Positions 1 through 64,000 of a DNA stretch of 64,000 nt are shown here, piece by piece. The DNA lies in IMG/VR virus record IMGVR_UViG_3300009537_002640, positions 142,496 through 206,495 of that record, one strand, 5' to 3'. The notes under the pieces were generated by a model. It was given only the letters and a program-made list of their open reading frames with translations, made no database searches and was not told where the DNA came from. How positions within the stretch are numbered: position 1 is the stretch's first letter; every line of letters begins with the position of its first letter. Made by a program: the position numbers and the translations under genes.

Positions 1-939
1 GCGAGCACGGTGACTCAAACCAACAACTCTTACATTTGCAGGAATATGCACGGTGGATTCATAGGTATAGTTTCCTTCTTTGACGTATACAGTTCCGCCA
101 AGTGTAGCTAATGAATCTACAGCCATTTGCATAACAGAGCTGGTTGGCCCATAGTAGTTACCGTAACTGTCTGTACCATCTCCAACTGTAACAATATTTA
201 CATCATCTGCATCGACCAGGGTTGGGCCAGTGTATCTATAGAAAGTAGCGAATAGGCTGAACCTACCGCTTGCATTTGTTGTACCATCTCTGTCGCCGAA
301 CACATTAAATGGATTAAATACACTACCCTCCCCGCTTATTGGTGAACCAGTTAGTCTAACTATACCATTTGCATAGTCAACAGTCCAACGTGCGTCACTA
401 CCAATTCCATTTTGAGCTGTAGGGTCAGCAGTGATTGGAATAGCTCCATAGCCTACGTATGCATCTAGAGTTCCACCATTATCATAAGCGGGGAATAATG
501 CCAGTTCGAAACCACGAGTTGTGACGTCATCATCGGCTGCGTGACCTCTGCCGGGAGACAAATCAGGTGGCACCAAATGCTTTATGCGCACTCGTTCTAC
601 ATCTACCGGGTCATCAGACTCGGGAACGGAATGAACTGCCATGAATGTTTGTGAACTTTGAGTATCATCTATACTTGAAGATGGGACAGAATACAGTAAT
701 GTTTTATTGTGACGAGTTGCAACAGCACCGCCACCGTATCCATCGTCGCCGTAATCAGGAGAGGCAAAATTACTTAGAGCAGTAGGGGTCTCACTGAAGA
801 TATCATCTCTTAGTACAATAGTAGATGTACCAAAAGGCTCTTCGTGAACGGAGTAATCAGGACCCAGCGTATTTGCTTTACGCTGAGCAAGCTTATCTGC
901 TAAAGCAATTTTTTCCTTTTCCAAGTCAGTAGTTGACAT
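1..939 (-). CDS. Partial (runs off left edge) tail/tailspike-like protein; C-terminal part begins a right-handed beta-helix
   Basis: Not in the ORF track; hand-translated. ATG at 939 with GGAGAG upstream, open to position 1 (MSTTDLEKEK...GGTVYVKEGNYTYESTVHIPANVRVVG). GGTVYVKEGxY is typical of the start of pectate-lyase-like beta-helices. Contains DDGY and LDAY. Confidence 0.65.
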   Translation of the reverse strand, partial: MSTTDLEKEKIALADKLAQRKANTLGPDYSVHEEPFGTSTIVLRDDIFSETPTALSNFASPDYGDDGYGGGAVATRHNKTLLYSVPSSSIDDTQSSQTFMAVHSVPESDDPVDVERVRIKHLVPPDLSPGRGHAADDDVTTRGFELALFPAYDNGGTLDAYVGYGAIPITADPTAQNGIGSDARWTVDYANGIVRLTGSPISGEGSVFNPFNVFGDRDGTTNASGRFSLFATFYRYTGPTLVDADDVNIVTVGDGTDSYGNYYGPTSSVMQMAVDSLATLGGTVYVKEGNYTYESTVHIPANVRVVGLSHRAR

Positions 940-953
940 TTACACTCTCTCCA

Positions 954-3620
954 TTACGGTAACAACTGTAACAAAGTCATTATCTTTTGTTTTGAAACTT
1001 CTCTTTCTTCTTCGTGCTGTCCAAAGTATGTAACTTTAACAGCAATCTTATTTTCGGTATTAGCGTTATTTCTAGGGCCAAAAGTAAAAGGCACGGTAAA
1101 ATCACCGGCAGTTCCAGTTACTGCTCCTGCCAATGCCCCATCACCATTTTTATAATGTCCGGTTCTAAACAAACGCCCTATATCAAGCCAACCAGTGCTA
1201 TTAGAATCCCATCCAGGAATCTTTACTTCGATTTTTCCAAACCTATCTCTTTCGTTAGCTTGTTTGTACCTAATGTCCTCAAAAGATATTAGTGAATTAC
1301 CATCGCTCATAATTCTTAATTTACCACCGCTTATAGCATAACCTAAGCTAAATGTTCTGCGATAAGTTCTGTCACCAGTAAGAGCACTGTAGTCTCTGGT
1401 GGTGGAAGAATTATTGGGGACAATACCGTTGCCCACTGTGTAATCATCCTGTGGATAAATCAACCCAGGAATATGTGCTTCATCTGGCACAAATCTACCC
1501 CCGCACTGTAGACTGGGGGTTGATGCTATACTGTCTGTACTAGTTATCACAGTCGCAGCATATCCATCTGTAGGACCTAAAAACTCATGTGTGTCTACAA
1601 CCCTATAGCTTTCGTCTGTAAACCACTCAGTCGTATCTGTAGATCTGCTACTACTATATCCATTAACCAATATTCTGTTTACAAAATCCACGCCATACGC
1701 ATCATAACCATCGCCAGGGCCAAAAGGATAGTATATAGTTGCCCTAATATATCCCCTTGTAGAAAATACATTGGGAGCTGGATGCAACCTGGTATCTATT
1801 GATGGAATGCCGATAGCTACATCACCAGCATCTTTAGCAAAATAAAATGCCTGGTCGTTGTGATCAGGAAGATTTGATGCGGAATATTTAGTGTATCCAT
1901 CGTCAAGCAATTCGCTAGCGTCAACTTGGGCACCGAAGACACCTGCATCAGTACCATGCGGAAAATTAAACACATTGGTGTCGAATTTTAATATCTCTTC
2001 CCGCAAATATGTTTTGTTAAACACATTATTGTCAGAACGTAATTCCACTTCAAACTTATTATTATCTGTTACTATAGAAGTATAATAGGCAATTCCAGAA
2101 AGAAATACTAAATCGCTAGTGGGAGATATTGGATTATGAGCATCATTAATATCCGTTCTAACAGGAATTAAGTTTACATGTTCTATTCCTGGCCTAGTAG
2201 GACTGTTATCTACATAAAAATTAACTATGCGGGTATAGTTCTGCGGGTCCTCATTAAAGTCCGGAACTGAAGTTTCTAAATTGCTGTATACTTCAGCTAG
2301 TGCGGGTTCTCCTCCAAAATCGCCAGCAGTATCTTCAGTCACATAATGAACTATACGGTAAGCTGATAGATTATCGTTTGCGTCTGTTTCCGTGATACCT
2401 TCTGGGGAAGTTAGCTCCCCACCAACAATGTCAGGGTTTGAAAGTGGAATTAGATATCTAGCCATTTGGAGACGGCTAAAGTCATTCTCATAATCATCGA
2501 AAATGTTTTCTCCGCTAGCATTAATGTTAGAGCTATAATCTTCAAACACCGGTTTTCGATCGTAAAGCAATATACTATCGAAATTGGTTAATGTAGGGGT
2601 ATAAACCTGTTGTCCTGCAGCACGTATGTTTTCGTTAAATATATTCTTTAGGTTCAAGACTGCTATTGGGAAAAACTCAGACGCACCACGCAATTTACGC
2701 TGAAGTACCAAAGTTCCACGGTCAGCAGGGAAAATTATTCCGCTCATCATTGCCTGAAGTCTACTAGTACTATCTTTGTCAATTGCAGTCCTAGTAATAA
2801 ACTTAGTCTCTTTAAATCCAACCGATGGTAGGGAAAAGAATCCTGGAACAGCATCCATCCTGTATACTTCAAACTCATCTTCTTTAGGCGGAACCCGTAA
2901 TGGATCCGACGTTCTAGCTATTCGAATTTTTTTAGTTGTATCTCCACCAGATGATATAGTTTCTATATCACCAGCATCTAGTCCAGAAATATCTACAGGC
3001 GTGCCATCAGATTCTCCGGGTGCTCTCCAGGTTAGTGTTTCTGTTCCTACACCGCCTCCCATTTTGAGAAAGGCTCCAGTGCCAGGGTCGGTGTTGCTAC
3101 TTACGTCAATAATTTGAATTCCGCGAATACCAGCATTTCTTGGCTGAGTTTTCTTCATAACATTCTCGCCATTTCCGCCAGTGGTATTGAAAACATGCAA
3201 GCGTCCATAACCATCATACCAGTCAGGAATGCCATCGTTAGGAACTTTAGAATTGTCGAATCCTATTTGATCAGGACGAGGAGGAACTAGAGAGCCTAAT
3301 TCTGAAAGAACGCCCTCGACATCATCTTCGAAATAGTTGTCATCTGAGTCTAGCACAGAAATGGCACTTGCATCGTGAGCATCTTCTGGGTCAGCTTCGT
3401 GTGCTAAAATCAAGGCACGCACATCACCGATTTCATCCAGTCGGGCCCTAACGGTCGCAAATGTACCCGAAGGCTGAATGCCCAATTCCTGCTCGATTTT
3501 TACAATCGCGTCTCGCAGTCTATTGGGGACCTCAGCCCGAATTTCATCAATCTGATTACGGACCAGTGGTAAGGTCGCGTAACCATCAATTGCCTCGGGA
3601 TATACAGAAAAATTAGCCAT
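954..3620 (-). CDS. Virion structural protein (tail/baseplate-like), 888 aa
   Basis: Long ORF; HEADPEDAHDASAIS motif common in phage tail proteins; beta-rich; 5 DGY motifs; tail-gene context. Confidence 0.6.
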   Translation of the reverse strand: MANFSVYPEAIDGYATLPLVRNQIDEIRAEVPNRLRDAIVKIEQELGIQPSGTFATVRARLDEIGDVRALILAHEADPEDAHDASAISVLDSDDNYFEDDVEGVLSELGSLVPPRPDQIGFDNSKVPNDGIPDWYDGYGRLHVFNTTGGNGENVMKKTQPRNAGIRGIQIIDVSSNTDPGTGAFLKMGGGVGTETLTWRAPGESDGTPVDISGLDAGDIETISSGGDTTKKIRIARTSDPLRVPPKEDEFEVYRMDAVPGFFSLPSVGFKETKFITRTAIDKDSTSRLQAMMSGIIFPADRGTLVLQRKLRGASEFFPIAVLNLKNIFNENIRAAGQQVYTPTLTNFDSILLYDRKPVFEDYSSNINASGENIFDDYENDFSRLQMARYLIPLSNPDIVGGELTSPEGITETDANDNLSAYRIVHYVTEDTAGDFGGEPALAEVYSNLETSVPDFNEDPQNYTRIVNFYVDNSPTRPGIEHVNLIPVRTDINDAHNPISPTSDLVFLSGIAYYTSIVTDNNKFEVELRSDNNVFNKTYLREEILKFDTNVFNFPHGTDAGVFGAQVDASELLDDGYTKYSASNLPDHNDQAFYFAKDAGDVAIGIPSIDTRLHPAPNVFSTRGYIRATIYYPFGPGDGYDAYGVDFVNRILVNGYSSSRSTDTTEWFTDESYRVVDTHEFLGPTDGYAATVITSTDSIASTPSLQCGGRFVPDEAHIPGLIYPQDDYTVGNGIVPNNSSTTRDYSALTGDRTYRRTFSLGYAISGGKLRIMSDGNSLISFEDIRYKQANERDRFGKIEVKIPGWDSNSTGWLDIGRLFRTGHYKNGDGALAGAVTGTAGDFTVPFTFGPRNNANTENKIAVKVTYFGQHEEEREVSKQKIMTLLQLLP

Positions 3621-3665
3621 TTATGATCCTCTAGATATAGGTGTAGCGTTCAAATTAATGTGAAT

Positions 3666-3675
3666 TTATTAGTAT
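3666..3675 (-). promoter_or_regulatory. Putative phage late promoter motif (ATACTAATAA)
   Basis: One of six intergenic copies of TAYTAATA on the coding strand; 46 nt upstream of the ATG at 3620. Confidence 0.55.
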
Positions 3676-3683
3676 ATTCATAG

Positions 3684-5396
3684 TTATAAGCCGCTAGGAT
3701 ATTGATATATAACATCCGTCTTATCGTGCCTTCTCATACGAAATTGCTGTCTTCCTGAGTCGCCCAAAACCAAAATGTTTCTGGTAACATCCAGCACTTC
3801 ATACCTAAATTCCTCAAAGAATTCACCGGTATTCTTATCTCTATTAAATAGTATGATTAAATCTCTGTCTTTTAGTGTAGGAATAGTGATTGTCCATGCT
3901 GTCAGTTCACTTGGGTGTGTAAGTCCTTGGTCTCCTTTGATTTCAAGGTCATCTGTGTATGGATGAACCCTTACCATTATCATTCCAAACACATTACGCC
4001 AGTGCTCTGAAATTGGACGGGTATTGTTATAACGGTCATATCCGCCGTCAAAACCTACACCATAACAATATGCACATCTGGTACGCTGGTGCTCCCGGCG
4101 CATACTGATACAAGCACAGCGTTTTCCTGTCCATTTTCTCTTCAATAAAATAGCAGGCATTCCGGTTACTTGTAGCTGTAGGTCTAGTCGAGCAAGATTT
4201 CTTTCCTGCAGGTCTAAACCGCGCACACCATTAAATTCGCCGCCTACATAGCTGTTTACACATCGCCCATCCAGCGTGTCTTGTAGGCTGGGGCGATGAT
4301 ATCCTTTAAAATCGTACGCAGGGAAATCTTCATTCTCAGCATCCGATATAGAAAAATCTGGGGTTATATCGTCGGCATTAGCTGCCCTATAACCATCCTC
4401 GTCTACATTGTAATCTCCAATAGCGTCGACATTGCGAGGAGTTCCATTATCTTCATGCCACGCCGCCGTATCGTTCAGTATTACAGTATTACCGTCCTCA
4501 ATACCTCTAAACAATTGAATGGCTGAACCAATTGCGTGGGTAGAGATTAAAGTAGTGAATGCGCCTCTTCCGGTGTCCTCTATATAGAAGTTCTCGCCAT
4601 CCTTAGATTCATATTGGATTACTTCGGAGCCAATATGTAAAAATCCTTTCTCAGGATATCCATTAGTGGTACTAACATTAATAGTTGCCCCGTAAGCATC
4701 AATGTCATTCTCTAGAGTTAAAACCTCTGGGTACTGATATAAATCCTCGCCTATTTGCTCAAGCTGAGTTAAGTCAAAATCGTTAGGGTCGTATTCAACC
4801 GCTCTTACTGCAAAGTATCTTAGTTTACCAGGCGGGACATTGATAACAACCTGGCGGGCTGTAGTAATTGCCCTTGGACCAGAATTAAAAACACCAAATC
4901 GAGTAGATGATACATAAATGTTGTAATGTATTTGTTTATTAGAGTCAGCAGGAACAGCCTCGCCCCAAGTTAGACGAAGCCCCATTCCATTTCCAACGTC
5001 TTCAATTCTACGCACTCCCACCAAATGCAACCAGGTAGGTTTTTCACGACAGCCAACATGTGCTGATGCTGCTTGCCCACCTGATGCTCCTGATGGAATA
5101 CCCGCTGGAGCCATTGTGAAACTATAGCGCTGAGTATTAGAGGTCATACCATCTTCAGCGACCCACTCCCATTGGTCATAATAAACGCCTGCATCTAGTG
5201 TTTTTGGAGAATCCCACGTAGCTTGATAAAAACCAGTGGACAAACGAGTAACTGGCAGTACGGCAATTAAGTTCCCACCAGACGCAGCATCATATATTCT
5301 AACCGCATTCACTGTGAATGGGTCGAACAAAGAGCCGTTCTCGTAGAACTTTATGCCGACATCTATTTCTTGTCCTATTAGACCACTGCGTGCCAT
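3684..5396 (-). CDS. Putative head-closure/neck protein with N-terminal Ig-like domain and Cys cluster, 570 aa
   Basis: N-terminal Ig/BppU-like strand pattern; C-terminal KRKWTGKRCAC...RCAYCYGVGF zinc-binding insert followed by a beta-rich domain resembling large-phage head-closure proteins. Confidence 0.55.
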   Translation of the reverse strand: MARSGLIGQEIDVGIKFYENGSLFDPFTVNAVRIYDAASGGNLIAVLPVTRLSTGFYQATWDSPKTLDAGVYYDQWEWVAEDGMTSNTQRYSFTMAPAGIPSGASGGQAASAHVGCREKPTWLHLVGVRRIEDVGNGMGLRLTWGEAVPADSNKQIHYNIYVSSTRFGVFNSGPRAITTARQVVINVPPGKLRYFAVRAVEYDPNDFDLTQLEQIGEDLYQYPEVLTLENDIDAYGATINVSTTNGYPEKGFLHIGSEVIQYESKDGENFYIEDTGRGAFTTLISTHAIGSAIQLFRGIEDGNTVILNDTAAWHEDNGTPRNVDAIGDYNVDEDGYRAANADDITPDFSISDAENEDFPAYDFKGYHRPSLQDTLDGRCVNSYVGGEFNGVRGLDLQERNLARLDLQLQVTGMPAILLKRKWTGKRCACISMRREHQRTRCAYCYGVGFDGGYDRYNNTRPISEHWRNVFGMIMVRVHPYTDDLEIKGDQGLTHPSELTAWTITIPTLKDRDLIILFNRDKNTGEFFEEFRYEVLDVTRNILVLGDSGRQQFRMRRHDKTDVIYQYPSGL

Positions 5397-5407
5397 AAGT
5401 TACTCCA

Positions 5408-5788
5408 TTAAACTGGTTCTGACTCGTAGACTCTCACATCTTGTTCACGTGAAGTGTGTATATCTACATCTATTCCTTCTGCTGTGGGAAAGTTTTCTAT
5501 GCGATAAAACATCACATACCTGTCTTCTCTCGTGTTACCTGTGTTTCCTGGAAGATTATATGTGTATCTTCCAGGCTCATTAGTAGAGTCCACCTCGAAA
5601 ACATCCAATTCTGTGCGAGCTGATACCCAAGCAGTACCGCTCCAATACTTAGTATCAGAATCTCTTTTTATCGTAAGAGTGATATACGGAATCTGCCCAG
5701 TTATACCATCGCCAGTAGTCGCGTCTAGTATGAGCAATTCAGTTATTATATCATCTCCAACATTCCAAATGTGCGGTCCACCACTCAT
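5408..5788 (-). CDS. Small Ig-like virion protein, 126 aa
   Basis: Intact ORF with GGAG RBS; strand pattern resembles the N-terminal domains of the 570-aa and 301-aa proteins (PGRYTY vs PGLYHF / TGFYQA). Confidence 0.55.
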   Translation of the reverse strand: MSGGPHIWNVGDDIITELLILDATTGDGITGQIPYITLTIKRDSDTKYWSGTAWVSARTELDVFEVDSTNEPGRYTYNLPGNTGNTREDRYVMFYRIENFPTAEGIDVDIHTSREQDVRVYESEPV

Positions 5789-5800
5789 ATATCAAACTCC

Positions 5801-8800
5801 TTAGTAGAAATCGTTCCAGGTTGTACCATCCCAACCCTGATGCTTCTTAGTAGATGTATTGAAAATTACCATGCCCTCAATTGGCTCTAGAGCGTCTCTT
5901 TCAGTTGTAGTAAGTCTTGGTGGTAAGAAGACACTCCCAACTGTTAGCTCATTACCCACATCTAGATTGCCATCGATGCCAGAATCTCCACCAACACTAA
6001 TTCCTGATGAGAAAGTTGTATAACCGTCAGAAGCTATATTGACTTGCTCTGCACCAGCTGTAATTAATGACAACTCATTTGCGCCAGCAGAACCTATTCC
6101 AGTGTCATAGTCAGACCAAGCAGGAACTAATGTAGGATTAGTTGCACTGGCTGCCTCATTCATTACTGTTCCAGAGCCACTTGTTGCGCCCGATATCTGA
6201 GATGCATTAATGAAGAATGCATTTATGCCCAGAGCAGCTATTCCTATCGTATCATCTTGAGTTTCATAAAACCCTGTATCGCCATCTCCAAATGATATTG
6301 TTGGAGTAGCAGCATCATTTTCTGAAGGTAGGGATAGTTTAGAACCTGTAACTGGAGCTTGTCCAATACCTATATTGCCAGATGTATCTATGGTTAAATG
6401 TGTATTAGTTCCTACTGTTGCATTGCTACCAATTTTGAATGCCTCGGAATCATCATTGTCAATACCTACAGTCCAATCCTGTGTAGCAGAAACACTCAGT
6501 TCTAGCTTGGGATCGCCGCCAGCTGATTGTGCCTCAGCCAAAAATACTGAATCGCTTCCAGCAGTAGAATTAGTGTTGTATACTCGAATGTCTGTATAGG
6601 CGCCATCATTAGCTTGTTGTACATCCCAAGTGGCAGCAGGAGCGGCAGCTATACCGGCATCACCACCAGTAGGGCCAATGCGCATACGAATATTACCACC
6701 AGGTATACTGCTATCCCCTATTACAAACTCTCCACCCAAAGATCTATCTAGCCCAACATACCATAAATCTCCTCCGCTTAGAGAGATATATGGGTCGCCA
6801 CCAGAAGTAGCTAAATCAAGTCTGGCATGACTACTGCTGCCTGAATCCAAATTGGCTATATTGGCAACTACAGATCCTACTGTGGTTTTGCGCATCGACC
6901 AATCCCAAATACCAGTAGTAGTGTGGCCTATTGCAATAAACCCTAGAGAGTCAATACGCATTACCTCACTACCAGCTGTTGATAGTGCTAGTACATCATC
7001 AGATGCCTCCCACCAGCCAGTATCACCGTCACCTAAATTTAATAGAGGAGTTGTTTCGCTTCCGGCGCCTGGTATATTTACAGCTGTAGCCCCACCAGTT
7101 TCAGTGATAGTCAGTCCTTCTACTCCGCCAGCTATTAGAGATATCGCGTCCGCTGCTCCTGAACCCACACCGGTATCCAAATCAAATCTAAAACAATATA
7201 CTGGATTGGTTGCAGTGCTTATTTCGTTACGCATATGCCAGCCACGAGTAGATTGCGCTGCGGCTAAGTCATCAAAACTAGCCCACCATCTAGATGTACC
7301 AACGGAACTGAAGTACACAGCATCGTCGGTAAGTTCGAAGAATCCAGTGTCACCATCACCAAAAGCTATAGTCGGTATCGCCTCGTTGTTCACAGACGGC
7401 ACTATTAAACGACTGCCACCCTGTACTTGTAAATCACCATAAGCATCAATTGTTGGTTGACCCGAGCCACTTGTAATGCGCAATCCTTCAATAGAATTAC
7501 CTATTAGGCTTACAGAACCTCCAGCGTCTATGTTTATATCACGAGTACCTAGAGCTTTTACTACACCAGGATCTGGCCATAACACAATGCCCTCTGAATC
7601 TACTTCTGCTTTAACTCCGGAGCCTGTACTAAATCCTAATCTATTGGATCCGATTCTGTATATTCCTGTATCTGTATCAGATAGGAATGAAATGCTAGGC
7701 AATACAGAGGTTCCATCTGCTACAAATAAACGCCCACCACCCTGAATATTGACATCGCCATAAGCATCTACGGTTGAATTATCGCCTTCAGTATTTCTAG
7801 TGAAACGCAAAGCCTCTTGCCCATCTACTATAGCAGATAGATTATATATACTTCCACCAGCACCTAGACCGGAATTTATACCGCTACCAGTTCTTACACT
7901 AGCATTAGTGTCTGATGGCGAACTAGCTGACAAATTACCACCACCAGCTGCAGAACCAAATTCTGATGATGTAAATGACCAAGCATTCGAACCACTTATA
8001 GATACACCTATTACGGTATCACTAAATGCATTAAATCCAGTATTTCCAGAGCTGCCGAAACCTATAGTTGGTGAAGAGAACCCTTCGACACCAGTTGTAT
8101 TCGGAAATATCAATCGATGATTCAATTGTAGGTTGTTGTTAACCCTATCAAAGTACAAGTCATTATCGCCAGCCAAAGTGCCGGAACTAGTAAAGAATGC
8201 CACATAGCCATCAGCACCTTCTTCTGCCGTAAGTCCACCACCTCCGCCGTAACCATCTAGAGCCTGTAGAATGACCTGAAATGTTTCTGATAGGTCATCG
8301 TTATTTATGGCTCCAGCTACATTTAGATCTCCATTAACATTTATGAATGGTGACCCAGTAGCATCAATTCTTATGCCCTCAATATTATTGGCGATGAGTG
8401 AAAGTTGACTTGTGCCAGCCGTACCAATACCAGTGCCAGAATCCAATGCATCTGGATTGAACGTAGGGGTGGTAGCAGTGGCATCAAAACCACGCATACT
8501 TGGGCCACCCGAAACAGTAGACGAATAATTGACACCGCTCCACGTAAATCTAGCAAAACCACCAAGAGATATTTGTATAGTGTCATCAGCAGATTCATAG
8601 AAGCCAGAATCACCATCACCAAATGTTATTGTAGGCGTTGATGGAGCATTTATCTGTGGGACAAAAAATCTGCTTCCAGTATTAACATGTAGTCCTGTGC
8701 TACTAACATAAGCTCGGGTACTTCCGGCTGTACCAATCTCTAGCTGATTAGTACTATGGTCGAAAATTATGTTTCCGCTCCAAGTTGAATCGGCATCAGC

Positions 8801-11800
8801 AAAAAGCAATGCTCCAAACCCAGTAGTGCTAGAGCCTATAGTAATTCCAACATTACTACCACCCTGGACAGTAAGATCATCATACAGAGCAGACGGAGTG
8901 CCACCATAGCTTGCACCCATAGTAACAGTAGTGGCACTACCTGATTCTGTTATTCGTATGCCTTCAACGCCACCAGCTACCAAGGACAATTGATTAGCAG
9001 CAGCTGAACCTATGCCAGTATCGGTATCGTTTCTACGCGGTACTAGTGTAGGATTGGTAGCGCTAGATATTTCATTCAATATACCTGGACCACCAGTATT
9101 GACATTTTCCATACCTATGCTAGAAAAATCGAATATCTTACTTCCACCAGTAGCAAGGCTTAGAACATTATCTAGAGCAGCATAAAAGCCAGTATCTCCA
9201 TCACCAAAATTTATGGTTGGTGTACTTGCAGTCCCACCAGTTGGAAAATTAACATCAGTTGATCCACCCGATTCAGTAATACGAAATGCCTCAACACCAC
9301 CAGCTGCAAAACCCAATATATCTGCACCGGCTCTAAACATACCAGTATCAAAATCTGATGCAGTGGCAAACGAGTATCCAGGAGTAGATGCAGAGCCACC
9401 AGCTGATGCTACAACGCCACTACTGGAGAACCATCTATCTGATGAATCTATTGTCCATTTCAAATTGCCAGATACGGAAAATGCAAGACTGGTAGAACCA
9501 AACGGAATGCCCATACCAGTTCCAGTGGCTGTATGAAACGAATACCCTGGAGTTGCTACTCCGCCACCACCACCAGCAAATAGACGACCCTCGACATGCA
9601 ACCCATCAGTAGGAGCAGTATCAACACCGGCATCTCCACTACCAATAACTACACCGCCAGCAACATCGAGTTTATTTAGTGGAGCAGTAGTTCCTATACC
9701 TAGTCGGTTATTAGGTCTATCCCAGAATAAATCGTTATCACCAGCTATACTATCACTACCAGTAAAGAAAGCAATATACCCATCAGCACCTTCGGTAGCT
9801 GATATGCCACCACCTCCGCCTCCACCAGCAGGGAAAGATGCTCCAGTACTAGAATTAAATTCAGCTACTGGGACACCATCATCGCTTAAGCACAAAGAGC
9901 CATCTTCAGTGACACTCCAAGTGAATGTGCGATTCGGCCTTCCTTCAGCAGTAGTAGAAACTATGTGCAATGATTCTGGTCCGAGATACAAGTCACGCCA
10001 ACGCAAATCAGGAGTGCCCAATCCCCACATATTATCCGTATGGGGCATCAAGTAACCATCAAAGTATCCATCGCCAGCTACATGCAGCTTAGCTTCAGGA
10101 GACCCAGTGCCAATGCCAACCTCTCCAGTAGTAGATAGCGTCATATTAACAACGCCACCAGAACGGAATCTTAGTTCTTCGTTAACATCGGCTGTTCCAT
10201 ATTGTACATAGTTGCCGGAATTTCTTAATAATACGGAGGAGGTGCCTATACGATAGTCAGAAGCTGTATTAATAGCGCCAGTAGTGGTAATTGAATGATT
10301 AGCTAATGCTACTGTTGGATCTTCGCCAAAACCTACTCTTCTGGCATCTGGACTTATAGATATTACTGGAGTACTACCAGCATATAGTCGCAAGAAACCT
10401 TGTGTGGTCCCGGGTGTCTTTTCAATCTTCCAGGAATAGTCCCGGCCAGTAGTTGTTTCAGCGTCAGTAGATATTATATGTATTGAATCCGTACCAAGAT
10501 ATAAGTCTCTCCATCGCAAATCAGGAGTACCTAATCCCCACATATCATCGGTACGTGGCATCAAGTAGCCGTCGAAATAACCATCGCCAGCTACATGTAA
10601 AAGTGCATCTGGAGCGTTAGTACTAATACCAACTCTCTGGGTATCTGTTATTCGTATAGCCTCTGTTCCACCAGTAACAAATCCTAATTGATTAATGGTA
10701 GCGCGATACATACCAGTATCGCCATCATTATTAAAGCCATAACTTACTACACTAGTGCTTCCAAAACCACTCTGTATTCTTGCTCCAGAATCAGCTGCGC
10801 TAAATATAGACGAGCTATTGGATATAGACCAAGCAGCCTGATTGTTTGTGGCAAAACGTAATGTTGCTCCGCTAGCATATATTCCAGTTCCATTACTAAA
10901 CGTAATTGCAGGATTGGTTGGTTCATCTAATGTTGGTAGAACTATTTGTTGTGCATAAACAGATCCAGTGATAGTAGAATCTCCAACCAAACTAGTGTCA
11001 CCATTTACAGTTACATACCCATCTTCAACACGGATGCTCTCAACTCCACCGGCAATCATAGATAATTGATCAGCACCAGATGAACCAATTCCAGTATTAG
11101 AGTCTGATTTATTAGGGACCAATGTAGGATTTGTAGCTGCAGCATTTTCACGCAAAAGTGCTGGTCCACTAGTTAAATCTGCTTGTATGCTAACATATGT
11201 GGTATACTGACCAGCGTCCCATGAGCCTCTAATAGACCCAAGGGTAGAAACAGCCAGGACATCATCACTACTTTCATAAAAGCCGGTATCAGTATCTCCA
11301 AAATTAATCGCAGGAAGACTGGCGGTTCCAGCAGACGAAAATGTAGTGTCTTGACTTATTACAACTGCAGCAGAGTATGCAGCAATTTTAGATCCTCCTC
11401 CAACAATAATAGCTACCTCTCCTGCGGCCCCGCCAATACCATTGCCGAAAGAACCCTTTCTGGGTATTATTGTCGGATTAGTACTTGATGAAGTCTCGTT
11501 TAGAAGCTGAGCCCCTACACTAAATGCAGAAAAGGAGCCACCTGACATCCTCCATGCTTCTGTACCATTAAAAGTGAACACAAAATCCGTAGTATCTAAA
11601 TCAATATTGTATGTAGAAGCAGAATCAAAAGATAATAAATCAACGTTAACTATGCTATTGCTGCCCATATCCAAGGAGTTACCCATAGTTAGGGTGCCAG
11701 ATATTGCAGTTTGTCCTATAACCCCTAGTCCTGCACCAACACTTAGGTATCCATCTGTACTAACAGTTATATTACCACTAGATTCAGATATTCTTAACCC

Positions 11801-14800
11801 CTCTACCCCGCCAGCAATTAGGGATAGTTGGTCAGCACCAGCACGGCCAAGCCCAGTATCAAGATCTTGTTTATGCGGAGTGATTGTAGGAACGGTGCTT
11901 GTGGCCTCCACATGTCTTATAACAGGACCGCCCGATAATGCAGAAAGTAAACCAAGTCCGGTATTTATTCCGAAAGCCCATGTGCCACCAGATGTAAATC
12001 CAATCGTGTTTGTAGTAACATGATAAATACCAGTATCAGTATCAGAGGCAAAAGTAAATCCTGGTTCTGATACTGACCCCGGCGAGACGGTTATTTGTCC
12101 GGCTACTTCCAAAAGCGTAGACGGAGATGTAGTTCCGATACCCAATCGATTATTTGTTCTGTCAAAGAATAAATCATTGTCCCCAGCTATTGAGTTGGCA
12201 CTAGTAAAGAATGCTACATATCCATCAGCGCCTTCAGACGCTGTAATGCTGCCACTACCATACCCATCAAGAGCCTGTGTGATAACTTGTAGCGTTTCAG
12301 ATAAGTCGTTATTTAATATTGCACCGCCGATGCTTAAATCACCGCCAACACTAGCATCATACAGGAGATTGATATCTGTAGTCCCATCCGCAACTGTTAA
12401 AAGAAGCGTGTCTGTACCACCACCATCACCATCAGTTGTCCAGAGTTCTAATTCGCTAGATGAAGAGTTATATATCCACCAATATCTTGTGATAAATCCA
12501 GCACCAACATTTTGTCCAATACCAAGTCTTCTATCATCATACGCAACCGAATTGCTAATAAAGGTTATGGTAGTGGCGTTAGCCTGAAAAGCAAGAGAAT
12601 TATGGTGGTAAAATTGCATATTACCACCAGTGTCTTTTATATAGGTGTCTGCTGTTGTATCTAGATTAAGGATAAATCTAGCATTTTCTTGCATTTGTAA
12701 ATTACCATAGGCATCTATAGTTCCACCACCGCTGCCATCACCAGTAATGCGTAGTCCTTCCCAGCCACCAGCTATAAGTGAAAGTTGATCAGTAGCAGCA
12801 GCTCCAATACCGGTATTTGAATCTATCCACATTGGAAGAAGAGTTGGAACAGTACTGCTGGCATTTACTCTTGAAAGAGCTGGTTGGGAACTATTGGAAG
12901 AGCCTAAGTAACTGCCATTTGCAAGCCAGAGAGAAGTTCCAGCAATTGCTATTCTAAGATTATCATCGGATGTTTCATAAAAACCAGTATCTCCATCACC
13001 AAATGCTATTGTTGGCATAGAAGCATTATTTACAGATGGTACTATAAGCCTACTATTTCCATGTACTTGTAAATCACCATAAGCATCTACTGTTGCTCCA
13101 GCTACATCTAAGTCGCCAGTTATTCGTAAACCTTCATAGCCACCAACTATAAGAGATAATTGATCTTGAGTAGGAAACCCACCATGACCAATGCCAGTAT
13201 TGCTATCGAACCTTGATGGTAATAAGGTTGGTGTAGTTGGGCCTGCACCAGTATCAGGAAAACCTGCCGCAGTAGATGTAGACGGACCAGATTGCCCGTT
13301 TGATTGAAATACCCAGCGTCTATTTCCTGCCACTGCTACATCTAGTTCATCATCTACTCTTTCATAGAATCCAGTATCGCCATCACCAAAGGCGATGGTA
13401 GGCATAGTGGCATCATTAATCTGTGAAACTATTAGGCGACCATTGCCTTGTACCTGCAAATCACCATAAGCGTCTATAGTTCCGCCACTATCACCATTTG
13501 GTGTCACATACAATAGATAATTGTTAGCCGCAGCGAGCGCTAAACTCCCCAACCCAGTATTTACTATGCCTTCAGACTGATTATGTGTTAGTAACAAATA
13601 TTCATTAGGGTTAACACTAGTGTCATTATTGCTATGTATAATAACCGTAGGATCTGCAAAAGCTCCATGTCCATGATCGACAGCTGTATTTGCGTGAGTG
13701 GTGAATATCATGCTTTTGGCAGTATCACCAAGTGCCCATACCATTGTTGGTTCTGTTTGCTGAGTAGACCAATCTATGAACACATCATCATCAGAACCAA
13801 ATGTGAAATTAACATTATCTTGGGTTACTGGTCTAGCATAAAACCTAGAGATAGCATCAAAATGTACCTCACCATCGACTTCAAGTGCCCCACCTATAAT
13901 AACACTGCCACTTGTAAGACTATGACTAGAACTTGCGCTGGTTCCTAATTGAAGTGCAACAGCGCTATCTGTGATTAGATTGCCATTGAAATCCAGGTCG
14001 GTTGTTCCATCTGTCACTGATAGTAGAAGGGTATCTGTACCTCCGCCATCTCCATCAGTTGTCCATAGCTCAAATTGGGTTCCACCAGAATTATATTCGA
14101 ACCAATAAACCGGGGCTGCTGATACAATACCTACCCCTAGTGGCATATCATTTGATGTTTTTAAGCCAGTTGTAAATGTTGCTGAATTACCGCCAGCAGC
14201 TTGAAAAACATTAGCGCCATTATGTACAAATTGAAGGGTGGAGCCAGTAGAATGAATATAAGTATCAGAATCATCATTGGAATTAAGTATGAGTCGCTGA
14301 TTATCTCTTAGACTAATATTACCATCGACAATTAGATTATCTTGTATTCCAACACTATTGTGAACAGCTAAATATCCATCAACTATTAAGTCACCATAAA
14401 TATTGGTGACAATTGTGCCACTTTCTGTAATACGTATGCCTTCAACTCCACCCGCAATTAGAGATAAAATATCACCTGTAGTGGTATCTGCACCTAAACC
14501 GGTATCATTATCTAAACTAAAGGCGTAAACAGGGCTAGTCGTTGATGCGGGCTGGTTTCGCATCTGGGGTCCGTTTGAAGTTGTTCCAGAAAATGCATTT
14601 CCTACTATTTTGAATCGTGCGCCACCACCCGTAGCAAAACCAATCTGATCAGCTGAAAGATTAAATATACCAGTATTGGGATCAGATATAAATGCTATAC
14701 CTGGTAACGATTGAGAGCCATCTGCCACTAATAATTGCCCAGGAACTCCTACTTCACCAGTATCAGTAATAGACAGATATTCATCAGCAGCTTGTCGTAT

Positions 14801-17236
14801 TCGCAATGTGCCTTGCGATGTAACGCCAAAGTTCCAATCTCGCAATTCCCCCACATCAGTTTCATCAGGATTGGTTCTGATATGAAGTGAGCCTGGGCCT
14901 AGAAATATGTCTTTCCATCGTAAGTCTTCGGTGCCTAATCCGTAAGCATCGTCTTGCACAGGATTCACATAACCATCAACGAGATTTTCTACTGTATTAG
15001 ATATTAGATATCCATCTACCTCTAGAACCCCAACTATAAGCCTACCCGTTACAAAAGCGTCACCAGAAACAGAAAGTTCATATTCAGGGTTATCGAAACC
15101 TATCCCTATACGACCATTATCTACATATAATGAGCCTTCTGCAACATGTAATCGTGTTGCAGGAGAAGAAGTTCCTAAGCCAAGGCGATTATTCATTCTA
15201 TCCCAATAGAAGTCATTATCACCAGCAAGAGCCCTGGTTCCAGTAAAAAATGCTACATAGCCGTCAGCACTTTCGGTGGCGGTAGTATATCCATCTAGGT
15301 CTTTGGTTATAGTTTGAAGAGATTCGGTTAGGGCGCTGTTTATTAGGTCTCCACCAACACTTAGGTCACCAGCTATATCAACAGAATTATCGAAAAACGA
15401 TTGCCCGCTTACAGCTAAAACATAGGGGGAAATAGTAGCACCACCAATACCCACTCGTTGGAAGTTGTCTATTCTAACTGCCTCGCTGCCACTAGTTATT
15501 AGAGATATTTGGTTGGTAGTGTTAGCACCTATACCAGTTGTGGGATTATTGCGTCTAGGCAATAGGGTGGGATTCGTGCTAGATGCAGCCTCATTTAGTA
15601 TAGAACCACCTGTTGTTGTGGAACTTTGTATATAGCCAGCACCTATTATCCAGCTTTCGGACCCAGCGAATGTTAAGCTTATAAGGTCATCTGATGATTC
15701 ATGTATTCCAGTGTCGCCATCACCAAACACTATCGTTGGCTCATTTACAGCGGTTCCGCCAGGCACCAATATTCTATGACCAATAACCAAATTATTATTG
15801 GCTCGATCAAAGTATAAATCATTGTCTCCACCTATAGTACCGTCACCAGTGAAGAAAGCCACATAACCATCCGCCCCTGCTGATGAAGTTACATATCCAT
15901 CTAGACCTTTAACTATAGTTTGTAATGCATCAGAGTGTTGTGTGTAGTGCTCAGATTCAGTAGACACCAGTCCTTGTAAATCAGACGATAGGGCATAACC
16001 ATCCAGGGCGTCACGGATTTCCTGGCGCTGTTGTGAGCTATCAACCCAACGCTGGTCTTCTACCGTCGATAAAGCATATCCATCTAAATCCTTAGTTATA
16101 GATTCAATTGCACCAGCATGTTGTTGATAATGCTCTTGTTCTGTTTGATAAATACCCTGTAAGCTAAATGCATATCCGTCAGACGCATCGCGCAAATCCT
16201 GCAATTGTTGACTACTATCAGACCACCTTTGGTCCTCAATAGAAGTCAGTGCATACCCATCAAGGTCACTTAATATAGTTTGAATGGCGACTGAAACTTG
16301 AGTATGGTGTTCTTGCTCTGTTTGACCATAGCCATCTAGGTCTTTAAGTATAGTTTGTATGGTCTCAGCAATTTGTTGCTTATGTTCTTCTACAGTTTGA
16401 GCCAATCCAGTGTCCGAAGAGTATCCGTCCAAGTTGGATATAATTGTTTGAATTGCTTCTGAATGCTGAGAATAGTGTTCTTGTTCTGTAGTAACCAATC
16501 CTTGCAGATCAGTATCTAAAGCATAGCCATCTAGAGAGTCTCTAATCTCTTGTAATTGTTGTGATGAATCAATCCATCTTTGATCTTCCACCACAACAGA
16601 CGCATAACCGTCTAGATCTTTACGAATAGTCTGCACTACATCACTGTGTTGTAAATAATGCTCTAATTCTGTTTGCACTTGTCCCTGTAGGTCAGATGCC
16701 AGAGCATAACCATCTAATGCTGTTCGTATATCTTGTAATTGTTGTGAGGAATCAATCCAACGTTGATTCTCTATGGTGAGAATTGCATAACCATCTAAAT
16801 CAGATAAAATGATTTGCAATGCTTGTGAAAATTGTGTGTAATGTTCGCTTACAGTTTGATCTGACGCATAACCATCCAAAGCTCCGGGAGGGATTTCTGC
16901 TGTGCCATAACCATCTAGGTCTTTAAGTATAGTTTGGATTGCGCTAGATAATTGAGAATAGTGTTCACTTTCAGTTTGGTCAGTAGCGTATCCGTCTAAT
17001 GCACCGCCAAAGTCCACATTAGTTTGGGTAATATCCTTAATGGTTCTTATGCCAGTAGAATCTTTGAAGACAATATTTTTGTCTTCATCGACAGTAATGT
17101 ATACCTCGTCGCTACCCAGTCCTAACAGTCCTGCTGGGTTGTCCGTACCAATACCAACATAGCCATCAAGCCTATAAATATCACCCTGACTATTTATGGC
17201 CCATCTGGTAATACCTATAGCAGGAATAGTAGCCAT
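5801..17236 (-). CDS. Giant modular tail-fibre-like protein, 3811 aa
   Basis: 11.4-kb ORF; recurrent GIGTxxP, PTIxFGDGDTGFYExxDD and TNPTLxP..TGIG..DQLSLIAGG.EG.RI fibre repeats; five GADGYVAFFT..GDNDL modules; C-terminal PPRLTTTERDAL..GMVIFNT..WDGTTW motif. Confidence 0.85.
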   Translation of the reverse strand: MATIPAIGITRWAINSQGDIYRLDGYVGIGTDNPAGLLGLGSDEVYITVDEDKNIVFKDSTGIRTIKDITQTNVDFGGALDGYATDQTESEHYSQLSSAIQTILKDLDGYGTAEIPPGALDGYASDQTVSEHYTQFSQALQIILSDLDGYAILTIENQRWIDSSQQLQDIRTALDGYALASDLQGQVQTELEHYLQHSDVVQTIRKDLDGYASVVVEDQRWIDSSQQLQEIRDSLDGYALDTDLQGLVTTEQEHYSQHSEAIQTIISNLDGYSSDTGLAQTVEEHKQQIAETIQTILKDLDGYGQTEQEHHTQVSVAIQTILSDLDGYALTSIEDQRWSDSSQQLQDLRDASDGYAFSLQGIYQTEQEHYQQHAGAIESITKDLDGYALSTVEDQRWVDSSQQRQEIRDALDGYALSSDLQGLVSTESEHYTQHSDALQTIVKGLDGYVTSSAGADGYVAFFTGDGTIGGDNDLYFDRANNNLVIGHRILVPGGTAVNEPTIVFGDGDTGIHESSDDLISLTFAGSESWIIGAGYIQSSTTTGGSILNEAASSTNPTLLPRRNNPTTGIGANTTNQISLITSGSEAVRIDNFQRVGIGGATISPYVLAVSGQSFFDNSVDIAGDLSVGGDLINSALTESLQTITKDLDGYTTATESADGYVAFFTGTRALAGDNDFYWDRMNNRLGLGTSSPATRLHVAEGSLYVDNGRIGIGFDNPEYELSVSGDAFVTGRLIVGVLEVDGYLISNTVENLVDGYVNPVQDDAYGLGTEDLRWKDIFLGPGSLHIRTNPDETDVGELRDWNFGVTSQGTLRIRQAADEYLSITDTGEVGVPGQLLVADGSQSLPGIAFISDPNTGIFNLSADQIGFATGGGARFKIVGNAFSGTTSNGPQMRNQPASTTSPVYAFSLDNDTGLGADTTTGDILSLIAGGVEGIRITESGTIVTNIYGDLIVDGYLAVHNSVGIQDNLIVDGNISLRDNQRLILNSNDDSDTYIHSTGSTLQFVHNGANVFQAAGGNSATFTTGLKTSNDMPLGVGIVSAAPVYWFEYNSGGTQFELWTTDGDGGGTDTLLLSVTDGTTDLDFNGNLITDSAVALQLGTSASSSHSLTSGSVIIGGALEVDGEVHFDAISRFYARPVTQDNVNFTFGSDDDVFIDWSTQQTEPTMVWALGDTAKSMIFTTHANTAVDHGHGAFADPTVIIHSNNDTSVNPNEYLLLTHNQSEGIVNTGLGSLALAAANNYLLYVTPNGDSGGTIDAYGDLQVQGNGRLIVSQINDATMPTIAFGDGDTGFYERVDDELDVAVAGNRRWVFQSNGQSGPSTSTAAGFPDTGAGPTTPTLLPSRFDSNTGIGHGGFPTQDQLSLIVGGYEGLRITGDLDVAGATVDAYGDLQVHGNSRLIVPSVNNASMPTIAFGDGDTGFYETSDDNLRIAIAGTSLWLANGSYLGSSNSSQPALSRVNASSTVPTLLPMWIDSNTGIGAAATDQLSLIAGGWEGLRITGDGSGGGTIDAYGNLQMQENARFILNLDTTADTYIKDTGGNMQFYHHNSLAFQANATTITFISNSVAYDDRRLGIGQNVGAGFITRYWWIYNSSSSELELWTTDGDGGGTDTLLLTVADGTTDINLLYDASVGGDLSIGGAILNNDLSETLQVITQALDGYGSGSITASEGADGYVAFFTSANSIAGDNDLFFDRTNNRLGIGTTSPSTLLEVAGQITVSPGSVSEPGFTFASDTDTGIYHVTTNTIGFTSGGTWAFGINTGLGLLSALSGGPVIRHVEATSTVPTITPHKQDLDTGLGRAGADQLSLIAGGVEGLRISESSGNITVSTDGYLSVGAGLGVIGQTAISGTLTMGNSLDMGSNSIVNVDLLSFDSASTYNIDLDTTDFVFTFNGTEAWRMSGGSFSAFSVGAQLLNETSSSTNPTIIPRKGSFGNGIGGAAGEVAIIVGGGSKIAAYSAAVVISQDTTFSSAGTASLPAINFGDTDTGFYESSDDVLAVSTLGSIRGSWDAGQYTTYVSIQADLTSGPALLRENAAATNPTLVPNKSDSNTGIGSSGADQLSMIAGGVESIRVEDGYVTVNGDTSLVGDSTITGSVYAQQIVLPTLDEPTNPAITFSNGTGIYASGATLRFATNNQAAWSISNSSSIFSAADSGARIQSGFGSTSVVSYGFNNDGDTGMYRATINQLGFVTGGTEAIRITDTQRVGISTNAPDALLHVAGDGYFDGYLMPRTDDMWGLGTPDLRWRDLYLGTDSIHIISTDAETTTGRDYSWKIEKTPGTTQGFLRLYAGSTPVISISPDARRVGFGEDPTVALANHSITTTGAINTASDYRIGTSSVLLRNSGNYVQYGTADVNEELRFRSGGVVNMTLSTTGEVGIGTGSPEAKLHVAGDGYFDGYLMPHTDNMWGLGTPDLRWRDLYLGPESLHIVSTTAEGRPNRTFTWSVTEDGSLCLSDDGVPVAEFNSSTGASFPAGGGGGGGISATEGADGYIAFFTGSDSIAGDNDLFWDRPNNRLGIGTTAPLNKLDVAGGVVIGSGDAGVDTAPTDGLHVEGRLFAGGGGGVATPGYSFHTATGTGMGIPFGSTSLAFSVSGNLKWTIDSSDRWFSSSGVVASAGGSASTPGYSFATASDFDTGMFRAGADILGFAAGGVEAFRITESGGSTDVNFPTGGTASTPTINFGDGDTGFYAALDNVLSLATGGSKIFDFSSIGMENVNTGGPGILNEISSATNPTLVPRRNDTDTGIGSAAANQLSLVAGGVEGIRITESGSATTVTMGASYGGTPSALYDDLTVQGGSNVGITIGSSTTGFGALLFADADSTWSGNIIFDHSTNQLEIGTAGSTRAYVSSTGLHVNTGSRFFVPQINAPSTPTITFGDGDSGFYESADDTIQISLGGFARFTWSGVNYSSTVSGGPSMRGFDATATTPTFNPDALDSGTGIGTAGTSQLSLIANNIEGIRIDATGSPFINVNGDLNVAGAINNDDLSETFQVILQALDGYGGGGGLTAEEGADGYVAFFTSSGTLAGDNDLYFDRVNNNLQLNHRLIFPNTTGVEGFSSPTIGFGSSGNTGFNAFSDTVIGVSISGSNAWSFTSSEFGSAAGGGNLSASSPSDTNASVRTGSGINSGLGAGGSIYNLSAIVDGQEALRFTRNTEGDNSTVDAYGDVNIQGGGRLFVADGTSVLPSISFLSDTDTGIYRIGSNRLGFSTGSGVKAEVDSEGIVLWPDPGVVKALGTRDINIDAGGSVSLIGNSIEGLRITSGSGQPTIDAYGDLQVQGGSRLIVPSVNNEAIPTIAFGDGDTGFFELTDDAVYFSSVGTSRWWASFDDLAAAQSTRGWHMRNEISTATNPVYCFRFDLDTGVGSGAADAISLIAGGVEGLTITETGGATAVNIPGAGSETTPLLNLGDGDTGWWEASDDVLALSTAGSEVMRIDSLGFIAIGHTTTGIWDWSMRKTTVGSVVANIANLDSGSSSHARLDLATSGGDPYISLSGGDLWYVGLDRSLGGEFVIGDSSIPGGNIRMRIGPTGGDAGIAAAPAATWDVQQANDGAYTDIRVYNTNSTAGSDSVFLAEAQSAGGDPKLELSVSATQDWTVGIDNDDSEAFKIGSNATVGTNTHLTIDTSGNIGIGQAPVTGSKLSLPSENDAATPTISFGDGDTGFYETQDDTIGIAALGINAFFINASQISGATSGSGTVMNEAASATNPTLVPAWSDYDTGIGSAGANELSLITAGAEQVNIASDGYTTFSSGISVGGDSGIDGNLDVGNELTVGSVFLPPRLTTTERDALEPIEGMVIFNTSTKKHQGWDGTTWNDFY
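15856..17014 (-). repeat. Protein-level repeat array (EHYxQHSxAIQTIxxDLDGY alternating with EDQRWxDSSQQLQxIRDxLDGY)
   Basis: 15 DGY motifs in about 390 aa at the N-terminus of the giant fibre; repeats are degenerate at DNA level. Confidence 0.85.
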
Positions 17237-17250
17237 GTATATTAAGTCTC

Positions 17251-17772
17251 CTAATCAGTTTCCATTAATTCCTCTTTCTTGTCTTTACGGTCCTTTCCAT
17301 CTATATCGTGATAGTCTAATAAACCATCAACATAATCTTCAGCCTTTGCAGGAGACTCGTCGCGCTTTTTATAATCCACCTGAGACTGAAATGCTTCCAT
17401 TTCTGTTTCTCTATCTAAATATTCTTTTTCCCCTTTATTAGGGTCAACATTGTCAGTGAATTGCTGAAGGAAGTGCACCAGTTCGTGCACCAGATAGTGA
17501 GTAGGATCCTGTCCCTTTTCTACTAGCTTCTTATTAATGTAAATCTTCTTGTCTTTAGTTTTTGCTGATACATCTAAATCAGCAAATTCTACAGGCACAT
17601 CATCTATCTTGGATAGCGGGACATTATACTTGTCAAATTTTTCTTTAACCTCAGGATCAGATTTTATCTTATCTTTCATCTTCTGAACCAGCTTGGTCCA
17701 ATCCGGTCCCGCCCTCTTCGAGATTCTGGTTATTGTCTGGTGTCTCTTCGACAGTTTGCGCATCTTTTTCAC
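17251..17772 (-). CDS. Zincin-like metallopeptidase (HExxH), 173 aa
   Basis: YLVHELVHFLQQ plus downstream ETEMEAF glutamate; GTG start, with an alternative ATG three codons later. Confidence 0.75.
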   Translation of the reverse strand: MKKMRKLSKRHQTITRISKRAGPDWTKLVQKMKDKIKSDPEVKEKFDKYNVPLSKIDDVPVEFADLDVSAKTKDKKIYINKKLVEKGQDPTHYLVHELVHFLQQFTDNVDPNKGEKEYLDRETEMEAFQSQVDYKKRDESPAKAEDYVDGLLDYHDIDGKDRKDKKEELMETD

Positions 17773-17932
17773 CCATCAAGTATAGTTGTCTGCTTTGCTC
17801 TAAGCTAGCTATTCGAGATTGGGCTGCCGCAACTGCTGTCTTTAATCCCAAAATCTCTAACTCTAATTCATCCATTGTTTCTGGTTGGCGATAACCTACA
17901 TATTCTACAAAAACTTTCTCTGGCTTTCTCAT
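17669..17932 (-). CDS. Hypothetical coiled-coil protein, 87 aa (overlaps next gene by 104 nt)
   Basis: GGAG RBS before the ATG; heptad-like central helix; acidic tail. Confidence 0.55.
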   Translation of the reverse strand: MRKPEKVFVEYVGYRQPETMDELELEILGLKTAVAAAQSRIASLEQSRQLYLMGEKDAQTVEETPDNNQNLEEGGTGLDQAGSEDER

Positions 17933-17942
17933 TACTTACTCC

Positions 17943-18407
17943 TTATTCGCCAAGAAAAAACTTGGCTAAAACTAGACCTAACGCCAATAAGCCCGGAACT
18001 ATAGTTGCCACAAGCTTTAAGAACCCAAGAGTTTTTTCTCTCTTAAATTCAGCTTCGGTCTTCTTATCCTGATTTACTAGATTTTTTACACCACTAACTC
18101 TTTCGTGTAGTGATTTTTCCATCTCTTTATCGTCTTTAGTATGTTCCTCTAACTCTTTCTCCAAGTCAGATAGGTCTTTCTCCAATAATGCTAGTCGAGT
18201 GATAATAGATTTTTCTCCATTACCATCTCTAACTACGTGAGACAAATACTGAACTTTTTCCTCTATGCCATCCAGCTTTCCTTTGAGCACAGCCATAGCT
18301 GTAGCATTCTCTCGCAATTCTCCCAGCAACGTTTGCACTAATGACGTAGTGGCCTGTAAGCTTTTTGCAAGATCTTCAGCGAGCGCATTATTCTCCGAGG
18401 TGCTCAT
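17943..18407 (-). CDS. Coiled-coil protein with C-terminal transmembrane helix (XhlA/holin-like architecture), 154 aa
   Basis: Long heptad region, then hydrophobic FLKLVATIVPGLLALGLVLAKFFL. Confidence 0.6.
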   Translation of the reverse strand: MSTSENNALAEDLAKSLQATTSLVQTLLGELRENATAMAVLKGKLDGIEEKVQYLSHVVRDGNGEKSIITRLALLEKDLSDLEKELEEHTKDDKEMEKSLHERVSGVKNLVNQDKKTEAEFKREKTLGFLKLVATIVPGLLALGLVLAKFFLGE

Positions 18408-18582
18408 GTAATTCTCCAGCCCTCTTAGCCATTTCCTTACAGTGTTCCTTGTTCTCCTTTAGTTTGGAAAGGGTGCCGTTACCTAATTCATGGGTAAGCT
18501 CTTTAAGATACTCTATTAGTTCTGCCAAGGTCTTATCTTTGGTATTTTCGCTAAGTAGTTCATCAAGTGATTTGTTGCTCAT
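18388..18582 (-). CDS. Small hypothetical helical protein, about 64 aa
   Basis: Start refined to ATG at 18582, coupled (TAATG) to the stop of the upstream 77-aa ORF. Confidence 0.5.
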   Translation of the reverse strand: MSNKSLDELLSENTKDKTLAELIEYLKELTHELGNGTLSKLKENKEHCKEMAKRAGELHEHLGE

Positions 18583-18815
18583 TATGCCTGTGCTCCTATT
18601 ACGCCCCAATCACCCCCGCTAGCTGAAACATAAACGATAGACGTTGGTCCTATTTTGATACTGTATAATCCAGGCGGTACCGGCACAAAATTAACCCCAT
18701 CTAAGCTAAAGGCAAATGTGACGCCGGAATCTACCCCAATATTAAGTTGTCCGATGGGACGGTCAAACTCAAGAGTAGCATCGGTTGTTCCTGAAAAAGA
18801 TGTATTGGCTGCCAT
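18582..18815 (-). CDS. Small beta-rich hypothetical protein, 77 aa
   Basis: GGAG RBS; intact ORF. Confidence 0.55.
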   Translation of the reverse strand: MAANTSFSGTTDATLEFDRPIGQLNIGVDSGVTFAFSLDGVNFVPVPPGLYSIKIGPTSIVYVSASGGDWGVIGAQA

Positions 18816-18825
18816 TGGTTTCTCC

Positions 18826-19731
18826 TTAGATAATTTGCCGTTGTCTCAGATGGCGTAGTCTTAAGAAATTAGGACTCACGGCGGTAACCCTAAATGTTCC
18901 CAATCCTAATGGCCCAGGCTTCATATTTACCTTAATGAACTTAAGCTTTTCTCTGTAAGCCTGCATCTGGGTACTAAATTGACTATTAAGAAGTTCAGAT
19001 ACTTGCGGTGGTTGGTAACTCACCCCATTATCTGTAATAGTAAACTCGCGGCCCCGTTCAATAAGGGCTTGTGCTGCGAGTGCTAAAATTAACGCCCCCT
19101 GAATCAGTATGTCCATAAATTGGTTAACAAACATATCATCAGCGAACGTAAAATGTGTAAAGTGCGGGGTTTGGTTAAATTCAGACAGGCTGTTTATCAA
19201 AAAACAGATAAGCTCGTTGTTGCTAAAAATAGGACAATCAACAAGCTCATATCCACCGGCTCCATCAGGAACCTTAACTTTGCCATCACTTTTTAATCTC
19301 TTTTTAAGAACAGCAAGAAGTTTGTTTATATTACACACTTCTGCCTTACTGAAAATGAAATCATATTCATCTCCTGGCTCGTGGTCAGGAGCATCTGCTT
19401 GTTCCATAGAGCCAGAGGACAATACCAAAAACTCGAATTCATGTTCGACTTCTTCGTTGCCTATTAACGCAACCCACCTGTCTGCCCAGTAACCATCTGG
19501 CGCAGTTAGGGGAACTTCATACGAAAAATGATACAACCCTGGATCGTCGGCAAGAGATATGCCGATATTTGTAAGTGCCTGTCTAACTGTGCCAGTCGAA
19601 TCTCGAATCTCAACCCTGGGAATATTGTCAGCATTAACTGGCTCGCCCAATTGGTTTAAGAATCTAACGTATAGGTCTACTACCTGCCCTCGTAATGCGA
19701 TACGACTGATAGGTTTGATATCCGTTGACAA
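18826..19731 (-). CDS. Putative head-tail adaptor/neck protein with N-terminal Ig-like domain, 301 aa
   Basis: TTG start with GGAGG RBS; C-terminal helical domain (PIFSNNELICFL...EFTITDNGVSYQPP...) resembling large-phage neck adaptors. Confidence 0.55.
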   Translation of the reverse strand: MSTDIKPISRIALRGQVVDLYVRFLNQLGEPVNADNIPRVEIRDSTGTVRQALTNIGISLADDPGLYHFSYEVPLTAPDGYWADRWVALIGNEEVEHEFEFLVLSSGSMEQADAPDHEPGDEYDFIFSKAEVCNINKLLAVLKKRLKSDGKVKVPDGAGGYELVDCPIFSNNELICFLINSLSEFNQTPHFTHFTFADDMFVNQFMDILIQGALILALAAQALIERGREFTITDNGVSYQPPQVSELLNSQFSTQMQAYREKLKFIKVNMKPGPLGLGTFRVTAVSPNFLRLRHLRQRQII

Positions 19732-19758
19732 GAAAATCCTCCAGGATTAAAGTACTCA

Positions 19759-20709
19759 TTAGGAGGCGTCTTCCTCACCAACCTCCTTAATCTTCATCAC
19801 AGTAGCGCCTTCAGCAGTTTTGGTGGCCACCTGAGAATCAAATCTTTCCTCGGCTTCGTCCTCTATGATTTTATCACCAATGACTTGTGCCTCAACTTCA
19901 ATGACGGTAGCCTCGGGCAAATCATCCACTTTTACACCCAGCTCTTCTGCCCTTTTGTTAAGAGCCTGAATTAAATCCATATCCCGTTCCGCTAAAAATG
20001 TACCCTCTTGCGGAGTTATTACATTTCCTCGAACACTAGGCTTAATTTCTTGCTGAACTGGTGGAATTGGCAAATCCTCAGGTTCATCAGCTGGTGGCTT
20101 TGTTACCACAAACGGCTGCGACTGATTAACTTGATTAGCTGGTTGTGCCACTTTGCCCATCGGATGACTTAGTGCTGCCTGCTGTGCTTGCATAGTAACT
20201 ACAGACTGCTTGCTGATTGGGTTAGTAGTCCCAACAGGTTCTGCTTGTGCCTCAGCAGGTGGAGCAGGTTCTTCGTCCTGCTTAGCTGATACTACAACTG
20301 CAGCACCAACTCTTTCCTGCGACACGGCCTCACCCAAGTCATTAATCCCATAATCGGCGAACCCAAAACCTTCAGAGCTTTCTTCCTCCTCAAGCTTAGG
20401 ATTTCCTGGCTCTACCACTACCGAAGTATTGGTCTTCTTAACTAGAACAGGCTCATTGCTCTGCTTAATATGATCCAATGTTGCAGGACGTGGAGTGCTT
20501 GGCCCCTCTACAGGAACAAGAACGCCACTGCTCAGTCTTTTTGCCAAAGAACCACTTTCTAGCGAAGCCTTAACCTTATCTTGAGTTAGATAAGGATTAA
20601 CCTTGAACACATTAACTGTCTTGCCACGAGGAACCTTGACACCCAAATCACTGAGACTAACATCGGACGCACTATCATTTCTTAACCACAGCGTTGCTTC
20701 CTTAGTCAT
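19759..20709 (-). CDS. Hypothetical protein with folded N-terminal domain and acidic/Pro-rich tail, 316 aa
   Basis: Intact ORF with GGAG RBS. Confidence 0.6.
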   Translation of the reverse strand: MTKEATLWLRNDSASDVSLSDLGVKVPRGKTVNVFKVNPYLTQDKVKASLESGSLAKRLSSGVLVPVEGPSTPRPATLDHIKQSNEPVLVKKTNTSVVVEPGNPKLEEEESSEGFGFADYGINDLGEAVSQERVGAAVVVSAKQDEEPAPPAEAQAEPVGTTNPISKQSVVTMQAQQAALSHPMGKVAQPANQVNQSQPFVVTKPPADEPEDLPIPPVQQEIKPSVRGNVITPQEGTFLAERDMDLIQALNKRAEELGVKVDDLPEATVIEVEAQVIGDKIIEDEAEERFDSQVATKTAEGATVMKIKEVGEEDAS

Positions 20710-20711
20710 AC

Positions 20712-20957
20712 TTACTCTCCTTGATCTTCTGGTGCTTCTTCGGTAACCTTAACTTGCTCTGCCTGCTCTCCGTGATGGTTAGCGCCTAGAACATAGGATA
20801 CCTTCTGTCCGGGCTTTAGGGTCTTGAAACCGCCCATATCTATATTGCTCCAGTGTACAAATAAATCACCGGAACCGTCATCCTTGGTTATAAAACCAAT
20901 ACCCTTTTTTGGGTCGAACCAGCACACTTTGCCGGTCAATACTGTATTATCTGACAT
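20712..20957 (-). CDS. csp: Cold-shock domain protein (CspA family), 81 aa
   Basis: GKVCWFDPKKGIGFI (RNP1) and DLFVHWS (RNP2), GGFKTLKPGQKVSY. Confidence 0.93.
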   Translation of the reverse strand: MSDNTVLTGKVCWFDPKKGIGFITKDDGSGDLFVHWSNIDMGGFKTLKPGQKVSYVLGANHHGEQAEQVKVTEEAPEDQGE

Positions 20958-20983
20958 CTTCTGTCTCCTCTTTATTTCTTCAT

Positions 20984-21044
20984 AAAATGCGCGGATTTAT
21001 ATACCGCGCTGAAGCTTAATTGTGGCAGAATATACACCTCTGCC
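20984..21044 (-). promoter_or_regulatory. Two stem-loops in the leader of the cold-shock gene
   Basis: GGCAGA/TCTGCC (21024-21044) and GCGCGG/CCGCGC (20989-21009), the latter followed by AUUUU on the mRNA. Confidence 0.45.
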
Positions 21045-21060
21045 TACACTAATATGAGAA

Positions 21061-21070
21061 ATATTAGTAG
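21061..21070 (-). promoter_or_regulatory. Putative late promoter motif (CTACTAATAT)
   Basis: Intergenic TAYTAATA copy, 104 nt upstream of csp; forms an inverted repeat with ACTAATAT at 21048-21055. Confidence 0.55.
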
Positions 21071-21071
21071 T

Positions 21072-21371
21072 TTACTCGTCGCTATTATTTGAATCAGTGG
21101 AATCCTGTTCAGGCTGTGGAGGAGGAGCGATTAGCCCTTCTTCCTCGGCTGCCAGCTCCAGCACAACAGAAATAGCGCCTCGGGTTCTGAGTAGGTCTTC
21201 TTCTATGCCCTTAAGCCTCAGACGAAGCGATTTCAGCTCTTCCTGCTGTATATTTTGGAGGGTTTCTAGCTCTTTCAACTTCTTCACATACTTCCTGGTA
21301 GAGTCCTTTAATGCGCTATCTTCTCCTGCACGTTCATTCAAGTACCCTATTACATCTTGCTCTGTAACCAT
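21072..21371 (-). CDS. Coiled-coil hypothetical protein, 99 aa
   Basis: GGAG RBS; heptad pattern. Confidence 0.6.
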   Translation of the reverse strand: MVTEQDVIGYLNERAGEDSALKDSTRKYVKKLKELETLQNIQQEELKSLRLRLKGIEEDLLRTRGAISVVLELAAEEEGLIAPPPQPEQDSTDSNNSDE

Positions 21372-21374
21372 ATC

Positions 21375-22022
21375 TTACTCTCCTATAATCTTATGGTAAA
21401 CCTTACCATCTTCAATTATCAGGTAAGTTCCATCCAGCATTATGCTACCGCTATCATGGATGTGCTTACCGTCCTTATATTGGGTTCCTGTTAAGTGTGT
21501 ATGTCCCATAAGGATATTGTCGCCAGGATTCCCAAAATTGTCTATGATTTCCTCTCGTTTTCTTCTGGTTCTTTCTTCGTATAAGGGGTTATCTCTCATC
21601 ATCGTCTGAAAGTCTAACTTGAACAAACGATGGCCCCAAGAATGGATATTCGCTAGAATTTTAGAATACCACGCTTGGTCATAAAATGGATACACCTGAT
21701 GCCCATGCAGAGCCAAAAAGTGCTTATCGAATCTATACATATTAAACACTTTAGCGCCAGGAATATAGTGTTGGTCAGCCTTTACTGGGTCGTGATTTCC
21801 TGCGACCCAGATGACCGGAATATCTCTTGCTATATCGACTATCGCATCTATCACCTTGCTTTCTCTAACTGCTCGACGATAACCTAACATCCAACAGTCC
21901 ACTATATCACCATTTAGGAGTAGTCTATCATAGTCTTCTTTCTTCAACAACTCAACAATGTCGTCTTCGTTTCTTAGACGTGCATCACCAACATGCAGGT
22001 CAGAAAAGACTAATGTTCTCAT
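21375..22022 (-). CDS. Calcineurin-like metallophosphoesterase (LpxH-like motif set), 215 aa
   Basis: SDLHVG, GDIVD, GNHD, HGH and GHTH motifs in canonical order. Confidence 0.9.
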   Translation of the reverse strand: MRTLVFSDLHVGDARLRNEDDIVELLKKEDYDRLLLNGDIVDCWMLGYRRAVRESKVIDAIVDIARDIPVIWVAGNHDPVKADQHYIPGAKVFNMYRFDKHFLALHGHQVYPFYDQAWYSKILANIHSWGHRLFKLDFQTMMRDNPLYEERTRRKREEIIDNFGNPGDNILMGHTHLTGTQYKDGKHIHDSGSIMLDGTYLIIEDGKVYHKIIGE

Positions 22023-22023
22023 T

Positions 22024-22884
22024 TTACTGTGCCTTTTTAGCCACCATATAACCGTGAGAAATCATCTTCTGGATTTCGTCCGGATTGAATTCCAGTAGGC
22101 TTTCGCTTAGGATTTTCTCGGGACGATAAACATTAATCTTCACATACTTTTTGTCAGGACGCGCCCCTACTTTAACTAGCTCATTTATTAGTAGAGCAAT
22201 CCTAACATCATTTTGTGCAGTTTCGTCTGACATGATAGACACGCTTCGGAGTGCAACTTCCAAAGTGTTTCCTGGATTAGCTTGAATCTGATCCATGCTT
22301 TCTGTTGAGCAAAGAATAACATCTACTTCGTCTGCACCCAAACCAATAACATTACCAAGAGGAGTAACATCACGAACTCCGCCATCTGTATAAAGTTCGC
22401 CCTCTAGCTCGACAGGTAAAAGCATTCCTGGAAAAGCTGCACTACCAAGAACAGCATCTGCTAAACGTGGGTAATCTTCGCCAAACATCCTATAATCTCC
22501 AGACTTCAAAGATACCGCGCCAACTCGTAATGTGTTGCCAGATGCTAAAATTTTCTTTTGGTCAAGGGTTCTATATATCATTTCTTGTAAAGGCTTCGAG
22601 TTGAAAAGTGCATTTTTCCAAAGCCCATGCAGTTTTCCAAAAGGACACCATCTCTTATAGACACTTTTAGTATCTATTTTAGACCACAAACCCTCAAGAC
22701 CAGCAATAGCCTGACCCTTTTGTTCTGGCTTAAACATGGCTAGATAGGCGGCGTTAATAGCGCCTACCGAAACCCCCAAATAAGTATCGTACTGTAATCC
22801 TTTGTCACCCATAAGGTGCTTCAATACTCCAACTTGAAACGCGCCGAACTGTCCCCCGCCGCTCAATATCAGTGCTCTTTTCAT
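22024..22884 (-). CDS. Patatin-like phospholipase, 286 aa
   Basis: LSGGGQFGAFQVG oxyanion loop, GVSVG nucleophile elbow, DGG catalytic Asp. Confidence 0.92.
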   Translation of the reverse strand: MKRALILSGGGQFGAFQVGVLKHLMGDKGLQYDTYLGVSVGAINAAYLAMFKPEQKGQAIAGLEGLWSKIDTKSVYKRWCPFGKLHGLWKNALFNSKPLQEMIYRTLDQKKILASGNTLRVGAVSLKSGDYRMFGEDYPRLADAVLGSAAFPGMLLPVELEGELYTDGGVRDVTPLGNVIGLGADEVDVILCSTESMDQIQANPGNTLEVALRSVSIMSDETAQNDVRIALLINELVKVGARPDKKYVKINVYRPEKILSESLLEFNPDEIQKMISHGYMVAKKAQ

Positions 22885-23744
22885 TATTCATCCTCCGATG
22901 TTCCATAGAAAGTTGCTACCGCTATATCTCCAGTAAAAGCCATATCATTTTCAAGTTTAATCCTAATCTCCATTCCGTACGACGACACTAAGTCTGTAGT
23001 TCCGCGATCTTTGTAGTGCCATCTAAATATGTGTATAGGGCCCTTCATTGCCCTCCATCCGGACCCACCCATTTGCGGAATATTTGGATAAGCCAGTTGT
23101 GCATCGTTTATGTAATCTTGCATGGTCTGATAATAGGTTGCGCTACCTATTGGTATCTTTGTCCCAGACGGTATTCCGGGCATTAGCTGTGGTGCGAATA
23201 CATCTACAAACCCATAGGCTTGGAATACCACAGTATCGGTAAGTACTATTGTTTCAGCACTAAACTGAACTTCTACTTCAGTCACCCTTAATACCTTGCC
23301 ACTATCCGGTGCAATAGTCCAAGAAGAACCAGTCTCATAATAATAGGTCATTAGCACCTCTGGGTCTCCGACCAACGCTGAGTTGAAAATTACCTGACCA
23401 TTGTCGTAGTCTATAGTGTAATCACCATCATAGGCATCCGGGCTGTTTTCAGTTTTAGCATATCCGTCAACTGTTATGGTTGGACTATATTGTGCACGTA
23501 GCTTTCGCTCACCAGTTATTTTGCCGTGATTGACATCAATAAGATAATCGTTCGCTATAGAAAAAGTGGTAGCATCACCATCATCGGTAAGAACTTCATC
23601 TTCTACCAGTGTAGAAGAAGGATACCAGGTTGTACGATCGCACCAGTTTACTGATATAATATCCACCCTTTTTTCTTCGGGCGCAGATATATCAATTTTA
23701 GGATACCCCCTAGTAGAGGTAGGAGTTTTTCTAAAGTCTGTCAT
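22884..23744 (-). CDS. Virion structural/tail-associated protein, 286 aa
   Basis: Beta-rich; DGY motif; translationally coupled on both sides. Confidence 0.6.
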   Translation of the reverse strand: MTDFRKTPTSTRGYPKIDISAPEEKRVDIISVNWCDRTTWYPSSTLVEDEVLTDDGDATTFSIANDYLIDVNHGKITGERKLRAQYSPTITVDGYAKTENSPDAYDGDYTIDYDNGQVIFNSALVGDPEVLMTYYYETGSSWTIAPDSGKVLRVTEVEVQFSAETIVLTDTVVFQAYGFVDVFAPQLMPGIPSGTKIPIGSATYYQTMQDYINDAQLAYPNIPQMGGSGWRAMKGPIHIFRWHYKDRGTTDLVSSYGMEIRIKLENDMAFTGDIAVATFYGTSEDE

Positions 23745-25003
23745 TATGTTAGATCCTCCTTGCCATAATGAATGAATGCTCTAAATCTGGTTAGACTTGA
23801 TAAATCATCTTTTATAACTATGTCCAACCTCTTATTACCATCTATTCTTATAGATGCTGGTTCTGGCTCTAGCTTAAAGGTTACCATCTTTTCATTGTCA
23901 AAAAAGTCTATTATGTTTTTGGCATCAAATCTTCCAAATAAATCAGTGTTATCCTTTATAGTTATCGACCATCTTACTGGAGAAGATTCATACGCATCAG
24001 GATTGTATTGTCTTATGATAATTCCGTTTTCTAGTCCACCAGCGATGTTAGCAAATGCCGTAGAACTCCACCCTGAGTCACCAGTAGCTATAACAAAACA
24101 TATGGACCCTACATGCCAAGCCTCATACGCATCGGGTGTTACGGAAAAAGTGTATGGCCCATTTGCTGCTCCGCTATCAAGCAACTCTATGTCGTCAAAG
24201 TAAAAGTGTTGTCCGCCCTTGCTCGCGTACTTAAAATGTAGTTTTTGAACCAAATTACTACCTAGTTCAAAATCAGCAATAGGGATTGTTACTTTCTGCC
24301 AAACATCTAAATCAAAATCAGCAACATAATCGGCCACACTTAAAGCAGTGCCTTTGGTTGAACCGCCTGATGCTTTCCATAATACCTGTAAGTCAGAGCC
24401 AGCAGGATAAGCCTTAGGTTGCATCCAGAAAGACAAGGTAGAGTAGTTGGCAGCAATATCTAGTTCACTTCCATTATCTAGTTTAGTCTGATTGCCTGCC
24501 GAAGTGGTGGTTGAGTCTAATCCATCTGTTCCACTATGTGCTGCTGAAGCCGAGTTCTCTCCCTGTCCAGTTAGCTCCCAATCATCACCAGCATCAGCGG
24601 TTCCATTCCATACTACTGTAGCTGAGCCAGACAAACTAGCATCCATTGCCAACTCTTCATATCCATCAGGGGTTTGTAAGAATTTCGCTTGGCTTAAACA
24701 TAACTCTCTATGTGCGGTTACAGGGGTGTTATTAGAGGTTACTGGTTTTGGACGAATATTCTCAAGCCCAACTATTGTGGCTATAGCATCATCCCTGCGT
24801 CCAACCTCAATAACATCATCATAAAAATTAGCCTCAAAGTCGCCCCAGGTGTCAGCAACTACCCGTGTCTCATAAACAGTATCGCGGTTACCTGCCCAAA
24901 GAGTGCCCTTTTGATAGCCGTCCTCCCAGAAGTATACCTGGAAGCTATTGTTTTGAACTACTTGTTTCCAAACAGAGTAGCTGGTATGAAGTATATCTGT
25001 CAT
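23744..25003 (-). CDS. Tail-associated protein with galactose-binding/CBM-like beta-sandwich, about 419 aa
   Basis: Start refined to 25003 (ATGA overlap); TLSFWMQP...WQKVTIPIADF...HFYFDDIEL pattern typical of CBM-like jelly rolls. Confidence 0.55.
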   Translation of the reverse strand: MTDILHTSYSVWKQVVQNNSFQVYFWEDGYQKGTLWAGNRDTVYETRVVADTWGDFEANFYDDVIEVGRRDDAIATIVGLENIRPKPVTSNNTPVTAHRELCLSQAKFLQTPDGYEELAMDASLSGSATVVWNGTADAGDDWELTGQGENSASAAHSGTDGLDSTTTSAGNQTKLDNGSELDIAANYSTLSFWMQPKAYPAGSDLQVLWKASGGSTKGTALSVADYVADFDLDVWQKVTIPIADFELGSNLVQKLHFKYASKGGQHFYFDDIELLDSGAANGPYTFSVTPDAYEAWHVGSICFVIATGDSGWSSTAFANIAGGLENGIIIRQYNPDAYESSPVRWSITIKDNTDLFGRFDAKNIIDFFDNEKMVTFKLEPEPASIRIDGNKRLDIVIKDDLSSLTRFRAFIHYGKEDLT

Positions 25004-25581
25004 AGAGCCCTCCAAACTATAATGCCACTTTGTATATCTCGGCTAGTACTATTATCTGTAGATTTCATTTTGACTTGTAATGATGTATCTATGCACAATG
25101 GGTCAGGCGGCACCCACATCCAACGATTAGGTGCATATTGAAAAATATCAAAATTGCTTGTCGAATTACCGGAGCTACCATAACTATAATAGCCACTGTT
25201 ACCGCCGGTTCCTAACTGCATATCCTCTAACTCCTCTAAATCAAATCCATCACCTGTTGGAAACACATCTGTGCCATCAATGGTTACTTGAATATATATG
25301 TGGTCTGAGTCTACCTCAAATAGCAACTTGTAAAATATAGCTGGACCGTTAATAGTATGAACAACATCAAACCCGCTACTGTATTTGGGTAAATCATGAT
25401 CATCCAATCGTTCGTATTTGAGGTTTTCTACACACCCTCCTCCATCACTACCAGGAAAAGGCCGCGTTTTGGCAGAGACAAGCACCCTATTAGCATCTAT
25501 AGCTGCATCTCTCTCTACACTAATGGGATTCCCATATCCATCAGTAGCTGTAACTGGATTTAATACTACTACTCCGCTCAT
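25000..25581 (-). CDS. Virion structural protein, 193 aa
   Basis: Beta-rich ORF in fibre cluster; DGY near N-terminus. Confidence 0.55.
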   Translation of the reverse strand: MSGVVVLNPVTATDGYGNPISVERDAAIDANRVLVSAKTRPFPGSDGGGCVENLKYERLDDHDLPKYSSGFDVVHTINGPAIFYKLLFEVDSDHIYIQVTIDGTDVFPTGDGFDLEELEDMQLGTGGNSGYYSYGSSGNSTSNFDIFQYAPNRWMWVPPDPLCIDTSLQVKMKSTDNSTSRDIQSGIIVWRAL

Positions 25582-26405
25582 GTTAATGTCCTCGTGATAC
25601 TAGTGATTCTGTTGCCTTGATAAGTAAACGTCTCAGTTAGAGTTTCAACTGCAACCCCGCTAGAGTTATATTGGATTGTTACAGCCTGAGATACACGGTT
25701 ACCGTTTGTGTAGCTAAACTGCTCCTCTCTTATCTTGGTGGTTTTTCCTACGTCAGTCCAAACTGTAATGTTTGATACTTTGTTGCCGTTTACATAGGTA
25801 ATTTCTTCAAAAGAATCTTCGGCTATGTTGTGAACTAGCTCATCCAAACCTCTATGATTAGTAGTTTGTAAATATCCATCCAGTGTTCCAGGGGGTAATC
25901 CAGAACCTCCTGAATACCCGTCTAGTGCATTCTGTAAGACGGTGAGCTGGTTGCTTAATATATTTACGTCAGAGACAAGCGCGTATCCATCCAGCAGCGC
26001 TTGAGATATGTATCCATCTAACAAAGCAGAAGATAGGTATCCATCCAGGAAATTCTGAACAAAAGTTACCTGTTGTCTTAGTGCTCTACCAGCATAGCCA
26101 TCTAGGTCTCTTAGAGGAATTCGTTTATGTGTGCCAGTACTCGCATCATAAATCGGTATAAGATGAATGTTTTCATCTGACTCTTGGGTTATTGGAAGAC
26201 TAGATAAATCTAATACTATTTGCACACTGCCTAAAGAGTAGTCTGGCCTAGCATCTCTCCAATCTAAAGAGAGTTGAGAGTAGCCGTCAGTTAGCTCATA
26301 ATCCCCTTGTATGCGCACACCCTCACCAGCTTCCAATGTAGGGCTATCGGGGGTTTGGCCAATGATAATCTCATCAGTTATTGTAGCAGGGTTTGTAACA
26401 GCCAT
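25578..26405 (-). CDS. Fibre-like protein with 7 DGY motifs, 275 aa
   Basis: LDGY repeats in a helical segment; C-terminal beta-repeat (YVNGNKVSNITV / YTNGNRVSQAV / YQGNRITSIT). Confidence 0.6.
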   Translation of the reverse strand: MAVTNPATITDEIIIGQTPDSPTLEAGEGVRIQGDYELTDGYSQLSLDWRDARPDYSLGSVQIVLDLSSLPITQESDENIHLIPIYDASTGTHKRIPLRDLDGYAGRALRQQVTFVQNFLDGYLSSALLDGYISQALLDGYALVSDVNILSNQLTVLQNALDGYSGGSGLPPGTLDGYLQTTNHRGLDELVHNIAEDSFEEITYVNGNKVSNITVWTDVGKTTKIREEQFSYTNGNRVSQAVTIQYNSSGVAVETLTETFTYQGNRITSITRTLT

Positions 26406-26408
26406 GAT

Positions 26409-27398
26409 TTATGCCACCCTCGACATCTGAAACGTTAGCCTATAAATACCACCAAAAAAACTAACAGCAGAACCATTGCCATTGTAAACTCTCATTGTCA
26501 TATAGTCGTTCGCAGATAATTGAACCATCCTAGAGTGTTCTCCGTTCAACTCAATCACATCACCCTGATGCTCATAATGAAGAGAATGAAATGCATCATT
26601 CTTGTAAAAATATATACCCACAACACTTGCTGTATAGGATATAGAACAATGACCAGTAACCTGATATATACCATCTACAGGGGCCACAAGTTTATGAGAA
26701 TTTGCGCGAATTTCATAAGTAGTAGTTCCATCCGGAGTCGTGTCCCATGCATTTCCAACGGTCAAAGTATCAGATGTATTACTAGAAACCTTTCTCCATT
26801 GGCCGGAACCAGTGCCGCCTGTTAGTAAAACTATATAGCCTGTATATGCATTAACAGTCCAAGTTTGGGTTGTATCCTGCAGAGTGGTAGAGGTTTGAGT
26901 TCCAGTAGCCGTTCCACTATCAGTAAGAGACGGATCATGCATCGAAGATTCAGTTTCAAACTCAGTACTATTAAACGGAATATCAGTTGACGCACCAGAT
27001 TTAGTTACTAGTGAAAAAAAATCACTATAAGCACCTACAGCATATGACAGACTCTTCCACGTGCCCACCCCTGTACTATCAGCAGTTAAGACGTACCCAT
27101 CCTGTGCCCCAGGAGGAAGCTGGAAGCCTTGGACTTTAGCTAGCCCATCTACATCCAATTTTTCAGTAGGGGATTCAGTTCCGACACCAAGATTTCCGGC
27201 CACATAACCATCGCCATCACTCTTGGCAAAAAAGGTAACGCCACCAGTGGAGTTGACAGCTCTAACCCCACTGGTGCCATCGTTTGTTGTGACTGCCAGA
27301 AAGACATTATAACCATCAACACCTAACTCATCATTGTCATCACGGATCCACCCTTCGCGGACCCCATCTTCGGGGTCTATTTTACCAAAGGTGCCCAT
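26409..27398 (-). CDS. Tail-fibre-like protein with C-terminal C1q/TNF-like domain, 329 aa
   Basis: GNLGVGTESP fibre motif; C-terminal LVAPVDGIYQV...IYFYKND...VQLSANDYMTMRVYN matches the C1q-like pattern. Confidence 0.65.
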   Translation of the reverse strand: MGTFGKIDPEDGVREGWIRDDNDELGVDGYNVFLAVTTNDGTSGVRAVNSTGGVTFFAKSDGDGYVAGNLGVGTESPTEKLDVDGLAKVQGFQLPPGAQDGYVLTADSTGVGTWKSLSYAVGAYSDFFSLVTKSGASTDIPFNSTEFETESSMHDPSLTDSGTATGTQTSTTLQDTTQTWTVNAYTGYIVLLTGGTGSGQWRKVSSNTSDTLTVGNAWDTTPDGTTTYEIRANSHKLVAPVDGIYQVTGHCSISYTASVVGIYFYKNDAFHSLHYEHQGDVIELNGEHSRMVQLSANDYMTMRVYNGNGSAVSFFGGIYRLTFQMSRVA

Positions 27399-27411
27399 TA
27401 GTTATAGCCTC

Positions 27412-30303
27412 TTATACTATATTTTGTGCTACATAACAAACCTTAACTAGATGCACATTAGCATCCTTAGGATATGTATCTGTTCCAGCATCACCCCTAC
27501 GTACCAGGTTGACCACTATCAGGTCATCAGTGAGGCTTACATCTCCTGCTGATATCGCAAGGTTGTCTTCTGTACTTTGTAATTCATCAGCTGTTCCTGC
27601 CGCAGTTTGCAGATAATCAACATTTGTAGATGCTGAGGAAGCTAATTCGGTCAAAGCAAGAGATTTGTATTCAAGTCTCCACTCAACATCTCCAGCATCA
27701 GCAGTCTCTGGAGACCATATTACTTCTAGCTCGATGTCACTCAACCCATCCCAATCTGCAGGAACAGGCATTGTCCATTGAGTCCTAGAAGTACTCTTTT
27801 CTTTGTATGCCAGTCCGGGTGTGCCAGAAATATTGGTAACGTTAACTACACCGTTCTTTACGCCGCCGTCTATATCTAGCCACAAGCACTTCTTATATGT
27901 AGTGTCTAGGTTTTCCAGGCTTAGGTCACTTAGATAGCCATCAATTGCCTCAAGGGCAGATTGAACAGTATCATCTGTCATGTCTGGGCCAAACGTTGTG
28001 AACACAAGGTTGTTAGTTCCAACCAAGTCAGCACCTGCAGTAGCATTGTGCTTTGTAGTTCCACCGGCATCACTCAAGGCAATAACTGTTCCGCCATGGT
28101 TCGCATTATTTAGGTAGATGTCTGTCCAACCATTAGTTGCATTACCAAGTGAATCAGTGTTATCTGTAGCAGGTATAACATCTGAGCCATTGCCGTCTAG
28201 AACAACTCCGCCAGCACCATCTAGTGTTAGCGCACCAACCGAAGTGCTGAAGTTTGAAGCAGCATCAGCATCGATACTAACTGGGCCTATGGTATCAACA
28301 TCCATACCGCCGTCAGCAGTTACTCGGAATTGCTCAGTACCAGCTATAACCACATCGCCATCTACAGCGTTGGTTGTTATTGTTGCATCTCCACCGTCTG
28401 CATCATTATCATATGCAGTCTGGAGTGTTGTTGCCTGTGATACACCAACTGATAAATACTGGAGATAACCATCAATAGCCTCAAGAGCAGATTGTACTGT
28501 ATTGTCAACCATGTCTAATCCGAAGGTCAGACTAAAGTTTTCAAAATTTGTGCCTACTAGATCAGCACCAGCGGTAGTATTATGAGTAGTAGTACTACCA
28601 GCTGCACTTAGGGCTATAACAGCTCCACCATGTAGCGCATTGTTTAGATATATATCAGTCCAACCATTAGTTGCACTACCCAGGGAATCTGTATTGTCTG
28701 ATGCAGGGATTACATTAGAGCCATTGCCGTCTAGAACAACTCCACCGGCACCATCTATAGTGACCGTACCAGCTGTGGTTGTAATATCAGAAGAAGCACC
28801 GGCATTTACAGTGAATGCGCCAGATAAGCTTGCATCAAATGTTGCACCGTCTTGGTCAAAGTCGCTATCCAAGTCTATACCGCCTGTAGCAGTTACTTGG
28901 AACGCCTCGGTACCAGCTATTACAACATTACCATCTGTAGCATTAGTTGTAATAGTAGCATCCGAACCATTTGGATCATTATCGTATGCCCGCTGTAGTG
29001 TTACAGCATCAACCTCAGCATTGATGAAATCGCTAAAGTCGCTAAAATAAGCATCAATTGCCTCAAGAGCAGACTGGACGGTGTTGTCAAACATATCACC
29101 GCCAAAAGTCTCGAAATTGGTATAATTGGTACCAATCATATCGGCACCAGAGTAATCATTATGTATCTCTGGTCCACCTGTACCAATATCACTCAAATCT
29201 AGAGTCGCCGCATCTTCTGCAAGATATGGCAACGGTCTAAAGGTTTGAGCCTCTGGGGTTACATTGCGGTCTATAGAAATTTCCCATCTGCCCTGAGTAT
29301 CATCCCAGTGAAACTCTACGTAACCATCTGAGCCTACTTCCATCTCTATACCGGTTGTGCCAGAGAATGAGGGCTCGGTACCAACATTCAATCGCACTAA
29401 TCGGTCTTCAACGAATAGGTCTTCAGTGTTTACTGTAGTGGTGGTACCTTGAACTGTAAGGTCACCATCAATAACCATATCGGAAAGAACTCGAACATCA
29501 ATTTGTTCGGGGGAAAGATCACCAAGACGAAGTTCATTAACGCTTGTCTCGGCTCGTAAGAATTCAGAACCAGCTCCTTGGTCAACTACGAAGTCTGAAC
29601 CAGGAGATTCTAGTCTGTTTATGATATCACCAGAACTGGTAACCTCAAAAGTAAGATTAGCACTATCTACGGTGAAGTTTGAGTCTAGGTCAGCAGCTAT
29701 TGTTACTGCGCCTACGGTATCTACATCAACACCACTATCAGCTGTAACCCTAAATGCCTCGCTACCAGCGATTACAACGTCGCCGTCTAGTGCATTGGTG
29801 GTGATTGTTGCATCTCCACCATCATCATCGTTATCATAGGCTTGTTGTAGAGTAGTTGCGCTTAGAGCTGCTACTTGGGAAGCAAACGCGACACGCTCCC
29901 ATGCAAAAGCGCCATCAGAGTTTACGTAGAGATAACCATCGTTGTAGTTTGTACCAAATGAACCTTGATTTCCGGCTATAGTGCCATCTGGATTAACATT
30001 GAACATATGAATATCAATGCCAGTTACCTCATCCTCTAGACTTACAAATGCCTCATTAGCTTTGCTTTCACCTCTAACTAGAACATTGCCGCCATGAACT
30101 TCAGCATTACCAGCTATGGACAAGTATCCGTCACTGGTGCCTACTATAACGCCAACGTTGTCAGAGTCCAAGACACGAAATTCGGTGCCGCCGCCCGAGT
30201 CGCCGAGTTTTATCTCAATATTTTGGACTTCAACATTCCAATCATTGGTTTCTACGTCGCGGTTAAAACCCTGTTGTACCGCATTTTCATAATCAAAAGC
30301 CAT
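27412..30303 (-). CDS. Tail fibre protein with internal repeats, 963 aa
   Basis: Three copies each of TLQxAYDNDxxGxDATITTNAxDGxVVIAG and DNTVQSALEAID[GA]Y; C-terminal domain paralogous to the 312-aa neighbour. Confidence 0.75.
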   Translation of the reverse strand: MAFDYENAVQQGFNRDVETNDWNVEVQNIEIKLGDSGGGTEFRVLDSDNVGVIVGTSDGYLSIAGNAEVHGGNVLVRGESKANEAFVSLEDEVTGIDIHMFNVNPDGTIAGNQGSFGTNYNDGYLYVNSDGAFAWERVAFASQVAALSATTLQQAYDNDDDGGDATITTNALDGDVVIAGSEAFRVTADSGVDVDTVGAVTIAADLDSNFTVDSANLTFEVTSSGDIINRLESPGSDFVVDQGAGSEFLRAETSVNELRLGDLSPEQIDVRVLSDMVIDGDLTVQGTTTTVNTEDLFVEDRLVRLNVGTEPSFSGTTGIEMEVGSDGYVEFHWDDTQGRWEISIDRNVTPEAQTFRPLPYLAEDAATLDLSDIGTGGPEIHNDYSGADMIGTNYTNFETFGGDMFDNTVQSALEAIDAYFSDFSDFINAEVDAVTLQRAYDNDPNGSDATITTNATDGNVVIAGTEAFQVTATGGIDLDSDFDQDGATFDASLSGAFTVNAGASSDITTTAGTVTIDGAGGVVLDGNGSNVIPASDNTDSLGSATNGWTDIYLNNALHGGAVIALSAAGSTTTHNTTAGADLVGTNFENFSLTFGLDMVDNTVQSALEAIDGYLQYLSVGVSQATTLQTAYDNDADGGDATITTNAVDGDVVIAGTEQFRVTADGGMDVDTIGPVSIDADAASNFSTSVGALTLDGAGGVVLDGNGSDVIPATDNTDSLGNATNGWTDIYLNNANHGGTVIALSDAGGTTKHNATAGADLVGTNNLVFTTFGPDMTDDTVQSALEAIDGYLSDLSLENLDTTYKKCLWLDIDGGVKNGVVNVTNISGTPGLAYKEKSTSRTQWTMPVPADWDGLSDIELEVIWSPETADAGDVEWRLEYKSLALTELASSASTNVDYLQTAAGTADELQSTEDNLAISAGDVSLTDDLIVVNLVRRGDAGTDTYPKDANVHLVKVCYVAQNIV

Positions 30304-30322
30304 TTGAAAGCCTCCGTTGAGT

Positions 30323-31261
30323 TTACTCTATTCCTCTTCCTGTGTATTCCATTCTAACCAAGCCCACTTGTGCTGCAGCTCCGTATGTATCGCTGCCATC
30401 GTGTACTCTCTCTACGTTTATTATTAGAATGTCACCAGCATTTATATCTAATGATGATATAGCTAAATTTTGCCCCGTATCGGTTAGCCTATTTGCTACT
30501 CCCGGGGACGCTTGAACAAATGAAACCGAAGTCATAGTGCTATCTACATCATCAGAATCACTTGTAAGGGATCTATATCGGATATTCCAGTGTACATCTC
30601 CTGCGCTTGCATTTCTCGGAGACCAGAATACCTTGACGACTATATCTGTCCCGAACACATAATCCTCTGGAACAGATGCAGAGTATCTCACTCTGCCTAC
30701 GCCGCTGGGTTTGTCTAAAAATCCAAGAACTGGGGAATCATTTACATGGCCTATTTGAACATTGCCATTTTTCATGCCTCCAAATATATCAAAATCCTTA
30801 TATTTGGAGAGGTCTTGACCAACACTAAAGCTGAGGTTTGCTACATATGCATCTAGTGACTCCAGGGCCTCTTGAACCGTATCTCCTTCTGCAAGGAAAG
30901 AGTTAGAGTCGTCATAGAGTACCTGGTAGCCATCTATCAGTCCATTTATAGATGCCCGCTCATCAATAACTTCCAGCACTATGCCGCTTGCTATTTCTAC
31001 CCGAGCTATCTTGGTGCTGAGAGTAGGAAAACCAGTGGTATTATCTAATACCAGCTGGTCATACTCATCTAGATAAACATAAAATGTAGCCGTTGCCCCG
31101 ACCCAGCTCGGATCAGACACATTCACAATGCCAGCAAAAGTCTTCCCGCTAGCGTAATTGCCGCCAGCGATATTTATCGCGTCGGCGCTAGCGTAGGACT
31201 TGGTAGCACGGAGGGCATCAAAATGCCCCTGTAACTGTCCTGAAGTGGGTTTATTGGTCAT
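30323..31261 (-). CDS. Tail-fibre-associated protein, 312 aa
   Basis: TVQEALESLDAY motif; C-terminal domain similar to that of the 963-aa protein. Confidence 0.65.
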   Translation of the reverse strand: MTNKPTSGQLQGHFDALRATKSYASADAINIAGGNYASGKTFAGIVNVSDPSWVGATATFYVYLDEYDQLVLDNTTGFPTLSTKIARVEIASGIVLEVIDERASINGLIDGYQVLYDDSNSFLAEGDTVQEALESLDAYVANLSFSVGQDLSKYKDFDIFGGMKNGNVQIGHVNDSPVLGFLDKPSGVGRVRYSASVPEDYVFGTDIVVKVFWSPRNASAGDVHWNIRYRSLTSDSDDVDSTMTSVSFVQASPGVANRLTDTGQNLAISSLDINAGDILIINVERVHDGSDTYGAAAQVGLVRMEYTGRGIE

Positions 31262-31300
31262 AGATTCGCCTTAGACCACGGCCCTTATCTATACCGTGGA

Positions 31301-31310
31301 TTATTAATAG
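31301..31310 (-). promoter_or_regulatory. Putative late promoter motif (CTATTAATAA)
   Basis: Intergenic TAYTAATA copy, 40 nt upstream of the ATG at 31261. Confidence 0.5.
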
Positions 31311-31341
31311 AATTATCCCTGTATTAAATTGTACTTAGGCA

Positions 31342-31557
31342 TTATGAGATGCCTTCAATGCTCTTAATTGCTGTCACGTAGCCATCAAAAAAATCATCTA
31401 CAGTATCAGTAAAAACCGGTGTATCTACATTGAGATGAACTGTCTTAGCTAACGCCGGGTCACCATCATCACAAACCCTGTATACAAATTTCGCTGAATT
31501 GGCGCCATTTTCATCGCCCAATATAACCAATCTTACTGATTCTAGTTGCTTAGCCAT
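31342..31557 (-). CDS. Small hypothetical protein, 71 aa
   Basis: GGAGG RBS; ends FFDGYVTAIKSIEGIS. Confidence 0.6.
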   Translation of the reverse strand: MAKQLESVRLVILGDENGANSAKFVYRVCDDGDPALAKTVHLNVDTPVFTDTVDDFFDGYVTAIKSIEGIS

Positions 31558-31580
31558 CGCTTAAATCCTCCTGATATTTA

Positions 31581-33374
31581 TTATGTTAATGTAGTGGAAT
31601 ATGTAGTTCCACTAATCCTTACTTTTAACTCCCGTGTTCCGCCGTTATCTGTTATCCAAACATCGCCGTCTTCTAGCGTTGTTGGGTCAGAAGCAAAAAC
31701 TGGGACATTGAGTGGGGCCAATTCTGTATCAGCTCCTGCTCGAATCTTATTAGCTACCTCAAACTCCTCAGCTACATATCCATCTCCCTGCACATATAGC
31801 TTGGCGCTTGGGTTATTTACGCCTATACCCAAATTGCCAACACTGGTTAGGCGTATATGCTCAGTAAAAACACCATCGTCCATCAGCTCAATTGCCAGAT
31901 AGGTATTCTCTGACGAATCGGTAGCATCCTCTGTGCCTGAAGTAATCCTACTGGCATTAAACAAGGCACCACCAGTATTCTCCAATCTGGTGAGTATGCC
32001 TGAGCCAATCCCGGTTAAAGCACCTATAGGGTGAGAGGTAGTTCTCTCTACAATGGTAGAATCTACTACTGTGCTTCTACTTGCTGTATCTTTCTGTATC
32101 AACAGAGTAGACTTAGTTTCATCGATTGATTTAACCCTCAATCCCTCTGCAGCTCCCTCATGATTCACATCCAGGGTGGGAGTTGGGTTGGTGCCTGCAC
32201 TTGTTCTCAATCTTAATGCAGAGCCAGTTGTTAAAGTCTGAGTAAACCTTATTTGGCCGTCGTCTACTGTTATGTTTTTAGCACCACTTGGACTATTATC
32301 GTAAGCGTTCTGTAGGTTGGTTGTTCCTCCACCTCCTCCGCCTAGAGAGCCGGGAAGAATCATAACATCAACTACAGCATCATAATCTACATTATCGGCG
32401 AACTCTATACTGGTAGTATCTCTTTCCACATAACATTGTGGAGAGAACTGAGCGACACCATTCAGGAAGACCAATAACCTATCTTTGCCTAATGGATATT
32501 CATAGCCGTCCAGAGTGTATACTGTATTAAATGGAGTATTATCTGCATCGGAACCATACTTTCTGATATGGTATACTTGTCCAGTAATCCCTATGCTCTG
32601 CAGATACCCATCAATCTCTGTTATGGCATCCTGGACATTGTTGGCAAAGATAATGCTGTTGCCAGAATCATCATAACCTATTTGATACGCATCTATATCT
32701 ACTCTAAGCTCAGGACAATCTTCAGTTGGTACAACTATCAGACCGTCGCCAGCTATACTCTGAATATCCAGAGATACCTGAGTATATCCTTCAACCGTCT
32801 CTACGTTTATATTACATCCAGCTATAACTTCGTAGCCATCCCCACTGCCTCCTTGGTGAGGGCCTACTCCGAACGCTACCAAATCTGGGTCTAAGTCTTC
32901 AGGAGCAAACTTAAGGAACTCTCTGATGGGCGCCCAGGCATAAGTTATTTGAGTCCTAAACCCAGGAGTGGTTACAACCGGTGTATAGGTCTTAATCTGA
33001 AATGTCTTATAGTTTATAGCATACTGGCCAGCAGAAGTAAGTGTTGTAGCAAAATCTACTTCGGTGGCAAATATAGCTGCTGCAGTAACACCAGCATCTT
33101 CGCTGGTAAACGTAACAGATGTGGTTTGTCCACCAGTAGCACCGCCTATATCATCTCTAGCAGCATTTAACACGCTGCCTTCTTCAGTTAGGCCAGCTCC
33201 CGGGCCGCGCTGTAGGGTTATCAATGAACCAGGTGGCAAGGATACAATATCAGCGGCAGTGACTAATTCAAGAGTCACTTCCTCTACGATACGCTCATCA
33301 CCACTATGTTGGTGTCCGGTTCGAGCAGCAACTCGCTCTAAACGAACAACCCTGGTATCATTAATAACGGTCAT
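31581..33374 (-). CDS. Tail-fibre-like protein, 597 aa
   Basis: NVQDAITEIDGY, TTNLQNAYDN and GNLGIGVNNPSAKLYVQGDGY fibre motifs. Confidence 0.7.
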   Translation of the reverse strand: MTVINDTRVVRLERVAARTGHQHSGDERIVEEVTLELVTAADIVSLPPGSLITLQRGPGAGLTEEGSVLNAARDDIGGATGGQTTSVTFTSEDAGVTAAAIFATEVDFATTLTSAGQYAINYKTFQIKTYTPVVTTPGFRTQITYAWAPIREFLKFAPEDLDPDLVAFGVGPHQGGSGDGYEVIAGCNINVETVEGYTQVSLDIQSIAGDGLIVVPTEDCPELRVDIDAYQIGYDDSGNSIIFANNVQDAITEIDGYLQSIGITGQVYHIRKYGSDADNTPFNTVYTLDGYEYPLGKDRLLVFLNGVAQFSPQCYVERDTTSIEFADNVDYDAVVDVMILPGSLGGGGGGTTNLQNAYDNSPSGAKNITVDDGQIRFTQTLTTGSALRLRTSAGTNPTPTLDVNHEGAAEGLRVKSIDETKSTLLIQKDTASRSTVVDSTIVERTTSHPIGALTGIGSGILTRLENTGGALFNASRITSGTEDATDSSENTYLAIELMDDGVFTEHIRLTSVGNLGIGVNNPSAKLYVQGDGYVAEEFEVANKIRAGADTELAPLNVPVFASDPTTLEDGDVWITDNGGTRELKVRISGTTYSTTLT

Positions 33375-33380
33375 CTAAGT

Positions 33381-33590
33381 TTACACCTTTTTCAGAACAC
33401 TGCAGTTTATCTTTATCATCTCCCCGCAGTCAAACCTAACGCGAGTCCAACTTCTTTTGTCTCCCATGAGATTTAATACTATACTGCTGCACTCACAAAA
33501 ACATCTATGTCTGTGTAGTTCAACATACTTCTCCTCTGTTATTTCCACAGGAGCATTCTTTTTCATTTCTACAAGAGGATGCTTAGACAT
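33381..33590 (-). CDS. Small Cys-containing (possible zinc-binding) protein, 69 aa
   Basis: HRCFCEC...DCG...NC; GGAG RBS. Confidence 0.5.
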   Translation of the reverse strand: MSKHPLVEMKKNAPVEITEEKYVELHRHRCFCECSSIVLNLMGDKRSWTRVRFDCGEMIKINCSVLKKV

Positions 33591-33599
33591 AGTAACTCC

Positions 33600-36500
33600 T
33601 TATGTTAAGTACGCCAATGCAATCATATCTACCTGTGGCGCCTTACCAGATGCATTGGTTGTTAACGTTATCTCTATATAGATGTCTTTATCTATAATAT
33701 CTGTAGCTGGAGGGTCGAACGCTATGTTGATATCCTTATTCTTGCCAAACTTAAAACCAGATTGAGGGGATACTTCGAAGTCAGTGGTTAAGTACCAGTT
33801 GGCATTTGTGTGTGGAGGAATAGCTGCATAAGGATCATCTGTGCTTATACGAATATCTATCTGGCTACTATTATTACCCAAGTCAAATCTAGTGGAATTT
33901 TGGTCCCAGTCAGCAGGAGCTGTAATATTAACATTCCTATACGATGTACCAGCAGCAAATCCAAAGACCATAAATCGTATATTGGACCCCTGAACTCCTG
34001 TAGGATTAGTGGTCAGTCTTATCCTCTTGCTGCGCCACACATATTTGGCAGTGCTAGCTCCAGTAGGATTAGCTTCAGTTCCCCCGTGTGAATTAGGAAC
34101 ACTTATTTTAGAGCCCCAGAAGTTTGCAGCGAACAAATCAACTCCAACCGTACCAGTATTGTTCTCTGTAAGCTGGTCATTAGATAGGTGCTGCGAAAAA
34201 GCCTCTGGATTAGCCAGATCTATAAGCGTCAAGTTAGTAAAAGCACCATCGTTCACATAGGCCACAATACCATTGTTGGCATCCCAAGCTTGTATTTCAG
34301 CGTCTGTAACTCCTAAAGGAACAGCACGGGCATTTTGAGCGACAGTAAATTGAGATAAACTACCTCCGTCACAGAATATAGTGCCATTAGAGCCGTCTAC
34401 CTCAGAGCCACGAACAGTTCTATATACAGCTGAAGAGTTATCATCTACAATGCGAATCCTTCTGTTTATCATAAACGCTCTAAATGAATCAGAAGATACC
34501 TGAAATGCACCACCTGAAGTTCCATCAGTAATAAATGCAATCTCACTAGCAATGTTATCTATACCATTTGCTGATAATACATCTTCATTAGTTGCCTCGT
34601 CGTAACAGGTTGAGGCTTCAGTAACAGTGGCATCATTTCCAGTAGCATGGAAAATGGACGCTCTGCCGATAGCTCTTCCTTGGTCATCATTTCTGGTACT
34701 TCCAAGATTGGTAACAAATGGGCCTCTATACTGAAAAGTATCTAGCTGTGGAATAGCTACAGCCGAACTCGCTCCCCAAGGAGAGGCATCAAAGGTACAC
34801 GAATCTCCTGCGTCTATAGGGGCATTCATTCTGACCGTGACGTATACGTTTTCTCCATGCCTTGTAAGAATATCATTGGCTGTTATGCTCTGAACACCGG
34901 AACTAAAGTTATGTTCGCATGCTTGTTCAGTATTGTCCTGGTTGTCTGCATCGTCATCCATTACATTGTAGCCGTCGTAACCGTCGTTCAGATATCCATC
35001 GATAATATCTACGTCTATTTGAACATCTAAGATTTCTGGCGGAACTACATCTATACAGAACTCCTCATCATTATTATCAATAGGGTCTGCATCCAGCGGC
35101 AACTTATGGCTACAGTTTATAGCGGTATGCAAAATAAACTCTGTGCACCCACTTGTATCAGGAGGATTGCTCACTGTCAAAGTAGCTGTAAACGTATCAC
35201 CTGGAAGTGAGCCACTTAATGGAGACAGAGTTCCTTTATTTGGGTCGGCTATAGTTATTTCTGGAAGCTCACTCAAACAATCATTAAAAATGAATCTTAC
35301 TCCATGAGTTCCATCACATAGAATTGGAGAGGTTAGGTTGTATGCACCCGTATTATCTCTTCGCCATCTAATAGAACTAATCCTAGGCGGCGTATCATCT
35401 AATCTAATCTGTAAGTTTCTGGTAGTTTCTGAACAGTTAGATTGCTTTCTCGCCCTAATTCTAAAATTGGTAGTTGTGAGAGAAGTGCACCCCTGGTTTT
35501 CTTCAATGCCAGAGGCGCCTAGATCCCACGTTATCTTCTTATTCACCGCATAAACGGTAGGGTCAGGAATAGTGAACCTACCGTTCGGCGAGGAATAAAG
35601 AATTTCGGTGAAGTCAGAGACATCCATGTAGGCATCTACTGACTCCCCGAACTTAAGGCAGAACTGGCCAGCTGGGTAAATTAAGTCGAGGCTCTCATCA
35701 AATGATTCGATTACGGGAAAATCGTTATCAAATAATACTAGAGCATCGCCCACTGTAGAAGTACTTTCATTGGCTATATTGCCAAGGAAATCTTCAGCGG
35801 TTACATTAATGTCGGCGTACCCATTGGGCTGGCCAGTTCTTGCCACAACTGTCCCCGTCCAGATGCCCGAGCCAGGAGAAGTCTCGGTTAAGGCAACAGT
35901 TGATTGTATTGCATCACCTGCATCGACATCTACAGATGTAGCTAATGCGTATCCATCCGTGCTGGTTGTGACGGTGACGTCAAAGCTTTGTCCAGCTCGC
36001 ACGGCGGTTTGTTGAGTACCTGTAAAAGCACAAATGGGGTACTCGAATGTTATGCTTATTATATTAGGCCCTAAGGTGCGTCTCTCTACTACGATGGTCT
36101 TAGTGTCATTAGTGTGACTTCCCCCAAATATGAAATAGAAATATCCATCAGGGAAACCATCTACAGAATCAAATTCTGGGTCATCGAAACTAAATACTCC
36201 GGTAGTAAATTGAACCTCGCCATCCTTGCGATTGCCAGAGATAAATGTCTCGGTAGCAGTCGCGACCTCTTCAAATAAAAATTCGCCCTCAGTCAACACG
36301 GTGGTCGGCTGAAGGCTGTCGATTAGTGTAGCGTTCTTAAGAACGGTATATGTAATTGTGGGAAGAGGCTCACCGTCTATGGTGTGCCTTAGAGTTACGC
36401 CCCTTATTTCTAGGTCGCCTGAACCCATAACAAATTGGTTAAAGCCATACCTTGTGATGGAGCCGGAAGTTGCTGGGCCCGCAACATTGCCTAAGGTTCC

Positions 36501-37187
36501 TGAGCCTGCGCCAGAAACCTCTAATTCATCTACTTCTATAAAGGGATAGTAGCCATCTCCGGAAGAGACAACTATTGTGTCGCCGTCACCATCTGTTAAC
36601 TCAGTCCAACTGCGCTCTACACCAAACGGATCTACAAAGTAGAACTCGTCATTCTTGATATAGATACCACCTTTACCAAGTTCAAATGGGTTGGTGTCAA
36701 GGTTAGGAAGAACTAGACCATCGCCTAATTCTAATTGACAGGCGATATAAGCATCGCCTAATACCTGGAGCGCAAGTCCACAAGGGCTCGCATGCTCTAC
36801 AGATAGAACGGGCTCGTCAAAGAATTCGTCTGATACACTAAATTGCACTAGAGGAAGCGCAGGAGAAGGGTTGGAAGAGAACACACTAAGGCCCCTTCCG
36901 ATGTTTTCGGAATTATCAATATCTACTGCAGCATCAGCGGTAGATGTATTTCCAGTTTGTTGTACGAAAAGAGCAGAGCCAGTGCCTGCGTTGATAAGAG
37001 TAAAGACATCTCCAGCACCAGTGCCGGTCTTATTAATACCAGACGCAGGAGATGTTAAAGTACGAATCGCCGTAGTGATCAGATACTGTGGATGGTCATC
37101 ATCCAATAATCCCGTCAGTAAACCATGATCATTATAACCGTCACCGCCCGTGCCTCCCGTAAAACGTCTGCCGACAAACTTAGACAC
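33600..37187 (-). CDS. Large tail/fibre-associated protein with Ig-like domains, 1195 aa
   Basis: GTG start with AGGAG RBS; N-terminal DHGLLTGLLDDDHPQY motif typical of phage fibres; 7 DGY; many scattered Cys. Confidence 0.7.
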   Translation of the reverse strand: MSKFVGRRFTGGTGGDGYNDHGLLTGLLDDDHPQYLITTAIRTLTSPASGINKTGTGAGDVFTLINAGTGSALFVQQTGNTSTADAAVDIDNSENIGRGLSVFSSNPSPALPLVQFSVSDEFFDEPVLSVEHASPCGLALQVLGDAYIACQLELGDGLVLPNLDTNPFELGKGGIYIKNDEFYFVDPFGVERSWTELTDGDGDTIVVSSGDGYYPFIEVDELEVSGAGSGTLGNVAGPATSGSITRYGFNQFVMGSGDLEIRGVTLRHTIDGEPLPTITYTVLKNATLIDSLQPTTVLTEGEFLFEEVATATETFISGNRKDGEVQFTTGVFSFDDPEFDSVDGFPDGYFYFIFGGSHTNDTKTIVVERRTLGPNIISITFEYPICAFTGTQQTAVRAGQSFDVTVTTSTDGYALATSVDVDAGDAIQSTVALTETSPGSGIWTGTVVARTGQPNGYADINVTAEDFLGNIANESTSTVGDALVLFDNDFPVIESFDESLDLIYPAGQFCLKFGESVDAYMDVSDFTEILYSSPNGRFTIPDPTVYAVNKKITWDLGASGIEENQGCTSLTTTNFRIRARKQSNCSETTRNLQIRLDDTPPRISSIRWRRDNTGAYNLTSPILCDGTHGVRFIFNDCLSELPEITIADPNKGTLSPLSGSLPGDTFTATLTVSNPPDTSGCTEFILHTAINCSHKLPLDADPIDNNDEEFCIDVVPPEILDVQIDVDIIDGYLNDGYDGYNVMDDDADNQDNTEQACEHNFSSGVQSITANDILTRHGENVYVTVRMNAPIDAGDSCTFDASPWGASSAVAIPQLDTFQYRGPFVTNLGSTRNDDQGRAIGRASIFHATGNDATVTEASTCYDEATNEDVLSANGIDNIASEIAFITDGTSGGAFQVSSDSFRAFMINRRIRIVDDNSSAVYRTVRGSEVDGSNGTIFCDGGSLSQFTVAQNARAVPLGVTDAEIQAWDANNGIVAYVNDGAFTNLTLIDLANPEAFSQHLSNDQLTENNTGTVGVDLFAANFWGSKISVPNSHGGTEANPTGASTAKYVWRSKRIRLTTNPTGVQGSNIRFMVFGFAAGTSYRNVNITAPADWDQNSTRFDLGNNSSQIDIRISTDDPYAAIPPHTNANWYLTTDFEVSPQSGFKFGKNKDINIAFDPPATDIIDKDIYIEITLTTNASGKAPQVDMIALAYLT

Positions 37188-37207
37188 GCTATTTTCTCCT
37201 GTTTATA

Positions 37208-37519
37208 TTATGCCTGGTGTCTCCATGCCTCTACTCTAACGAGTACAGGATCGCCTGGTGTAGCCCTCCGAAACCACACTTTGTTTTGAAATCTGTTATC
37301 AAAGACTATCCCTTCGCTGGGCCTGAGCGGAGTCATATCTCCGTGTACAGTTGTCCCATCGAAAGAATATTGAATTACATCAGCCTGGTTATCACTTTCT
37401 ACCATCAGTGCTATTCCCACCGAGGTAAAATTCCAACCAACTCTGTGGTCAGAAAATGAAGTTGAGCTGACGTATAGTTTGTCAAAGAAATTGATGTCTT
37501 TGCGCCGATTAGTCGCCAT
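37208..37519 (-). CDS. Small beta-sandwich protein, 103 aa
   Basis: GGAGG RBS; beta-strand pattern. Confidence 0.6.
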   Translation of the reverse strand: MATNRRKDINFFDKLYVSSTSFSDHRVGWNFTSVGIALMVESDNQADVIQYSFDGTTVHGDMTPLRPSEGIVFDNRFQNKVWFRRATPGDPVLVRVEAWRHQA

Positions 37520-37574
37520 TGACTAAACCTCCTGTAAAAGCTGGACACACTTATAGGGTTCAATAAAGGCGAAA

Positions 37575-37584
37575 ATATTAGTAT
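37575..37584 (-). promoter_or_regulatory. Putative late promoter motif (ATACTAATAT)
   Basis: Intergenic TAYTAATA copy, 56 nt upstream of the ATG at 37519. Confidence 0.55.
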
Positions 37585-37630
37585 ATGCGGGAAGGTAAAA
37601 TAAGGTAGGACGAGCCACAAAGACTCGTTA

Positions 37631-37954
37631 TTATTGAGGTAATTGGGATATTTTAGCTATTAAATAGTCTTCATAAAACTGCTCTAATCTGGTAGGTTTG
37701 TATATTTGTCCGGTCTCGGCAAACCCTAAACCCATATCGGTAGTTATAGACTTTTCGACTAAATAACTATCTATTGGCTTGCTGTAGTCTATAAAATCGA
37801 TGGAGTTTAACTGTTTGAACCAAGGATACATGTTTATAACTACTCTCATACTCAGTGATGACTCTAGGCTTACCACAACCCTGGTGCTTGTGTCCAGCTC
37901 TACACGCCACCAGTGCAAATCGGTGCACTTCTCTAGGATATCAGATGCCCTCAT
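37631..37954 (-). CDS. Hypothetical protein, 107 aa
   Basis: Intact ORF overlapping the upstream stop. Confidence 0.5.
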   Translation of the reverse strand: MRASDILEKCTDLHWWRVELDTSTRVVVSLESSLSMRVVINMYPWFKQLNSIDFIDYSKPIDSYLVEKSITTDMGLGFAETGQIYKPTRLEQFYEDYLIAKISQLPQ

Positions 37955-38468
37955 TGTTTAATCCAGACAGTTTGTAGGCGAGCCAGTCGTGCTTTAGATC
38001 ATGGAGATGGCTGTATACCGTTCCAGTACACATAAGCTTCAGGGTATGTTGATAACTCTCACCTATAAGCTCTATTTCTGATGGCTTGGTAAGCTCCTTG
38101 AATTGCTTGGGATGCTTGTCAATAATAGTTGCTTCCTGTTCAGTTAGAAACAATATGGGGTCTGAAGAGTAAATGTCATCGCAATAGCACCTTAAGCCCT
38201 CTATTCCGAGCCGTTTCTTGATATTCTCTAGCTCTTTGGCCTCTTCCAAAGCCTGTTCTAGCTCCAAAACGTCGCCAGTGGGAGCTAAATTGTGCTGAAT
38301 GTACTCTATTTCGTCGAGTAACTTATTCAGGAAGTCGTAGTCTCTCCCCCGCAAACTTTGGAGAAGCTTATCCTTAAACGTGGGAGAGAGATGCTGCGTG
38401 AACATATCATTAGAATATTCTAATGCATCAATAAACTCTTGTCTTAAATCAGTATGTCTAAAATCCAT
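37941..38468 (-). CDS. Hypothetical helical protein, 175 aa
   Basis: Intact ORF with purine-rich RBS. Confidence 0.55.
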   Translation of the reverse strand: MDFRHTDLRQEFIDALEYSNDMFTQHLSPTFKDKLLQSLRGRDYDFLNKLLDEIEYIQHNLAPTGDVLELEQALEEAKELENIKKRLGIEGLRCYCDDIYSSDPILFLTEQEATIIDKHPKQFKELTKPSEIELIGESYQHTLKLMCTGTVYSHLHDLKHDWLAYKLSGLNNEGI

Positions 38469-38482
38469 ATCTTACTCTTTCT

Positions 38483-38836
38483 TTAGTATTCTGCTGTCAC
38501 AGCGAAGCCATTTTTAACCAGGTATTCATTTAGTGTTTCTGAGCTATCTGCTAAATATATGTAGGCGATATAGCGTCCGTATTTGCCAGTTTTATCTTTC
38601 TCAGTTTGCACGACAACATCCTTGTTCAATATCAATCGCTTAACTTCTTCTGTAGCAGCTATGCCCTTTTTGTACTCTTCAGAATCCTTTTTAACGCCAT
38701 GAGTTTCAGGAGTATTTATTCCAGCAAGCCTAACCCTTTCTTTCACATAGACTTTTAGCCCCAAATCTAAATCTAGGTCTACAGTGTCTCCGTCGACTAC
38801 ATTATAGCAATGCGCTTTATAAGTATAGAAATCCAT
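38483..38836 (-). CDS. Thermonuclease (SNase-like) protein, 117 aa
   Basis: VVDGDTV, RVRLAGINTPE, DKTGKYGRYIAYIY and LNEYLVKNGFA SNase motifs; GGAGG RBS. Confidence 0.9.
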   Translation of the reverse strand: MDFYTYKAHCYNVVDGDTVDLDLDLGLKVYVKERVRLAGINTPETHGVKKDSEEYKKGIAATEEVKRLILNKDVVVQTEKDKTGKYGRYIAYIYLADSSETLNEYLVKNGFAVTAEY

Positions 38837-38875
38837 AGTAATCCTCCTATTACATTATACCCCGTCCACGATCAT

Positions 38876-38904
38876 AAAAAAAGGAGCCACGAGGACTCCT
38901 TTTT
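38876..38904 (-). terminator. Intrinsic terminator after the major capsid gene
   Basis: mRNA GGAGUC-CUCGU-GGCUCC stem-loop followed by U7 and flanked by an A-tract. Confidence 0.85.
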
Positions 38905-38934
38905 CGTTTTATGGGTTGTTACCGTCAGCTAGAA

Positions 38935-39960
38935 TTAGCCTGCTGCTACATCCTTACGGCCAACTGCTACACCACGTGGGTTGACAATACCGATTCCGAT
39001 ATTTTCGTTCACGACCCAACCTAGCTTGAGCTGCTTGGGCTCATCAGCTGGGAGAACTTCAATATCTTGACGGATTGGCATTACACCAACGAACTCAGGG
39101 TCAGCAACACCGAAGATAGTTCCAACAGGAACAATCTTAGAAACGATGATGTCTGCGCCCCAAAGGTGTGCAAAAAGACCAGTCTGTAGGATTTCACGCT
39201 GAGTGACCATATCTACCTCTCCACCAGTGCCAGCTGCCTGACCACCGCCAGAGCCCCAGTTTAGAATATCGTTGAACTCAACGATGTTCATTAGGAACTT
39301 GGTAGTTACTAGGTCCCAACGGTCTACCTGAACTTTAATCTCAGAGAGATCGCGCTTTAGAAGACCTGCATCCGCGATATCCTGTGCAGTATTCTCGCCA
39401 CCGAGAGAATCATCACCTGCGAAATCCAGAGCTGCGAAGATGTTGGCATCCTCTTGTGCCTGAATTTCCTGACGTGCTTTCTGCTGGGCACGGTCGATGA
39501 CGTTAAATCTACGACGCTTCACCTCAGAAATACGTACAGTTGGGTTTGAAACAATCTCAAACTCAGGGACTGTTACACGGTCTGCGAAGACACGAGACTC
39601 GGGTGCGGAGCCGTTGCTAGAAATAACAACTGCGCTCACATCGATATCACGGTCATACACAGGCAGTGCACCTTGTGGTAGGGGGTCTACGACTAGAACT
39701 CGACGACCGACGCCTTGGTAATCCAAGTTACGACGAATTGGGTTCGCCATAGCCTGACCAAGAGCAACCTTTCCTTCCTGAGTCATAAGAGCACGACGAA
39801 CTAGCTCGTCCTTCTGCTCCTCTGTGAAAGAAGGCTGACCAGCAAGATTCTGGTTAGCCGATTGGTTCTGCTGGATGATAGACGCAAACTTTACAATCTG
39901 CGCTAACGCATCACGACTATCAACTGCGTTCAACTCCCCATGTGTATTAAACATACTCAT
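38935..39960 (-). CDS. Major capsid protein (HK97-like fold), 341 aa
   Basis: Start refined to ATG 39960 (GGAGG RBS). PIRRNLDYQGVGRRVLVVDPLPQGA..., PEFEIVSNPTV, RRFNVIDRAQQKARQEIQAQED and C-terminal GWVVNENIGIGIVNP match large-phage MCP patterns; position after protease/scaffold and decoration genes; own terminator. Confidence 0.85.
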   Translation of the reverse strand: MSMFNTHGELNAVDSRDALAQIVKFASIIQQNQSANQNLAGQPSFTEEQKDELVRRALMTQEGKVALGQAMANPIRRNLDYQGVGRRVLVVDPLPQGALPVYDRDIDVSAVVISSNGSAPESRVFADRVTVPEFEIVSNPTVRISEVKRRRFNVIDRAQQKARQEIQAQEDANIFAALDFAGDDSLGGENTAQDIADAGLLKRDLSEIKVQVDRWDLVTTKFLMNIVEFNDILNWGSGGGQAAGTGGEVDMVTQREILQTGLFAHLWGADIIVSKIVPVGTIFGVADPEFVGVMPIRQDIEVLPADEPKQLKLGWVVNENIGIGIVNPRGVAVGRKDVAAG

Positions 39961-40114
39961 GAAAGTACCTCCAAAAATTAACCTACGGCTCTTCTGGTCG
40001 TATATTGGTCCGTCCCATAAGAGTCCATAGAGTATCAATTAGTTTTGATTTTCTTCGTCGGTATAACCGACAGGTGCACAACGAAGTCAAATCAGGTCTT
40101 ACAGAGAATCGAAA

Positions 40115-40142
40115 TGTGGGGCCGGGCAATACCAGCCCCACA
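40115..40142 (-). promoter_or_regulatory. Strong 11-bp stem-loop between decoration-like gene and MCP
   Basis: UGUGGGGCUGG-UAUUGC-CCGGCCCCACA followed by UUUCGAUU; weak terminator or mRNA-stabilising hairpin. Confidence 0.6.
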
Positions 40143-40164
40143 ATCGTATTTAGCTTAAGCTATG

Positions 40165-40878
40165 TTATGCGTTGTGAGTTGCACCGAGATACTGGAACTT
40201 AACTCGGTCAAATGTCTCAGCAGCACCAACTAGCTTGCCAGGGGTGGTTACTAGAGATCCACTACCTGAGGTTTCTACAAACATACCGATTTTGTCAGCT
40301 GCCGCGACTGCCGCAGTAGACACGCTGAGCTTACCTGAAGTAGGCTCACGGTATAGTAGGTCACCTGGTAGAGGAGTATCATTTAGGCCACCGGGTCCAC
40401 CTGGGCTACCAGATGTATTTGGGTCTAGTGATGCATGTAGAGCATCGCTAGAAACCGCGTACAATCCTGGCTTGTCCCACGCTGTCACCTTACCAGAACC
40501 TGCTGCAGTGTGAGGTCCTAGCAAAGAACCGCCACTGGAAGTTGTGGTAGCAAGACCAACCGGCGTACCGATTAGCTCACCAAACAAGGTGCCATAGTGT
40601 GCCTGACCGTCGTCTAGCAAGTAGAAAAGCTTACGAGTCTCAGTTGCAGTATCGGCGATACGAAGCACTGGACGACTTGCAGTAGGGGTACCTACGTCAA
40701 CTTCGTCTGCAACGTAACCGTCGAGAACATCTGATGCTGCCTTTTCGCTTGCACTGTTGGTGCGAGATGCCTCGTCTAGAGTACCAACCTCACCGCCAAG
40801 GACGTTTGCTAGATCTGTGTCTAGGCAGTCAAACTGACCCAAAGGCTGAAGACCTGGCTGTAATAGATATAATGCCAT
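40165..40878 (-). CDS. Putative capsid decoration/cement protein, 237 aa
   Basis: Start refined to ATG 40878 (GGAGG RBS); immediately upstream of MCP; Gly-rich beta protein; shares GSG[KR]xTxWxxxGx[YF] with the 231-aa ORF. Confidence 0.6.
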   Translation of the reverse strand: MALYLLQPGLQPLGQFDCLDTDLANVLGGEVGTLDEASRTNSASEKAASDVLDGYVADEVDVGTPTASRPVLRIADTATETRKLFYLLDDGQAHYGTLFGELIGTPVGLATTTSSGGSLLGPHTAAGSGKVTAWDKPGLYAVSSDALHASLDPNTSGSPGGPGGLNDTPLPGDLLYREPTSGKLSVSTAAVAAADKIGMFVETSGSGSLVTTPGKLVGAAETFDRVKFQYLGATHNA

Positions 40879-40970
40879 TTTGTTATCCTCCAAATTAGTT
40901 TTTGGGTGGTAAATTCTCACTGACGAAGCAAATTCGATATAGAGAACAACCTTCTTATACTTACATCTAA

Positions 40971-40980
40971 ATATTAGTAG
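40971..40980 (-). promoter_or_regulatory. Putative late promoter motif (CTACTAATAT)
   Basis: Intergenic TAYTAATA copy, 93 nt upstream of the decoration-MCP unit. Confidence 0.6.
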
Positions 40981-40994
40981 ATTTCTTTCGCGAC

Positions 40995-42515
40995 TTAGTA
41001 GTTATTTACTATGTTAAATGCTTCAATTAGGGTATTTCGGTCGGTTATTCGGCCATCTGGGGCTACTAAGGCACCAGTCCATTCGTCGGTTTTTGACCTT
41101 TTATTGAAGTCTTGCTCTAATCTTTTCAGGGTCTGTATCGTATTTCGGTCTACTCGTCCAGTTTGCTGTATACCCAAAAGACCTTGTATCTCAGAAACCT
41201 CATTCTTACCAGGCTCTTTAATGGTCATGCCAGGAGTCTTGGATATATCGGCTGAAACACCCAGTCGTTCTGCTAATCCTACCAAAGTATTAGTTGATTC
41301 TTGAACAAAAGTAGTTATCTTCTGACCTAATTGTTTGGCTAATTCTGGATTATCGCTACCCTCTACAACCGTCTGCCAATCTCCAAGAGCGCCGTTGATG
41401 TCATTTATTTCTTTAGACATCTTAGTTACATACATCTGGATTGCCCTTTCTGCATTTTCGCCTTTCAGAGCACTATCTACACCTGCAGAAAGTCTTGCCA
41501 TATCGGATAAGGAGCCTTTAGCTTCATTAACCACTACCCTTCCTCTACCAGATACTTCTAACCTGGATAATTCAGAGGAAAGCCCATTGCTTGCTTTGCT
41601 ATTTTCTGCTGGAGGGTTATCGTCAAACCAACTATATATCTTTAACAACGCTGCCCCACCTGCCAATGCTGCAGCGGACAACCCTAATCTCCTTGCAGTA
41701 TCACCCACAGTTAGACCCATAATTTTCTGTCGAGTGGTTAGCTTTCCACCGCCTGCAATTAGGTCTGCTATTTTGTCTTTTGACATTAGCTTACTTAGTC
41801 GAGCGTTATTCTGAGGATTAGCCAGCCACAATTCCAATTGACGAGATGCCGCAGGATTCCTCTTAAGAGCTATATATTTTCTCACGAATGCCGTGTCAGA
41901 ACCAGATGTGGTTTGCTTCATAATATTCTGTGTCAGATTGAAAGCCTCTTCGTATTTTCCTCGTGCTTGTGCAACACCAGGATGAGTCATTGGGGCATCT
42001 GAGGAGCGTAATACATCAAGAGCACCTCTTACATTACCACTATTAGCATTTTGCCATGCACCAGATAGAGTTTCCATCAACTTTTGATTCTCAGTCACTC
42101 TACCCTGCAAGTCCATCAGCATCTGTTCTGCTTGTTCATGTGCAACTTGGTCTAATTGTTGTGGGTCTACTTTTTTCGTAGGATAAACAGTTCTAGTAAG
42201 CCTTTGAATTTCTCGCTGGTCTTCTAGAATTTCAGCCCTAAGTCTTTGCAAAGCTTTAGATAAGTCGCCGTGTCCAGAGCGAACAAGCTTTGTAACCTCT
42301 GCTCCAGCTTTTTCTCCGAGGTCACTAACCTGTTTAAAATCAGTCACAAGCTTTTCAGCCATTCGGGCAGCACCCTCTGCACTTTCTTCAACTGCTTCTT
42401 TTCCAGCGCGAGCCCACCATTTAGCAGATGCACGAGCAAGATCATCGCTGGCACTACCAAATGCTTTAGCAACAGCTTTAGCTACTGGGCTTACCAACTT
42501 TCTAAGTAGGCCCAC
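40995..42515 (-). CDS. Putative ejection/internal virion protein, 506 aa from GTG (probably the 3' part of a frameshift fusion with 42557-43087)
   Basis: Helical; hydrophobic LGLSAAALAGGAALLKIYSWF; C-terminal PG-binding-like EVSEIQGLLGIQQTGRVDRNT; no RBS before the GTG and the frame stays open upstream past 42590. Confidence 0.7.
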   Translation of the reverse strand: MGLLRKLVSPVAKAVAKAFGSASDDLARASAKWWARAGKEAVEESAEGAARMAEKLVTDFKQVSDLGEKAGAEVTKLVRSGHGDLSKALQRLRAEILEDQREIQRLTRTVYPTKKVDPQQLDQVAHEQAEQMLMDLQGRVTENQKLMETLSGAWQNANSGNVRGALDVLRSSDAPMTHPGVAQARGKYEEAFNLTQNIMKQTTSGSDTAFVRKYIALKRNPAASRQLELWLANPQNNARLSKLMSKDKIADLIAGGGKLTTRQKIMGLTVGDTARRLGLSAAALAGGAALLKIYSWFDDNPPAENSKASNGLSSELSRLEVSGRGRVVVNEAKGSLSDMARLSAGVDSALKGENAERAIQMYVTKMSKEINDINGALGDWQTVVEGSDNPELAKQLGQKITTFVQESTNTLVGLAERLGVSADISKTPGMTIKEPGKNEVSEIQGLLGIQQTGRVDRNTIQTLKRLEQDFNKRSKTDEWTGALVAPDGRITDRNTLIEAFNIVNNY

Positions 42516-42556
42516 AGGTATAGCTGTTTTATGTAGTGGACTTACCCGACTGCTGA

Positions 42557-43087
42557 TTACCCTTCGTCTGTCGGTGCCTCGTCGAAAGGGGGGCCAGCCT
42601 CCTCTGCAAGTAGAGCTTCTAGTTCAGCATCTATGTTGTCTGCAGAATCATTCATGGCACTCAGTGTATCAGACATCTGGGTCACAACTCTTTTCGCTGC
42701 ATCAGTTAGAGAGTTAGCTACATCAGTTGCACCAACTTCTTCTGCAGCTTCAGCCATTTTTACTAGACGAACAACAGTATGAGCATATCTACCCACCAAG
42801 GAGCCGGTTGGGCTTTTATTCAACATTTCTATGAGCTTCTTCTGCTGCTCTACTTGATTTTCTACCAAGCCACCATCACCGCGAGCTTCTGCAACATAGA
42901 CTGGCTCTGGATGAGCCTCCTCTATTATGCTCTTCTCTGGCTGGTCTAGTCTCTTCTTTCGGATAGTTTCTACATCCTCTTGGTAAGGATTAGGCTCTGG
43001 TAATGCGGTCTTCTTAAGACCTAAGACATTAGTTTCAGAAGCAATCTTTAGAAACTCTATCATAACCTCGGAATTTTCCCAATTCAT
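42557..43087 (-). CDS. Internal head protein, 176 aa
   Basis: WENSEVMIEFLKIA N-terminal motif, AHP..VEN motif and helical-hairpin tag, each shared with neighbours. Confidence 0.7.
   Translation of the reverse strand: MNWENSEVMIEFLKIASETNVLGLKKTALPEPNPYQEDVETIRKKRLDQPEKSIIEEAHPEPVYVAEARGDGGLVENQVEQQKKLIEMLNKSPTGSLVGRYAHTVVRLVKMAEAAEEVGATDVANSLTDAAKRVVTQMSDTLSAMNDSADNIDAELEALLAEEAGPPFDEAPTDEG
42584..42603 (-). promoter_or_regulatory. Candidate -1 ribosomal frameshift site (AGGAGG, 7-nt spacer, C CCU UUC)
   Basis: X XXY YYZ heptamer in the 0 frame of the 176-aa ORF; the -1 frame is the open frame of the downstream 506-aa ORF. Confidence 0.5.
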
Positions 43088-43089
43088 AT

Positions 43090-43698
43090 TTAGCTCCTTG
43101 GCCCCATATATCCTTGGGGACCATAATTTTTCGGGTCTAGCGATGGGTCTTTTGGAAGAAACTGAAAAGCACCAGCCATCTCTTCACCCTTCTCTCTGGC
43201 ACCCTCTTCATTTCCACTAGTAAACATATCGTAAATTTCGCCTATCTTGGTAAAGCCAAAAGCAAACAGTAGATACTTAGCTGCACGCCAAAGATTCTTT
43301 AGTAGTGCTCGTGGACTTATAACATATTTCCATATGAACTTAAGCACCACACTTGCGAACGCTTCCTTTACTATCTGGTTTTCCATAGAACTAGCGATTT
43401 TGTTTATTCGTTCATCGTTTAGGTTGGCTGTTGCTGGCATTCCAAAAAGCTGTGTAGTAACACCTTGTTCATCGAGCCATCTACCAAAGTCCTCTAACCC
43501 ATATCCGTAATTAGATAAAACTTTATCAAGGGCAGTTATCATCATTCCGCTCCAACCGAAAACAGATGGGGCGTATGATATCAATCTAAAAAGATTTTGC
43601 CCGGGGCCTTGATCGGTTCTCCACATACCTTGAACCATTTTCTTTATGCCTTCTGCAACAAATGCTCGTTTTGAAATATATCGCATAGCTTTGTCCAT
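43090..43698 (-). CDS. Putative ejection/internal protein with hydrophobic helices, about 202 aa
   Basis: Start refined to 43698 (TAATG coupling); ISKRA and IVKEA motifs; hydrophobic segments. Confidence 0.6.
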   Translation of the reverse strand: MDKAMRYISKRAFVAEGIKKMVQGMWRTDQGPGQNLFRLISYAPSVFGWSGMMITALDKVLSNYGYGLEDFGRWLDEQGVTTQLFGMPATANLNDERINKIASSMENQIVKEAFASVVLKFIWKYVISPRALLKNLWRAAKYLLFAFGFTKIGEIYDMFTSGNEEGAREKGEEMAGAFQFLPKDPSLDPKNYGPQGYMGPRS

Positions 43699-45347
43699 TA
43701 TAGAATCGAATTGCGTCCCTGAAAACGGCCATAGTTCCTCTTTACATAATCTTGTAGCATAGGCATGCTCCAATCAGATGGAGGGGGCAGTCCTCTTGGT
43801 CCCTTAAATACCTGTGACACCAGTCGCACTTGATTCTCTCTACTAAAACCCCTATTAGCTAGCCAAGTTTGTGCCGGTGTTCCATCAATAAACTTGTTAT
43901 TGAGTGCAGCTAAAATTTCTGCACCTGTAGGGTTCCACTTATGAGGCTGCTCTTCAACATCATAGGTTCCGCCACCATACTGAACTCCAGTCTGTCGCTC
44001 TTGTGGAGCTGCACCAGGCTGAGTACTTTGTTGCACTGTCTGTGACAGAGTATTAACCTTTTGGCTTATAGCATTCAATACAGCAGGATTTTTACCAACT
44101 ACCCTATAGTCTGTTTGTGGCACATTCATCCACTGACGCAAACGAGGAGACGAATTCATAAATGTCTCCAGCGCCTTTTGAGTATTTGGTCCATAAATGC
44201 CGTCTTCATTGATTCTGCTTGCGCCAGTACTATATGCCTGGTTAAGATAGTTCAAAGACTGTTGCATGCTTGTTACGGCTGGATTCCTTCTGGACAATTG
44301 TCGCTGAGTCCTCTCTTTCTTAGCCGCTCCAGCTGGCCCCCTAAGAGTAACTTGAGTTCCGTCGCCAAGTGTTAGAGCGCGTTTAGACAACCGCTCCTTA
44401 GAGCTTGCTGTAGTAGCAGCAGTGCCTAAGGCTTTTTCAAACAAGCCATGAAGCATAACTAAACTCTGAACGTTGTTCTTAACATCTTCAAGAGTTGCAC
44501 TCTTTGATGCCAACGCTTCTGCCAAGTTGTATCCTGCTTCTTCGCTCTTATTATCGAATTTAGGAGGTCCGCCAAAGCGCTCAGAAAGCTGGTCATACAT
44601 AGATTTTACTTTCTGCCCAAGCTCAGCAAGGTCCTTATTTAAAGTCTGCCCATATTCCTCGACAGCTTTCTGCATAACGGCCTTTTGTTCAGATGCTGCT
44701 TTTTCTTTTAGCTGTAACATAGCAGTTAGTGTCTTATCAATTGCCTGTTCAGCCTGCTCAGCATCACCAGATATCAAACCACCATAACCCCAATCGGTAA
44801 GTTTTGGCTTCAATTGCGTAGGAAACCACTCCTTAAGGCTAACAAGATACTTTGTAAGTTCTGTTAGAGCATTAAGCTTACCTTTGGTTTGTTGAAGTTT
44901 CTCTTCCTCAGACTCAGGAACATCCTGAACGCCCATAGCCGCCTTAAACTCTTTTAGTTTGCCGGTGACTTTTTCTATCTGAGCTTTGGTTTGTTCGTCC
45001 TTAGGATCTAAGTCCTCAAACCTTTCCACTAAATCATCCAAATTATCATCAGCCAGCTTAGTAGCCTGCCAAACAATAGTAGCTCCAAGAATAAGAGCCA
45101 TTGCCGCCCAGCCTGCTGGTCCTGCAGGAGCAAACATTCCAGCTACTGCAGCGGCTTTACCGGTGACACCAAGAGCTAATGCGGCTTTAGCAGCACCAAT
45201 AACTGCTGCCTCCGTAGCTACATTGCTTAATATAGCTTCGCCCCAGTCAGAACTAGCGGCTTCTTTCACTATAGCAGGGGCCATAGCAATACGCGCATAT
45301 TCCTGCATGATTTCGCTATTTTCAAACTGAGACATATAGCTCTCCAT
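43698..45347 (-). CDS. Putative ejection protein with membrane-like segment and peptidoglycan-binding domain, 549 aa
   Basis: FENSEIMQEYARIA motif; about 45-aa Ala/Gly hydrophobic stretch; VTSMQQSLN...DGIYGPNTQKAL PG-binding-1 signature; LSKRA linker. Confidence 0.7.
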   Translation of the reverse strand: MESYMSQFENSEIMQEYARIAMAPAIVKEAASSDWGEAILSNVATEAAVIGAAKAALALGVTGKAAAVAGMFAPAGPAGWAAMALILGATIVWQATKLADDNLDDLVERFEDLDPKDEQTKAQIEKVTGKLKEFKAAMGVQDVPESEEEKLQQTKGKLNALTELTKYLVSLKEWFPTQLKPKLTDWGYGGLISGDAEQAEQAIDKTLTAMLQLKEKAASEQKAVMQKAVEEYGQTLNKDLAELGQKVKSMYDQLSERFGGPPKFDNKSEEAGYNLAEALASKSATLEDVKNNVQSLVMLHGLFEKALGTAATTASSKERLSKRALTLGDGTQVTLRGPAGAAKKERTQRQLSRRNPAVTSMQQSLNYLNQAYSTGASRINEDGIYGPNTQKALETFMNSSPRLRQWMNVPQTDYRVVGKNPAVLNAISQKVNTLSQTVQQSTQPGAAPQERQTGVQYGGGTYDVEEQPHKWNPTGAEILAALNNKFIDGTPAQTWLANRGFSRENQVRLVSQVFKGPRGLPPPSDWSMPMLQDYVKRNYGRFQGRNSIL

Positions 45348-46969
45348 TAGATATTGATGAATTGCTTTATTTGATCAGGGGTTAGGCTTTTAACTGTTCC
45401 TGCAAACTCCTGCTCTAATTTGCCCATTGCAGCTTCTGGGGTAAAGAAACGAATCATAGATTTATAAGATTCTCTAGCCCTAGTACGCAAAGCTTGTTCT
45501 AATTCTGGTGCTCGGCGAAGAGGAAGTCTAGGAAATCTTTTTTGAAACGTCTGAAGCATCAACTGCTCTGCCGCTTGTGGACTCGGACCCTGTGGTTGAG
45601 CCTCCCCCGGCGCCGTCTCTTCTTTCTTTGCTGTTCCAGCACCCTGATTCTGTACTGCATCAAATATAGCTCTAAAGCCAGCCTTACTCTTTACGGCTGC
45701 CCATGCATCTGGATACTTTTGGCGTAACACGTTAGCAAGCTGCCTATCAAAAGGTTGATTTGCTTTCGGCTGTAAGCCCACCATAGTTCTAAGTCGATTT
45801 TGCAGCTGAGTTAGCCTCATCTTTTTCTTATCTTGAGTAGTAGCAGTACCAGATTCATCGAGATTAATTTCTCCTGCTCCAGCAGCCTCCCAACCCTCTG
45901 GGGTTGTAGGAAACCCTGTTTGAGGGTCAACCTTCTGCTGAGTAGTTGCTACTCCAGAATCTTGCTGTTGTCTGCGTTGAGCTAACATTTGTTGTTCTGC
46001 TTGGAGATTAGGAGACCATTGTGCAACCATTGGCTGCACAACACTAGGTAGGTCAGGAGCATTTTTGCCCCATCGAGATTGAAGTTTTTGTAGTGCACTC
46101 ATTGCTTCAGTCAAAGTAGGCATTGAGGTTCCTTGCCACTCACGAATTACCATAGGCTTATTGAATCTCCCACCCAAATCAGCTTGGTTTAGAGCATCCA
46201 ATACCTGCTTCTTAAATTGTTGTGCCGCAGGACTCGCAGCAACCTTTACTTTTTTTTTTAACAGTGAGTCAACACGGTCAGCCGCCTTAACGTACCCAAG
46301 CTTATCCAGTCGGTCAGCTAGATTTAGAAGAGCTGCGTAAGTTCCCTTGGGCATGCTTAACGCAACCTCTACATCCTTCTTTTGCTGCTCGACGATGGTC
46401 TCTACCAAATTCTCATCAGTTTTGCTGTGAGTAAGTTCGGTCCTAGTGCCACCACCCGGATGAGCCTTATCTACTAGCTGTTCGCCAGTCTCGCCAGATA
46501 CATCATAAAGCTTTTCTTCTGCGGTTTTCATATTCTCCATCTCTGCGGATTGTTGTTTGGTTAGGTCCAACTCAGGAAGTTTGGCGTGGGTAAGAGGCGT
46601 AACCCAAGCGTTTGTTACTTCTGTGTGAAACTTTTGAGCTGCAGCCTGTACTTCTGGATTATTAGCGTATGCTTTGGTCCAATGAGCAACTACGGCGTCA
46701 CGAATTCGACCCAAAAATAAGCCAAGCCTCTGATTAGGAATCTTGCCATAGTATTTGGCATGAAACTTATTCATAGCCTGAGTAGCATCCATAAATGGAT
46801 TCTTTGAGCGCATGAGCTGATTAATGGTTTGTCTCATCTCATTAGCAGCTGGACCAGCTTCTTTCAACAGCTCCTCATCTGAAGCTTGTTTGACTAAGCC
46901 CTTGTTAGCAGCAATGTTTGCAAACTCTCTCATCACTTCGCTATCATCAAAATTGTAATTGTGTCGCAT
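45347..46969 (-). CDS. Putative internal/ejection protein, 540 aa
   Basis: FDDSEVMREFANIA motif, AHPGGG-TELTHSKTD motif, helical-hairpin tag, Gln-rich linkers, degenerate PG-binding-like segment. Confidence 0.7.
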   Translation of the reverse strand: MRHNYNFDDSEVMREFANIAANKGLVKQASDEELLKEAGPAANEMRQTINQLMRSKNPFMDATQAMNKFHAKYYGKIPNQRLGLFLGRIRDAVVAHWTKAYANNPEVQAAAQKFHTEVTNAWVTPLTHAKLPELDLTKQQSAEMENMKTAEEKLYDVSGETGEQLVDKAHPGGGTRTELTHSKTDENLVETIVEQQKKDVEVALSMPKGTYAALLNLADRLDKLGYVKAADRVDSLLKKKVKVAASPAAQQFKKQVLDALNQADLGGRFNKPMVIREWQGTSMPTLTEAMSALQKLQSRWGKNAPDLPSVVQPMVAQWSPNLQAEQQMLAQRRQQQDSGVATTQQKVDPQTGFPTTPEGWEAAGAGEINLDESGTATTQDKKKMRLTQLQNRLRTMVGLQPKANQPFDRQLANVLRQKYPDAWAAVKSKAGFRAIFDAVQNQGAGTAKKEETAPGEAQPQGPSPQAAEQLMLQTFQKRFPRLPLRRAPELEQALRTRARESYKSMIRFFTPEAAMGKLEQEFAGTVKSLTPDQIKQFINI

Positions 46970-46982
46970 GATAATACCCCTA

Positions 46983-48014
46983 TTATCGGAAACGAGCTAG
47001 TCGCTTCTCTAGTAATTGTGCCGCCGAATTTATATCCTTGGCCCGACCCTTCTGAATCATTTGTTGTAACACCCTCATTAAGGTCCCTGTATCTTTATAG
47101 GGTCTTGGTACCTTTGGGTTTTGAAATACCTTCTGTCGTATTGCTTGTGCCGCCTGCTGTAATTGAGCAGGATTGGCCTGCTGTGCCGGTCTTTGCTGTT
47201 GAACAGGTTGTCGTGGAGCTTGCTGAGTCTGCTGTTGCTGCTTTCTAGCTTGCCATTGCTGTTGCATTCTTTGCTGAGGTGCAGTATTACGAGGGGGATT
47301 TTTCTCCATTTGGCCCATCTCATCCCATATATCTGCGCCCTTAGCTATAGATTCTTTGATTCCACGAATAACTTTCTCAACCTCATATGCCTCTGAATGC
47401 CTTCCTTCTGCACCTAGACGATATGCAGTGTCCTCTAGACGATTCAGAAGTATCAAACTAAGCCCTTCAGGACCAGAACCTTCTTCTGGAACACTTACAT
47501 CATGTGCCTCATCGCTAGAGCAACGAGGGCAGTCACAATCAGGCCCACATGTACACTTGCCTTCTTCACAACCGCAGTCACATTTTGCCTTAGCATCCTC
47601 AGCGTCTTGTTCCATTAGCTCTTTTAGCTTTTCTTCAGCGTCTTCCACTGTTTCTTCATCGGGCTCTTTCTTTGCAGGAACTTCATAAACCAATCTTTCA
47701 TCTTCGCTCTTCTCTTTGAGCTTTGGCAAACTACTCAAATCATAGAAATCCCCAGCGACTTTTTCAAAATCACCAGGTAAAATGACTGATTTAAGTTGGC
47801 GATGAAAGTATGCCATGTCATTTGAACCAGCTGTTTGTCCAAGGGCAACACGATGACGCATTTCTTTGATGAAATCGCCTAGTAATGTATTAACCTCTTT
47901 GCTAGAGGCCAACTTTTGTGCTACAATACGCTGCCTTTCATCATCAAGTAGATGAGCTACTATATTGATAAAAGTGTCCTTGTCGGATGCATGTATATAG
48001 TCAAAAAGATTCAT
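46983..48014 (-). CDS. Internal head protein with Cys cluster and Gln-rich segment, 343 aa
   Basis: CDCGCEEGKCTCGPDCDCPRC; degenerate hairpin tag; Q-rich linker. Confidence 0.65.
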   Translation of the reverse strand: MNLFDYIHASDKDTFINIVAHLLDDERQRIVAQKLASSKEVNTLLGDFIKEMRHRVALGQTAGSNDMAYFHRQLKSVILPGDFEKVAGDFYDLSSLPKLKEKSEDERLVYEVPAKKEPDEETVEDAEEKLKELMEQDAEDAKAKCDCGCEEGKCTCGPDCDCPRCSSDEAHDVSVPEEGSGPEGLSLILLNRLEDTAYRLGAEGRHSEAYEVEKVIRGIKESIAKGADIWDEMGQMEKNPPRNTAPQQRMQQQWQARKQQQQTQQAPRQPVQQQRPAQQANPAQLQQAAQAIRQKVFQNPKVPRPYKDTGTLMRVLQQMIQKGRAKDINSAAQLLEKRLARFR

Positions 48015-48023
48015 CGTTGCTCC

Positions 48024-48719
48024 TTAGAACCATAAAAATTCAAGAGTTTGGTCAATTCCACTCGGTGGCCCTGTAACCATTGCTATACCAGGATGACTTG
48101 CAGTTGGTGGTGCTGTAGTCAGCTTTCCCTCTGCATTGACAAACAATTGGGCATTTACCACATATCGTTGTCTTGTATCAAACTGGTCTGTCTGAAAGAT
48201 TCCTCTTGCGAACCAAATTGTCATTCTTCCGCTACCTACTGTAGTGTTGTCTCCAGGAATATTTGGTATTCTGTAGACATAGCTAACAATCACACGTACA
48301 GAGTCCGGAATCTGGTCGCCGTCTGAATCATAATTTAGCTCTGTGCCCGCTGGAGCTGTAATCACCCCATTTACATCGTTGAGCGAAAGCCCCTCGACAT
48401 CAGCAACAAAGCTGTTTCTAACCACATTAGCAAATCTAAGAGTTTGCATTTCATCTTTGGCGGATACATAAGTGTACCCATCAGCAGCTAAAACACCAAC
48501 CGCTGGTATAATAACCACTTCGTCTGTTACTGGTGCTGTAAAAGCCGAAGTATTAATGTCATCTATAATACCAAACGGTGCTGTGCCATCCGAAACGCCA
48601 CAAACAATTTCATTGCCTATAACTTTTAGCTGAGCTATTTGCCCTGGTTGAAACTCCGCAGTGGGGTCAACCGGAAAGCTTAGAGGCAAAGTATTACCTA
48701 CTTGAATCAGTCTTAACAT
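48024..48719 (-). CDS. Putative capsid decoration/cement protein (paralogue of 40165-40878), 231 aa
   Basis: FQPGQIAQL...PFGIIDD and GSGRMTIWFARGIF...LFVNAEGKLTT pattern typical of beta-tulip-like decoration proteins. Confidence 0.6.
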   Translation of the reverse strand: MLRLIQVGNTLPLSFPVDPTAEFQPGQIAQLKVIGNEIVCGVSDGTAPFGIIDDINTSAFTAPVTDEVVIIPAVGVLAADGYTYVSAKDEMQTLRFANVVRNSFVADVEGLSLNDVNGVITAPAGTELNYDSDGDQIPDSVRVIVSYVYRIPNIPGDNTTVGSGRMTIWFARGIFQTDQFDTRQRYVVNAQLFVNAEGKLTTAPPTASHPGIAMVTGPPSGIDQTLEFLWF

Positions 48720-48748
48720 AAATTAGCCTCGCAAGTGGTCAAAAACAA

Positions 48749-49096
48749 TTATTCAGTTTCTGCTTGCAAATCGCGAACGATTACACGCAACGCTTCATCA
48801 ACTGCTGAAGAAGCATCATCTGCACCAGCCTCATCCAACTCTGTAGCAAGCTTGGTAAGTTCCTGAAGAACACCTAGAACGACAGCTTTCTTTTTCTTCT
48901 TGTCATCCTTTTTGTCTTCTTTCTTCTTATCCTTCTTATCTTCCTTGTCGTCCTTCTTTTTCATAAAAGGAGGAAGCTTCTTATCATCCTTGTCGTCGTC
49001 CTTCTCATCATCTTCCTTTGCAGCAGTAACCATTAGCCCCTGCTTGCTCAAGAGATTGTGAAGTTCCAACATCATTTCATCGCCAGATCGTGACAT
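48749..49096 (-). CDS. Small K/D-rich head protein with hairpin tag, about 115 aa
   Basis: Start refined to 49096 (GGAG RBS); K/D/E low-complexity tract, then LTKLATELDEAGADDASSAVDEAL. Confidence 0.65.
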   Translation of the reverse strand: MSRSGDEMMLELHNLLSKQGLMVTAAKEDDEKDDDKDDKKLPPFMKKKDDKEDKKDKKKEDKKDDKKKKKAVVLGVLQELTKLATELDEAGADDASSAVDEALRVIVRDLQAETE

Positions 49097-49097
49097 G

Positions 49098-50486
49098 TTA
49101 TTCTCCTCTGAGTTTATCAATAAATTGACCTTCTGGACCATAATCTTCCATGTTCCACAAGTGCTCGCGGCTCTTAGTGTTTACTAAGTAGCCAGTATCT
49201 AAATCTTCTTCCGATAATTCCTCGACATCGGTTTCTCTATCAACATCTTCTTCGTTCTTAGGTTCCCATTCTTCTTCAACAAATGTCCCTTCTGGGGCCT
49301 CCTCTAAGGTTCCAAACATCGGGTCAACCATATATCGGCGCTCATCTTCCTCTCCCGGACGTCTTTTCAGCTCCTTGAAAACTCCGTGTGGCTCCCAACC
49401 TTTATCGGTGGGGTCTTTTTCTCGTTCTTCTTTAGGTCGTAAGTCTACAAAACGCTCCCAGTCTGCCGCAATCGCATCTAGTTCTGTAGCTAGTTCGTGC
49501 TGGCCTTTGACATCCAGAACTGTTGCCACTTTTGCAAGCCTCATGGCTATTTTCAAATATAATCCTTTGTTCATATTAGCCTCATGAAGAGAACGTCCAC
49601 CAGTAAGTTTTATGTACTCTTTTCCTAAATTATTTCTCCAGCCCTGTACGGCTCCTCTAAATTTACGCATCATTGGGGACTTAGGATCAGCGCCCTTATC
49701 CAACAGTTGCTTATATTTTTCCATCTCTATAGCTATGCGTGTTTTAAGTACCTTTACAACCCTATCTAGAAAAAAGTTTTTGTAACGTTCTGTCTCTTTC
49801 CCATCACCTATCTGAGCCCACATACCAATTCTTCTACCTAGCTTCTGAAATTTACTCTGGGTATTTAAATCTTTAGCAAACAGCTGTCCTTTTTCATCCG
49901 ATTCAGCCACCCTAACGATTGCTTCAAATAAATTTGGCAAATGTCTGGCTAGACTATGTGCCACACCTGACTTTTCCCAAGTATTAGATGCGTCTAGAAG
50001 CACCAGCGGATCATTTTCTATAAGAAACTTTGCACCCTCATGTATATATGGCTCAAATTGTGGGTCTGTTCTTCTACTATACTGATTAAAAAAGTAGATT
50101 ATTCGTTCTGGATTACCCATAACCTCGTTATCAAGCACCCAGCCAGTAATTGGATCGTAAAATGTCTCCTTCATATATCTGCCAGCCAAATATGCCATTG
50201 GATTTCGTCTGGCCACAGTAGCAGCATTTTGAGCATCTTCCAATTCTTCCGAACCACTATAAGTTTTTAGAACATCATCTAGGCTTAATTCATGCATCAT
50301 AGTAGGAGATATGCTTAACGATGATGAGGGAGTTTCTATGTACTTCACTCCAGGTGTCTGAGTAATATCTTCACCACTATACTCTACTGGTTCTTGCGTC
50401 TCAAATGTAGGAAGTGGTGGAATAGGAACTGGCAACTGGTCTTCGTCGTCACCCGACCACTTGAATATCATATTGCCTATTCGCAT
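49098..50486 (-). CDS. Putative internal head protein, 462 aa
   Basis: Helical core, hairpin tag LAKVATVLDVKGQHELATELDAIA, acidic tail. Confidence 0.65.
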   Translation of the reverse strand: MRIGNMIFKWSGDDEDQLPVPIPPLPTFETQEPVEYSGEDITQTPGVKYIETPSSSLSISPTMMHELSLDDVLKTYSGSEELEDAQNAATVARRNPMAYLAGRYMKETFYDPITGWVLDNEVMGNPERIIYFFNQYSRRTDPQFEPYIHEGAKFLIENDPLVLLDASNTWEKSGVAHSLARHLPNLFEAIVRVAESDEKGQLFAKDLNTQSKFQKLGRRIGMWAQIGDGKETERYKNFFLDRVVKVLKTRIAIEMEKYKQLLDKGADPKSPMMRKFRGAVQGWRNNLGKEYIKLTGGRSLHEANMNKGLYLKIAMRLAKVATVLDVKGQHELATELDAIAADWERFVDLRPKEEREKDPTDKGWEPHGVFKELKRRPGEEDERRYMVDPMFGTLEEAPEGTFVEEEWEPKNEEDVDRETDVEELSEEDLDTGYLVNTKSREHLWNMEDYGPEGQFIDKLRGE

Positions 50487-50498
50487 TAGCCATCCTCA

Positions 50499-50717
50499 TT
50501 AATTCATTTCTTTAGGTTGCTGCTTATCAGCGACCCATGAATCCGCATAAAATTCAAAGTAGCCTGCGATTTCTTCTTCACTCAGGCCCTTATTTCGTAA
50601 ATCTTCTATCTCAATTTGCATTTCCAAATCTGTTAACAGATTCTTCATATTGTCAGCGACTAAGTTGAACATAACGAGTCTCTCGATGTAAGGAGAGGCG
50701 GAGTGCCATAATGACAC
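50499..50717 (-). CDS. Small hypothetical protein, 72 aa
   Basis: GGAG RBS; intact ORF. Confidence 0.5.
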   Translation of the reverse strand: MSLWHSASPYIERLVMFNLVADNMKNLLTDLEMQIEIEDLRNKGLSEEEIAGYFEFYADSWVADKQQPKEMN

Positions 50718-50760
50718 TCCGCCCTTCGTATGAATTCTGCTCCTGAATACTAGCCCTTAA

Positions 50761-53700
50761 TTAGCGCCAATTAAGCTGTGCCAACTGCTCATTTAGGCTT
50801 GGGGCATTAACTGGTTCTGGACTTGCGGTAACAGTCATTGATTGACCGGCACCATCAGCTCCTACACGGGGTAGGGAACCGCCCTTCCTAGAATTGTAGT
50901 TAGCTACTACACGCTTATTTGACTCAAAAGCTGCGTCATCAAAGTTCATCAGCTGGTCAACGTATCCCTCAAGGGATGCCTGAGTAGAAGCGATTAGCCC
51001 CTTCTCCTGAGCCTGGAGACCTACTGCATACGCTCTGCGTAGCTTGGTCTTGTACTCTCCGTTGTCAGCTTCCTTCTTCTTAGAAGCAAACTCTTTGCTC
51101 AAGTCTGCACCGAAGCTACCAGTGTCAGGACCTTGTGCCCAGAACTTCTTCCAGTAAGAAGCTGCTGCTGAGTCAACCTTACCCTCAGCCACCAACCTAT
51201 CAACATCTTCAGCCTTGAGTGCGCCCTTAACAATTGCCTCTTGAATGAGAGCAGCTGCCTCACGCACATTTCTTGGGCCAGATTCAGCGACATCTCGCAT
51301 TACATCGTGAATCTCAGAAATGGTTTCAACATGAGCACCGTCTGTCTTGGTATGAGTTAGCTCAGTTGTAGTACCCTTTCCGCCTGGATGAGCCTCAAAG
51401 TACTCTTTCTGAGTTGCATTCTCTGCCTTGCCCAAATCCAACTCATACTTTCCAAGGATGTCACCTGCTTGAGCAAGAAGAGCATCACGCTCAGCCTTGC
51501 GAGCAGCCATTACAGAATCTAGAGCTTCGTCAACTGCGAAGTCACCATCATCTGCCATCATTGCCCCACCACATGACTCATCATGTGCATGGTCCTCGGC
51601 ACACATTGGTGCATCTGCATCATCCTCGTCTTTCTTCTTCTTTTTCTCATCCTTCTCATATTCATCTTCTTCATCCTCGTCGGACTCTTTATCCTTTGCG
51701 AGGTCAGGATGCGTAAGCTCGCCCTCTGGACCTTTTTCTTGCTTCTCTTCCTGCAGAAGCTTCATTAGAGAAGCCTCATCAGCATCAGTTAGAGCATAGT
51801 CCATCTCGTCGCCCATACCCATCATGTCCATATCACCCATAGCCTTAGCTAGAAGTGCAGCACGATTTTGAGCACGGACCCTTAGAGCTTGTTCTAGAAG
51901 TTCAGCAGCCTTCTTCTCGGCGTCAGACTTTTCGGACTTCTTATCTTCCTTCTCGTCCTCATCATCTTCATCCTCGTCTTTCTTCTTTTTCTTAGCTGCT
52001 TCTTTCTTCTTCTTATCCTCTTTGTCATCCTCATCTTTGTCTTTCTTGTCTGCCTTTTCGTCTTCCTTATCATCGTCTTTCTTCTTGGCAGCTTCTTTTT
52101 TCTTATCTTTCTTCTTCTTATCCTCTTTATCATCCTCATCTTCATCGTCGTCTTTCTTCTTCTTAGCCAAGACAACTTCAGCTTGAGCAAGTAGAGTCTC
52201 GCTGTCGGCTAGAGCTTGAACAGCTGCACTAAGAACACGGCCCTTAGTTTCACCATCAAGGTCTTCTGCCTTATCAAGAGCTTCGCTCACAAGAGCTAGC
52301 TCATCAGCAGACTCATCTAGGAGGGAGTGAACCTCCATAGCCTCATCGCGGAACGCTAGAGTTTGTTCCATTGGACTTTCGGAACCACCTTCGCCTTCCT
52401 CGTCGACCTTAACTTCAATGTCGACTAGTTTCTCACCACCCTCATCAACAGCCTTGCGGATGTCGTCTAGAGCAGTTTCAATCTTAGTGAGGCCAGCTTC
52501 TACCTTGCCCTTGAGATCAGGCTCATCTTCCTTCTTCTCTGGTGCAGGTGCTTCACCCTCAGGAGCTGCAGGAGCAGCTTCTGGTGCAGGTGCGTCTCCG
52601 CCTGGAGCTGGTGCTCCACCTGCTAGAGGGTCAGCTCCACCGGGAGCCAAAGGATCTTGAGCACCCTTTAGGAGATATGAAACCTCATCAAAGCCTTCGG
52701 TGCGGATATGGCGAATAATATCCTTTCCGTAGTCCTTGGAGCTTAGATAATCCCAGTTCTCATCAAGCTGGTCATCAAAGATTTCCTTGCCGGTTGCAGT
52801 TAGAATCAACTTGTCACCAGCATACACATCCCAACGGGATGCATCCTTGACTAGATTGCCTTGGTCATCAGCGACCTTGGTAAACTTTGCACGAAGGCGG
52901 GCACGCAACCACATCTTCTTTACTTTCTCGTCGCCAGGAACCATACCATCGGTACCGCCCATGTCGTAGATGCCTTGTAGGTGCTTATCTTCGTTATCGC
53001 GGATTTTGTCCGCTTCCTCTTTTGGATACTTTTCCTTGCCAGGGGTTGGCTCATTGATACCACCACCGCCTAGCCAGTAAGCGCGACGTCGTAGTCTACG
53101 CTCCTGTAGTTGAGCTTCAGTTAGCTTTCCATCTTCAGCTGCATCCTTGTCAGTCTTCTGAACCTGCTCTAGCAGTGCTTGACGGCGTAGTTTACGCTCC
53201 TCAATCTCTGCTTTCTTCTTGTCGGCTTTACCGCCGCCAAGATTGCGGGTTTCCCACGTTCTTCCTTCATCGCCTGGGTGAAGACCTTCGGATCCAGTTT
53301 CTAATGGCTCGCCAACCATTTGCTTATCTTCAGTGTCACGGATTTTATCCGCTTCTTCCTTCTCATACTTAGGCTTACCTGGAGTAGGCTCATTAATGCC
53401 GCCTCCACCTAGCCAATATGCTCGACGTGCTTTGGCACGGGCACGTAATCTCGCAGAATTCATATTGTCGTCCTCCTTAGAGACTGTTTTTAACTCATTG
53501 AATGATTTACTTAGTTTTTCTATCTTGGATCGAAGGAGACGTATTTCATTAAAAAGAACACCCAGGTTTCCGTCTCCCTCTAGACTAGCCAATCTCTGAC
53601 TAGGCTCGACTGATATTGGTGTAGTGGTAGTGCGATACGTACCTTCACCGTTGCCAGCCATTGGACTTACACTTGGCTCTGACCCACCACCAGTAGCTGG

Positions 53701-54789
53701 TAAAGCAGGAGGAGCCTCGTCTGTTTCAGTATTGCCGATGCCGAATTTGGCAGCTAATACCTCTTCGATTTTTTCTTTTAGAGCAGGGTTGGTTACAGCC
53801 TTCAATGCCGCGACCAATTCACCCATATCCATATTTTCTAGACCATGTATGGGTGAGCTTTTAGCCTCTACTCTTTTAGTCTTTTGTTCGAGTTTCATTA
53901 GCGTGTTAAGCTTAGTTTGCATTTCGTTGATGTTGTCAGCAAGCGCTTGTAGTTCAGTTGGGTTTACACAGGCACCAACTAGCAACTCGTCAATACGCTC
54001 TTGTTTTTGTTCAGCGTAATTCTGCAAGCTTGCGACTATTTGTCGGATTTTTGCCAGACCATCAGCGCCATTAACTACGAGGCTTAGCTCGATTGGGCTT
54101 AGGTCTAGGTTCACTTCGCCATAATTTGTGCGTCCACGAACATGATGACAATAGTCTCGTTCGGTTCTCGCTACATGGCCACATTCGGTGCATACGGAGC
54201 GACCGACTGCCGTACCCATTGATACGCAATTAGCATATCCGGTTTCTACTTTGCGTGCTAGGTCAGGGTAATTCTTCCTATCTAACGCAAATAAAGCATG
54301 AACCCTCTTAAACTTAGGGTCATAGTAAGTATCGATTATTATTCCACGAATGCCGTCTACGCTATCACTCTTGTGGTCTTTGCATAGTGGCTTTCCTACC
54401 CAGTTCTTGTAGGCTTTTAGCAGCTCATCTTCAGGAAAAATGTCACCATTAGCATTCTTGTAGGGCTTTAGTCCATCAGGAGATTCCCATTTCACAGAGT
54501 GCTCGTTGCCCTTTACCTTAATAGGCACGAAAGACCCCTTAGCTGGCTTACCATTAGAAGCTAGAACGGGCTCACCTGTATCCTGGTCTATCAAACATGC
54601 TTCAGCAGCATGCATCATAATAGCGTGGCCATAAAGAAAGTCACTAGCTCTTGGAGCAATCCTCTTTAGCTTCTTGGCTAACTTAACAAACCTTTTGGCG
54701 ATTTGTTCGTCCGCTAGAGCTTCTTTCGGTGTCATCAGATTTGTGTCTGGTGAAAAGCTTAGATTCTCTCCGATTTTCCTAATAGCCAT
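50761..54789 (-). CDS. Prohead (maturation) protease fused to a large scaffold region, 1342 aa
   Basis: N-terminal HK97/herpes-type protease signatures: NGDIFPEDEL, KPLCKDH (H139), VSMG (S190), CTECG..YCHH zinc site, IELSLV..GAD; then about 1000 aa of acidic, K/D/E-rich and coiled-coil sequence. Confidence 0.85.
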   Translation of the reverse strand: MAIRKIGENLSFSPDTNLMTPKEALADEQIAKRFVKLAKKLKRIAPRASDFLYGHAIMMHAAEACLIDQDTGEPVLASNGKPAKGSFVPIKVKGNEHSVKWESPDGLKPYKNANGDIFPEDELLKAYKNWVGKPLCKDHKSDSVDGIRGIIIDTYYDPKFKRVHALFALDRKNYPDLARKVETGYANCVSMGTAVGRSVCTECGHVARTERDYCHHVRGRTNYGEVNLDLSPIELSLVVNGADGLAKIRQIVASLQNYAEQKQERIDELLVGACVNPTELQALADNINEMQTKLNTLMKLEQKTKRVEAKSSPIHGLENMDMGELVAALKAVTNPALKEKIEEVLAAKFGIGNTETDEAPPALPATGGGSEPSVSPMAGNGEGTYRTTTTPISVEPSQRLASLEGDGNLGVLFNEIRLLRSKIEKLSKSFNELKTVSKEDDNMNSARLRARAKARRAYWLGGGGINEPTPGKPKYEKEEADKIRDTEDKQMVGEPLETGSEGLHPGDEGRTWETRNLGGGKADKKKAEIEERKLRRQALLEQVQKTDKDAAEDGKLTEAQLQERRLRRRAYWLGGGGINEPTPGKEKYPKEEADKIRDNEDKHLQGIYDMGGTDGMVPGDEKVKKMWLRARLRAKFTKVADDQGNLVKDASRWDVYAGDKLILTATGKEIFDDQLDENWDYLSSKDYGKDIIRHIRTEGFDEVSYLLKGAQDPLAPGGADPLAGGAPAPGGDAPAPEAAPAAPEGEAPAPEKKEDEPDLKGKVEAGLTKIETALDDIRKAVDEGGEKLVDIEVKVDEEGEGGSESPMEQTLAFRDEAMEVHSLLDESADELALVSEALDKAEDLDGETKGRVLSAAVQALADSETLLAQAEVVLAKKKKDDDEDEDDKEDKKKKDKKKEAAKKKDDDKEDEKADKKDKDEDDKEDKKKKEAAKKKKKDEDEDDEDEKEDKKSEKSDAEKKAAELLEQALRVRAQNRAALLAKAMGDMDMMGMGDEMDYALTDADEASLMKLLQEEKQEKGPEGELTHPDLAKDKESDEDEEDEYEKDEKKKKKDEDDADAPMCAEDHAHDESCGGAMMADDGDFAVDEALDSVMAARKAERDALLAQAGDILGKYELDLGKAENATQKEYFEAHPGGKGTTTELTHTKTDGAHVETISEIHDVMRDVAESGPRNVREAAALIQEAIVKGALKAEDVDRLVAEGKVDSAAASYWKKFWAQGPDTGSFGADLSKEFASKKKEADNGEYKTKLRRAYAVGLQAQEKGLIASTQASLEGYVDQLMNFDDAAFESNKRVVANYNSRKGGSLPRVGADGAGQSMTVTASPEPVNAPSLNEQLAQLNWR

Positions 54790-54792
54790 TGA

Positions 54793-55530
54793 TTACTCCT
54801 CGTCTTCTTTTTCTTCGTTTAACCAGAAATTTTCCATTTCTTCTTGAGAAATCTCTTCTGTCTCGTGACCAAAGTCTTCATCGTCATCAGGGCCCCATTG
54901 CGACTTATTAAGAGCATCTTCTTCTTCATCTGGGTCTGGTAAATACTGCTCTTCCTCTCCAGGTTCCACTTCTTCTACGCCACCTGGACCTGCCCTAAAA
55001 GCACCAAGCATTTCCTCTTCGTCCAAATCTTGCTTTAGATTAACGTTGGGAGAATCAATGGCCTGGTCTGAACTAAAAAAGTCTAGAGCTGCTTGGCTTT
55101 CGTCGTCATTAGCTTCGTCCTTACCCAAATCTTTACGTAGCTTTTCGAAATCAGACTTAGAGGGACGCTTGCCGAAAGTCATTGTGTAAAAGTCTTTCTT
55201 AGCAGAGTCTAAGCATTCCTGAGTCCTTTCCATATCCTTAATTACTTTATCGAGTCCTAGTTCCTTTATAGCATCAGCAATATCGAAATAACGCATACGA
55301 CGAGATAATTCGCCCAGCCCCTTACAACCATTATGCATAGCGTCTTCTGCATCCACCAGAAACACTATCAGGCTCTTCTTAACATCATCATTCAAGCCTT
55401 TTAGAGGGGCCTTTGGACGTGCAGCCTTAGACCGCAACACACCATCGACAGCGCCAGCCAAGTCGAATTTTTTCTCTTGGTCCAGTTTGTCAGCAAGCCT
55501 AATCAAAGCATTAATATGCTTAGCGTCCAT
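54793..55530 (-). CDS. Putative internal head protein, about 245 aa
   Basis: Start refined to 55530 (AGGAGG RBS); N-terminal hairpin tag; acidic tail. Confidence 0.65.
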   Translation of the reverse strand: MDAKHINALIRLADKLDQEKKFDLAGAVDGVLRSKAARPKAPLKGLNDDVKKSLIVFLVDAEDAMHNGCKGLGELSRRMRYFDIADAIKELGLDKVIKDMERTQECLDSAKKDFYTMTFGKRPSKSDFEKLRKDLGKDEANDDESQAALDFFSSDQAIDSPNVNLKQDLDEEEMLGAFRAGPGGVEEVEPGEEEQYLPDPDEEEDALNKSQWGPDDDEDFGHETEEISQEEMENFWLNEEKEDEE

Positions 55531-55702
55531 GTTCACTCTCCTCCTGATTTTCTGTGCCACACTTGCATAAGACATCGTTATTTTCACCATCCAAAGCCAC
55601 TACGGTAAGGGGTTTTCCACACTTGTCACACTTCTTTAGTTCCAAGTCGTCATCATAAAATCCCTTAATTGGCTCAGGGTCACCTGTTTTTACGAATGCC
55701 AT
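55520..55702 (-). CDS. Small zinc-ribbon protein, 60 aa
   Basis: CDKCG...CKCG; start refined to 55702. Confidence 0.6.
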   Translation of the reverse strand: MAFVKTGDPEPIKGFYDDDLELKKCDKCGKPLTVVALDGENNDVLCKCGTENQEESEHGR

Positions 55703-55703
55703 G

Positions 55704-56294
55704 TTATCCCTCAATAAGTTGTCTAATGATTCTAGAGCGCTTTTTCATGCGAAATCGCATATCGCTTAATTTCATCTTGCCTAAAATATCCTGGTCAATG
55801 TGTGTAACAAATTGGCTATCTATTACATCAACTATCGACTTTTGTCTTTTTTCGATTTGCTGGGCCAGTTGCTCTAGTGTTTTGGTAAAACCATCACGGT
55901 CGGTTTCGTTCAATAGGCTCATCATTGCTTCTGCGCCATCGGACAACTCGCCAACCTCAGCCACCAGAACTTCACGCAACCTAATCATCTCTGGGTCGCT
56001 GATTTCTGAGAGCTTCTCCAGGTTTCCCTTTACCTTTGTGAGAAATGTATTAAACTTAGTCTTTATCTTCTTCCTATATCTAAGCAATTTCCCTCGATAT
56101 TTATTCTTCAGATCATCCTTAGATGGGCGTTCATTTGCCACTGAATCTTTAAGGTCTACAATGGTTTTAACTGCTGAGTCCAAATCTTCCAAGCTATCAA
56201 CGAACTCTTTTTTTACAGCTTTGGCAACCTCACGCTCTTGGGGCGTGATATCTAAAGTCATTTGTGGTCCAGCTGTTGCGTTGGATATTTTCAT
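55704..56294 (-). CDS. Helical/coiled-coil hypothetical protein, 196 aa
   Basis: GAGGG RBS; helical pattern. Confidence 0.6.
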   Translation of the reverse strand: MKISNATAGPQMTLDITPQEREVAKAVKKEFVDSLEDLDSAVKTIVDLKDSVANERPSKDDLKNKYRGKLLRYRKKIKTKFNTFLTKVKGNLEKLSEISDPEMIRLREVLVAEVGELSDGAEAMMSLLNETDRDGFTKTLEQLAQQIEKRQKSIVDVIDSQFVTHIDQDILGKMKLSDMRFRMKKRSRIIRQLIEG

Positions 56295-56377
56295 TAGTTG
56301 CCCTCACCATATTTATATGCCCTCAGATTCCTCATAAAGAGTAGATTATACACTGGTCCGTATATATCTATCGACAA

Positions 56378-56387
56378 ATATTAATAG
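56378..56387 (-). promoter_or_regulatory. Putative late promoter motif (CTATTAATAT)
   Basis: Intergenic TAYTAATA copy, 84 nt upstream of the unit that includes the protease/scaffold gene. Confidence 0.5.
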
Positions 56388-56400
56388 ATTTCAAGGGCAT

Positions 56401-57177
56401 TTATCGAGTCGAATCCCCGTAAGGACTCTCTAAATTACCATACCCGCTGTAAAAATAGGCATCGCTAAAGCCTTGAAACATACCAGCATTCTGATTATCA
56501 GTCACTCCTGTGCCAACTCTACCGTTAGAGCGAACCAAATCATCTAGCCCGTCTAGTGCCTCATCTGAGTTGTAGTACTCTGCCATCTCTTCTAACTCTT
56601 CGTCAGTCAATTCTGGCTCAGGAGGCATATTTTCAAGTGCCTCTAGCTCTTCTTCAGTATACTCTTTAACAGCATTATCCAACTCAGTGGCTTCTTCAAA
56701 TCGACCTTTTTCATCTAAGTCAGATGCTATTTGTAGAAGCCTAGCAGCTAATCGTGCAGATTCTGGTACATTAAACATACTATAACCTCCGCCTGTGCCA
56801 TCTCCACCTATATAACCCTGATTTTCAACGTTAGATTGCTCTTCCGGAATATAATCGGATGTCAAATCCTCTAAAGATGAGTCAATTGCTGCCATTGTAT
56901 CATAAAGAACCTTTGCCTTATCTATGAATCCGGCTTCTTCCAGATACTTAGCAAGGTCTGAAAGCTTAGACAAAGTGTGGGTTTCGGCATCCATACTATC
57001 ATTAGCATCGTCGTCTTTGTGTTTAAAGTACTCTACCTGCTGCTCTCTCTTTTCAGCCTGGCCACGGGAACTATAAGGGCCGCCAAGCTGTTTACGCTTG
57101 CCGTCCTTACCCTTCTTTCGAGAGAATAGCACGTATCCTTTGTCGGTTTTCCTAATGATTGCTGTTTTTATTAGCAT
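56401..57177 (-). CDS. Putative internal head protein with two hairpin tags, 258 aa
   Basis: LIKTA N-terminus, small basic domain (GYVLFS..KQLGGPY.SRGQAEKREQQVEYFKH), two copies of the tag. Confidence 0.65.
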   Translation of the reverse strand: MLIKTAIIRKTDKGYVLFSRKKGKDGKRKQLGGPYSSRGQAEKREQQVEYFKHKDDDANDSMDAETHTLSKLSDLAKYLEEAGFIDKAKVLYDTMAAIDSSLEDLTSDYIPEEQSNVENQGYIGGDGTGGGYSMFNVPESARLAARLLQIASDLDEKGRFEEATELDNAVKEYTEEELEALENMPPEPELTDEELEEMAEYYNSDEALDGLDDLVRSNGRVGTGVTDNQNAGMFQGFSDAYFYSGYGNLESPYGDSTR

Positions 57178-57184
57178 ATCGCAC

Positions 57185-57553
57185 TTATTCCTTAGTTTCC
57201 GGTGTTAATCGTTTATCTCGTATATCTTTAGATACTTCTTTCCAGGCTGGCTGTAATACTATAATGTCGTGCTGGCCATTTTGTCTGATAGCCGCCACAA
57301 AGAAAAATGTCTTAGACTTTCTTATTTCCGCTTTTTCGCCAGAACGCAAAGTGAATCTAGTTAATGGCTCAGCATTAGCATAGTCCCAAGCCATTATCTC
57401 GTGTATATCTCTTTTTTTTAACCCTTGCATTTTAGGGTCGTTTGCAAATAGTCTTTGCCAATATTCACGCGCAGAACGGCTTACACCTACACCAGCACTG
57501 GTAGGGGTAAACACGCCGCATTTGTAAATATCGTGTCGAATAGATAACATCAT
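57185..57553 (-). CDS. Hypothetical protein, about 122 aa
   Basis: Start refined to 57553 (ATGA overlap). Confidence 0.5.
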   Translation of the reverse strand: MMLSIRHDIYKCGVFTPTSAGVGVSRSAREYWQRLFANDPKMQGLKKRDIHEIMAWDYANAEPLTRFTLRSGEKAEIRKSKTFFFVAAIRQNGQHDIIVLQPAWKEVSKDIRDKRLTPETKE

Positions 57554-58260
57554 TTTCCAACTAGTCGCAAAAATCTCTCTATCTTGTGTGATGGAATGCA
57601 TATCCCTAAATGGTCAAATGCTGTATGCCCCATGGAAAGTAGACCTATAACCTCTCCGCTATCATTGAATACAGGGCTACCGGAGTTTCCTCCTGCTGCC
57701 GCTGCCGATATGATAAGCCTATCTCGGATTAATGGAGTAACATCTTTTGACGGATTGATAACCACACCAGGCTCTTCATACATCATAAACCCCAATGGTG
57801 CGCCCACTAACATCACTTTGTCTTTTCGCTTCACTGTACTATAGTCAGCGAACTTAACAGGCTTTAGATTATGCTTTGGTAGTCTCATCAAACAAAGGTC
57901 GTTTGATTCATCCATCTCCAGCATCTCTACGCCGTTTCGTTGTATCTCTACATCTTCTAGTAGATACGTTAACTTGATATTGTCTTCTAGTATGTCCATT
58001 ACTTGAAGCTCAAATATAGCAACACAGACATGACCAGCTGTTATTAAATGGTCTTCATCATAAGCAAAAGCAGTTCCGTTGATCTCGTTAACACTTTTTC
58101 TCGCTTTTACTGAAACCATGCCCACTGAGCGGGCAAGGTTGGTTGGCAAATCCTCTCTTCTAGCTTCCTCTTGCTGAGTAACTACTACTGGCTCGGGAGC
58201 ATGTACATTTATAGAACACCCCGTAAGCATTAACACTAGTAGCACAAAGATGCGTTTCAT
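57550..58260 (-). CDS. Lipoprotein trypsin-fold (S1/HtrA-like) serine protease, 236 aa
   Basis: MKRIFVLLVLMLTG-C lipobox signal; TAGH, DLCL and GNSGSP catalytic triad motifs; no PDZ domain. Confidence 0.88.
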   Translation of the reverse strand: MKRIFVLLVLMLTGCSINVHAPEPVVVTQQEEARREDLPTNLARSVGMVSVKARKSVNEINGTAFAYDEDHLITAGHVCVAIFELQVMDILEDNIKLTYLLEDVEIQRNGVEMLEMDESNDLCLMRLPKHNLKPVKFADYSTVKRKDKVMLVGAPLGFMMYEEPGVVINPSKDVTPLIRDRLIISAAAAGGNSGSPVFNDSGEVIGLLSMGHTAFDHLGICIPSHKIERFLRLVGK

Positions 58261-58886
58261 TCGTCTGAGGAACGCTCTTTGGTTTTTGCCATTGTATCTA
58301 ACATGTCATCAAACTGACTAGCTAGTTTGGTGTCTCCTTGCTCATCTAAAAAGCTTGCAATTGAAACCAGGTCCTCTGGTTGCATCCTTAAGCCTACTCG
58401 CTGAGCCAGGTCAGCCACTACTTCATCAATAGCCCTGGCCTCGTCATAAAGACCATCCTTATCTAGCTTGTAAGCAACTTTGAATAATTTAGCTAACATG
58501 GAATCCCTCCTTAAACTAGATTCTTTTTCTAACTCCTTCTGAAGCTCAATTTCCTTCTTCAGCAAGAATGATAGACGTTTTGCCTCTTCTTCTGTTATAT
58601 CATCTCTTTCCTTTAGGCGATGTATGTTCTCTGCAACCTCATCGAGTTGCTTTCGTGTTCGTTCTTTGGATGCCTTCTTTTCTGGAACTCGGTCCCGTTT
58701 AGATATTTGCTTTCTTTTCTTTTCAGTGAGATTATGAAACCATATATCTCCTATAGTGGCAGCTATCTGTTCCTCAGAGTACTCAGGAGAGTTTTTCTTT
58801 ATCTCCTTTTTCATCTTATCAAACCACTTCTTAGGTGGGCGTTGTTTCTTTTGAGATTTTTCTTTTGCAATTACCCGTTGAGTCAT
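58257..58886 (-). CDS. Basic helical protein with two hairpin tags, about 209 aa
   Basis: Start refined to 58886 (AAGGAG RBS); LFKVAYKLDKDGLYDEARAIDEVV and LVSIASFLDEQGDTKLASQFDDML. Confidence 0.65.
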   Translation of the reverse strand: MTQRVIAKEKSQKKQRPPKKWFDKMKKEIKKNSPEYSEEQIAATIGDIWFHNLTEKKRKQISKRDRVPEKKASKERTRKQLDEVAENIHRLKERDDITEEEAKRLSFLLKKEIELQKELEKESSLRRDSMLAKLFKVAYKLDKDGLYDEARAIDEVVADLAQRVGLRMQPEDLVSIASFLDEQGDTKLASQFDDMLDTMAKTKERSSDE

Positions 58887-58897
58887 TTGAAAGCTCC

Positions 58898-59218
58898 TTA
58901 TACAATATCTCGTGTCTTTCCGTTTCGTGGACGGCCATAGTGAACAGTAGAGGTGGTGCTGTCGCTTAGGCGGAAGCCAGAACCTACTTCCCAAAACATT
59001 TTGACAAAATCTTCGCTTATGTAAAACTCATTACCTTTATCGTTCCTAAGCTTTAGAATACCACAGTCTTCATCGTAATCTATAGGGGTAGCGATAACGA
59101 TTGTGTAGGACTGTGCATCACCATCAGCATAAGATAGCCACTCAGAATCCAGGTCGATAAAAAGCTCTAACTTCTTGTTAAGAAAGTTAGTAGCTATGAA
59201 TTTGCCATTTTTTGCCAT
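58898..59218 (-). CDS. Small beta-rich hypothetical protein (possible Sm-like barrel), 106 aa
   Basis: GAGG RBS; beta-strand pattern only, fold call tentative. Confidence 0.55.
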   Translation of the reverse strand: MAKNGKFIATNFLNKKLELFIDLDSEWLSYADGDAQSYTIVIATPIDYDEDCGILKLRNDKGNEFYISEDFVKMFWEVGSGFRLSDSTTSTVHYGRPRNGKTRDIV

Positions 59219-59230
59219 TTTAATCCTCTA

Positions 59231-59629
59231 TTAAGTATTGTATCGGGCTTTTCCACGAGTACCAACATATTTTAGTCGTATATGTCTATTGGACGCATCA
59301 ACTTCCCAAATTGCCGCATAAGCTGATCTTCCGCCTGTTAAATGACAATGAAAGAGTCCAGAAGATAATAGTTTACTAAAGTTAGGCCATTTATACAGGT
59401 ATGGACTTTTTTTCAGATCCGTAATAAGATTATGTGCAGTTTCTTGAATCCGCTTGGGCAATTTCGAAATCCCCTTTAATACTGACTTCGGAATATCCAC
59501 AGTCCATTCTTTTGCAGTTTCTGGGTCGGAAGAGTATGAAATTAATATCTCATCTATTTGATCAGCAATATCATAATATCCTAGTTTGTCTAGTCTATTA
59601 GCCACATTGCACAGTGTTTTCAAAAACAT
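59231..59629 (-). CDS. RelE/ParE-superfamily toxin-like domain with N-terminal hairpin tag, 132 aa
   Basis: WTVDIPKSVLKGISKLPKRIQ...FSKL...FHCHLTGG..YAAIWEV...IRLKYVGTRGKARY matches a RelE-like pattern; GGAGG RBS. Confidence 0.7.
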   Translation of the reverse strand: MFLKTLCNVANRLDKLGYYDIADQIDEILISYSSDPETAKEWTVDIPKSVLKGISKLPKRIQETAHNLITDLKKSPYLYKWPNFSKLLSSGLFHCHLTGGRSAYAAIWEVDASNRHIRLKYVGTRGKARYNT

Positions 59630-62600
59630 TATTCCCCTCCATTTCCCTGTATAGCTCTAGTCGTCCCGCTCGTTTTGACAAAGCTTTTGGTTTAGAGCTG
59701 GCAAATCTAGAATCCCTTTTGAGTTTAGCAACAGAATCATAAAACATTACCATCTCGTATGGAACGTCCAGTACGTTTCTATTATCCTCTATTCGTATGC
59801 TCTTATGTGGAGGCATCTTTTCAAGAACATTCTGTATTGTCTTCAAGTAGCTGTCTGAAAGTGCACCAGGAACATCAAAGGTAGAAAACATATCCATTTT
59901 AGCAACCCTCATCCAACCCTTAGATAATGCATCCTCATAAGTAGGTTCTTCGTCCGGACCAAAGTAACCAAAAAACTCTGGATGGTCCTTTATAAAGAGT
60001 ATATGTCCATTAGGCGCATCATAGAGCTTGCCATCCGGAGAAAACCACCAGGCATTGTAATCTGCTCGCTTAGATAGTGATTTCTTACCAAATGGAATAC
60101 GCTTCTTATTTCCACAGCTCCATACTTGAACATGGTTAGCTGTCCAAGAACCACTTGGTACTTCGCCATCGAACTTCTCTTTAGGTGGTTCCATGTATTC
60201 AAGTGTCACGTGAGGTTTGTAGGATGGAAAATGATCATCAACCTCTACGCCTGCTTCAATCAAAGCTTTTTTCAGTGCCTTGTGCAACTTATGTAACTCT
60301 TTGGACACCACAGCCATCTTAGCAATCTTACAATTATCAGAATGCTTGGTTGCAGGAAAGTAAGTCGGCTTCTTATCTAGTTCTAACTTTATAGGGCTAA
60401 AGTCCTTGATAACATCACGTACCACGCCATACACAGTCTCCTGCTTTTTCTCAGGCACATCTCCTATGTACAATACTGTTACATGAGTGGCGCTATCGTC
60501 GTGTTCGCCTAAAGAGGGAAATTGCTTAGACATGTCTTTTGGCAGAAGTATAAACACACCAGCACCATGTTTTCTGTCCTTTTTCTTCTCGTCTCTTTTA
60601 GAAAGCTTCTTTACGCCATCCCTAATTGATAGTGATTTCTTGCTTACCATTTCCTCTGCCCACTCTGGCAGTTCAAGCTCCATCTTATTAGGGTCTTTTA
60701 TGTTGCGTGCATTATTGGCGCTCTCTATGTAGTCAGGATAGTCCTTGTCCAAACCTAAGTCAAAGAAGGAATCAGGGTTGGTATCTACTAATTGAACTAT
60801 TGCGCCGCGACCAAGCTCAGGGAACTTATGATGTAAGTGATAGTAGAAGAATGCACGTGCATCTTGCTGAGACAAAGCCTCAGCTGCAGCTTCTAGTAAC
60901 TCCTTAAACTCATCTTCTTCGCGCTCATGATACTTGAATACAAAATAGAACTTGGCATTGTCCTCTAACATGTTTTTCAATGCAAGAGCCTCTTCCTCTG
61001 GGCATTCTTTATGTAGCCCGCGATAGAAGAATGCATCAGGGTCGTTCTCTGCTAATTGTTTAGCTTCGTTGTCGCTAACATCGTGAATATCGTGCTCTGG
61101 CTCTTCCTCGTCTCTGTGTCTAAAGATAGGAGCCTTCTCAAACCAGTCACCCATCTCATCATCTTCGCCATGACCCATGTCTTCGTCATTAAGCTCATTG
61201 TTGATTTCAAATATAAGGTCTGGCACAGTTTGATTGTGTGCTATTTTGAAAGCATCAGCAAACTTGCTAACTATTTCATTAGGCACACCAGATGCCACCA
61301 TGTCTTCATACAGATACGGAGCTATGGTTATTTGGTCATAGTACTCTGGCTCTGCATAAGCTCTACCCAAATACCTCTGCTTGGCACTCGTTAAAGCCTG
61401 TGGGTCGAACTTAGCTTCGTATATGTTGACATGAACAGCATTATTTACCGGCTCAATTTTAGCCGTCATTCTCACCGGGACATCTTTGTCTCCTGACAAT
61501 ACCTTTACCGCTCTAGCTATAGCATTTAGGTCTGCTCCAGAAACATCAAATGCTGTTCCCTTAAGGTGTGCTGGATGTTTCTCTGGCACTTTAGGCGGGC
61601 CAACTATGTAGCGAAATTGCTTAGTCAGAATCCTGGCCTTTTGTGCAGGGTCAGTTACAGTAGGGTAGTATATGTTAGCACGATATCTTTTCCACGCATT
61701 TTCAATGATTTTAGTCTGGTCTTCTAGTGTGCGAGAGCCAGAAGTTAAACGTGCCCCAGGTGGTAAAAATGGGCTTAGCATTGCCCATGCACTTAGTATA
61801 GTTTCATTAATCTTAGCCCTAGGAGAAATATTTAGTGCTTTCCTCTGATCCTCAGATAACTGCACTCCTCCCTCCTCTTTAGGAACAACACTTACAGATG
61901 GAGAAAGTTTCTCTTTCATTTCCCTAACTCTCTCTGTATGCTGCTCGGTTAGCGCCCTAACAGATAGTGATTGGCGCTTAACCATACGAGGCTGTTGTTT
62001 TTGATAAAGAGCGGCAACGAAATCTTTCATAGGAGGCATGACAACACTGCTGCCCAAAACTACATGAATAGCGTTATTGGCTGGCTCCACCAAAGAGCTT
62101 ATAACCTGAATAGAGCCAGGGAACGCTGCAGCAACCTCCATAAGGGTCTTATTAATGGCCCTAAGATTACTTCCAGTAATATCAAATGCTACACCTTCCT
62201 GATGTTCAGACTCGCCAACGAAAGCTATATCTGGTACCTGTACACCCTTAGGAGACTTATTCCTAATATAGCTTACCATTTGATTGAGGCGCCTCTTCTC
62301 TCTGCGATTAAAATCCTTGTCGTTTACGGCCTTCCAATACATTACTCTCAACTCTTGGTCTGTTATCCCAAGCTCTTTAGAGAAAGTAGTATGATAGACA
62401 CCCTGGTTTCGCTTCCACTCGCCAGGCTTACCAGCGTAACTTCTCCAGTACTCCAAAACTATCTTGGCCTGTTCACCTGCGCCACGATAAGCACTACTAA
62501 GGTATGTATTGTTTGGCATAAACGGAGCTATTATTCTCCATGCGCGTTCAATGCTTGGGGTTAACGTCGCGGACTCGTACACATTAGTGACGTTTTTATT

Positions 62601-63470
62601 AACGTCTACCAGTTGTGCATAGTTCTCCCATCGAGACGGGTCAGTTACCGGCGCGTTTACATCTACAGGTGGAGTAGGAGTATGCTTAATGGTGCTTACA
62701 GGAAGCTCTTCTTCCTCCATATATGATTGCGCTCGTATGCTAAAAGCCTTCTTTTCCTTTTTCTCTTCTTTACCTTCGTGCTTTTCTACAAGTTCAGGGT
62801 CAAGATACTGATTCTTGAGAGTAGAGGCTTTGTGACCAACTATATCTGCCACCTCCTCTAGTGCCTCTTTAAAATCCTTCTTCTTTAACATTTCCTTCAT
62901 AAGACGATTGGCGTGAAACCCTCGCAAATCTTTAGCGCTGATATCAAATGGTTTCAGATATCTATTAACGGCACGATCCCAAATCTTCTTACCATCGATT
63001 TCAAATATGAAGTCATCAGCCTTTTTACCCTTCATAAGGTCTCTGATAGCCTTAATAACCTCATTATTTTCAAGCACAACGTTTTGTTCCACTTCACCTT
63101 TTCCAGGAAAATCAAAAGTCATTTTCCCTGAGCCGCCCTTAACGTGCTTTACTTTAAGAGTAGATGCTCCGTAGGTTCCTTCACGAGCAGATTCCTCATT
63201 ACCAATGCGCATAGCTGTCTCATCCATAATTCCAACTATGGCTGCAATAGCTTTGGTTCGTTCATCATCGGACTTTAGGTCTTCGCGATACTGCTTACGC
63301 ACCTTATCAAGCTCTTTTTCCAACTTCTTGAGCTTATCTTTCTTCTCTTCCCAGCGCTTTTCAACATGCTTCTCGTCGTATACCCACACGTATCCCTTAT
63401 CGGTCTTCTTCTTTTCCTTGTAAGCCGGTTTGTCAGAGGTAACTTTTGCTCGTTTACTTAGCAGGTTCAT
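59598..63470 (-). CDS. Polyvalent polyprotein: DNA topoisomerase IB + two M15 Zn-peptidases + 4 helical repeats + 2H phosphoesterase + C-terminal domain, 1290 aa
   Basis: TopIB R88, K124, K180/R183, H213, Y222; M15 motifs S[AG]xR..H..G.AFD..H twice (H423/D430/H469 and H635/D642/H680); HVT996-998 and HVT1087-1089. Confidence 0.85.
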   Translation of the reverse strand: MNLLSKRAKVTSDKPAYKEKKKTDKGYVWVYDEKHVEKRWEEKKDKLKKLEKELDKVRKQYREDLKSDDERTKAIAAIVGIMDETAMRIGNEESAREGTYGASTLKVKHVKGGSGKMTFDFPGKGEVEQNVVLENNEVIKAIRDLMKGKKADDFIFEIDGKKIWDRAVNRYLKPFDISAKDLRGFHANRLMKEMLKKKDFKEALEEVADIVGHKASTLKNQYLDPELVEKHEGKEEKKEKKAFSIRAQSYMEEEELPVSTIKHTPTPPVDVNAPVTDPSRWENYAQLVDVNKNVTNVYESATLTPSIERAWRIIAPFMPNNTYLSSAYRGAGEQAKIVLEYWRSYAGKPGEWKRNQGVYHTTFSKELGITDQELRVMYWKAVNDKDFNRREKRRLNQMVSYIRNKSPKGVQVPDIAFVGESEHQEGVAFDITGSNLRAINKTLMEVAAAFPGSIQVISSLVEPANNAIHVVLGSSVVMPPMKDFVAALYQKQQPRMVKRQSLSVRALTEQHTERVREMKEKLSPSVSVVPKEEGGVQLSEDQRKALNISPRAKINETILSAWAMLSPFLPPGARLTSGSRTLEDQTKIIENAWKRYRANIYYPTVTDPAQKARILTKQFRYIVGPPKVPEKHPAHLKGTAFDVSGADLNAIARAVKVLSGDKDVPVRMTAKIEPVNNAVHVNIYEAKFDPQALTSAKQRYLGRAYAEPEYYDQITIAPYLYEDMVASGVPNEIVSKFADAFKIAHNQTVPDLIFEINNELNDEDMGHGEDDEMGDWFEKAPIFRHRDEEEPEHDIHDVSDNEAKQLAENDPDAFFYRGLHKECPEEEALALKNMLEDNAKFYFVFKYHEREEDEFKELLEAAAEALSQQDARAFFYYHLHHKFPELGRGAIVQLVDTNPDSFFDLGLDKDYPDYIESANNARNIKDPNKMELELPEWAEEMVSKKSLSIRDGVKKLSKRDEKKKDRKHGAGVFILLPKDMSKQFPSLGEHDDSATHVTVLYIGDVPEKKQETVYGVVRDVIKDFSPIKLELDKKPTYFPATKHSDNCKIAKMAVVSKELHKLHKALKKALIEAGVEVDDHFPSYKPHVTLEYMEPPKEKFDGEVPSGSWTANHVQVWSCGNKKRIPFGKKSLSKRADYNAWWFSPDGKLYDAPNGHILFIKDHPEFFGYFGPDEEPTYEDALSKGWMRVAKMDMFSTFDVPGALSDSYLKTIQNVLEKMPPHKSIRIEDNRNVLDVPYEMVMFYDSVAKLKRDSRFASSKPKALSKRAGRLELYREMEGNNVFENTVQCG

Positions 63471-63753
63471 TAATGTTCTCCGGGTCTAAGTTGCGTACGT
63501 ATCGTTTGTTTCTTGTCATCCAATCTAATAGTTTGCCCAGGTTTCTAATTACAACTCTTCTGTGCCATGTGGGCTCCATAGTGCAAAGTGTATCGTATAT
63601 ATGTCGTGCTGTCTTAATAACCTCATCAGCGTGCGAAGGACTAGAGTGCTTTTTGGCAATATCGAACTCTATTTTGAGTGTTCGCATAGCTTTATTGATA
63701 GTGTGAGTATTCTCGTAGTCCAAGAATATGTTCATTTTTGCCAGCATATTCAT
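63454..63753 (-). CDS. Hypothetical helical protein, 99 aa
   Basis: Intact ORF, AAGGG RBS. Confidence 0.5.
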   Translation of the reverse strand: MNMLAKMNIFLDYENTHTINKAMRTLKIEFDIAKKHSSPSHADEVIKTARHIYDTLCTMEPTWHRRVVIRNLGKLLDWMTRNKRYVRNLDPENINEPAK

Positions 63754-63763
63754 GAGCTAACCC

Positions 63764-64000
63764 TTATACTGGTGGAGGACCACCAGCTCCTCCGCCACCT
63801 AGACCACCGCCACCTGGTGGAGGGCCACCCATGCCTCCGCCTGAACCGCCTCCTGGGCCTCCCATAGGTGGCATTGGCGGACCACCGCCTCCACCACCAC
63901 CTAATGGTGGTGGGCCACCCATACCGCCACCAGGACCGCCCATTCCACCTGGGCCTCCTGGCATTGCTCCAGGAATACCAGACTCTTCGGCTCCTGGAGT
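63764..64000 (-). CDS. Partial CDS (runs off right edge): Gly/Pro/Met low-complexity C-terminus
   Basis: Frame open from 64000 (TPGAEESGIPGAMPGGPGGMGGP...GGPPPV*); identity of the upstream domain unknown. Confidence 0.6.
   Translation of the reverse strand, partial: TPGAEESGIPGAMPGGPGGMGGPGGGMGGPPPLGGGGGGGPPMPPMGGPGGGSGGGMGGPPPGGGGLGGGGAGGPPPV

What the first reader, a model, noticed from the sequence alone, without database searches (positions are those of the whole stretch)
42700..59620. A 24-aa helical-hairpin tag shared by nine unrelated head-module proteins (candidate capsid-loading signal)
Seen: consensus L-x-x-[LIV]-A-x-x-L-D-x-x-G-x4-A-x-x-[VIL]-D-x-x-[LIV], 11 copies in 9 ORFs. Examples: LLNLADRLDKLGYVKAADRVDSLL (~46260), LTKLATELDEAGADDASSAVDEAL (~48795), LAKVATVLDVKGQHELATELDAIA (~49475), LIRLADKLDQEKKFDLAGAVDGVL (~55435), LLQIASDLDEKGRFEEATELDNAV (~56666), LFKVAYKLDKDGLYDEARAIDEVV (~58410), LVSIASFLDEQGDTKLASQFDDML (~58296), LCNVANRLDKLGYYDIADQIDEIL (~59550); weaker copies at ~42700, ~47363 and ~56880. 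I saw none in tail genes. The carrier proteins are otherwise dissimilar. Established: T4 internal proteins use a short capsid-targeting sequence. Inference: a modular docking tag that recruits cargo to the scaffold/core or capsid interior. It could be a tool for loading proteins into virions.
Basis: partly seen in the sequence, partly recalled or inferred. Interest (0 to 1): 0.88.

Follow-up and report, generated by a model that had tools for sequence, protein, structure and literature searches.

The report
Helical-hairpin tag on phage head proteins
A 24-residue two-helix motif is attached to about ten otherwise unrelated proteins encoded beside the capsid genes of a large uncultured phage, and to thousands of proteins in related phages. 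It most likely docks them into the assembling head, which would make it a natural label for proteins that these phages carry inside the virion.

Summary
Eight strong copies and three degenerate copies of the 24-aa motif lie in nine minus-strand ORFs between 42.6 and 59.6 kb, and none lie elsewhere in the 64 kb. I found a twelfth, degenerate copy in the C-terminal part of the 1342-aa protein whose N-terminus matches the phage G head maturation protease.

The window is the last 64 kb of a 206-kb IMG/VR contig. Its major capsid protein (MCP) is 53.5% identical to that of Bacillus phage G.

The motif is a real, mobile, virus-specific module:
- It matches no Pfam or PHROGs family.
- A profile finds 4,204 cluster representatives among 1.84 billion proteins.
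- Its carriers are mostly unrelated once the motif is masked.
- It usually sits at residue 5 of the protein, or at the C-terminus.
- In relatives it lies upstream of the MCP gene 40 times and downstream twice.
- An untagged homologue of the tagged RelE-like protein exists.
- AlphaFold2 predicts a helical hairpin.

The capsid-loading reading is the best-supported explanation (about 0.5) but it is unproven. No cultured relative or virion proteome carries the motif, some copies in relatives lie far from head genes, and the binding partner is unknown. In kind it is a new variant of the capsid-targeting tags known from T4, HK97, P22 and encapsulins.

The parts
59543..59614 (-). Hairpin copy 1 (strong). 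Residues 6-29 of the 132-aa ORF 59231-59629, an N-terminal tag in front of a RelE-like domain.
   Evidence: 39-43 bits. RelE-like domain: phrog_32175 E=4.9e-7 and phrog_1213 E=0.0034. The untagged 95-aa homologue P0013 aligns to residues 42-130.
58416..58487 (-). Hairpin copy 2 (strong). First of two copies in ORF 58257-58994. The called product, P0001, is 209 aa.
   Evidence: AF2 predicts four helices for the two-copy module: pLDDT 71.5, pTM 0.57.
58299..58370 (-). Hairpin copy 3 (strong). Second copy in the same ORF, near its C-terminus.
56668..56739 (-). Hairpin copy 4 (strong). Residues 147-170 of the 258-aa ORF 56401-57177, which has an acidic tail.
56893..56964 (-). Hairpin copy 5 (degenerate; both Asp positions replaced). 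Residues 72-95 of the same 258-aa ORF.
   Evidence: relaxed pattern, 8 hits against 0.0245 expected; sequence read
55435..55506 (-). Hairpin copy 6 (strong; Lys at the Gly position). Residues 29-52 of the 265-aa ORF 54793-55590, which has a very acidic C-terminal tail.
50761..54789 (-). 1342-aa protein. The N-terminal domain (about residues 15-255) is homologous to the phage G gp19 head maturation protease. A long, charged, low-complexity region follows.
   Evidence: BLASTP to G gp19: 35% identity, E=6.5e-34. phrog_18299 'head maturation protease' E=1.3e-15. gp19 is annotated as a protease and was detected in G particles (PMC12484599). Composition.
51181..51393 (-). Module A (the AHPGG..TELTH.KTD..VETI segment) plus a degenerate hairpin, near the C-terminus of the protease polyprotein (about residues 1133-1203).
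   Evidence: 42% identity over 105 aa to residues 168-269 of the 540-aa carrier, E=3e-10. Conserved in protease orthologues of at least 10 related loci.
49467..49538 (-). Hairpin copy 7 (strong). Residues 317-340 of the 462-aa ORF 49098-50486.
48788..48859 (-). Hairpin copy 8 (strong). Residues 95-118 of the 130-aa ORF 48749-49141, which has a Lys/Asp/Glu-rich low-complexity N-terminal half.
   Evidence: Orthologues in L126 and L127 keep the motif.
47367..47438 (-). Hairpin copy 9 (degenerate). About residues 193-216 of the 343-aa ORF 46983-48014.
   Evidence: relaxed pattern; sequence read
46259..46330 (-). Hairpin copy 10 (strong). Residues 214-237 of the 540-aa ORF 45347-46969, preceded by module A (residues 165-213).
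   Evidence: Orthologues in 16 related loci keep the motif.
42698..42769 (-). Hairpin copy 11 (degenerate).
   Evidence: BLASTP to the 540-aa ORF, E=4e-5. Orthologues score 12-19 bits. In the AF2 model the hairpin helices are 97-117 and 121-163, and blocks covering residues 101-140 have mean pLDDT 92-97. In most relatives this ORF is the N-terminal part of an about 460-aa protein just upstream of the 251-aa and MCP genes.
38935..40038 (-). Major capsid protein. It anchors the head module.
   Evidence: phrog_2522 E=1.2e-78. 53.5% identity to phage G gp27. 185 relatives in IMG/VR; the 80 kept are 65-93% identical.
59598..63470 (-). 1290-aa polyvalent-type protein (type IB topoisomerase, VanY-like and 2H/LigT phosphoesterase domains), immediately upstream of the first tagged gene.
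   Evidence: Pfam: Topoisom_I E=7.5e-31, 2_5_RNA_ligase2 E=3.5e-10, VanY E=0.0021. The class is described in PMC5512222.

Best explanation
The motif is a roughly 24-32-residue helical hairpin that works as a docking tag for the prohead interior. Its consensus in relatives is M-[IL]-K-E, then L-[IV]-K-L-A-N-x-L-D-x-K-G-L-x-K-E-A-D-x-[IL]-D-x-[IV]-[IL], then K-K-[AL]-A.

Proposed mechanism. The ancestral context is a larger 'A+B' module, made of an AHP...VE[NT] segment followed by the hairpin. That module is present in the prohead-protease polyprotein and in two paralogous head proteins (the 176-aa and 540-aa ORFs). Hairpin B on its own has been copied onto many unrelated proteins. During prohead assembly the hairpin binds a common partner. 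The partner could be another hairpin or the A+B proteins of the scaffolding core (two hairpins would make a four-helix unit), or the inner face of the very conserved MCP. Tagged proteins are thereby co-assembled inside the shell. Low-complexity acidic carriers probably act as core or scaffold material. Enzyme or toxin carriers (RelE-like, Dps/ferritin, superoxide dismutase, wall hydrolases, 2H phosphoesterase) are probably kept and delivered with the DNA.

Shown: the motif, its modularity, its predicted fold, its genomic placement, and its homologue in the protease protein.

Inferred: binding, encapsidation and delivery.
For: 1. Placement in the window. All 12 copies lie in the 17 kb between a polyvalent-protein gene and the MCP gene, on both sides of the prohead protease gene, and none lie in the tail or other genes.
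2. Placement in relatives. In 79 MCP-centred related loci there are 40 copies upstream of the MCP gene and 2 downstream, with 444 kb and 465 kb searched. In 17 contigs where both the MCP and the motif positions are known, 26 of 37 copies lie within 25 kb upstream and none within 25 kb downstream.
3. Link to the protease. The protease polyprotein carries a homologous module A plus a degenerate hairpin (E=3e-10), conserved in its orthologues. The G homologue of the protease is a virion-detected head maturation protease.
4. Add-on nature. An untagged RelE homologue exists. The double hairpin is shuffled with ferritin and other modules. After masking, 177 carriers fall into 118 clusters.
5. Terminal position and arrays. 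85 of 150 copies start within 30 residues of the N-terminus, with a modal leader of exactly 4 residues, and 33 of 150 lie within 30 residues of the C-terminus. Tandem arrays of differently tailed genes occur (L085, L104, L046). This resembles the T4 internal-protein locus, whose members share only a capsid targeting sequence (PMC3012670).
6. Virus specificity. 114 of 119 loci retrieved by the pattern from IMG/VR carry a true motif, against 1 of 120 from genomes.
7. Carrier types. Recognised carrier domains are accessory or effector types. No Pfam family of a polymerase, helicase, terminase or tail protein appeared among the hits. Two carriers weakly match the T7 scaffolding family PF05396.
8. 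Cellular location. Carriers have no signal peptide or transmembrane segment.
Against: - There is no experimental or proteomic evidence. The nearest cultured phage, G, lacks the motif in its head region, and tblastn against GenBank phages finds nothing.
- In large related contigs, 11 of 27 copies lie more than 25 kb from the MCP gene.
- One multi-carrier locus sits among small unknown ORFs with no head gene within 10 kb.
- Only 21 of 110 pattern-derived loci contain a window-type head marker.
- The neighbours of carriers include PhoH, PIN, RNase HII, ligase and similar genes.
- The rest of this contig, 142 kb, could not be scanned.
- No partner was identified and no cleavage site is evident after the tag.
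- The copy in the protease protein is degenerate and is not picked up by either HMM.
Confidence: 0.5

Rival explanations
1. The hairpin is a generic self-association module, half of a four-helix bundle or a TPR-like stack. Diverse phage proteins use it to dimerise or to form mixed oligomers, with no specific link to the capsid. The cluster near the MCP gene would then reflect local duplication in a hypervariable region.
For: - Two adjacent copies are predicted as a compact set of four helices.
- Many proteins carry 2-3 copies, or copies at both ends, and some consist of two hairpins only.
- The best Foldseek matches are TPR-like repeats, though none is significant.
- Copies also occur far from head genes.
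Against: - It does not explain the 40:2 bias to the upstream side of the MCP gene, or the absence of copies from tail genes.
- It does not explain the homologous module in the prohead protease protein.
- It does not explain the strict preference for the extreme N-terminus.
- Two surface Asp residues are almost invariant, 111/111 and 106/111. That suggests a specific, conserved partner.
- This reading is compatible with the docking model if the partner is another hairpin inside the prohead.
Confidence: 0.25
2. The hairpin docks carriers onto a different hub, such as a host machine (chaperone, protease, RNA polymerase or an export system) or a phage-made intracellular structure. It would then be a localisation or hijacking signal unrelated to virion loading.
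For: - Carriers include DnaJ, PilZ, AP2, zinc-ribbon and RING-like domains.
- Neighbours in other phages are often non-structural genes.
- One carrier gave a weak hit to a T7SS signal family, E=8.4e-4.
Against: - The motif tracks one viral MCP clade rather than a host group: 17 pattern-derived contigs are among the 80 best MCP relatives.
- It is almost absent from cellular genomes.
- It is concentrated in the head block and is present in the head protease protein.
Confidence: 0.12
3. The hairpin is a recognition element or degron for a protease. The protease could be the prohead protease, or the trypsin-like enzyme encoded among the carriers. The tag would mark proteins for timed processing rather than for loading.
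For: - A trypsin-like gene sits among the carriers.
- Trypsin_2 recurs among the neighbours of carriers elsewhere, in 4 of 110.
- The T4 capsid targeting sequence is itself removed by the prohead protease (my own knowledge).
Against: - The window's trypsin-like protein has a lipoprotein signal peptide, so it is probably exported.
- No conserved cleavage-like motif follows the tag beyond K-K-[AL]-A.
- Internal and C-terminal copies are common.
Confidence: 0.08

Closest known systems
T4 capsid targeting sequence (CTS) of the internal proteins IPI-III, Alt and others
   Same: Both are short, conserved sequences shared by otherwise diverse proteins, which are encoded partly in tandem in a variable locus. 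The T4 CTS directs them into the scaffolding core of the prohead, and foreign proteins can be loaded with it (PMC3012670). Here the modal form is likewise at the extreme N-terminus, and carriers come in arrays.
   Different: The T4 CTS is about 10 residues, strictly N-terminal, and removed by the gp21 protease (my own knowledge). The motif here is a 24-32-residue predicted helical hairpin. It is also used internally and C-terminally, often in 2-3 copies, and shows no evidence of cleavage. Sequence similarity to the T4 CTS was not tested.
Docking domain shared by maturation protease and scaffold (lambda C/Nu3, herpesvirus protease/scaffold, P2 gpO; the HK97 protease C-terminal targeting signal)
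   Same: The head protease protein and other head proteins share one module. In those systems the shared domain is what loads both proteins into procapsids (my own knowledge). Duda et al. 2013, on the HK97 protease and mechanisms of encapsidation, is listed in the references of PMC12749128.
   Different: In those systems sharing arises from nested or overlapping genes, or from one short C-terminal peptide. Here the module is on separate genes, and its hairpin half has spread to many unrelated carriers. Binding to the MCP was not shown.
P22-type scaffolding protein C-terminal helix-turn-helix coat-binding domain
   Same: It is a small two-helix hairpin that tethers an internal protein to the capsid inner surface, and it has been used to load foreign cargo (my own knowledge). 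Scaffold ends contacting the MCP N-arm are summarised in PMC12749128.
   Different: The P22 domain is basic and sits only at the scaffold C-terminus. This hairpin has two invariant Asp residues and is acidic. It occurs in many proteins and positions. No sequence or fold match was obtained.
Encapsulin cargo-loading peptides
   Same: Both involve an HK97-fold shell loaded with tagged enzymes, including ferritin-like proteins. Ferritin/Dps-domain carriers of the hairpin exist.
   Different: Encapsulin tags are short extended C-terminal peptides on cellular cargo (my own knowledge). The element here is a tailed phage, with a sheath, tail genes and a head protease, and the tag is helical.
MuF-domain fusions and polyvalent proteins of phages (Iyer et al. 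2017)
   Same: Variable effector domains are attached to a head-associated module and encoded next to head genes, and they are proposed to be packaged and injected (PMC5512222). A polyvalent-type 1290-aa protein lies directly upstream of the tagged genes.
   Different: MuF is a full-size domain. Here the module is a 24-aa hairpin. The polyvalent protein in the window carries no hairpin.

Membership tests
T4-type capsid targeting sequence | Located at the extreme N-terminus of the carrier | tested here: inconclusive
   In relatives, 85 of 150 copies start within 30 residues of the N-terminus, with a modal 4-residue leader. In the window only 2 of 12 copies are N-terminal.
T4-type capsid targeting sequence | Shared by otherwise unrelated proteins of a variable locus | tested here: met
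   118 clusters among 177 masked carriers. Tandem arrays occur in L085, L104 and L046. Window carriers are mutually dissimilar.
T4-type capsid targeting sequence | Removed by the prohead protease at a consensus site; about 10 residues long | not testable with these tools
   Cleavage cannot be tested in silico. No conserved site follows the tag. The length, 24-32 aa, differs from T4.
T4-type capsid targeting sequence | Sufficient to direct a protein into the prohead core | not testable with these tools
   This needs an encapsidation experiment.
Protease/scaffold shared docking domain | The same module is present in the maturation protease protein and in other internal head proteins | tested here: met
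   The C-terminal part of the 1342-aa protein matches the 540-aa carrier at E=3e-10 over 105 aa, and this is conserved in orthologues. The 176-aa protein matches the 540-aa protein at E=4e-5. The hairpin part in the protease protein is degenerate.
Protease/scaffold shared docking domain | The module binds the MCP or the scaffold in the procapsid | not testable with these tools
   No multimer prediction or binding assay was available.
P22-type scaffold helix-turn-helix | Helical hairpin fold | tested here: met
   AF2 on the two-copy module predicts helices 16-29/33-50 and 56-69/72-92, with 10-residue block pLDDT of 68-84 over residues 11-90. For the 176-aa protein, the hairpin region (residues 101-140) has block pLDDT 92-97.
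P22-type scaffold helix-turn-helix | Basic coat-binding face at the C-terminus of the scaffolding protein | tested here: not met
   The conserved polar residues are Asp, Asn and Glu, and the position in carriers varies.
Encapsulin cargo-loading peptide | Short extended C-terminal peptide on cargo of a tail-less encapsulin shell | tested here: not met
   The motif is helical and mostly N-terminal. The element encodes a sheath, tail genes and a head protease.
TPR repeat | 34-residue helix-turn-helix repeat with a significant fold or sequence match | tested here: not met
   The unit is 24 aa. The best Foldseek PDB hits are TPR-like but have E>=0.1. There is no Pfam TPR hit on carriers.
Any catalogued protein family (Pfam-A, PHROGs v4) | A model that matches the motif | tested here: not met
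   No family is shared by more than 2 of 75 or 124 carriers, and none lies on the motif.
Polyvalent proteins (for the neighbouring 1290-aa protein only) | Several unrelated enzymatic domains in one polypeptide, encoded beside virion genes | tested here: met
   Topoisom_I, VanY-like and 2H phosphoesterase domains, about 20 kb upstream of the MCP gene in one transcriptional direction.

The most novel reading that the evidence does not exclude
The hairpin is a transferable, sequence-readable address label for the inside of the capsid. It is used by a very large clade of uncultured aquatic phages with a G-like capsid protein. Under this reading, the roughly 4,200 tagged protein clusters are a catalogue of virion-carried proteins, covering both scaffold-core material and injected effectors such as RelE-like toxins, Dps/ferritin, superoxide dismutase, wall hydrolases and 2H phosphoesterases. 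Loading would work by hairpin-to-hairpin pairing with an A+B adaptor that the prohead protease also carries.
Probability: 0.35. Interest if true: 0.9.

Novelty: new variant of a known kind. Interest (0 to 1): 0.72.

Why it matters
Which proteins a phage packs into its head and delivers with its DNA is usually known only from mass spectrometry of cultured phages. If this hairpin is the loading signal, three things follow:
- The carried proteome of thousands of uncultured large phages could be read from sequence alone. That would point to new anti-defence and host-takeover effectors.
- It would show how very large capsids organise a multi-protein core.
- It would offer a compact natural tag for placing proteins inside capsid shells in laboratory systems.

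Even if the function is different, this is a large family, with 4,204 clusters at 50% identity. It is virus-specific and has no entry in Pfam or PHROGs.

Tried and rejected
- Pfam and PHROGs on all carriers and neighbours in the window gave no family for the motif.
- tblastn of a consensus tag and of the two-copy module against 50,697 GenBank phages gave nothing relevant.
- The head region of phage G, scanned with both HMMs, has no copy.
- PDB sequence searches found nothing significant for the 231-aa and 251-aa conserved proteins, the protease domain, or the 176-aa/460-aa family.
- Foldseek of the two-copy model against PDB found nothing below E=0.1. Foldseek of the 176-aa model against viral models found only an uncharacterised protein.
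- My first DNA pattern had one N too many and found nothing; it was corrected.
- I abandoned walking the remaining 142 kb of the contig with the look-up of encoding contigs, because each step adds less than 10 kb.
- Names for the 460-aa family from public sources were all 'hypothetical protein'.
- An EF-hand or dockerin reading of the loop was rejected, because the Gly spacing does not fit and the Pfam hits were marginal and not on the motif.
- Chance and low-complexity explanations were rejected by the shuffles and by the contrast between viral contigs and genomes.

Full report
**Where the window comes from.** All long ORFs are on the minus strand. The 540-aa ORF maps at 100% identity to IMGVR_UViG_3300009537_002640, a 206,495-bp contig, and the window is its last 64 kb. 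ORF 38935-40038 is the major capsid protein (MCP): phrog_2522 at E=1.2e-78, and 53.5% identity to gp27 of Bacillus phage G, the only close cultured relative. ORF 33600-37187 matches a tail sheath family, so this is a large myovirus-type phage.

In transcription order the region of the finding runs as follows:
- a 1290-aa polyvalent-type protein (topoisomerase IB, VanY-like and 2H phosphoesterase domains);
- a run of small and medium ORFs;
- a 1342-aa protein;
- more ORFs, including an endolysin-like one (43698-45347);
- a 251-aa conserved protein;
- the MCP.

The first 255 residues of the 1342-aa protein are 35% identical to phage G gp19 and match a PHROG annotated as head maturation protease. 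In phage G, gp19 is annotated as a head maturation protease and was detected in particles (PMC12484599).

**The observation.** Their E-values are 1e-9 to 1e-12, against 2.6 for the next best hit in the whole six-frame translation. A strict back-translated DNA pattern matches five times, against 0.00 in shuffles.

The three weak copies fail the HMM because the two Asp positions are replaced, but they are not noise. A pattern that keeps only the hydrophobic, Ala and Gly positions hits eight places in 20,830 residues, against 0.0245 expected. The copy near 42.7 kb aligns with the motif of the 540-aa protein and is recognisable in orthologues.

So 11 copies in 9 ORFs is correct, and none lies outside 42.6-59.6 kb. 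With the motif masked, the carriers are mutually dissimilar, except that the 176-aa and 540-aa proteins share a larger module.

**The motif is a widespread, mobile, virus-specific module.**
- Homologues of the two-copy carrier combine the double motif, in different orders, with a Dps/ferritin domain, a second conserved module and a coiled coil.
An HMM scan of those 119 loci gave 204 domains in 191 ORFs of 114 loci.
- The same pattern in 185,579 prokaryotic genomes also reached 120 rows, but only one hit is a true motif, on an 8-kb MAG contig. The rest score below 12 bits.
- A 36-column profile finds 4,204 cluster representatives at E<=0.001, and 367 at E<=1e-10, among 1.84 billion proteins.
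- With the motif masked, 177 carriers fall into 118 BLAST clusters.
- No Pfam or PHROGs family covers the motif. The recognised carrier domains are scattered: Sod_Fe_C, ferritin, LysM, Hydrolase_2, DnaJ, PilZ, a 2H-type phosphodiesterase, zinc ribbons and AP2. Two carriers give weak hits to the T7 scaffolding family.
- The tagged RelE-like protein of the window has a 95-aa untagged homologue that aligns to residues 42-130, so the tag is an addition.

**Anatomy.** In relatives the commonest form starts at residue 5, after M-[IL]-K-E, and is followed by K-K-[AL]-A. Conservation stops there. L1, A5, L8, D9, G12, A17 and D21 are nearly invariant. The two halves are a pseudo-repeat (A-[ND]-x-L-D occurs twice).

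AlphaFold2 predicts the two-copy module as four helices (pLDDT 71.5, pTM 0.57). It predicts the hairpin of the 176-aa protein with pLDDT 92-97. I did not inspect the coordinates, so packing of the helices is inferred from the secondary structure and the pTM value. Foldseek gives only non-significant TPR-like matches.

Many proteins carry two or three copies, or one at each end. The carriers in the window have no signal peptide or membrane segment, and several have very acidic or Lys/Asp/Glu-rich low-complexity regions.

**Link to head assembly.**
- The MCP has at least 185 relatives in IMG/VR. The 80 retrieved are 65-93% identical, and 17 of their contigs are also among the contigs found through the motif.
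- In the 79 MCP-centred loci, 40 motif copies lie upstream of the MCP gene and 2 downstream, with nearly equal sequence on each side. These loci are related to each other, so the copies are not independent events, but the asymmetry is large.
- In contigs where both positions are known, 26 of 37 copies are within 25 kb upstream, none within 25 kb downstream, and all are on the MCP strand. In contigs above 100 kb the split is 16 near and 11 far.

The most telling result is new. Residues of about 1133-1234 of the protease polyprotein align with residues 168-269 of the 540-aa carrier (42% identity, E=3e-10). The alignment covers a conserved AHP...VET segment (module A) and the position of the hairpin, which is degenerate there. 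Protease orthologues conserve this module, and one related protein has module A followed by a canonical hairpin.

The 176-aa protein has the same A+B arrangement. In most relatives it is the N-terminal and most conserved part of an about 460-aa protein encoded immediately upstream of the 251-aa and MCP genes. A maturation protease must be built into the prohead, and in lambda, P2, HK97 and herpesviruses it gets there through a docking element that it shares with scaffold proteins (my own knowledge; the Duda et al. 2013 title is cited).

**Interpretation.** The best reading is that the hairpin is a docking tag for the prohead core. Its nearest functional precedent is the T4 capsid targeting sequence, which is the only feature shared by a diverse set of internal proteins (PMC3012670). 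I put this at about 0.5.

What is shown is modularity, fold, placement and homology to a module of the protease protein. What is inferred is binding, encapsidation and delivery.

Against it:
- There is no proteome or cultured carrier. Phage G lacks the motif.
- A sizeable minority of copies lies far from the MCP gene.
- One locus has several carriers among small unknown ORFs.
- Only 21 of 110 motif-derived loci contain a window-type head marker.
- Neighbours of carriers elsewhere include PhoH, PIN, RNase HII and ligase genes.
- The other 142 kb of this contig could not be scanned.

The rivals are a generic self-association hairpin (0.25), docking to another hub (0.12) and a protease recognition element (0.08). 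The first of these overlaps with the docking model if hairpins pair with each other inside the prohead.

**Novelty and score.** Capsid-loading tags are known, so the kind of system is not new. This tag differs in four ways: it is a helical hairpin, it is used at either end or internally and in multiple copies, it is shared with a protease-associated module, and it is spread over thousands of protein clusters of an uncultured phage clade with no database entry. I rate it a new variant of a known kind, with interest 0.72.

Noticed in passing
window 57550-58260 (-): The trypsin-like serine protease (Trypsin_2, E=4.8e-15) encoded among the tagged genes begins with a typical lipoprotein signal and lipobox (MKRIFVLLVLMLTGC). 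It is therefore probably exported rather than packaged. Trypsin_2 genes recur next to carriers in other phages, in 4 of 110 neighbours.
   Followed up: partly
window 59598-63470 (-): This 1290-aa protein combines a type IB topoisomerase core, a VanY-like peptidase region and a 2H/LigT phosphoesterase. That is a polyvalent-protein architecture. Its last 32 nt overlap the start of the tagged RelE-like gene.
   Followed up: partly
window 58257-58994 (-), N-terminal half; P0002-P0011: A second mobile module (RPPKKWWDKMKKEIKK...SPDYSEE...IGDIWF..L.EKKRK) travels with the double hairpin and with Dps/ferritin domains, in varying order, in homologues. Its function is unknown.
   Followed up: no
window 48024-48719 (-) and 40165-40920 (-): Two conserved beta-rich proteins, found in 37 and 74 of 79 related loci, share a homologous C-terminal segment (hhalign probability 89.8%, E=1.7e-6). 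The 251-aa one occupies the position of the phage G decoration protein gp26. Neither has a PDB sequence match.
   Followed up: partly
window 38935-40038 (-) and loci L123-L201: The MCP is unusually conserved, at 65-93% identity across contigs from many different samples, while the 20 kb upstream of it is hypervariable in gene content.
   Followed up: partly
window 50761-54789 (-): After the protease domain, the 1342-aa protein has a duplicated segment (RRAYWLGGGGINEPTPGK.KY.KEEADKIRD) and about 250 residues of Lys/Asp/Glu low complexity. This fits a protease-scaffold fusion.
   Followed up: partly
window 40995-42515 (-), 43698-45347 (-); alignment A7: The 506-aa protein, and the about 460-aa relatives of the 176-aa protein, carry a hydrophobic middle segment and a C-terminal peptidoglycan-binding-like motif. 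The neighbouring 549-aa protein has PG_binding_1 and endolysin-like hits. So wall-binding domains sit inside the head block.
   Followed up: partly
window 46983-48014 (-): The 343-aa carrier has a Cys-rich CxC cluster (about residues 145-165) and a long Gln-rich C-terminal region.
   Followed up: no
window 5801-17236 (-): A 3811-aa ORF has a PTL_trimer Pfam hit on record. Further giant ORFs (2180 aa and at least 1040 aa) follow just outside the window on the contig. They are probably tail fibre or host-recognition proteins.
   Followed up: no
L278:1825-2382 (+): The only true motif among 120 pattern hits in prokaryotic genomes lies on an 8.4-kb contig of a MAG labelled Rickettsiaceae. It is probably a phage fragment binned with the MAG, and at best a weak hint about the host.
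   Followed up: no

What the first reader, a model, noticed from the sequence alone, without database searches (positions are those of the whole stretch)
59598..63470. Five-activity polyprotein with a repeated cleavage-like linker at most domain boundaries
Seen: TopIB (aa ~25-232), M15 peptidase 1 (~300-475), M15 peptidase 2 (~550-690), four ~30-aa helical repeats (~800-920), a 2H phosphoesterase (~968-1128) and an unknown C-terminal domain. A motif [LF]-S-[KIV]-R-[AD] occurs at the N-terminus (LLSKRA), after TopIB (FSIRA), after M15-1 (LSVRA), before 2H (LSIRD, LSKRD), after 2H (LSKRA) and near the C-terminus (LSKRA). It also occurs in other ORFs (LSKRA in the 549-aa ORF, ISKRA in the 202-aa and zincin ORFs). 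Established: large-phage prohead proteases cut internal proteins at short motifs (T4 gp21 at [IL]-x-E; phiKZ gp175 at [SAG]-x-E), and phage 'polyvalent' proteins combine unrelated effectors. Inference: a capsid-packaged precursor is cut into a toolkit of enzymes delivered with the genome.
Basis: partly seen in the sequence, partly recalled or inferred. Interest (0 to 1): 0.9.

Follow-up and report, generated by a model that had tools for sequence, protein, structure and literature searches.

The report
Multi-enzyme phage cargo protein with cut-marks
An uncultivated giant phage encodes one 1,290-residue protein that strings together a DNA topoisomerase, two cell-wall peptidases and an RNA-end repair enzyme, and a five-residue tag conserved between these modules in dozens of related phages suggests (not yet shown) that it is cut into separate enzymes delivered with the phage DNA.

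Summary
ORF 59598-63470 (-) encodes a 1,290-aa protein with TopIB, two VanY/LdcB-like M15 domains, four helical repeats, a 2H phosphoesterase and a well-folded domain of unknown function. The motif [IL]-S-x-R-[A/D] occurs 7 times against 0.09 expected.

In 48 homologues it occurs 189 times against 5 expected. It sits at domain-sized spacing, in disordered linkers and at homology breakpoints, as an island of conservation. Its codons vary, so selection acts on the protein.

The homologues keep the TopIB-M15 core and swap C-terminal modules: CCA/polyA polymerase, HD, RNA and DNA ligases, LigD phosphoesterase and primase-polymerase, ART-PolyVal. This is a polyvalent protein, encoded after the terminase and probable portal genes in relatives.

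The motif also heads unrelated small proteins, namely the p138 family and a membrane protein. It is present in tandem at the N-terminus of a conserved 173-aa zincin.

The prohead protease-scaffold fusion and the major capsid protein carry no copy of the motif. The neighbouring HtrA-like protease is missing from 6 of 10 syntenic loci. The zincin co-occurs with the motif wherever this could be checked.

Cleavage and packaging remain inferences. I rate this a new variant of a known kind.

The parts
59598..63470 (-). Polyvalent (multi-enzyme) protein, 1290 aa
   Evidence: ORF list and translation. 47 homologues with variable architecture.
62745..63350 (-). Type IB topoisomerase domain (aa 41-242). 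R88, K124, R183, H213 and Y222 are invariant in 29 homologues.
   Evidence: Pfam PF01028 E 7.5e-31. Invariant columns. PDB profile hits to TopIB.
61986..62633 (-). M15/LAS-type zinc peptidase domain 1 (aa about 280-495), with H-x6-D at aa 424-430 and a distal H at aa 469
   Evidence: VanY weak hit. VanY in 6/29 homologues. AlphaFold model and Foldseek hits VanY/VanXY/LdcB. Motif positions.
61365..61871 (-). M15/LAS-type zinc peptidase domain 2 (aa about 534-702), with SGxR at aa 577-580, H-x6-D at aa 635-642 and H680
   Evidence: Invariant columns T576 S577 G578 R580 Q585 H635 D642 H680. Model. Foldseek.
60684..61082 (-). Four helical repeats of about 30 aa (aa about 797-929). This is the best conserved stretch after TopIB (60-72% identity to relatives). 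Function unknown.
   Evidence: tblastn identities. All-helical model, pLDDT about 88.
60117..60506 (-). 2H phosphoesterase (LigT / 2',5'-RNA-ligase superfamily), aa 989-1118, with both H-x-T motifs
   Evidence: Pfam PF13563 E 3.5e-10 for the whole protein and 1.9e-11 for the isolated segment. H-x-T positions.
59670..60056 (-). C-terminal alpha/beta domain of unknown function (aa 1139-1267). It belongs to a widespread module family that is often repeated in tandem.
   Evidence: AlphaFold pLDDT 88.7, pTM 0.80. 336 representative clusters. No informative fold match.
63447..63461 (-). Motif copy 1, LSKRA, aa 4-8 (N-terminal)
62730..62744 (-). Motif copy 2, FSIRA, aa 243-247 (TopIB | M15-1 boundary)
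61953..61967 (-). Motif copy 3, LSVRA, aa 502-506 (M15-1 | M15-2 boundary), in a linker with pLDDT below 50
60591..60632 (-). Motif copies 4 and 5, LSIRD (aa 947-951) and LSKRD (aa 956-960), at the repeats | 2H boundary, in a linker with pLDDT below 50
60063..60077 (-). Motif copy 6, LSKRA, aa 1132-1136 (2H | C-terminal domain boundary)
59667..59681 (-). Motif copy 7, LSKRA, aa 1264-1268, 23 residues before the C-terminus
17251..17772 (-). 173-aa zincin (HELVH...E) with a tandem N-terminal motif (LSKRH, then ISKRA 10 residues later). Candidate processing protease or co-delivered cargo.
   Evidence: Pfam Peptidase_M91 26.4 bits (cut-off 25) and a weak eCIS_core hit. 140 homologues. 120/120 listed ones keep HExxH and 73/90 full-length ones carry the N-terminal motif. 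Co-occurrence.
50761..54789 (-). Prohead protease (aa about 100-240, His139, Ser190) fused to a scaffold-like tail of about 1,100 aa. It has no copy of the motif.
   Evidence: phrog_18299 E 1.3e-15. Sequence. Motif scans. Conserved RRAYWLGGGG element.
57550..58260 (-). HtrA/DegP-like S1 serine protease, 236 aa. An accessory gene, absent from 6 of 10 syntenic motif-bearing loci.
   Evidence: Pfam Trypsin_2 E 4.8e-15. PDB HtrA hits. Synteny.
57185..57601 (-). p138 family protein. The motif-like N-terminus MLSIRH is conserved in 9 of 10 orthologues.
43090..43773 (-). Hydrophobic 227-aa ORF whose likely start reads MRYISKRA
43698..45347 (-). 549-aa protein with LSKRA (aa 320-324) immediately before its peptidoglycan-binding / endolysin-like region

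Best explanation
This is a polyvalent cargo protein of an uncultivated jumbo myovirus. The source contig is 206 kb, and the closest major capsid protein among isolates is that of Bacillus phage G.

A constant core is followed by exchangeable modules. The core is TopIB, two M15 cell-wall peptidases and helical repeats. The exchangeable modules heal or seal nucleic-acid ends; here they are a 2H phosphoesterase plus an unknown domain.

Each module is bracketed by the short linear motif [IL]-S-x-R-[A/D/S/H], which lies in a disordered, lysine-rich linker. I propose that the motif is the recognition site of a phage-encoded endopeptidase. Cutting would release the modules as separate enzymes that travel with the genome into the next host.

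The same motif at the N-terminus of small proteins would mark the other members of this cargo set.

Among the proteases encoded here I favour the conserved 173-aa zincin, by a narrow margin (about 0.3). It has two motif copies at its own N-terminus, as expected of a self-activating zymogen. The prohead protease follows at about 0.25. The HtrA-like protease is effectively excluded as the general enzyme.

Shown: the domains, the motif statistics, its conservation at boundaries, and the co-occurrence patterns.
Inferred: cleavage itself, the scissile bond (after R or before [IL]), packaging in the capsid, and delivery.
For: Motif enrichment:
- 7 observed against 0.087 expected in this protein, 0 of 20,000 shuffles.
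- 189 against 5.0 expected in 48 homologues.
- 60 against 8.1 expected in an independent set found with the C-terminal domain.

Position of the motif:
- Spacing between copies is mostly 100-300 aa.
- BLAST alignment endpoints fall within 5 aa of a motif in 15% of cases, against 3% for random positions.
- The motif is kept at the same relative boundary in most homologues. For example, 13/19 on each side of the 2H domain and 27/37 upstream of M15-2.
- Motif columns are 0.7-0.9 conserved inside linkers that are 0.1-0.3 conserved.
- The linkers carrying copies 3 to 5 have pLDDT below 50.
- Ser and Arg codons differ between copies, so the constraint is on the peptide.

Module swapping between motif copies:
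- Homologue architectures vary.
- Second polyproteins without TopIB carry 7 copies each (L006, L014).
- In L009 a 2H module is inserted between two motif copies in front of the p138 domain.
- P0196 is a single domain bracketed by two copies.

N-terminal copies: 9/10 p138 orthologues and 73/90 full-length zincins.

Head-module position: directly after TerL and a portal-sized gene in relatives.

Zincin:
- HExxH is kept in 120/120 listed homologues.
- It is found on all four motif-bearing contigs long enough to judge: the window, the 481-kb contig, the 162-kb contig and the 53.6-kb contig.
- It was not found on the six contigs of 128-618 kb that carry TopIB without the motif, nor in 50,697 GenBank phage records.

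Precedent: Iyer et al. 2017 (PMC5512222) predicted that zincin peptidases process polyvalent proteins.
Against: - No experiment or proteome shows cleavage or virion packaging.
- Copies at the extreme termini would release only a few residues. Some homologues start MLSKRA, and some end ...ISKRD or ...LSKRAK. These copies fit a docking tag or a cassette remnant better than a cut site.
- The co-occurrence of zincin and motif is confounded by phylogeny, because one clade has both.
- The collection scan for the zincin used two fixed peptide patterns and can miss divergent copies.
- The zincin lies 42 kb away among tail genes.
- M91 and eCIS-core zincins are usually described as effectors or toxin-associated domains.
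- More distant zincins exist without the N-terminal motif.
- One boundary in this protein (M15-2 | repeats, aa about 700-780) has no intact copy. Relatives do have one there.
Confidence: 0.55

Rival explanations
1. The prohead protease of the protease-scaffold fusion (50761-54789) cuts the motif inside the prohead, as T4 gp21 and phiKZ gp175 do with internal head proteins.
For: - The protease domain is real (phrog_18299 E 1.3e-15; His139 and Ser190).
- It is conserved at about 55% identity in motif-bearing relatives. In the motif-less TopIB clade it is only about 30% identical.
- The polyprotein lies in the head module.
- N-terminal copies resemble T4-type capsid-targeting propeptides (established knowledge; reviewed in PMC5694885 and PMC10052503, listed).
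- The scaffold has a conserved R-R-A-Y-W element, present twice, in three genomes. This could be a related R|A site.
Against: - The [IL]-S-x-R motif has no copy in the 1342-aa protease-scaffold or in the major capsid protein of the window.
- The partial protease-scaffold homologues of L002 and L004 have none either.
- In T4-like and phiKZ-like phages the same motif is used on scaffold, capsid protein and cargo.
- The head proteins here share other recurrent elements instead.
Confidence: 0.25
2. The motif is a docking or packaging tag, or a flexible basic linker. It would recruit each module or protein to the scaffold, capsid interior, tail lumen or DNA, without being cut.
For: - Copies at the very N- and C-termini cannot release meaningful fragments.
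- N-terminal copies occur on single-domain proteins.
- The surrounding sequence is lysine-rich.
- eCIS-type cargo is known to use N-terminal loading signals (my knowledge, not tested here).
Against: - A docking tag does not need to sit at almost every inter-domain boundary, with an invariant Ser and Arg and a small P1'-like residue.
- Double copies 9-11 residues apart and free module shuffling are what polyprotein cut sites look like.
- The two functions are not mutually exclusive.
Confidence: 0.2
3. The neighbouring trypsin-fold (HtrA/DegP-like) serine protease at 57550-58260 cuts after the Arg of the motif.
For: - It is encoded three genes downstream of the polyprotein.
- It is syntenic in L002, L026 and L028, and lies on the contigs of P0002 and P0003.
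- The family keeps a conserved acidic residue (F-D-H) after the catalytic Ser, which could line an S1 pocket (inference).
Against: - It is absent between the flanking marker genes p245 and p138 in L004, L008, L009, L010, L012 and L014. Each of these carries 6-14 motif copies.
- HtrA-type enzymes usually prefer aliphatic P1 residues.
- It carries no motif of its own.
Confidence: 0.04
4. The motif is chance, low complexity, or a DNA-level recombination joint between cassettes, with no function as a peptide.
For: Modules are clearly shuffled at these points.
Against: - Enrichment is 38-fold to 80-fold over shuffles.
- Ser is encoded by AGT, AGC, TCT and TCA, and Arg by CGA, AGG, AGA, CGC and CGG, at different copies. 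No DNA sequence is therefore shared.
- The motif is kept as an island of conservation across proteins that are 35-70% identical.
Confidence: 0.01

Closest known systems
Polyvalent proteins of phages and conjugative elements (Iyer, Burroughs, Anand, de Souza, Aravind 2017, PMC5512222)
   Same: - Many unrelated enzymatic domains in one polypeptide.
- Architectures vary between relatives.
- The gene lies beside virion genes.
- Homologues contain the family-specific ART-PolyVal domain, 2H phosphoesterase and DD-peptidase-type domains.
- Processing by a zincin peptidase was predicted for the class.
   Different: - A discrete five-residue motif marks nearly every module boundary, and the N-termini of separate small proteins. 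I found no description of such a motif.
- The candidate zincin is a stand-alone gene, not an embedded MPTase domain.
- The constant module is a TopIB, which that paper mentions only once.
T4 gp21 / internal proteins with a capsid-targeting sequence, and phiKZ gp175 / SPN3US gp245 processing of ejection proteins
   Same: - Head-module cargo proteins.
- A short consensus site.
- N-terminal propeptide-like copies.
- Several different virion proteins share the site (PMC5694885 and PMC10052503, listed; established knowledge).
   Different: - In those phages the site ends in Glu and is also used on the scaffold and the major capsid protein.
- Here the site is basic ([IL]-S-x-R) and is absent from the scaffold and the capsid protein.
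- Those cargo proteins are mostly separate genes rather than one modular chain.
Viral polyproteins cut at short basic sites by a chymotrypsin-fold protease (for example the flavivirus NS2B-NS3 system)
   Same: One translation product is divided at repeated short sites, with Arg before a small residue, into independently acting enzymes (my knowledge; analogy only).
   Different: - The system here is unrelated and belongs to a DNA phage.
- The trypsin-fold protease is missing from most relatives.
Type IB topoisomerases, including the virion-packaged poxvirus enzyme and phage TopIB of some jumbo phages (PMC7824862)
   Same: - The catalytic core carries the R-K-R-H-Y set.
- A virion-carried TopIB has a precedent in poxviruses (my knowledge).
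   Different: - Here the TopIB is fused to peptidases and repair enzymes.
- Its packaging is not shown.
Peptidase M91 / eCIS-core (DUF4157) zincins
   Same: HExxH plus a downstream Glu. The Pfam M91 score is just above the curated cut-off, and there is a weak eCIS_core hit.
   Different: - The protein is small (about 140 aa when mature), phage-encoded and stand-alone.
- It has a tandem N-terminal [IL]-S-x-R motif.
- No solved relative is detectable by sequence.

Membership tests
Polyvalent proteins (Iyer et al. 2017) | Two or more unrelated enzymatic/effector domains in one polypeptide | tested here: met
   TopIB, two M15 domains and 2H.
Polyvalent proteins (Iyer et al. 2017) | Domain architecture varies among close relatives (module shuffling) | tested here: met
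   Homologues add PolyA_pol, HD, RNA/DNA ligase, LigD_N, LigD Prim-Pol, ART-PolyVal and tyrosine phosphatases.
Polyvalent proteins (Iyer et al. 2017) | Encoded among virion (late) genes, typically next to the portal | tested here: met
   In L002, L027 and L028 the order is TerL, a 655-677-aa gene (probable portal), a small gene, then this gene. L004, L006 and L026 follow the same order with extra or intein-containing genes. The window's contig ends 530 bp upstream.
Polyvalent proteins (Iyer et al. 2017) | Delivered into the host with the DNA | not testable with these tools
   Needs virion proteomics or an infection assay. The phage is uncultivated.
Type IB topoisomerase | Catalytic Arg-Lys-Arg-His plus nucleophilic Tyr | tested here: met
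   R88, K124, R183, H213 and Y222 are invariant in 29 sequences. Pfam E 7.5e-31. The assignment of these residues to the catalytic pentad is by position and from my knowledge of the family.
2H phosphoesterase superfamily | Two H-x-T/S motifs | tested here: met
   H-V-T at aa 996-998 and 1087-1089. PF13563 E 3.5e-10.
Peptidase M15 (VanY/LdcB-like, LAS fold) | Zn ligands H-x(6)-D and a distal His, on the LAS fold | tested here: inconclusive
   The sequence motifs are present in both copies and invariant in copy 2. The Pfam VanY score is below the cut-off in this protein (17.7-18.3 bits against 25), though significant in some homologues (best E 9.5e-7). The top Foldseek hits are all VanY, VanXY or LdcB, but E is about 0.09 and TM about 0.4.
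Substrates of a T4/phiKZ-type prohead protease | The same cleavage motif is also present in scaffold, protease and major capsid protein | tested here: not met
   No copy in the protease-scaffold (window, L002, L004) or in the major capsid protein of the window.
Substrates of a T4/phiKZ-type prohead protease | Cleavage demonstrated in virions | not testable with these tools
   No proteome is available.
Zincin metallopeptidase (for ORF 17251-17772) | HExxH plus a third ligand (Glu) | tested here: met
   H96, E97, H100 and E124 are invariant and E126 is nearly invariant in 30 sequences. HExxH is kept in 120/120 homologues. Peptidase_M91 scores 26.4 bits against a cut-off of 25.

The most novel reading that the evidence does not exclude
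A clade of huge phages uses one five-residue 'address-and-cut' tag, read by a dedicated small zincin that activates itself at the same tag. Any enzyme placed between two tags then becomes a separately released, genome-accompanying cargo. This would be a plug-and-play system for assembling injected toolkits, here topoisomerase, wall peptidases and RNA/DNA end-repair enzymes that may counter host nucleases. It would give polyvalent proteins a defined processing code for the first time.
Probability: 0.3. Interest if true: 0.8.

Novelty: new variant of a known kind. Interest (0 to 1): 0.62.

Why it matters
Polyvalent phage proteins were described in 2017 with the prediction that they are cut into active pieces. 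No cleavage code was given, so the idea has been hard to test.

Here the boundaries are marked by a simple, strongly conserved peptide, and three candidate proteases are encoded in the same window. The prediction therefore becomes a bench experiment: co-express and look for fragments.

If confirmed, the motif would allow the injected protein repertoire of uncultivated huge phages to be read directly from sequence. It would show which nucleic-acid repair activities those phages bring with them. It would also supply a portable linker-and-protease pair.

Tried and rejected
1. The HtrA-like S1 protease as cutter looked attractive because of the Arg at the putative P1 position. I rejected it as the general enzyme. 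Synteny shows it missing between markers p245 and p138 in 6 of 10 motif-bearing loci, and the 225-aa protein at that position in L004 is unrelated.

2. A DNA-level recombination joint is rejected by the varied codons.

3. Phage G as a model. Its major capsid protein is 53.5% identical. However, its first 45 kb has no motif cluster, it has no TopIB polyprotein and no zincin. The phage G multi-omics paper reports no cleavage sites.

4. A different repeated motif in the motif-less TopIB clade: none was found by k-mer counting.

5. Function of the C-terminal domain and of the helical repeats: no informative PDB or BFVD match.

6. Literature search for the motif letters and for packaged phage TopIB found nothing relevant.

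7. PADLOC gave nothing for the polyprotein or the zincin.

8. A solved-structure relative of the zincin: none by sequence.

9. The S1 pocket of the trypsin-like enzyme and the substrate cleft of the zincin could not be inspected, because the structure tool returns no coordinates.

Full report
**What is there**

The finding's coordinates hold one ORF, 59598-63470 on the minus strand, 1290 aa.

The whole 64-kb window is a minus-strand block of virion genes:
- a major capsid protein (38935-40038, phrog_2522, E 1e-78);
- a tail sheath-like protein;
- a 3811-aa giant protein;
- a 1342-aa protein whose N-terminus is a prohead protease.

The window is the end of a 206,495-bp metagenomic contig. Among isolates the capsid protein is closest to Bacillus phage G gp27, at 53.5% identity. 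The source is therefore an uncultivated jumbo myovirus related to the phage G lineage.

**Domains**

- TopIB is firm. Pfam gives E 7.5e-31, a profile of the homologues hits solved TopIB structures at E 1e-28, and R88, K124, R183, H213 and Y222 are invariant.
- The 2H phosphoesterase is firm. PF13563 gives E 3.5e-10, and both H-x-T motifs are present.
- The two M15 domains are moderately supported. VanY is weak here but reaches E 9.5e-7 in homologues. The H-x6-D and distal His motifs are conserved. An AlphaFold model of aa 247-960 (pLDDT 77) has VanY, VanXY and LdcB as its top Foldseek hits, at prob 0.97 but E about 0.09.
- The four helical repeats are real. Apart from TopIB they are the most conserved stretch, at 60-72% identity in relatives.
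- The C-terminal domain folds confidently (pLDDT 88.7). It belongs to a large family of often tandemly repeated modules, with 336 representative clusters. It has no informative structural relative.

**The motif**

Seven copies against 0.087 expected, with none of 20,000 shuffles reaching seven.

The decisive evidence comes from relatives. Forty-seven homologues plus further loci carry the same motif. The count is 189 copies in 48 proteins against 5.0 expected.

The consensus is a lysine-rich run followed by [I>L]-S-[K>I,L,V]-R-[A>D,S]. In other families H or Q can take the last position.

Several observations place the motif at module boundaries:
- Copies are mostly 100-300 residues apart.
- BLAST alignment endpoints cluster on them, 15% within 5 residues against 3% for random positions.
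- The same boundary keeps the motif in most homologues.
- In the alignment the motif columns are 0.7-0.9 conserved, inside linkers that are 0.1-0.3 conserved.
- The linkers around copies 3 to 5 are disordered in the model.

Codons differ between copies, so the constraint is on the peptide and not on the DNA.

One boundary of this protein (M15-2 | repeats) has lost the motif, though relatives keep it there.

**Modularity**

Homologues share the TopIB-M15-M15-repeat core. Their C-terminal modules vary:
- 2H phosphoesterase;
- CCA/polyA polymerase with an HD domain;
- RNA ligase and DNA ligase;
- LigD 3'-phosphoesterase and LigD primase-polymerase;
- ART-PolyVal;
- tyrosine phosphatases.

Some genomes encode a second or third such protein without TopIB, again with about seven motif copies (L006, L014, L027).

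In L009 a 2H module sits between two motif copies in front of an otherwise single-domain protein. P0196 is a single domain bracketed by two copies.

This is the polyvalent-protein architecture of Iyer et al. 2017 (PMC5512222). In relatives the gene follows the large terminase and a portal-sized gene.

**The motif outside the polyprotein**

In the window the strict form [LIF]SKRA occurs three more times. By scaling the shuffle rate, about 0.06 would be expected.

The additional sites are:
- the likely start of a hydrophobic 227-aa ORF (MRYISKRA);
- just before the peptidoglycan-binding region of a 549-aa protein;
- near the N-terminus of a 173-aa ORF.

A relaxed form also heads the p138 family. 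Nine of ten orthologues begin M-x(0-2)-[IL]-S-x-R-[HADQ].

The 173-aa ORF is a zincin, with HELVH plus a downstream Glu. Its Pfam Peptidase_M91 score is just above the cut-off. It has 140 homologues. All 120 listed ones keep HExxH, and 73 of the 90 full-length ones begin with two motif copies ten residues apart.

**Which protease?**

Three are encoded in the window.

(a) The HtrA-like S1 protease, three genes downstream of the polyprotein.
- It is present at the syntenic site in the window, L002, L026 and L028.
- It is absent there in L004, L008, L009, L010, L012 and L014, all of which are rich in the motif.
- It therefore cannot be the general enzyme.

(b) The prohead protease-scaffold fusion.
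- It is universal and well conserved.
- Neither it nor the major capsid protein contains a single copy of the motif, and the partial homologues in L002 and L004 have none either. This is unlike the T4 and phiKZ systems.
- The only hint in its favour is a conserved R-R-A-Y-W element, present twice in the scaffold.

(c) The zincin.
- It is found on every motif-bearing contig long enough to judge: the window, the 481-kb contig, the 162-kb contig and the 53.6-kb contig.
- It was not found on six motif-less TopIB contigs of 128-618 kb, nor in any of 50,697 GenBank phage records.
- It carries the motif in tandem at its own N-terminus.
- This fits a self-activating processing enzyme, and it matches the 2017 prediction.
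- The association is confounded by shared ancestry, and the zincin could equally be one more cargo protein.

I rank the zincin slightly above the prohead protease and leave the question open.

**Limits**

Nothing here shows cleavage, the scissile bond, packaging or delivery.

Copies at the extreme termini of some homologues would release only a few residues. They suggest that the motif also, or instead, serves as a docking tag, or that it travels with each module as part of a cassette.

**Comparison and novelty**

- The protein is a member of the polyvalent class.
- Its TopIB, 2H and probable M15 domains are members of their families.
- The processing logic resembles T4 and phiKZ cargo maturation and viral polyproteins, but it fails the T4-type test of a motif shared with scaffold and capsid protein.
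- I found no description of this motif, or of a motif-delimited polyvalent protein, in the searchable literature.
- I rate it a new variant of a known kind. It is of good interest because it turns a long-standing prediction into a simple experiment.

Noticed in passing
window 42557-43087, 43698-45347, 45347-46969 (all minus strand): Three consecutive head-module proteins (176, 549 and 540 aa) have paralogous N-termini of the form x-[NDE]-S-E-[VI]-M-x-E-[FY]-x-x-I-A. This looks like a shared targeting or propeptide sequence that is distinct from the [IL]SKRA motif.
   Followed up: no
window 45347-46969, 50761-54789 and, more weakly, 42557-43087: A conserved block of about 25 aa, AHPGG..T.ELTH.KTD...VETI.E, is shared by the 540-aa protein and the protease-scaffold protein, with a weaker copy in the 176-aa protein. 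It ends in [LIV]-x-E strings, the kind of site T4-type prohead proteases cut. It may be the real prohead-protease site.
   Followed up: no
window 45347-46969, 46983-48014, 56401-57177, 58257-58994, 59231-59629: A second recurrent element, L-x-x-L-D-x-x-G-x-x-x-E-A-x-x-x-D, occurs in at least five small head-module proteins here. It also occurs in proteins of L004 and L014. It may be a scaffold- or capsid-binding helix pair.
   Followed up: partly
window 50761-54789: The protease-scaffold fusion has a tandem duplication of about 40 aa containing RRAYWLGGGG[IV]NEPTPGK, conserved in L002 and L004. It also has long stretches of alternating acidic and basic low complexity.
   Followed up: partly
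window 59231-59629: The 132-aa ORF overlaps the 3' end of the polyprotein gene. Its C-terminal half is RelE-like (phrog_32175 E 4.9e-7; RelE-like toxin phrog_1213 E 3e-3).
   Followed up: no
window 5801-17236: A 3811-aa giant protein lies directly downstream of the zincin. It gives only weak hits (phrog_14293; endosialidase-like tail-spike fragment) and has a single relaxed motif copy, ISLRD, at about aa 980.
   Followed up: no
L004 6613-9753, L006 4915-9291, L026 2934-7331: In several relatives the portal-position gene is enlarged to 1046-1465 aa by intein / LAGLIDADG homing-endonuclease insertions.
   Followed up: no
L002, L004, L006, L027, L028, upstream of TerL: Stand-alone PolyA_pol/CCA-adding genes, DUF5661 genes and DNA/RNA ligase genes lie just upstream of the terminase in relatives. 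The same activities therefore occur both as free genes and as polyprotein modules.
   Followed up: no
P0183, P0188, P0197, P0202 and others: The C-terminal domain family (W-W-x-S-P-x-G-x-x-Y...H..F...GWIR) occurs in up to 10 tandem copies in large proteins that lack the [IL]SKRA motif. It is a widespread repeat module of unknown function.
   Followed up: partly
window 38935-40038: The major capsid protein ORF has an N-terminal extension of about 44 aa relative to phage G gp27 as annotated. It contains no [IL]SKRA motif, and whether it is removed is unknown.
   Followed up: no

Follow-up and report, generated by a model that had tools for sequence, protein, structure and literature searches.

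The window analysed here, 64,000 nucleotides long, forms the end of a 206,495-bp IMG/VR virus record, and its minus strand carries every large ORF. At one site a short gene for a RelE-like protein overlaps the end of a gene for a long polyprotein, with the following features.

59231..59629, minus strand: gene for a tagged RelE-like protein of 132 aa, stop codon at 59231-59233
59531..59629, minus strand: two-helix hairpin tag, residues 1-33, from an independent profile and the AF2 model
59504..59530, minus strand: variable linker, residues 34-42, pLDDT about 66 in the AF2 model
59234..59503, minus strand: RelE/YoeB/YafQ-like toxin domain, residues 43-132, with H94, C95, H96, W108, R125 and Y130
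59636..59640, minus strand: Shine-Dalgarno sequence GGAGG, read from the sequence within the end of the polyprotein ORF
59598..63470, minus strand: polyprotein of 1290 aa with topoisomerase IB, a VanY-like region, a 2'-5' RNA ligase/LigT-like domain and domain X
59673..60059, minus strand: domain X, the orphan C-terminal domain of the polyprotein, residues 1138-1266, between two linker motifs
59225..60070, minus strand: 846-bp cassette absent from the closest relative, L098, by blastn and tblastn
58898..59218, minus strand: small beta-barrel protein of 106 aa, a conserved head-module gene

The 132-aa protein consists of two modules, a hairpin tag of the head-module type and a RelE-superfamily toxin fold, joined by a variable linker, and its sole methionine is M1. 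Its reading frame is +1 relative to that of the polyprotein, and with the polyprotein TAA at 59598-59600 and the toxin ORF starting at 59629, the two ORFs overlap by 32 nt, as the earlier note had stated. The GGAGG lies 6 nt from the ATG. There is no need to assume a programmed frameshift joining the toxin to the polyprotein, since the ATG has a strong ribosome-binding site before it and the start codons of the two relatives come right after the upstream stop. The toxin is a separate ORF with its own ribosome-binding site, fused to neither a MuF domain, a portal nor a multi-effector polypeptide, and no MuF or portal match was obtained for it in Pfam or PHROGs. Two homologues, P0002 and P0003, have the same tag-toxin architecture, and in the linker region (residues 31-40) 0-2 of the 10 residues are identical among the three tagged toxins.

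The RelE/ParE-type pattern noticed earlier in the remainder of the protein is borne out by PHROGs, a profile of 87 homologues, the ESM Atlas and AF2/Foldseek. PHROGs matches were phrog_32175 (E 4.9e-7) and phrog_1213, annotated 'RelE-like toxin' (E 3.4e-3); the 87-homologue profile matched aRelE, HP0892, YoeB and RelE in the PDB, weakly but consistently; and the ESM Atlas model aligned with RelE/ParE/YoeB/YafQ clusters at TM 0.78-0.89 over residues ~29-132 (40-130 in most rows). The AF2 model (pLDDT 88.5) has strand b43-45, helices a48-55 and a59-74 and four strands, giving the two N-terminal helices on a 4-5-stranded antiparallel sheet of the RelE/ParE fold, which is a compact alpha/beta fold of some 85-100 residues. 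Foldseek of this model against the PDB returned 18 matches at E<=1e-3, nearly all of them RelE, YoeB or YafQ, headed by aRelE (1wmi, E 1.6e-5, TM 0.82 by target) and including YoeB (7v5y), V. cholerae YafQ (9lew) and E. coli RelE, also in its ribosome-bound form; the structure prediction against RelE, HigB and YoeB that had been proposed as a check yields a RelE-like fold. No Pfam or NCBIfam toxin family, ParE_toxin, YafQ_toxin and YoeB_toxin included, matched the toxin at E<=1; among the 87 homologues, three matched YafQ_toxin and three ParE-like_toxin. An exhaustive HMMER search gave 148 representatives, mostly of 88-100 aa and at that length 35-45% identical to the toxin, and many relatives are named 'mRNA-degrading endonuclease RelE' in their source databases.

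The near-invariant positions of the family are kept in the phage protein: H94 (85/87), C95 (85/87), H96 (82/87), W108 (86/87) and Y130 (84/87). Position 125, His in 58 and Arg in 26 of the 87 members, is Arg here, and three family-typical residues are altered (G75S, V105A and E126G). When HMMER aligns the family with HP0892, a toxin of H. pylori, HCHL falls opposite ECHL and GTH opposite GSH, positions that we take to be those of the histidines of YafQ-type toxins and of R81/Y87 of RelE. RelE-family proteins are ribosome-dependent mRNases and ParE-family proteins inhibit gyrase. Because the top structural matches are ribosome-dependent RNases and H94-C95-H96, H/R125 and Y130 are kept, model and sequence together favour the ribosome-dependent RNase branch (RelE/YoeB/YafQ/HigB) over a ParE gyrase poison, and from the conserved residues we infer that the toxin is an RNase. 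Some proteins of 218-513 aa (P0034, P0049, P0075, P0078, P0081, P0088, P0132 and P0141) end in a domain of the same subfamily, behind long low-complexity N-terminal regions and, in some, signal-peptide-like starts, which suggests that cellular organisms have independently taken up the toxin as an effector domain for delivery.

The hairpin that precedes the toxin has the consensus L-V-K-L-A-N-x-L-D-x-x-G-x4-A-D-x-V-D-x-x-I, and its helices span residues 2-15 and 19-33 in the AF2 model. A local HMM and the regular expression L-x-x-x-A-N-x-L-D-x-x-G-x4-A-D-x-x-D-x-x-L found nine copies, distributed over eight ORFs of the 206-kb record and confined to positions 45350-59656 of the window, against 0-1 in residue-shuffled proteins. 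An independent profile, built from 68 distinct tags of related phages with the tags of this genome and of L003/L004 left out, matches toxin residues about 4-29 at E 2.7e-7 and, with the AF2 two-helix hairpin, upholds the earlier claim that the toxin carries an N-terminal head-protein tag. Seven matches of this profile reach E<=0.01, namely the toxin and six head-module ORFs, all between 45350 and 59656; one further, weaker match (E 0.29) extends the span to 42560-59656. The tagged proteins other than the toxin include the following.

58257..58994, minus strand: protein with two tag copies near the C-terminus, likely start ATG at 58889
56401..57177, minus strand: acidic protein of 258 aa, by regular expression and profile
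54793..55590, minus strand: acidic protein of 265 aa with the tag near the N-terminus, by regular expression and profile
49098..50486, minus strand: protein of 462 aa, by regular expression and profile
48749..49141, minus strand: protein of 130 aa with the tag near the C-terminus, by regular expression and profile
45347..46969, minus strand: protein of 540 aa, whose tag is most like that of the toxin (both RLDKLGY)

As judged from these searches, the tag is confined to the head module of this phage, where it forms a short element common to otherwise unrelated proteins. It is abundant in relatives, with dozens of copies upstream of their capsid gene, and in their head proteins it stands at the N-terminus, internally or at the C-terminus, sometimes twice in one protein; in phage G, the first 30 kb of the genome, which take in the head module up to and past the capsid gene, yielded no tag. 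The sequence pattern resembles a single TPR/HAT-type hairpin, and phmmer gave a weak match to a pre-mRNA splicing protein, presumably a HAT-repeat factor. A recent duplication of the tag of the 540-aa protein as the source of the toxin's tag was rejected because 37/69 nt are identical and most codons have changed. In related phages (L091:7658-8356 and L093:15893-18493) some tagged proteins carry DUF5661, and others a Cys-rich motif, RYCPDH...QCP.DG, matched by no library; a MuF-like assignment of these Cys-rich proteins was dropped as unsupported by Pfam and PHROGs.

The surroundings of the toxin gene are those of a phage head module; these further genes were identified in it and beyond its downstream end.

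57550..58260, minus strand: trypsin-like serine peptidase with a lipoprotein-type signal (Trypsin_2, E 4.8e-15)
50761..54789, minus strand: protein of 1342 aa with an N-terminal head-maturation protease domain (phrog_18299, E 1.3e-15)
38935..40038, minus strand: major capsid protein of 367 aa (phrog_2522, E 1.2e-78), at the downstream end of the head module
33600-37187: tail-sheath gene

The capsid gene lies ~19 kb downstream of the toxin site. Its product has 184 relatives in IMG/VR, of which 80 loci, 65-93% identical, were kept, several of them on contigs of 316-442 kb; across the aligned relatives capsid-protein identity is 70-93%. The nearest cultured phage by capsid protein is Bacillus phage G, at 53% identity, and a search for a cultured member of the clade found none. 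In the closest contigs the portal (phrog_16240, E about 1e-57 to 1e-61) comes first, then a small ORF, the topoisomerase-IB polyprotein and an ORF of 105-109 aa, followed by further small ORFs that in 3/4 relatives include the trypsin-like peptidase; in the window, the prohead protease/scaffold protein and the capsid protein come downstream of the small ORFs. Because of this gene order in the closest contigs and in the window, the toxin gene is placed inside the portal-to-capsid assembly module of a jumbo myovirus. It is encoded among virion genes, at a site that follows the polyprotein and that in relatives has the portal nearby. An ORF end at 63764-64000 (minus strand), rich in Gly, Pro and Met and running off the contig, should by position be the C-terminus of the portal gene, since the portal holds that place in L098 and L101.

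Beyond its protease domain the 1342-aa protein is long, charged and scaffold-like, with very long Lys/Glu/Asp-rich low-complexity stretches and a block of ~35 residues present twice (RRAYWLGGGGINEPTPGK...EEADKIRD). A head-module ORF of 549 aa (43698-45347, minus strand) contains a weak peptidoglycan-binding/endolysin-like region and is reminiscent of gp22/23, endolysin genes that phage G has in its head module. Downstream of the tail genes comes a giant ORF, 3811 aa long (5801-17236, minus strand).

In the polyprotein, Pfam recognises topoisomerase I (E 7.5e-31) and 2'-5' RNA ligase/LigT (E 3.5e-10), with VanY below the cut-off; a second, similar VanY-like region is visible by eye. The motif x[LF]S[IVK]R[ADG] occurs in it six times, at residues 242, 501, 946, 955, 1131 and 1263, marking the domain borders, and in no other head-module protein, the toxin included. 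The trypsin-like peptidase, encoded three genes downstream, is a candidate for cutting after the Arg of this motif; it is kept in L098, L100 and L091 and absent from L101 and L102. The C-terminal part of the polyprotein varies among close relatives (1129-1322 aa). Domain X has no Pfam or PHROG match and no homologue was found for it; its ESM feature matches to YunG-like clusters score below 0.9 and serve as a lead only.

The cassette that distinguishes this locus from L098, whose proteins are otherwise 62-84% identical to those here, comprises polyprotein residues from about 1134 to 1290 (the last ~155) and the toxin gene; domain X, of about 125 aa, came in with the toxin. GC content over the toxin is 0.36, against about 0.42 nearby. 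The toxin profile is unmatched in 20/20 related jumbo-phage records, including complete genomes of 435 and 442 kb, and the tag-toxin architecture was found in only three proteins among ~5.8 billion non-redundant proteins and 1.8 billion cluster representatives. Nothing was found in IMG/VR when the toxin, the 106-aa protein or the three-sequence alignment served as query, nor in one metagenome scan with that alignment. Since only three tagged toxins occur in the databases searched, the trait is rare and may be short-lived.

The other two tagged toxins lie on contigs of 750 and 1073 bp, where a LigD 3'-phosphoesterase domain precedes the toxin (L003:2-286 and L004:2-451; PF13298, E 1e-28 and 5e-18), and at one of them a homologue of the 106-aa gene follows it. 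Among the three proteins the tag is 66-73% identical with dN 0.20-0.25, and the toxin domain 42-51% identical with dN 0.51-0.58, synonymous sites being saturated. From these values, both tag and toxin domain are under purifying selection, the tag most strongly, which fits binding of the tag to a conserved partner. At all three loci an enzyme acting on 3'-phosphate or 2',3'-cyclic phosphate ends precedes the toxin; at L003 and L004 this is the LigD phosphoesterase, at the present locus LigT plus domain X (60100-60500). RelE-type cleavage leaves 3'-phosphate or 2',3'-cyclic phosphate ends, and because these are the ends on which such enzymes act, the pairing of toxin and end-acting enzyme may be functional; LigT is also present in relatives without the toxin.

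Bacterial homologues of the toxin have a partner that the phage locus lacks. In the 4/4 examined (P0004, P0006, P0008 and P0015), an HTH_3/HTH_31 protein of 100-187 aa is encoded downstream, an order, toxin first, that is that of HigBA. At the phage locus the upstream neighbour is the polyprotein and the downstream neighbour the beta-barrel head gene, and no HTH_3 match above the cut-off was found in the 206-kb record, in agreement with the earlier remark that neither neighbour looks like a RelB-type antitoxin. A search for an RNA antitoxin matched no Rfam family anywhere in the window, and no tandem repeats were seen close to the gene. The record covers 206 kb, against 435-442 kb in complete relatives, and since over half of the genome is thus unseen, an antitoxin encoded in trans is possible. 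The downstream 106-aa ORF, suggested earlier as a partner for a rescue assay, proved to be a core head-module gene rather than a dedicated antitoxin, by fold and by distribution. It has no HTH match; its model is a small barrel of the SH3/Sm/Tudor kind, for which no PDB entry scored below E 1e-3; and among its 21 homologues are those that directly follow the polyprotein, at 56-78% identity, in four relatives (five contigs) without the toxin, the toxin-free contigs compared being L098/L099, L100 and L101/L102. It is this presence next to the polyprotein in toxin-free relatives that argues against a dedicated antitoxin. Within the cassette, domain X is the sole candidate for an encoded neutraliser.

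Precedents are known for the separate elements of this arrangement: predicted packaged RelE-fold RNases, T4 capsid-targeting sequences, MuF toxins and phage RelE-like toxins. Compared with type II RelE toxins of HigBA order, the phage toxin has the same fold and keeps the H-C-H and (H/R)...Y positions, but it is without an antitoxin, carries a 40-residue N-terminal extension, lies in a head-assembly operon and is unmatched by any Pfam or NCBIfam toxin model. Iyer et al. described predicted virion-packaged polyvalent effectors encoded near virion-component genes, among them PBECR RNases, which have the RelE fold and are joined to MuF or portal domains (PMC5512222), and MuF polymorphic toxins are predicted to be packaged and injected (PMC5576092). 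PBECR stands for phage barnase/EndoU/colicin-RelE fold and covers six families. Like these, the protein described here is a putative RelE-fold RNase encoded among virion genes near portal or polyvalent proteins; unlike them, it is of the classical TA type and is encoded by a separate small gene rather than as a polyprotein domain, and the proposed targeting element is a short hairpin in place of a MuF/portal fusion. The capsid-targeting sequence of T4, which is found on diverse internal proteins (IPI-III and Alt; PMC3012670), is likewise a short element shared by unrelated head-module proteins whose cargo is diverse and fast-evolving. It is, however, an N-terminal peptide removed by the prohead protease, whereas the tag here is a 30-residue helical hairpin that may be N-terminal, internal or C-terminal, is sometimes present twice and has no recognised cleavage site. 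In P22 the scaffolding protein attaches to the inner procapsid surface through a helix-turn-helix (PMC9965877), which has been used for loading foreign cargo (PMC9962691). The hairpin is like this C-terminal element in size and shape and in its proposed docking to an HK97-fold shell, but there is no sequence relationship, the P22 scaffold leaves the procapsid, and binding of the tag to the capsid is for our phage a proposal only.

Taken together, the best-supported reading of the toxin's origin is the capture of a bacterial TA toxin without its HigA-like antitoxin. The captured toxin is assigned to the HigB/RelE type because of its fold, its family residues and its homologues with a downstream HTH_3 antitoxin. 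We tentatively propose, with a confidence that stops somewhat short of even, that this HigB/RelE-type mRNA interferase was captured antitoxin-less by a jumbo phage distantly related to phage G, fused to the hairpin and turned into capsid-loaded cargo. The toxin would be made late, along with the head genes, and the hairpin would dock it on the assembling procapsid, at the shell interior or the scaffold core; docking would both keep the toxin off the ribosomes of the producer cell and load it into the head. In the next infection the toxin would enter with the DNA and cleave ribosome-bound host mRNA. This would shut off translation at once, or interfere with the host or rival elements. Docking by the tag and packaging of the toxin are suggested by analogy, and virion delivery by context and the example of other phages. 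Scaffolds usually leave or are degraded before DNA entry, and because the tag is also found on scaffold-like proteins, a tagged protein need not stay in the mature head. A broader version, possible but on balance unlikely, holds that in this clade of environmental jumbo phages related to phage G the portable TPR-like hairpin is a general cargo-loading tag for the capsid and the toxin a virion-delivered shut-off weapon acting with end-modifying enzymes. New cargo would then be added by placing a gene behind the tag, and LigT (here) or the LigD phosphoesterase (at the two other loci) could make the RNA damage irreparable.

The position and company of the tag bear on how the toxin would be held. 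The tag stands at any position and in several copies, also in acidic scaffold-like proteins, its pattern is like that of a single TPR/HAT-type hairpin, and the toxin gene is co-oriented with the late head genes in a region where promoter- and terminator-like sites are no commoner than in shuffles; all this would suit a tag that only gathers proteins at the assembly site, or links tags in a TPR-like manner, while the toxin acts or is sequestered in the producer cell, for example in a shut-off of residual host translation late in infection. We consider this rather improbable, as the late mRNAs of the phage itself would not be spared by a RelE-type RNase and the restriction of the tag to the portal-capsid module better fits a capsid-linked role. 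The hairpin might instead be a built-in antitoxin that folds back on the active face until it is released. Helices of antitoxins neutralise RelE-type toxins, the C-terminal helix of RelB lying on the RelE active face, and a flexible linker would permit such fold-back; but this hairpin is also present on at least seven non-toxin proteins here and on dozens in toxin-free relatives, the linker has no protease motif, and the model (pTM 0.69, pLDDT 88.5) gives no sign of fixed packing between tag and domain, which makes this explanation exceedingly improbable. The earlier suggestion that the tag keeps the toxin inactive until it is cleaved likewise has no support, the linker motif of the polyprotein being absent from the toxin and the tag being internal or C-terminal elsewhere.

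An ordinary TA or exclusion module, whose neutraliser would be domain X or a product of the unsequenced half of the genome, is a decidedly improbable account of the locus. The relB reading frame overlaps relE, and domain X and the toxin share one 846-bp cassette with a comparable upstream overlap, in a record that covers under half of a typical genome of the clade. Against this, the bacterial homologues use a downstream HTH_3 antitoxin and no HTH_3 protein was found in the 206 kb, while domain X, which has no detectable relatives, is absent at the other two tagged-toxin loci. It is also very unlikely, in our estimation, that the RelE fold no longer works as a nuclease and is instead a component of the head that binds RNA or ribosomes or has a structural role. 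The changes from family-typical residues (G75S, V105A and E126G) would allow this, and Iyer et al. proposed such a role for the inactive PBECR domain in the MuF protein of phage Mu (PMC5512222); yet all near-invariant candidate catalytic positions (H94, C95, H96, H/R125 and Y130) are kept, and the toxin domain is under purifying selection in three diverged copies.

The locus pairs an antitoxin-less toxin with a clean, testable hypothesis about its tag, and it marks the end of the portal-proximal polyprotein as a hotspot for swaps of cargo cassettes among close relatives. If the capture and capsid loading of the toxin are as we propose, they would show how a bacterial TA module can lead directly to an effector delivered by a phage, with sequestration in the capsid doing away with the need for an antitoxin. 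If the hairpin is indeed a loading tag, it would provide a simple, testable rule for recognising the proteins that uncultured 400-kb phages carry into cells, as well as a natural handle for putting foreign proteins into large capsids.
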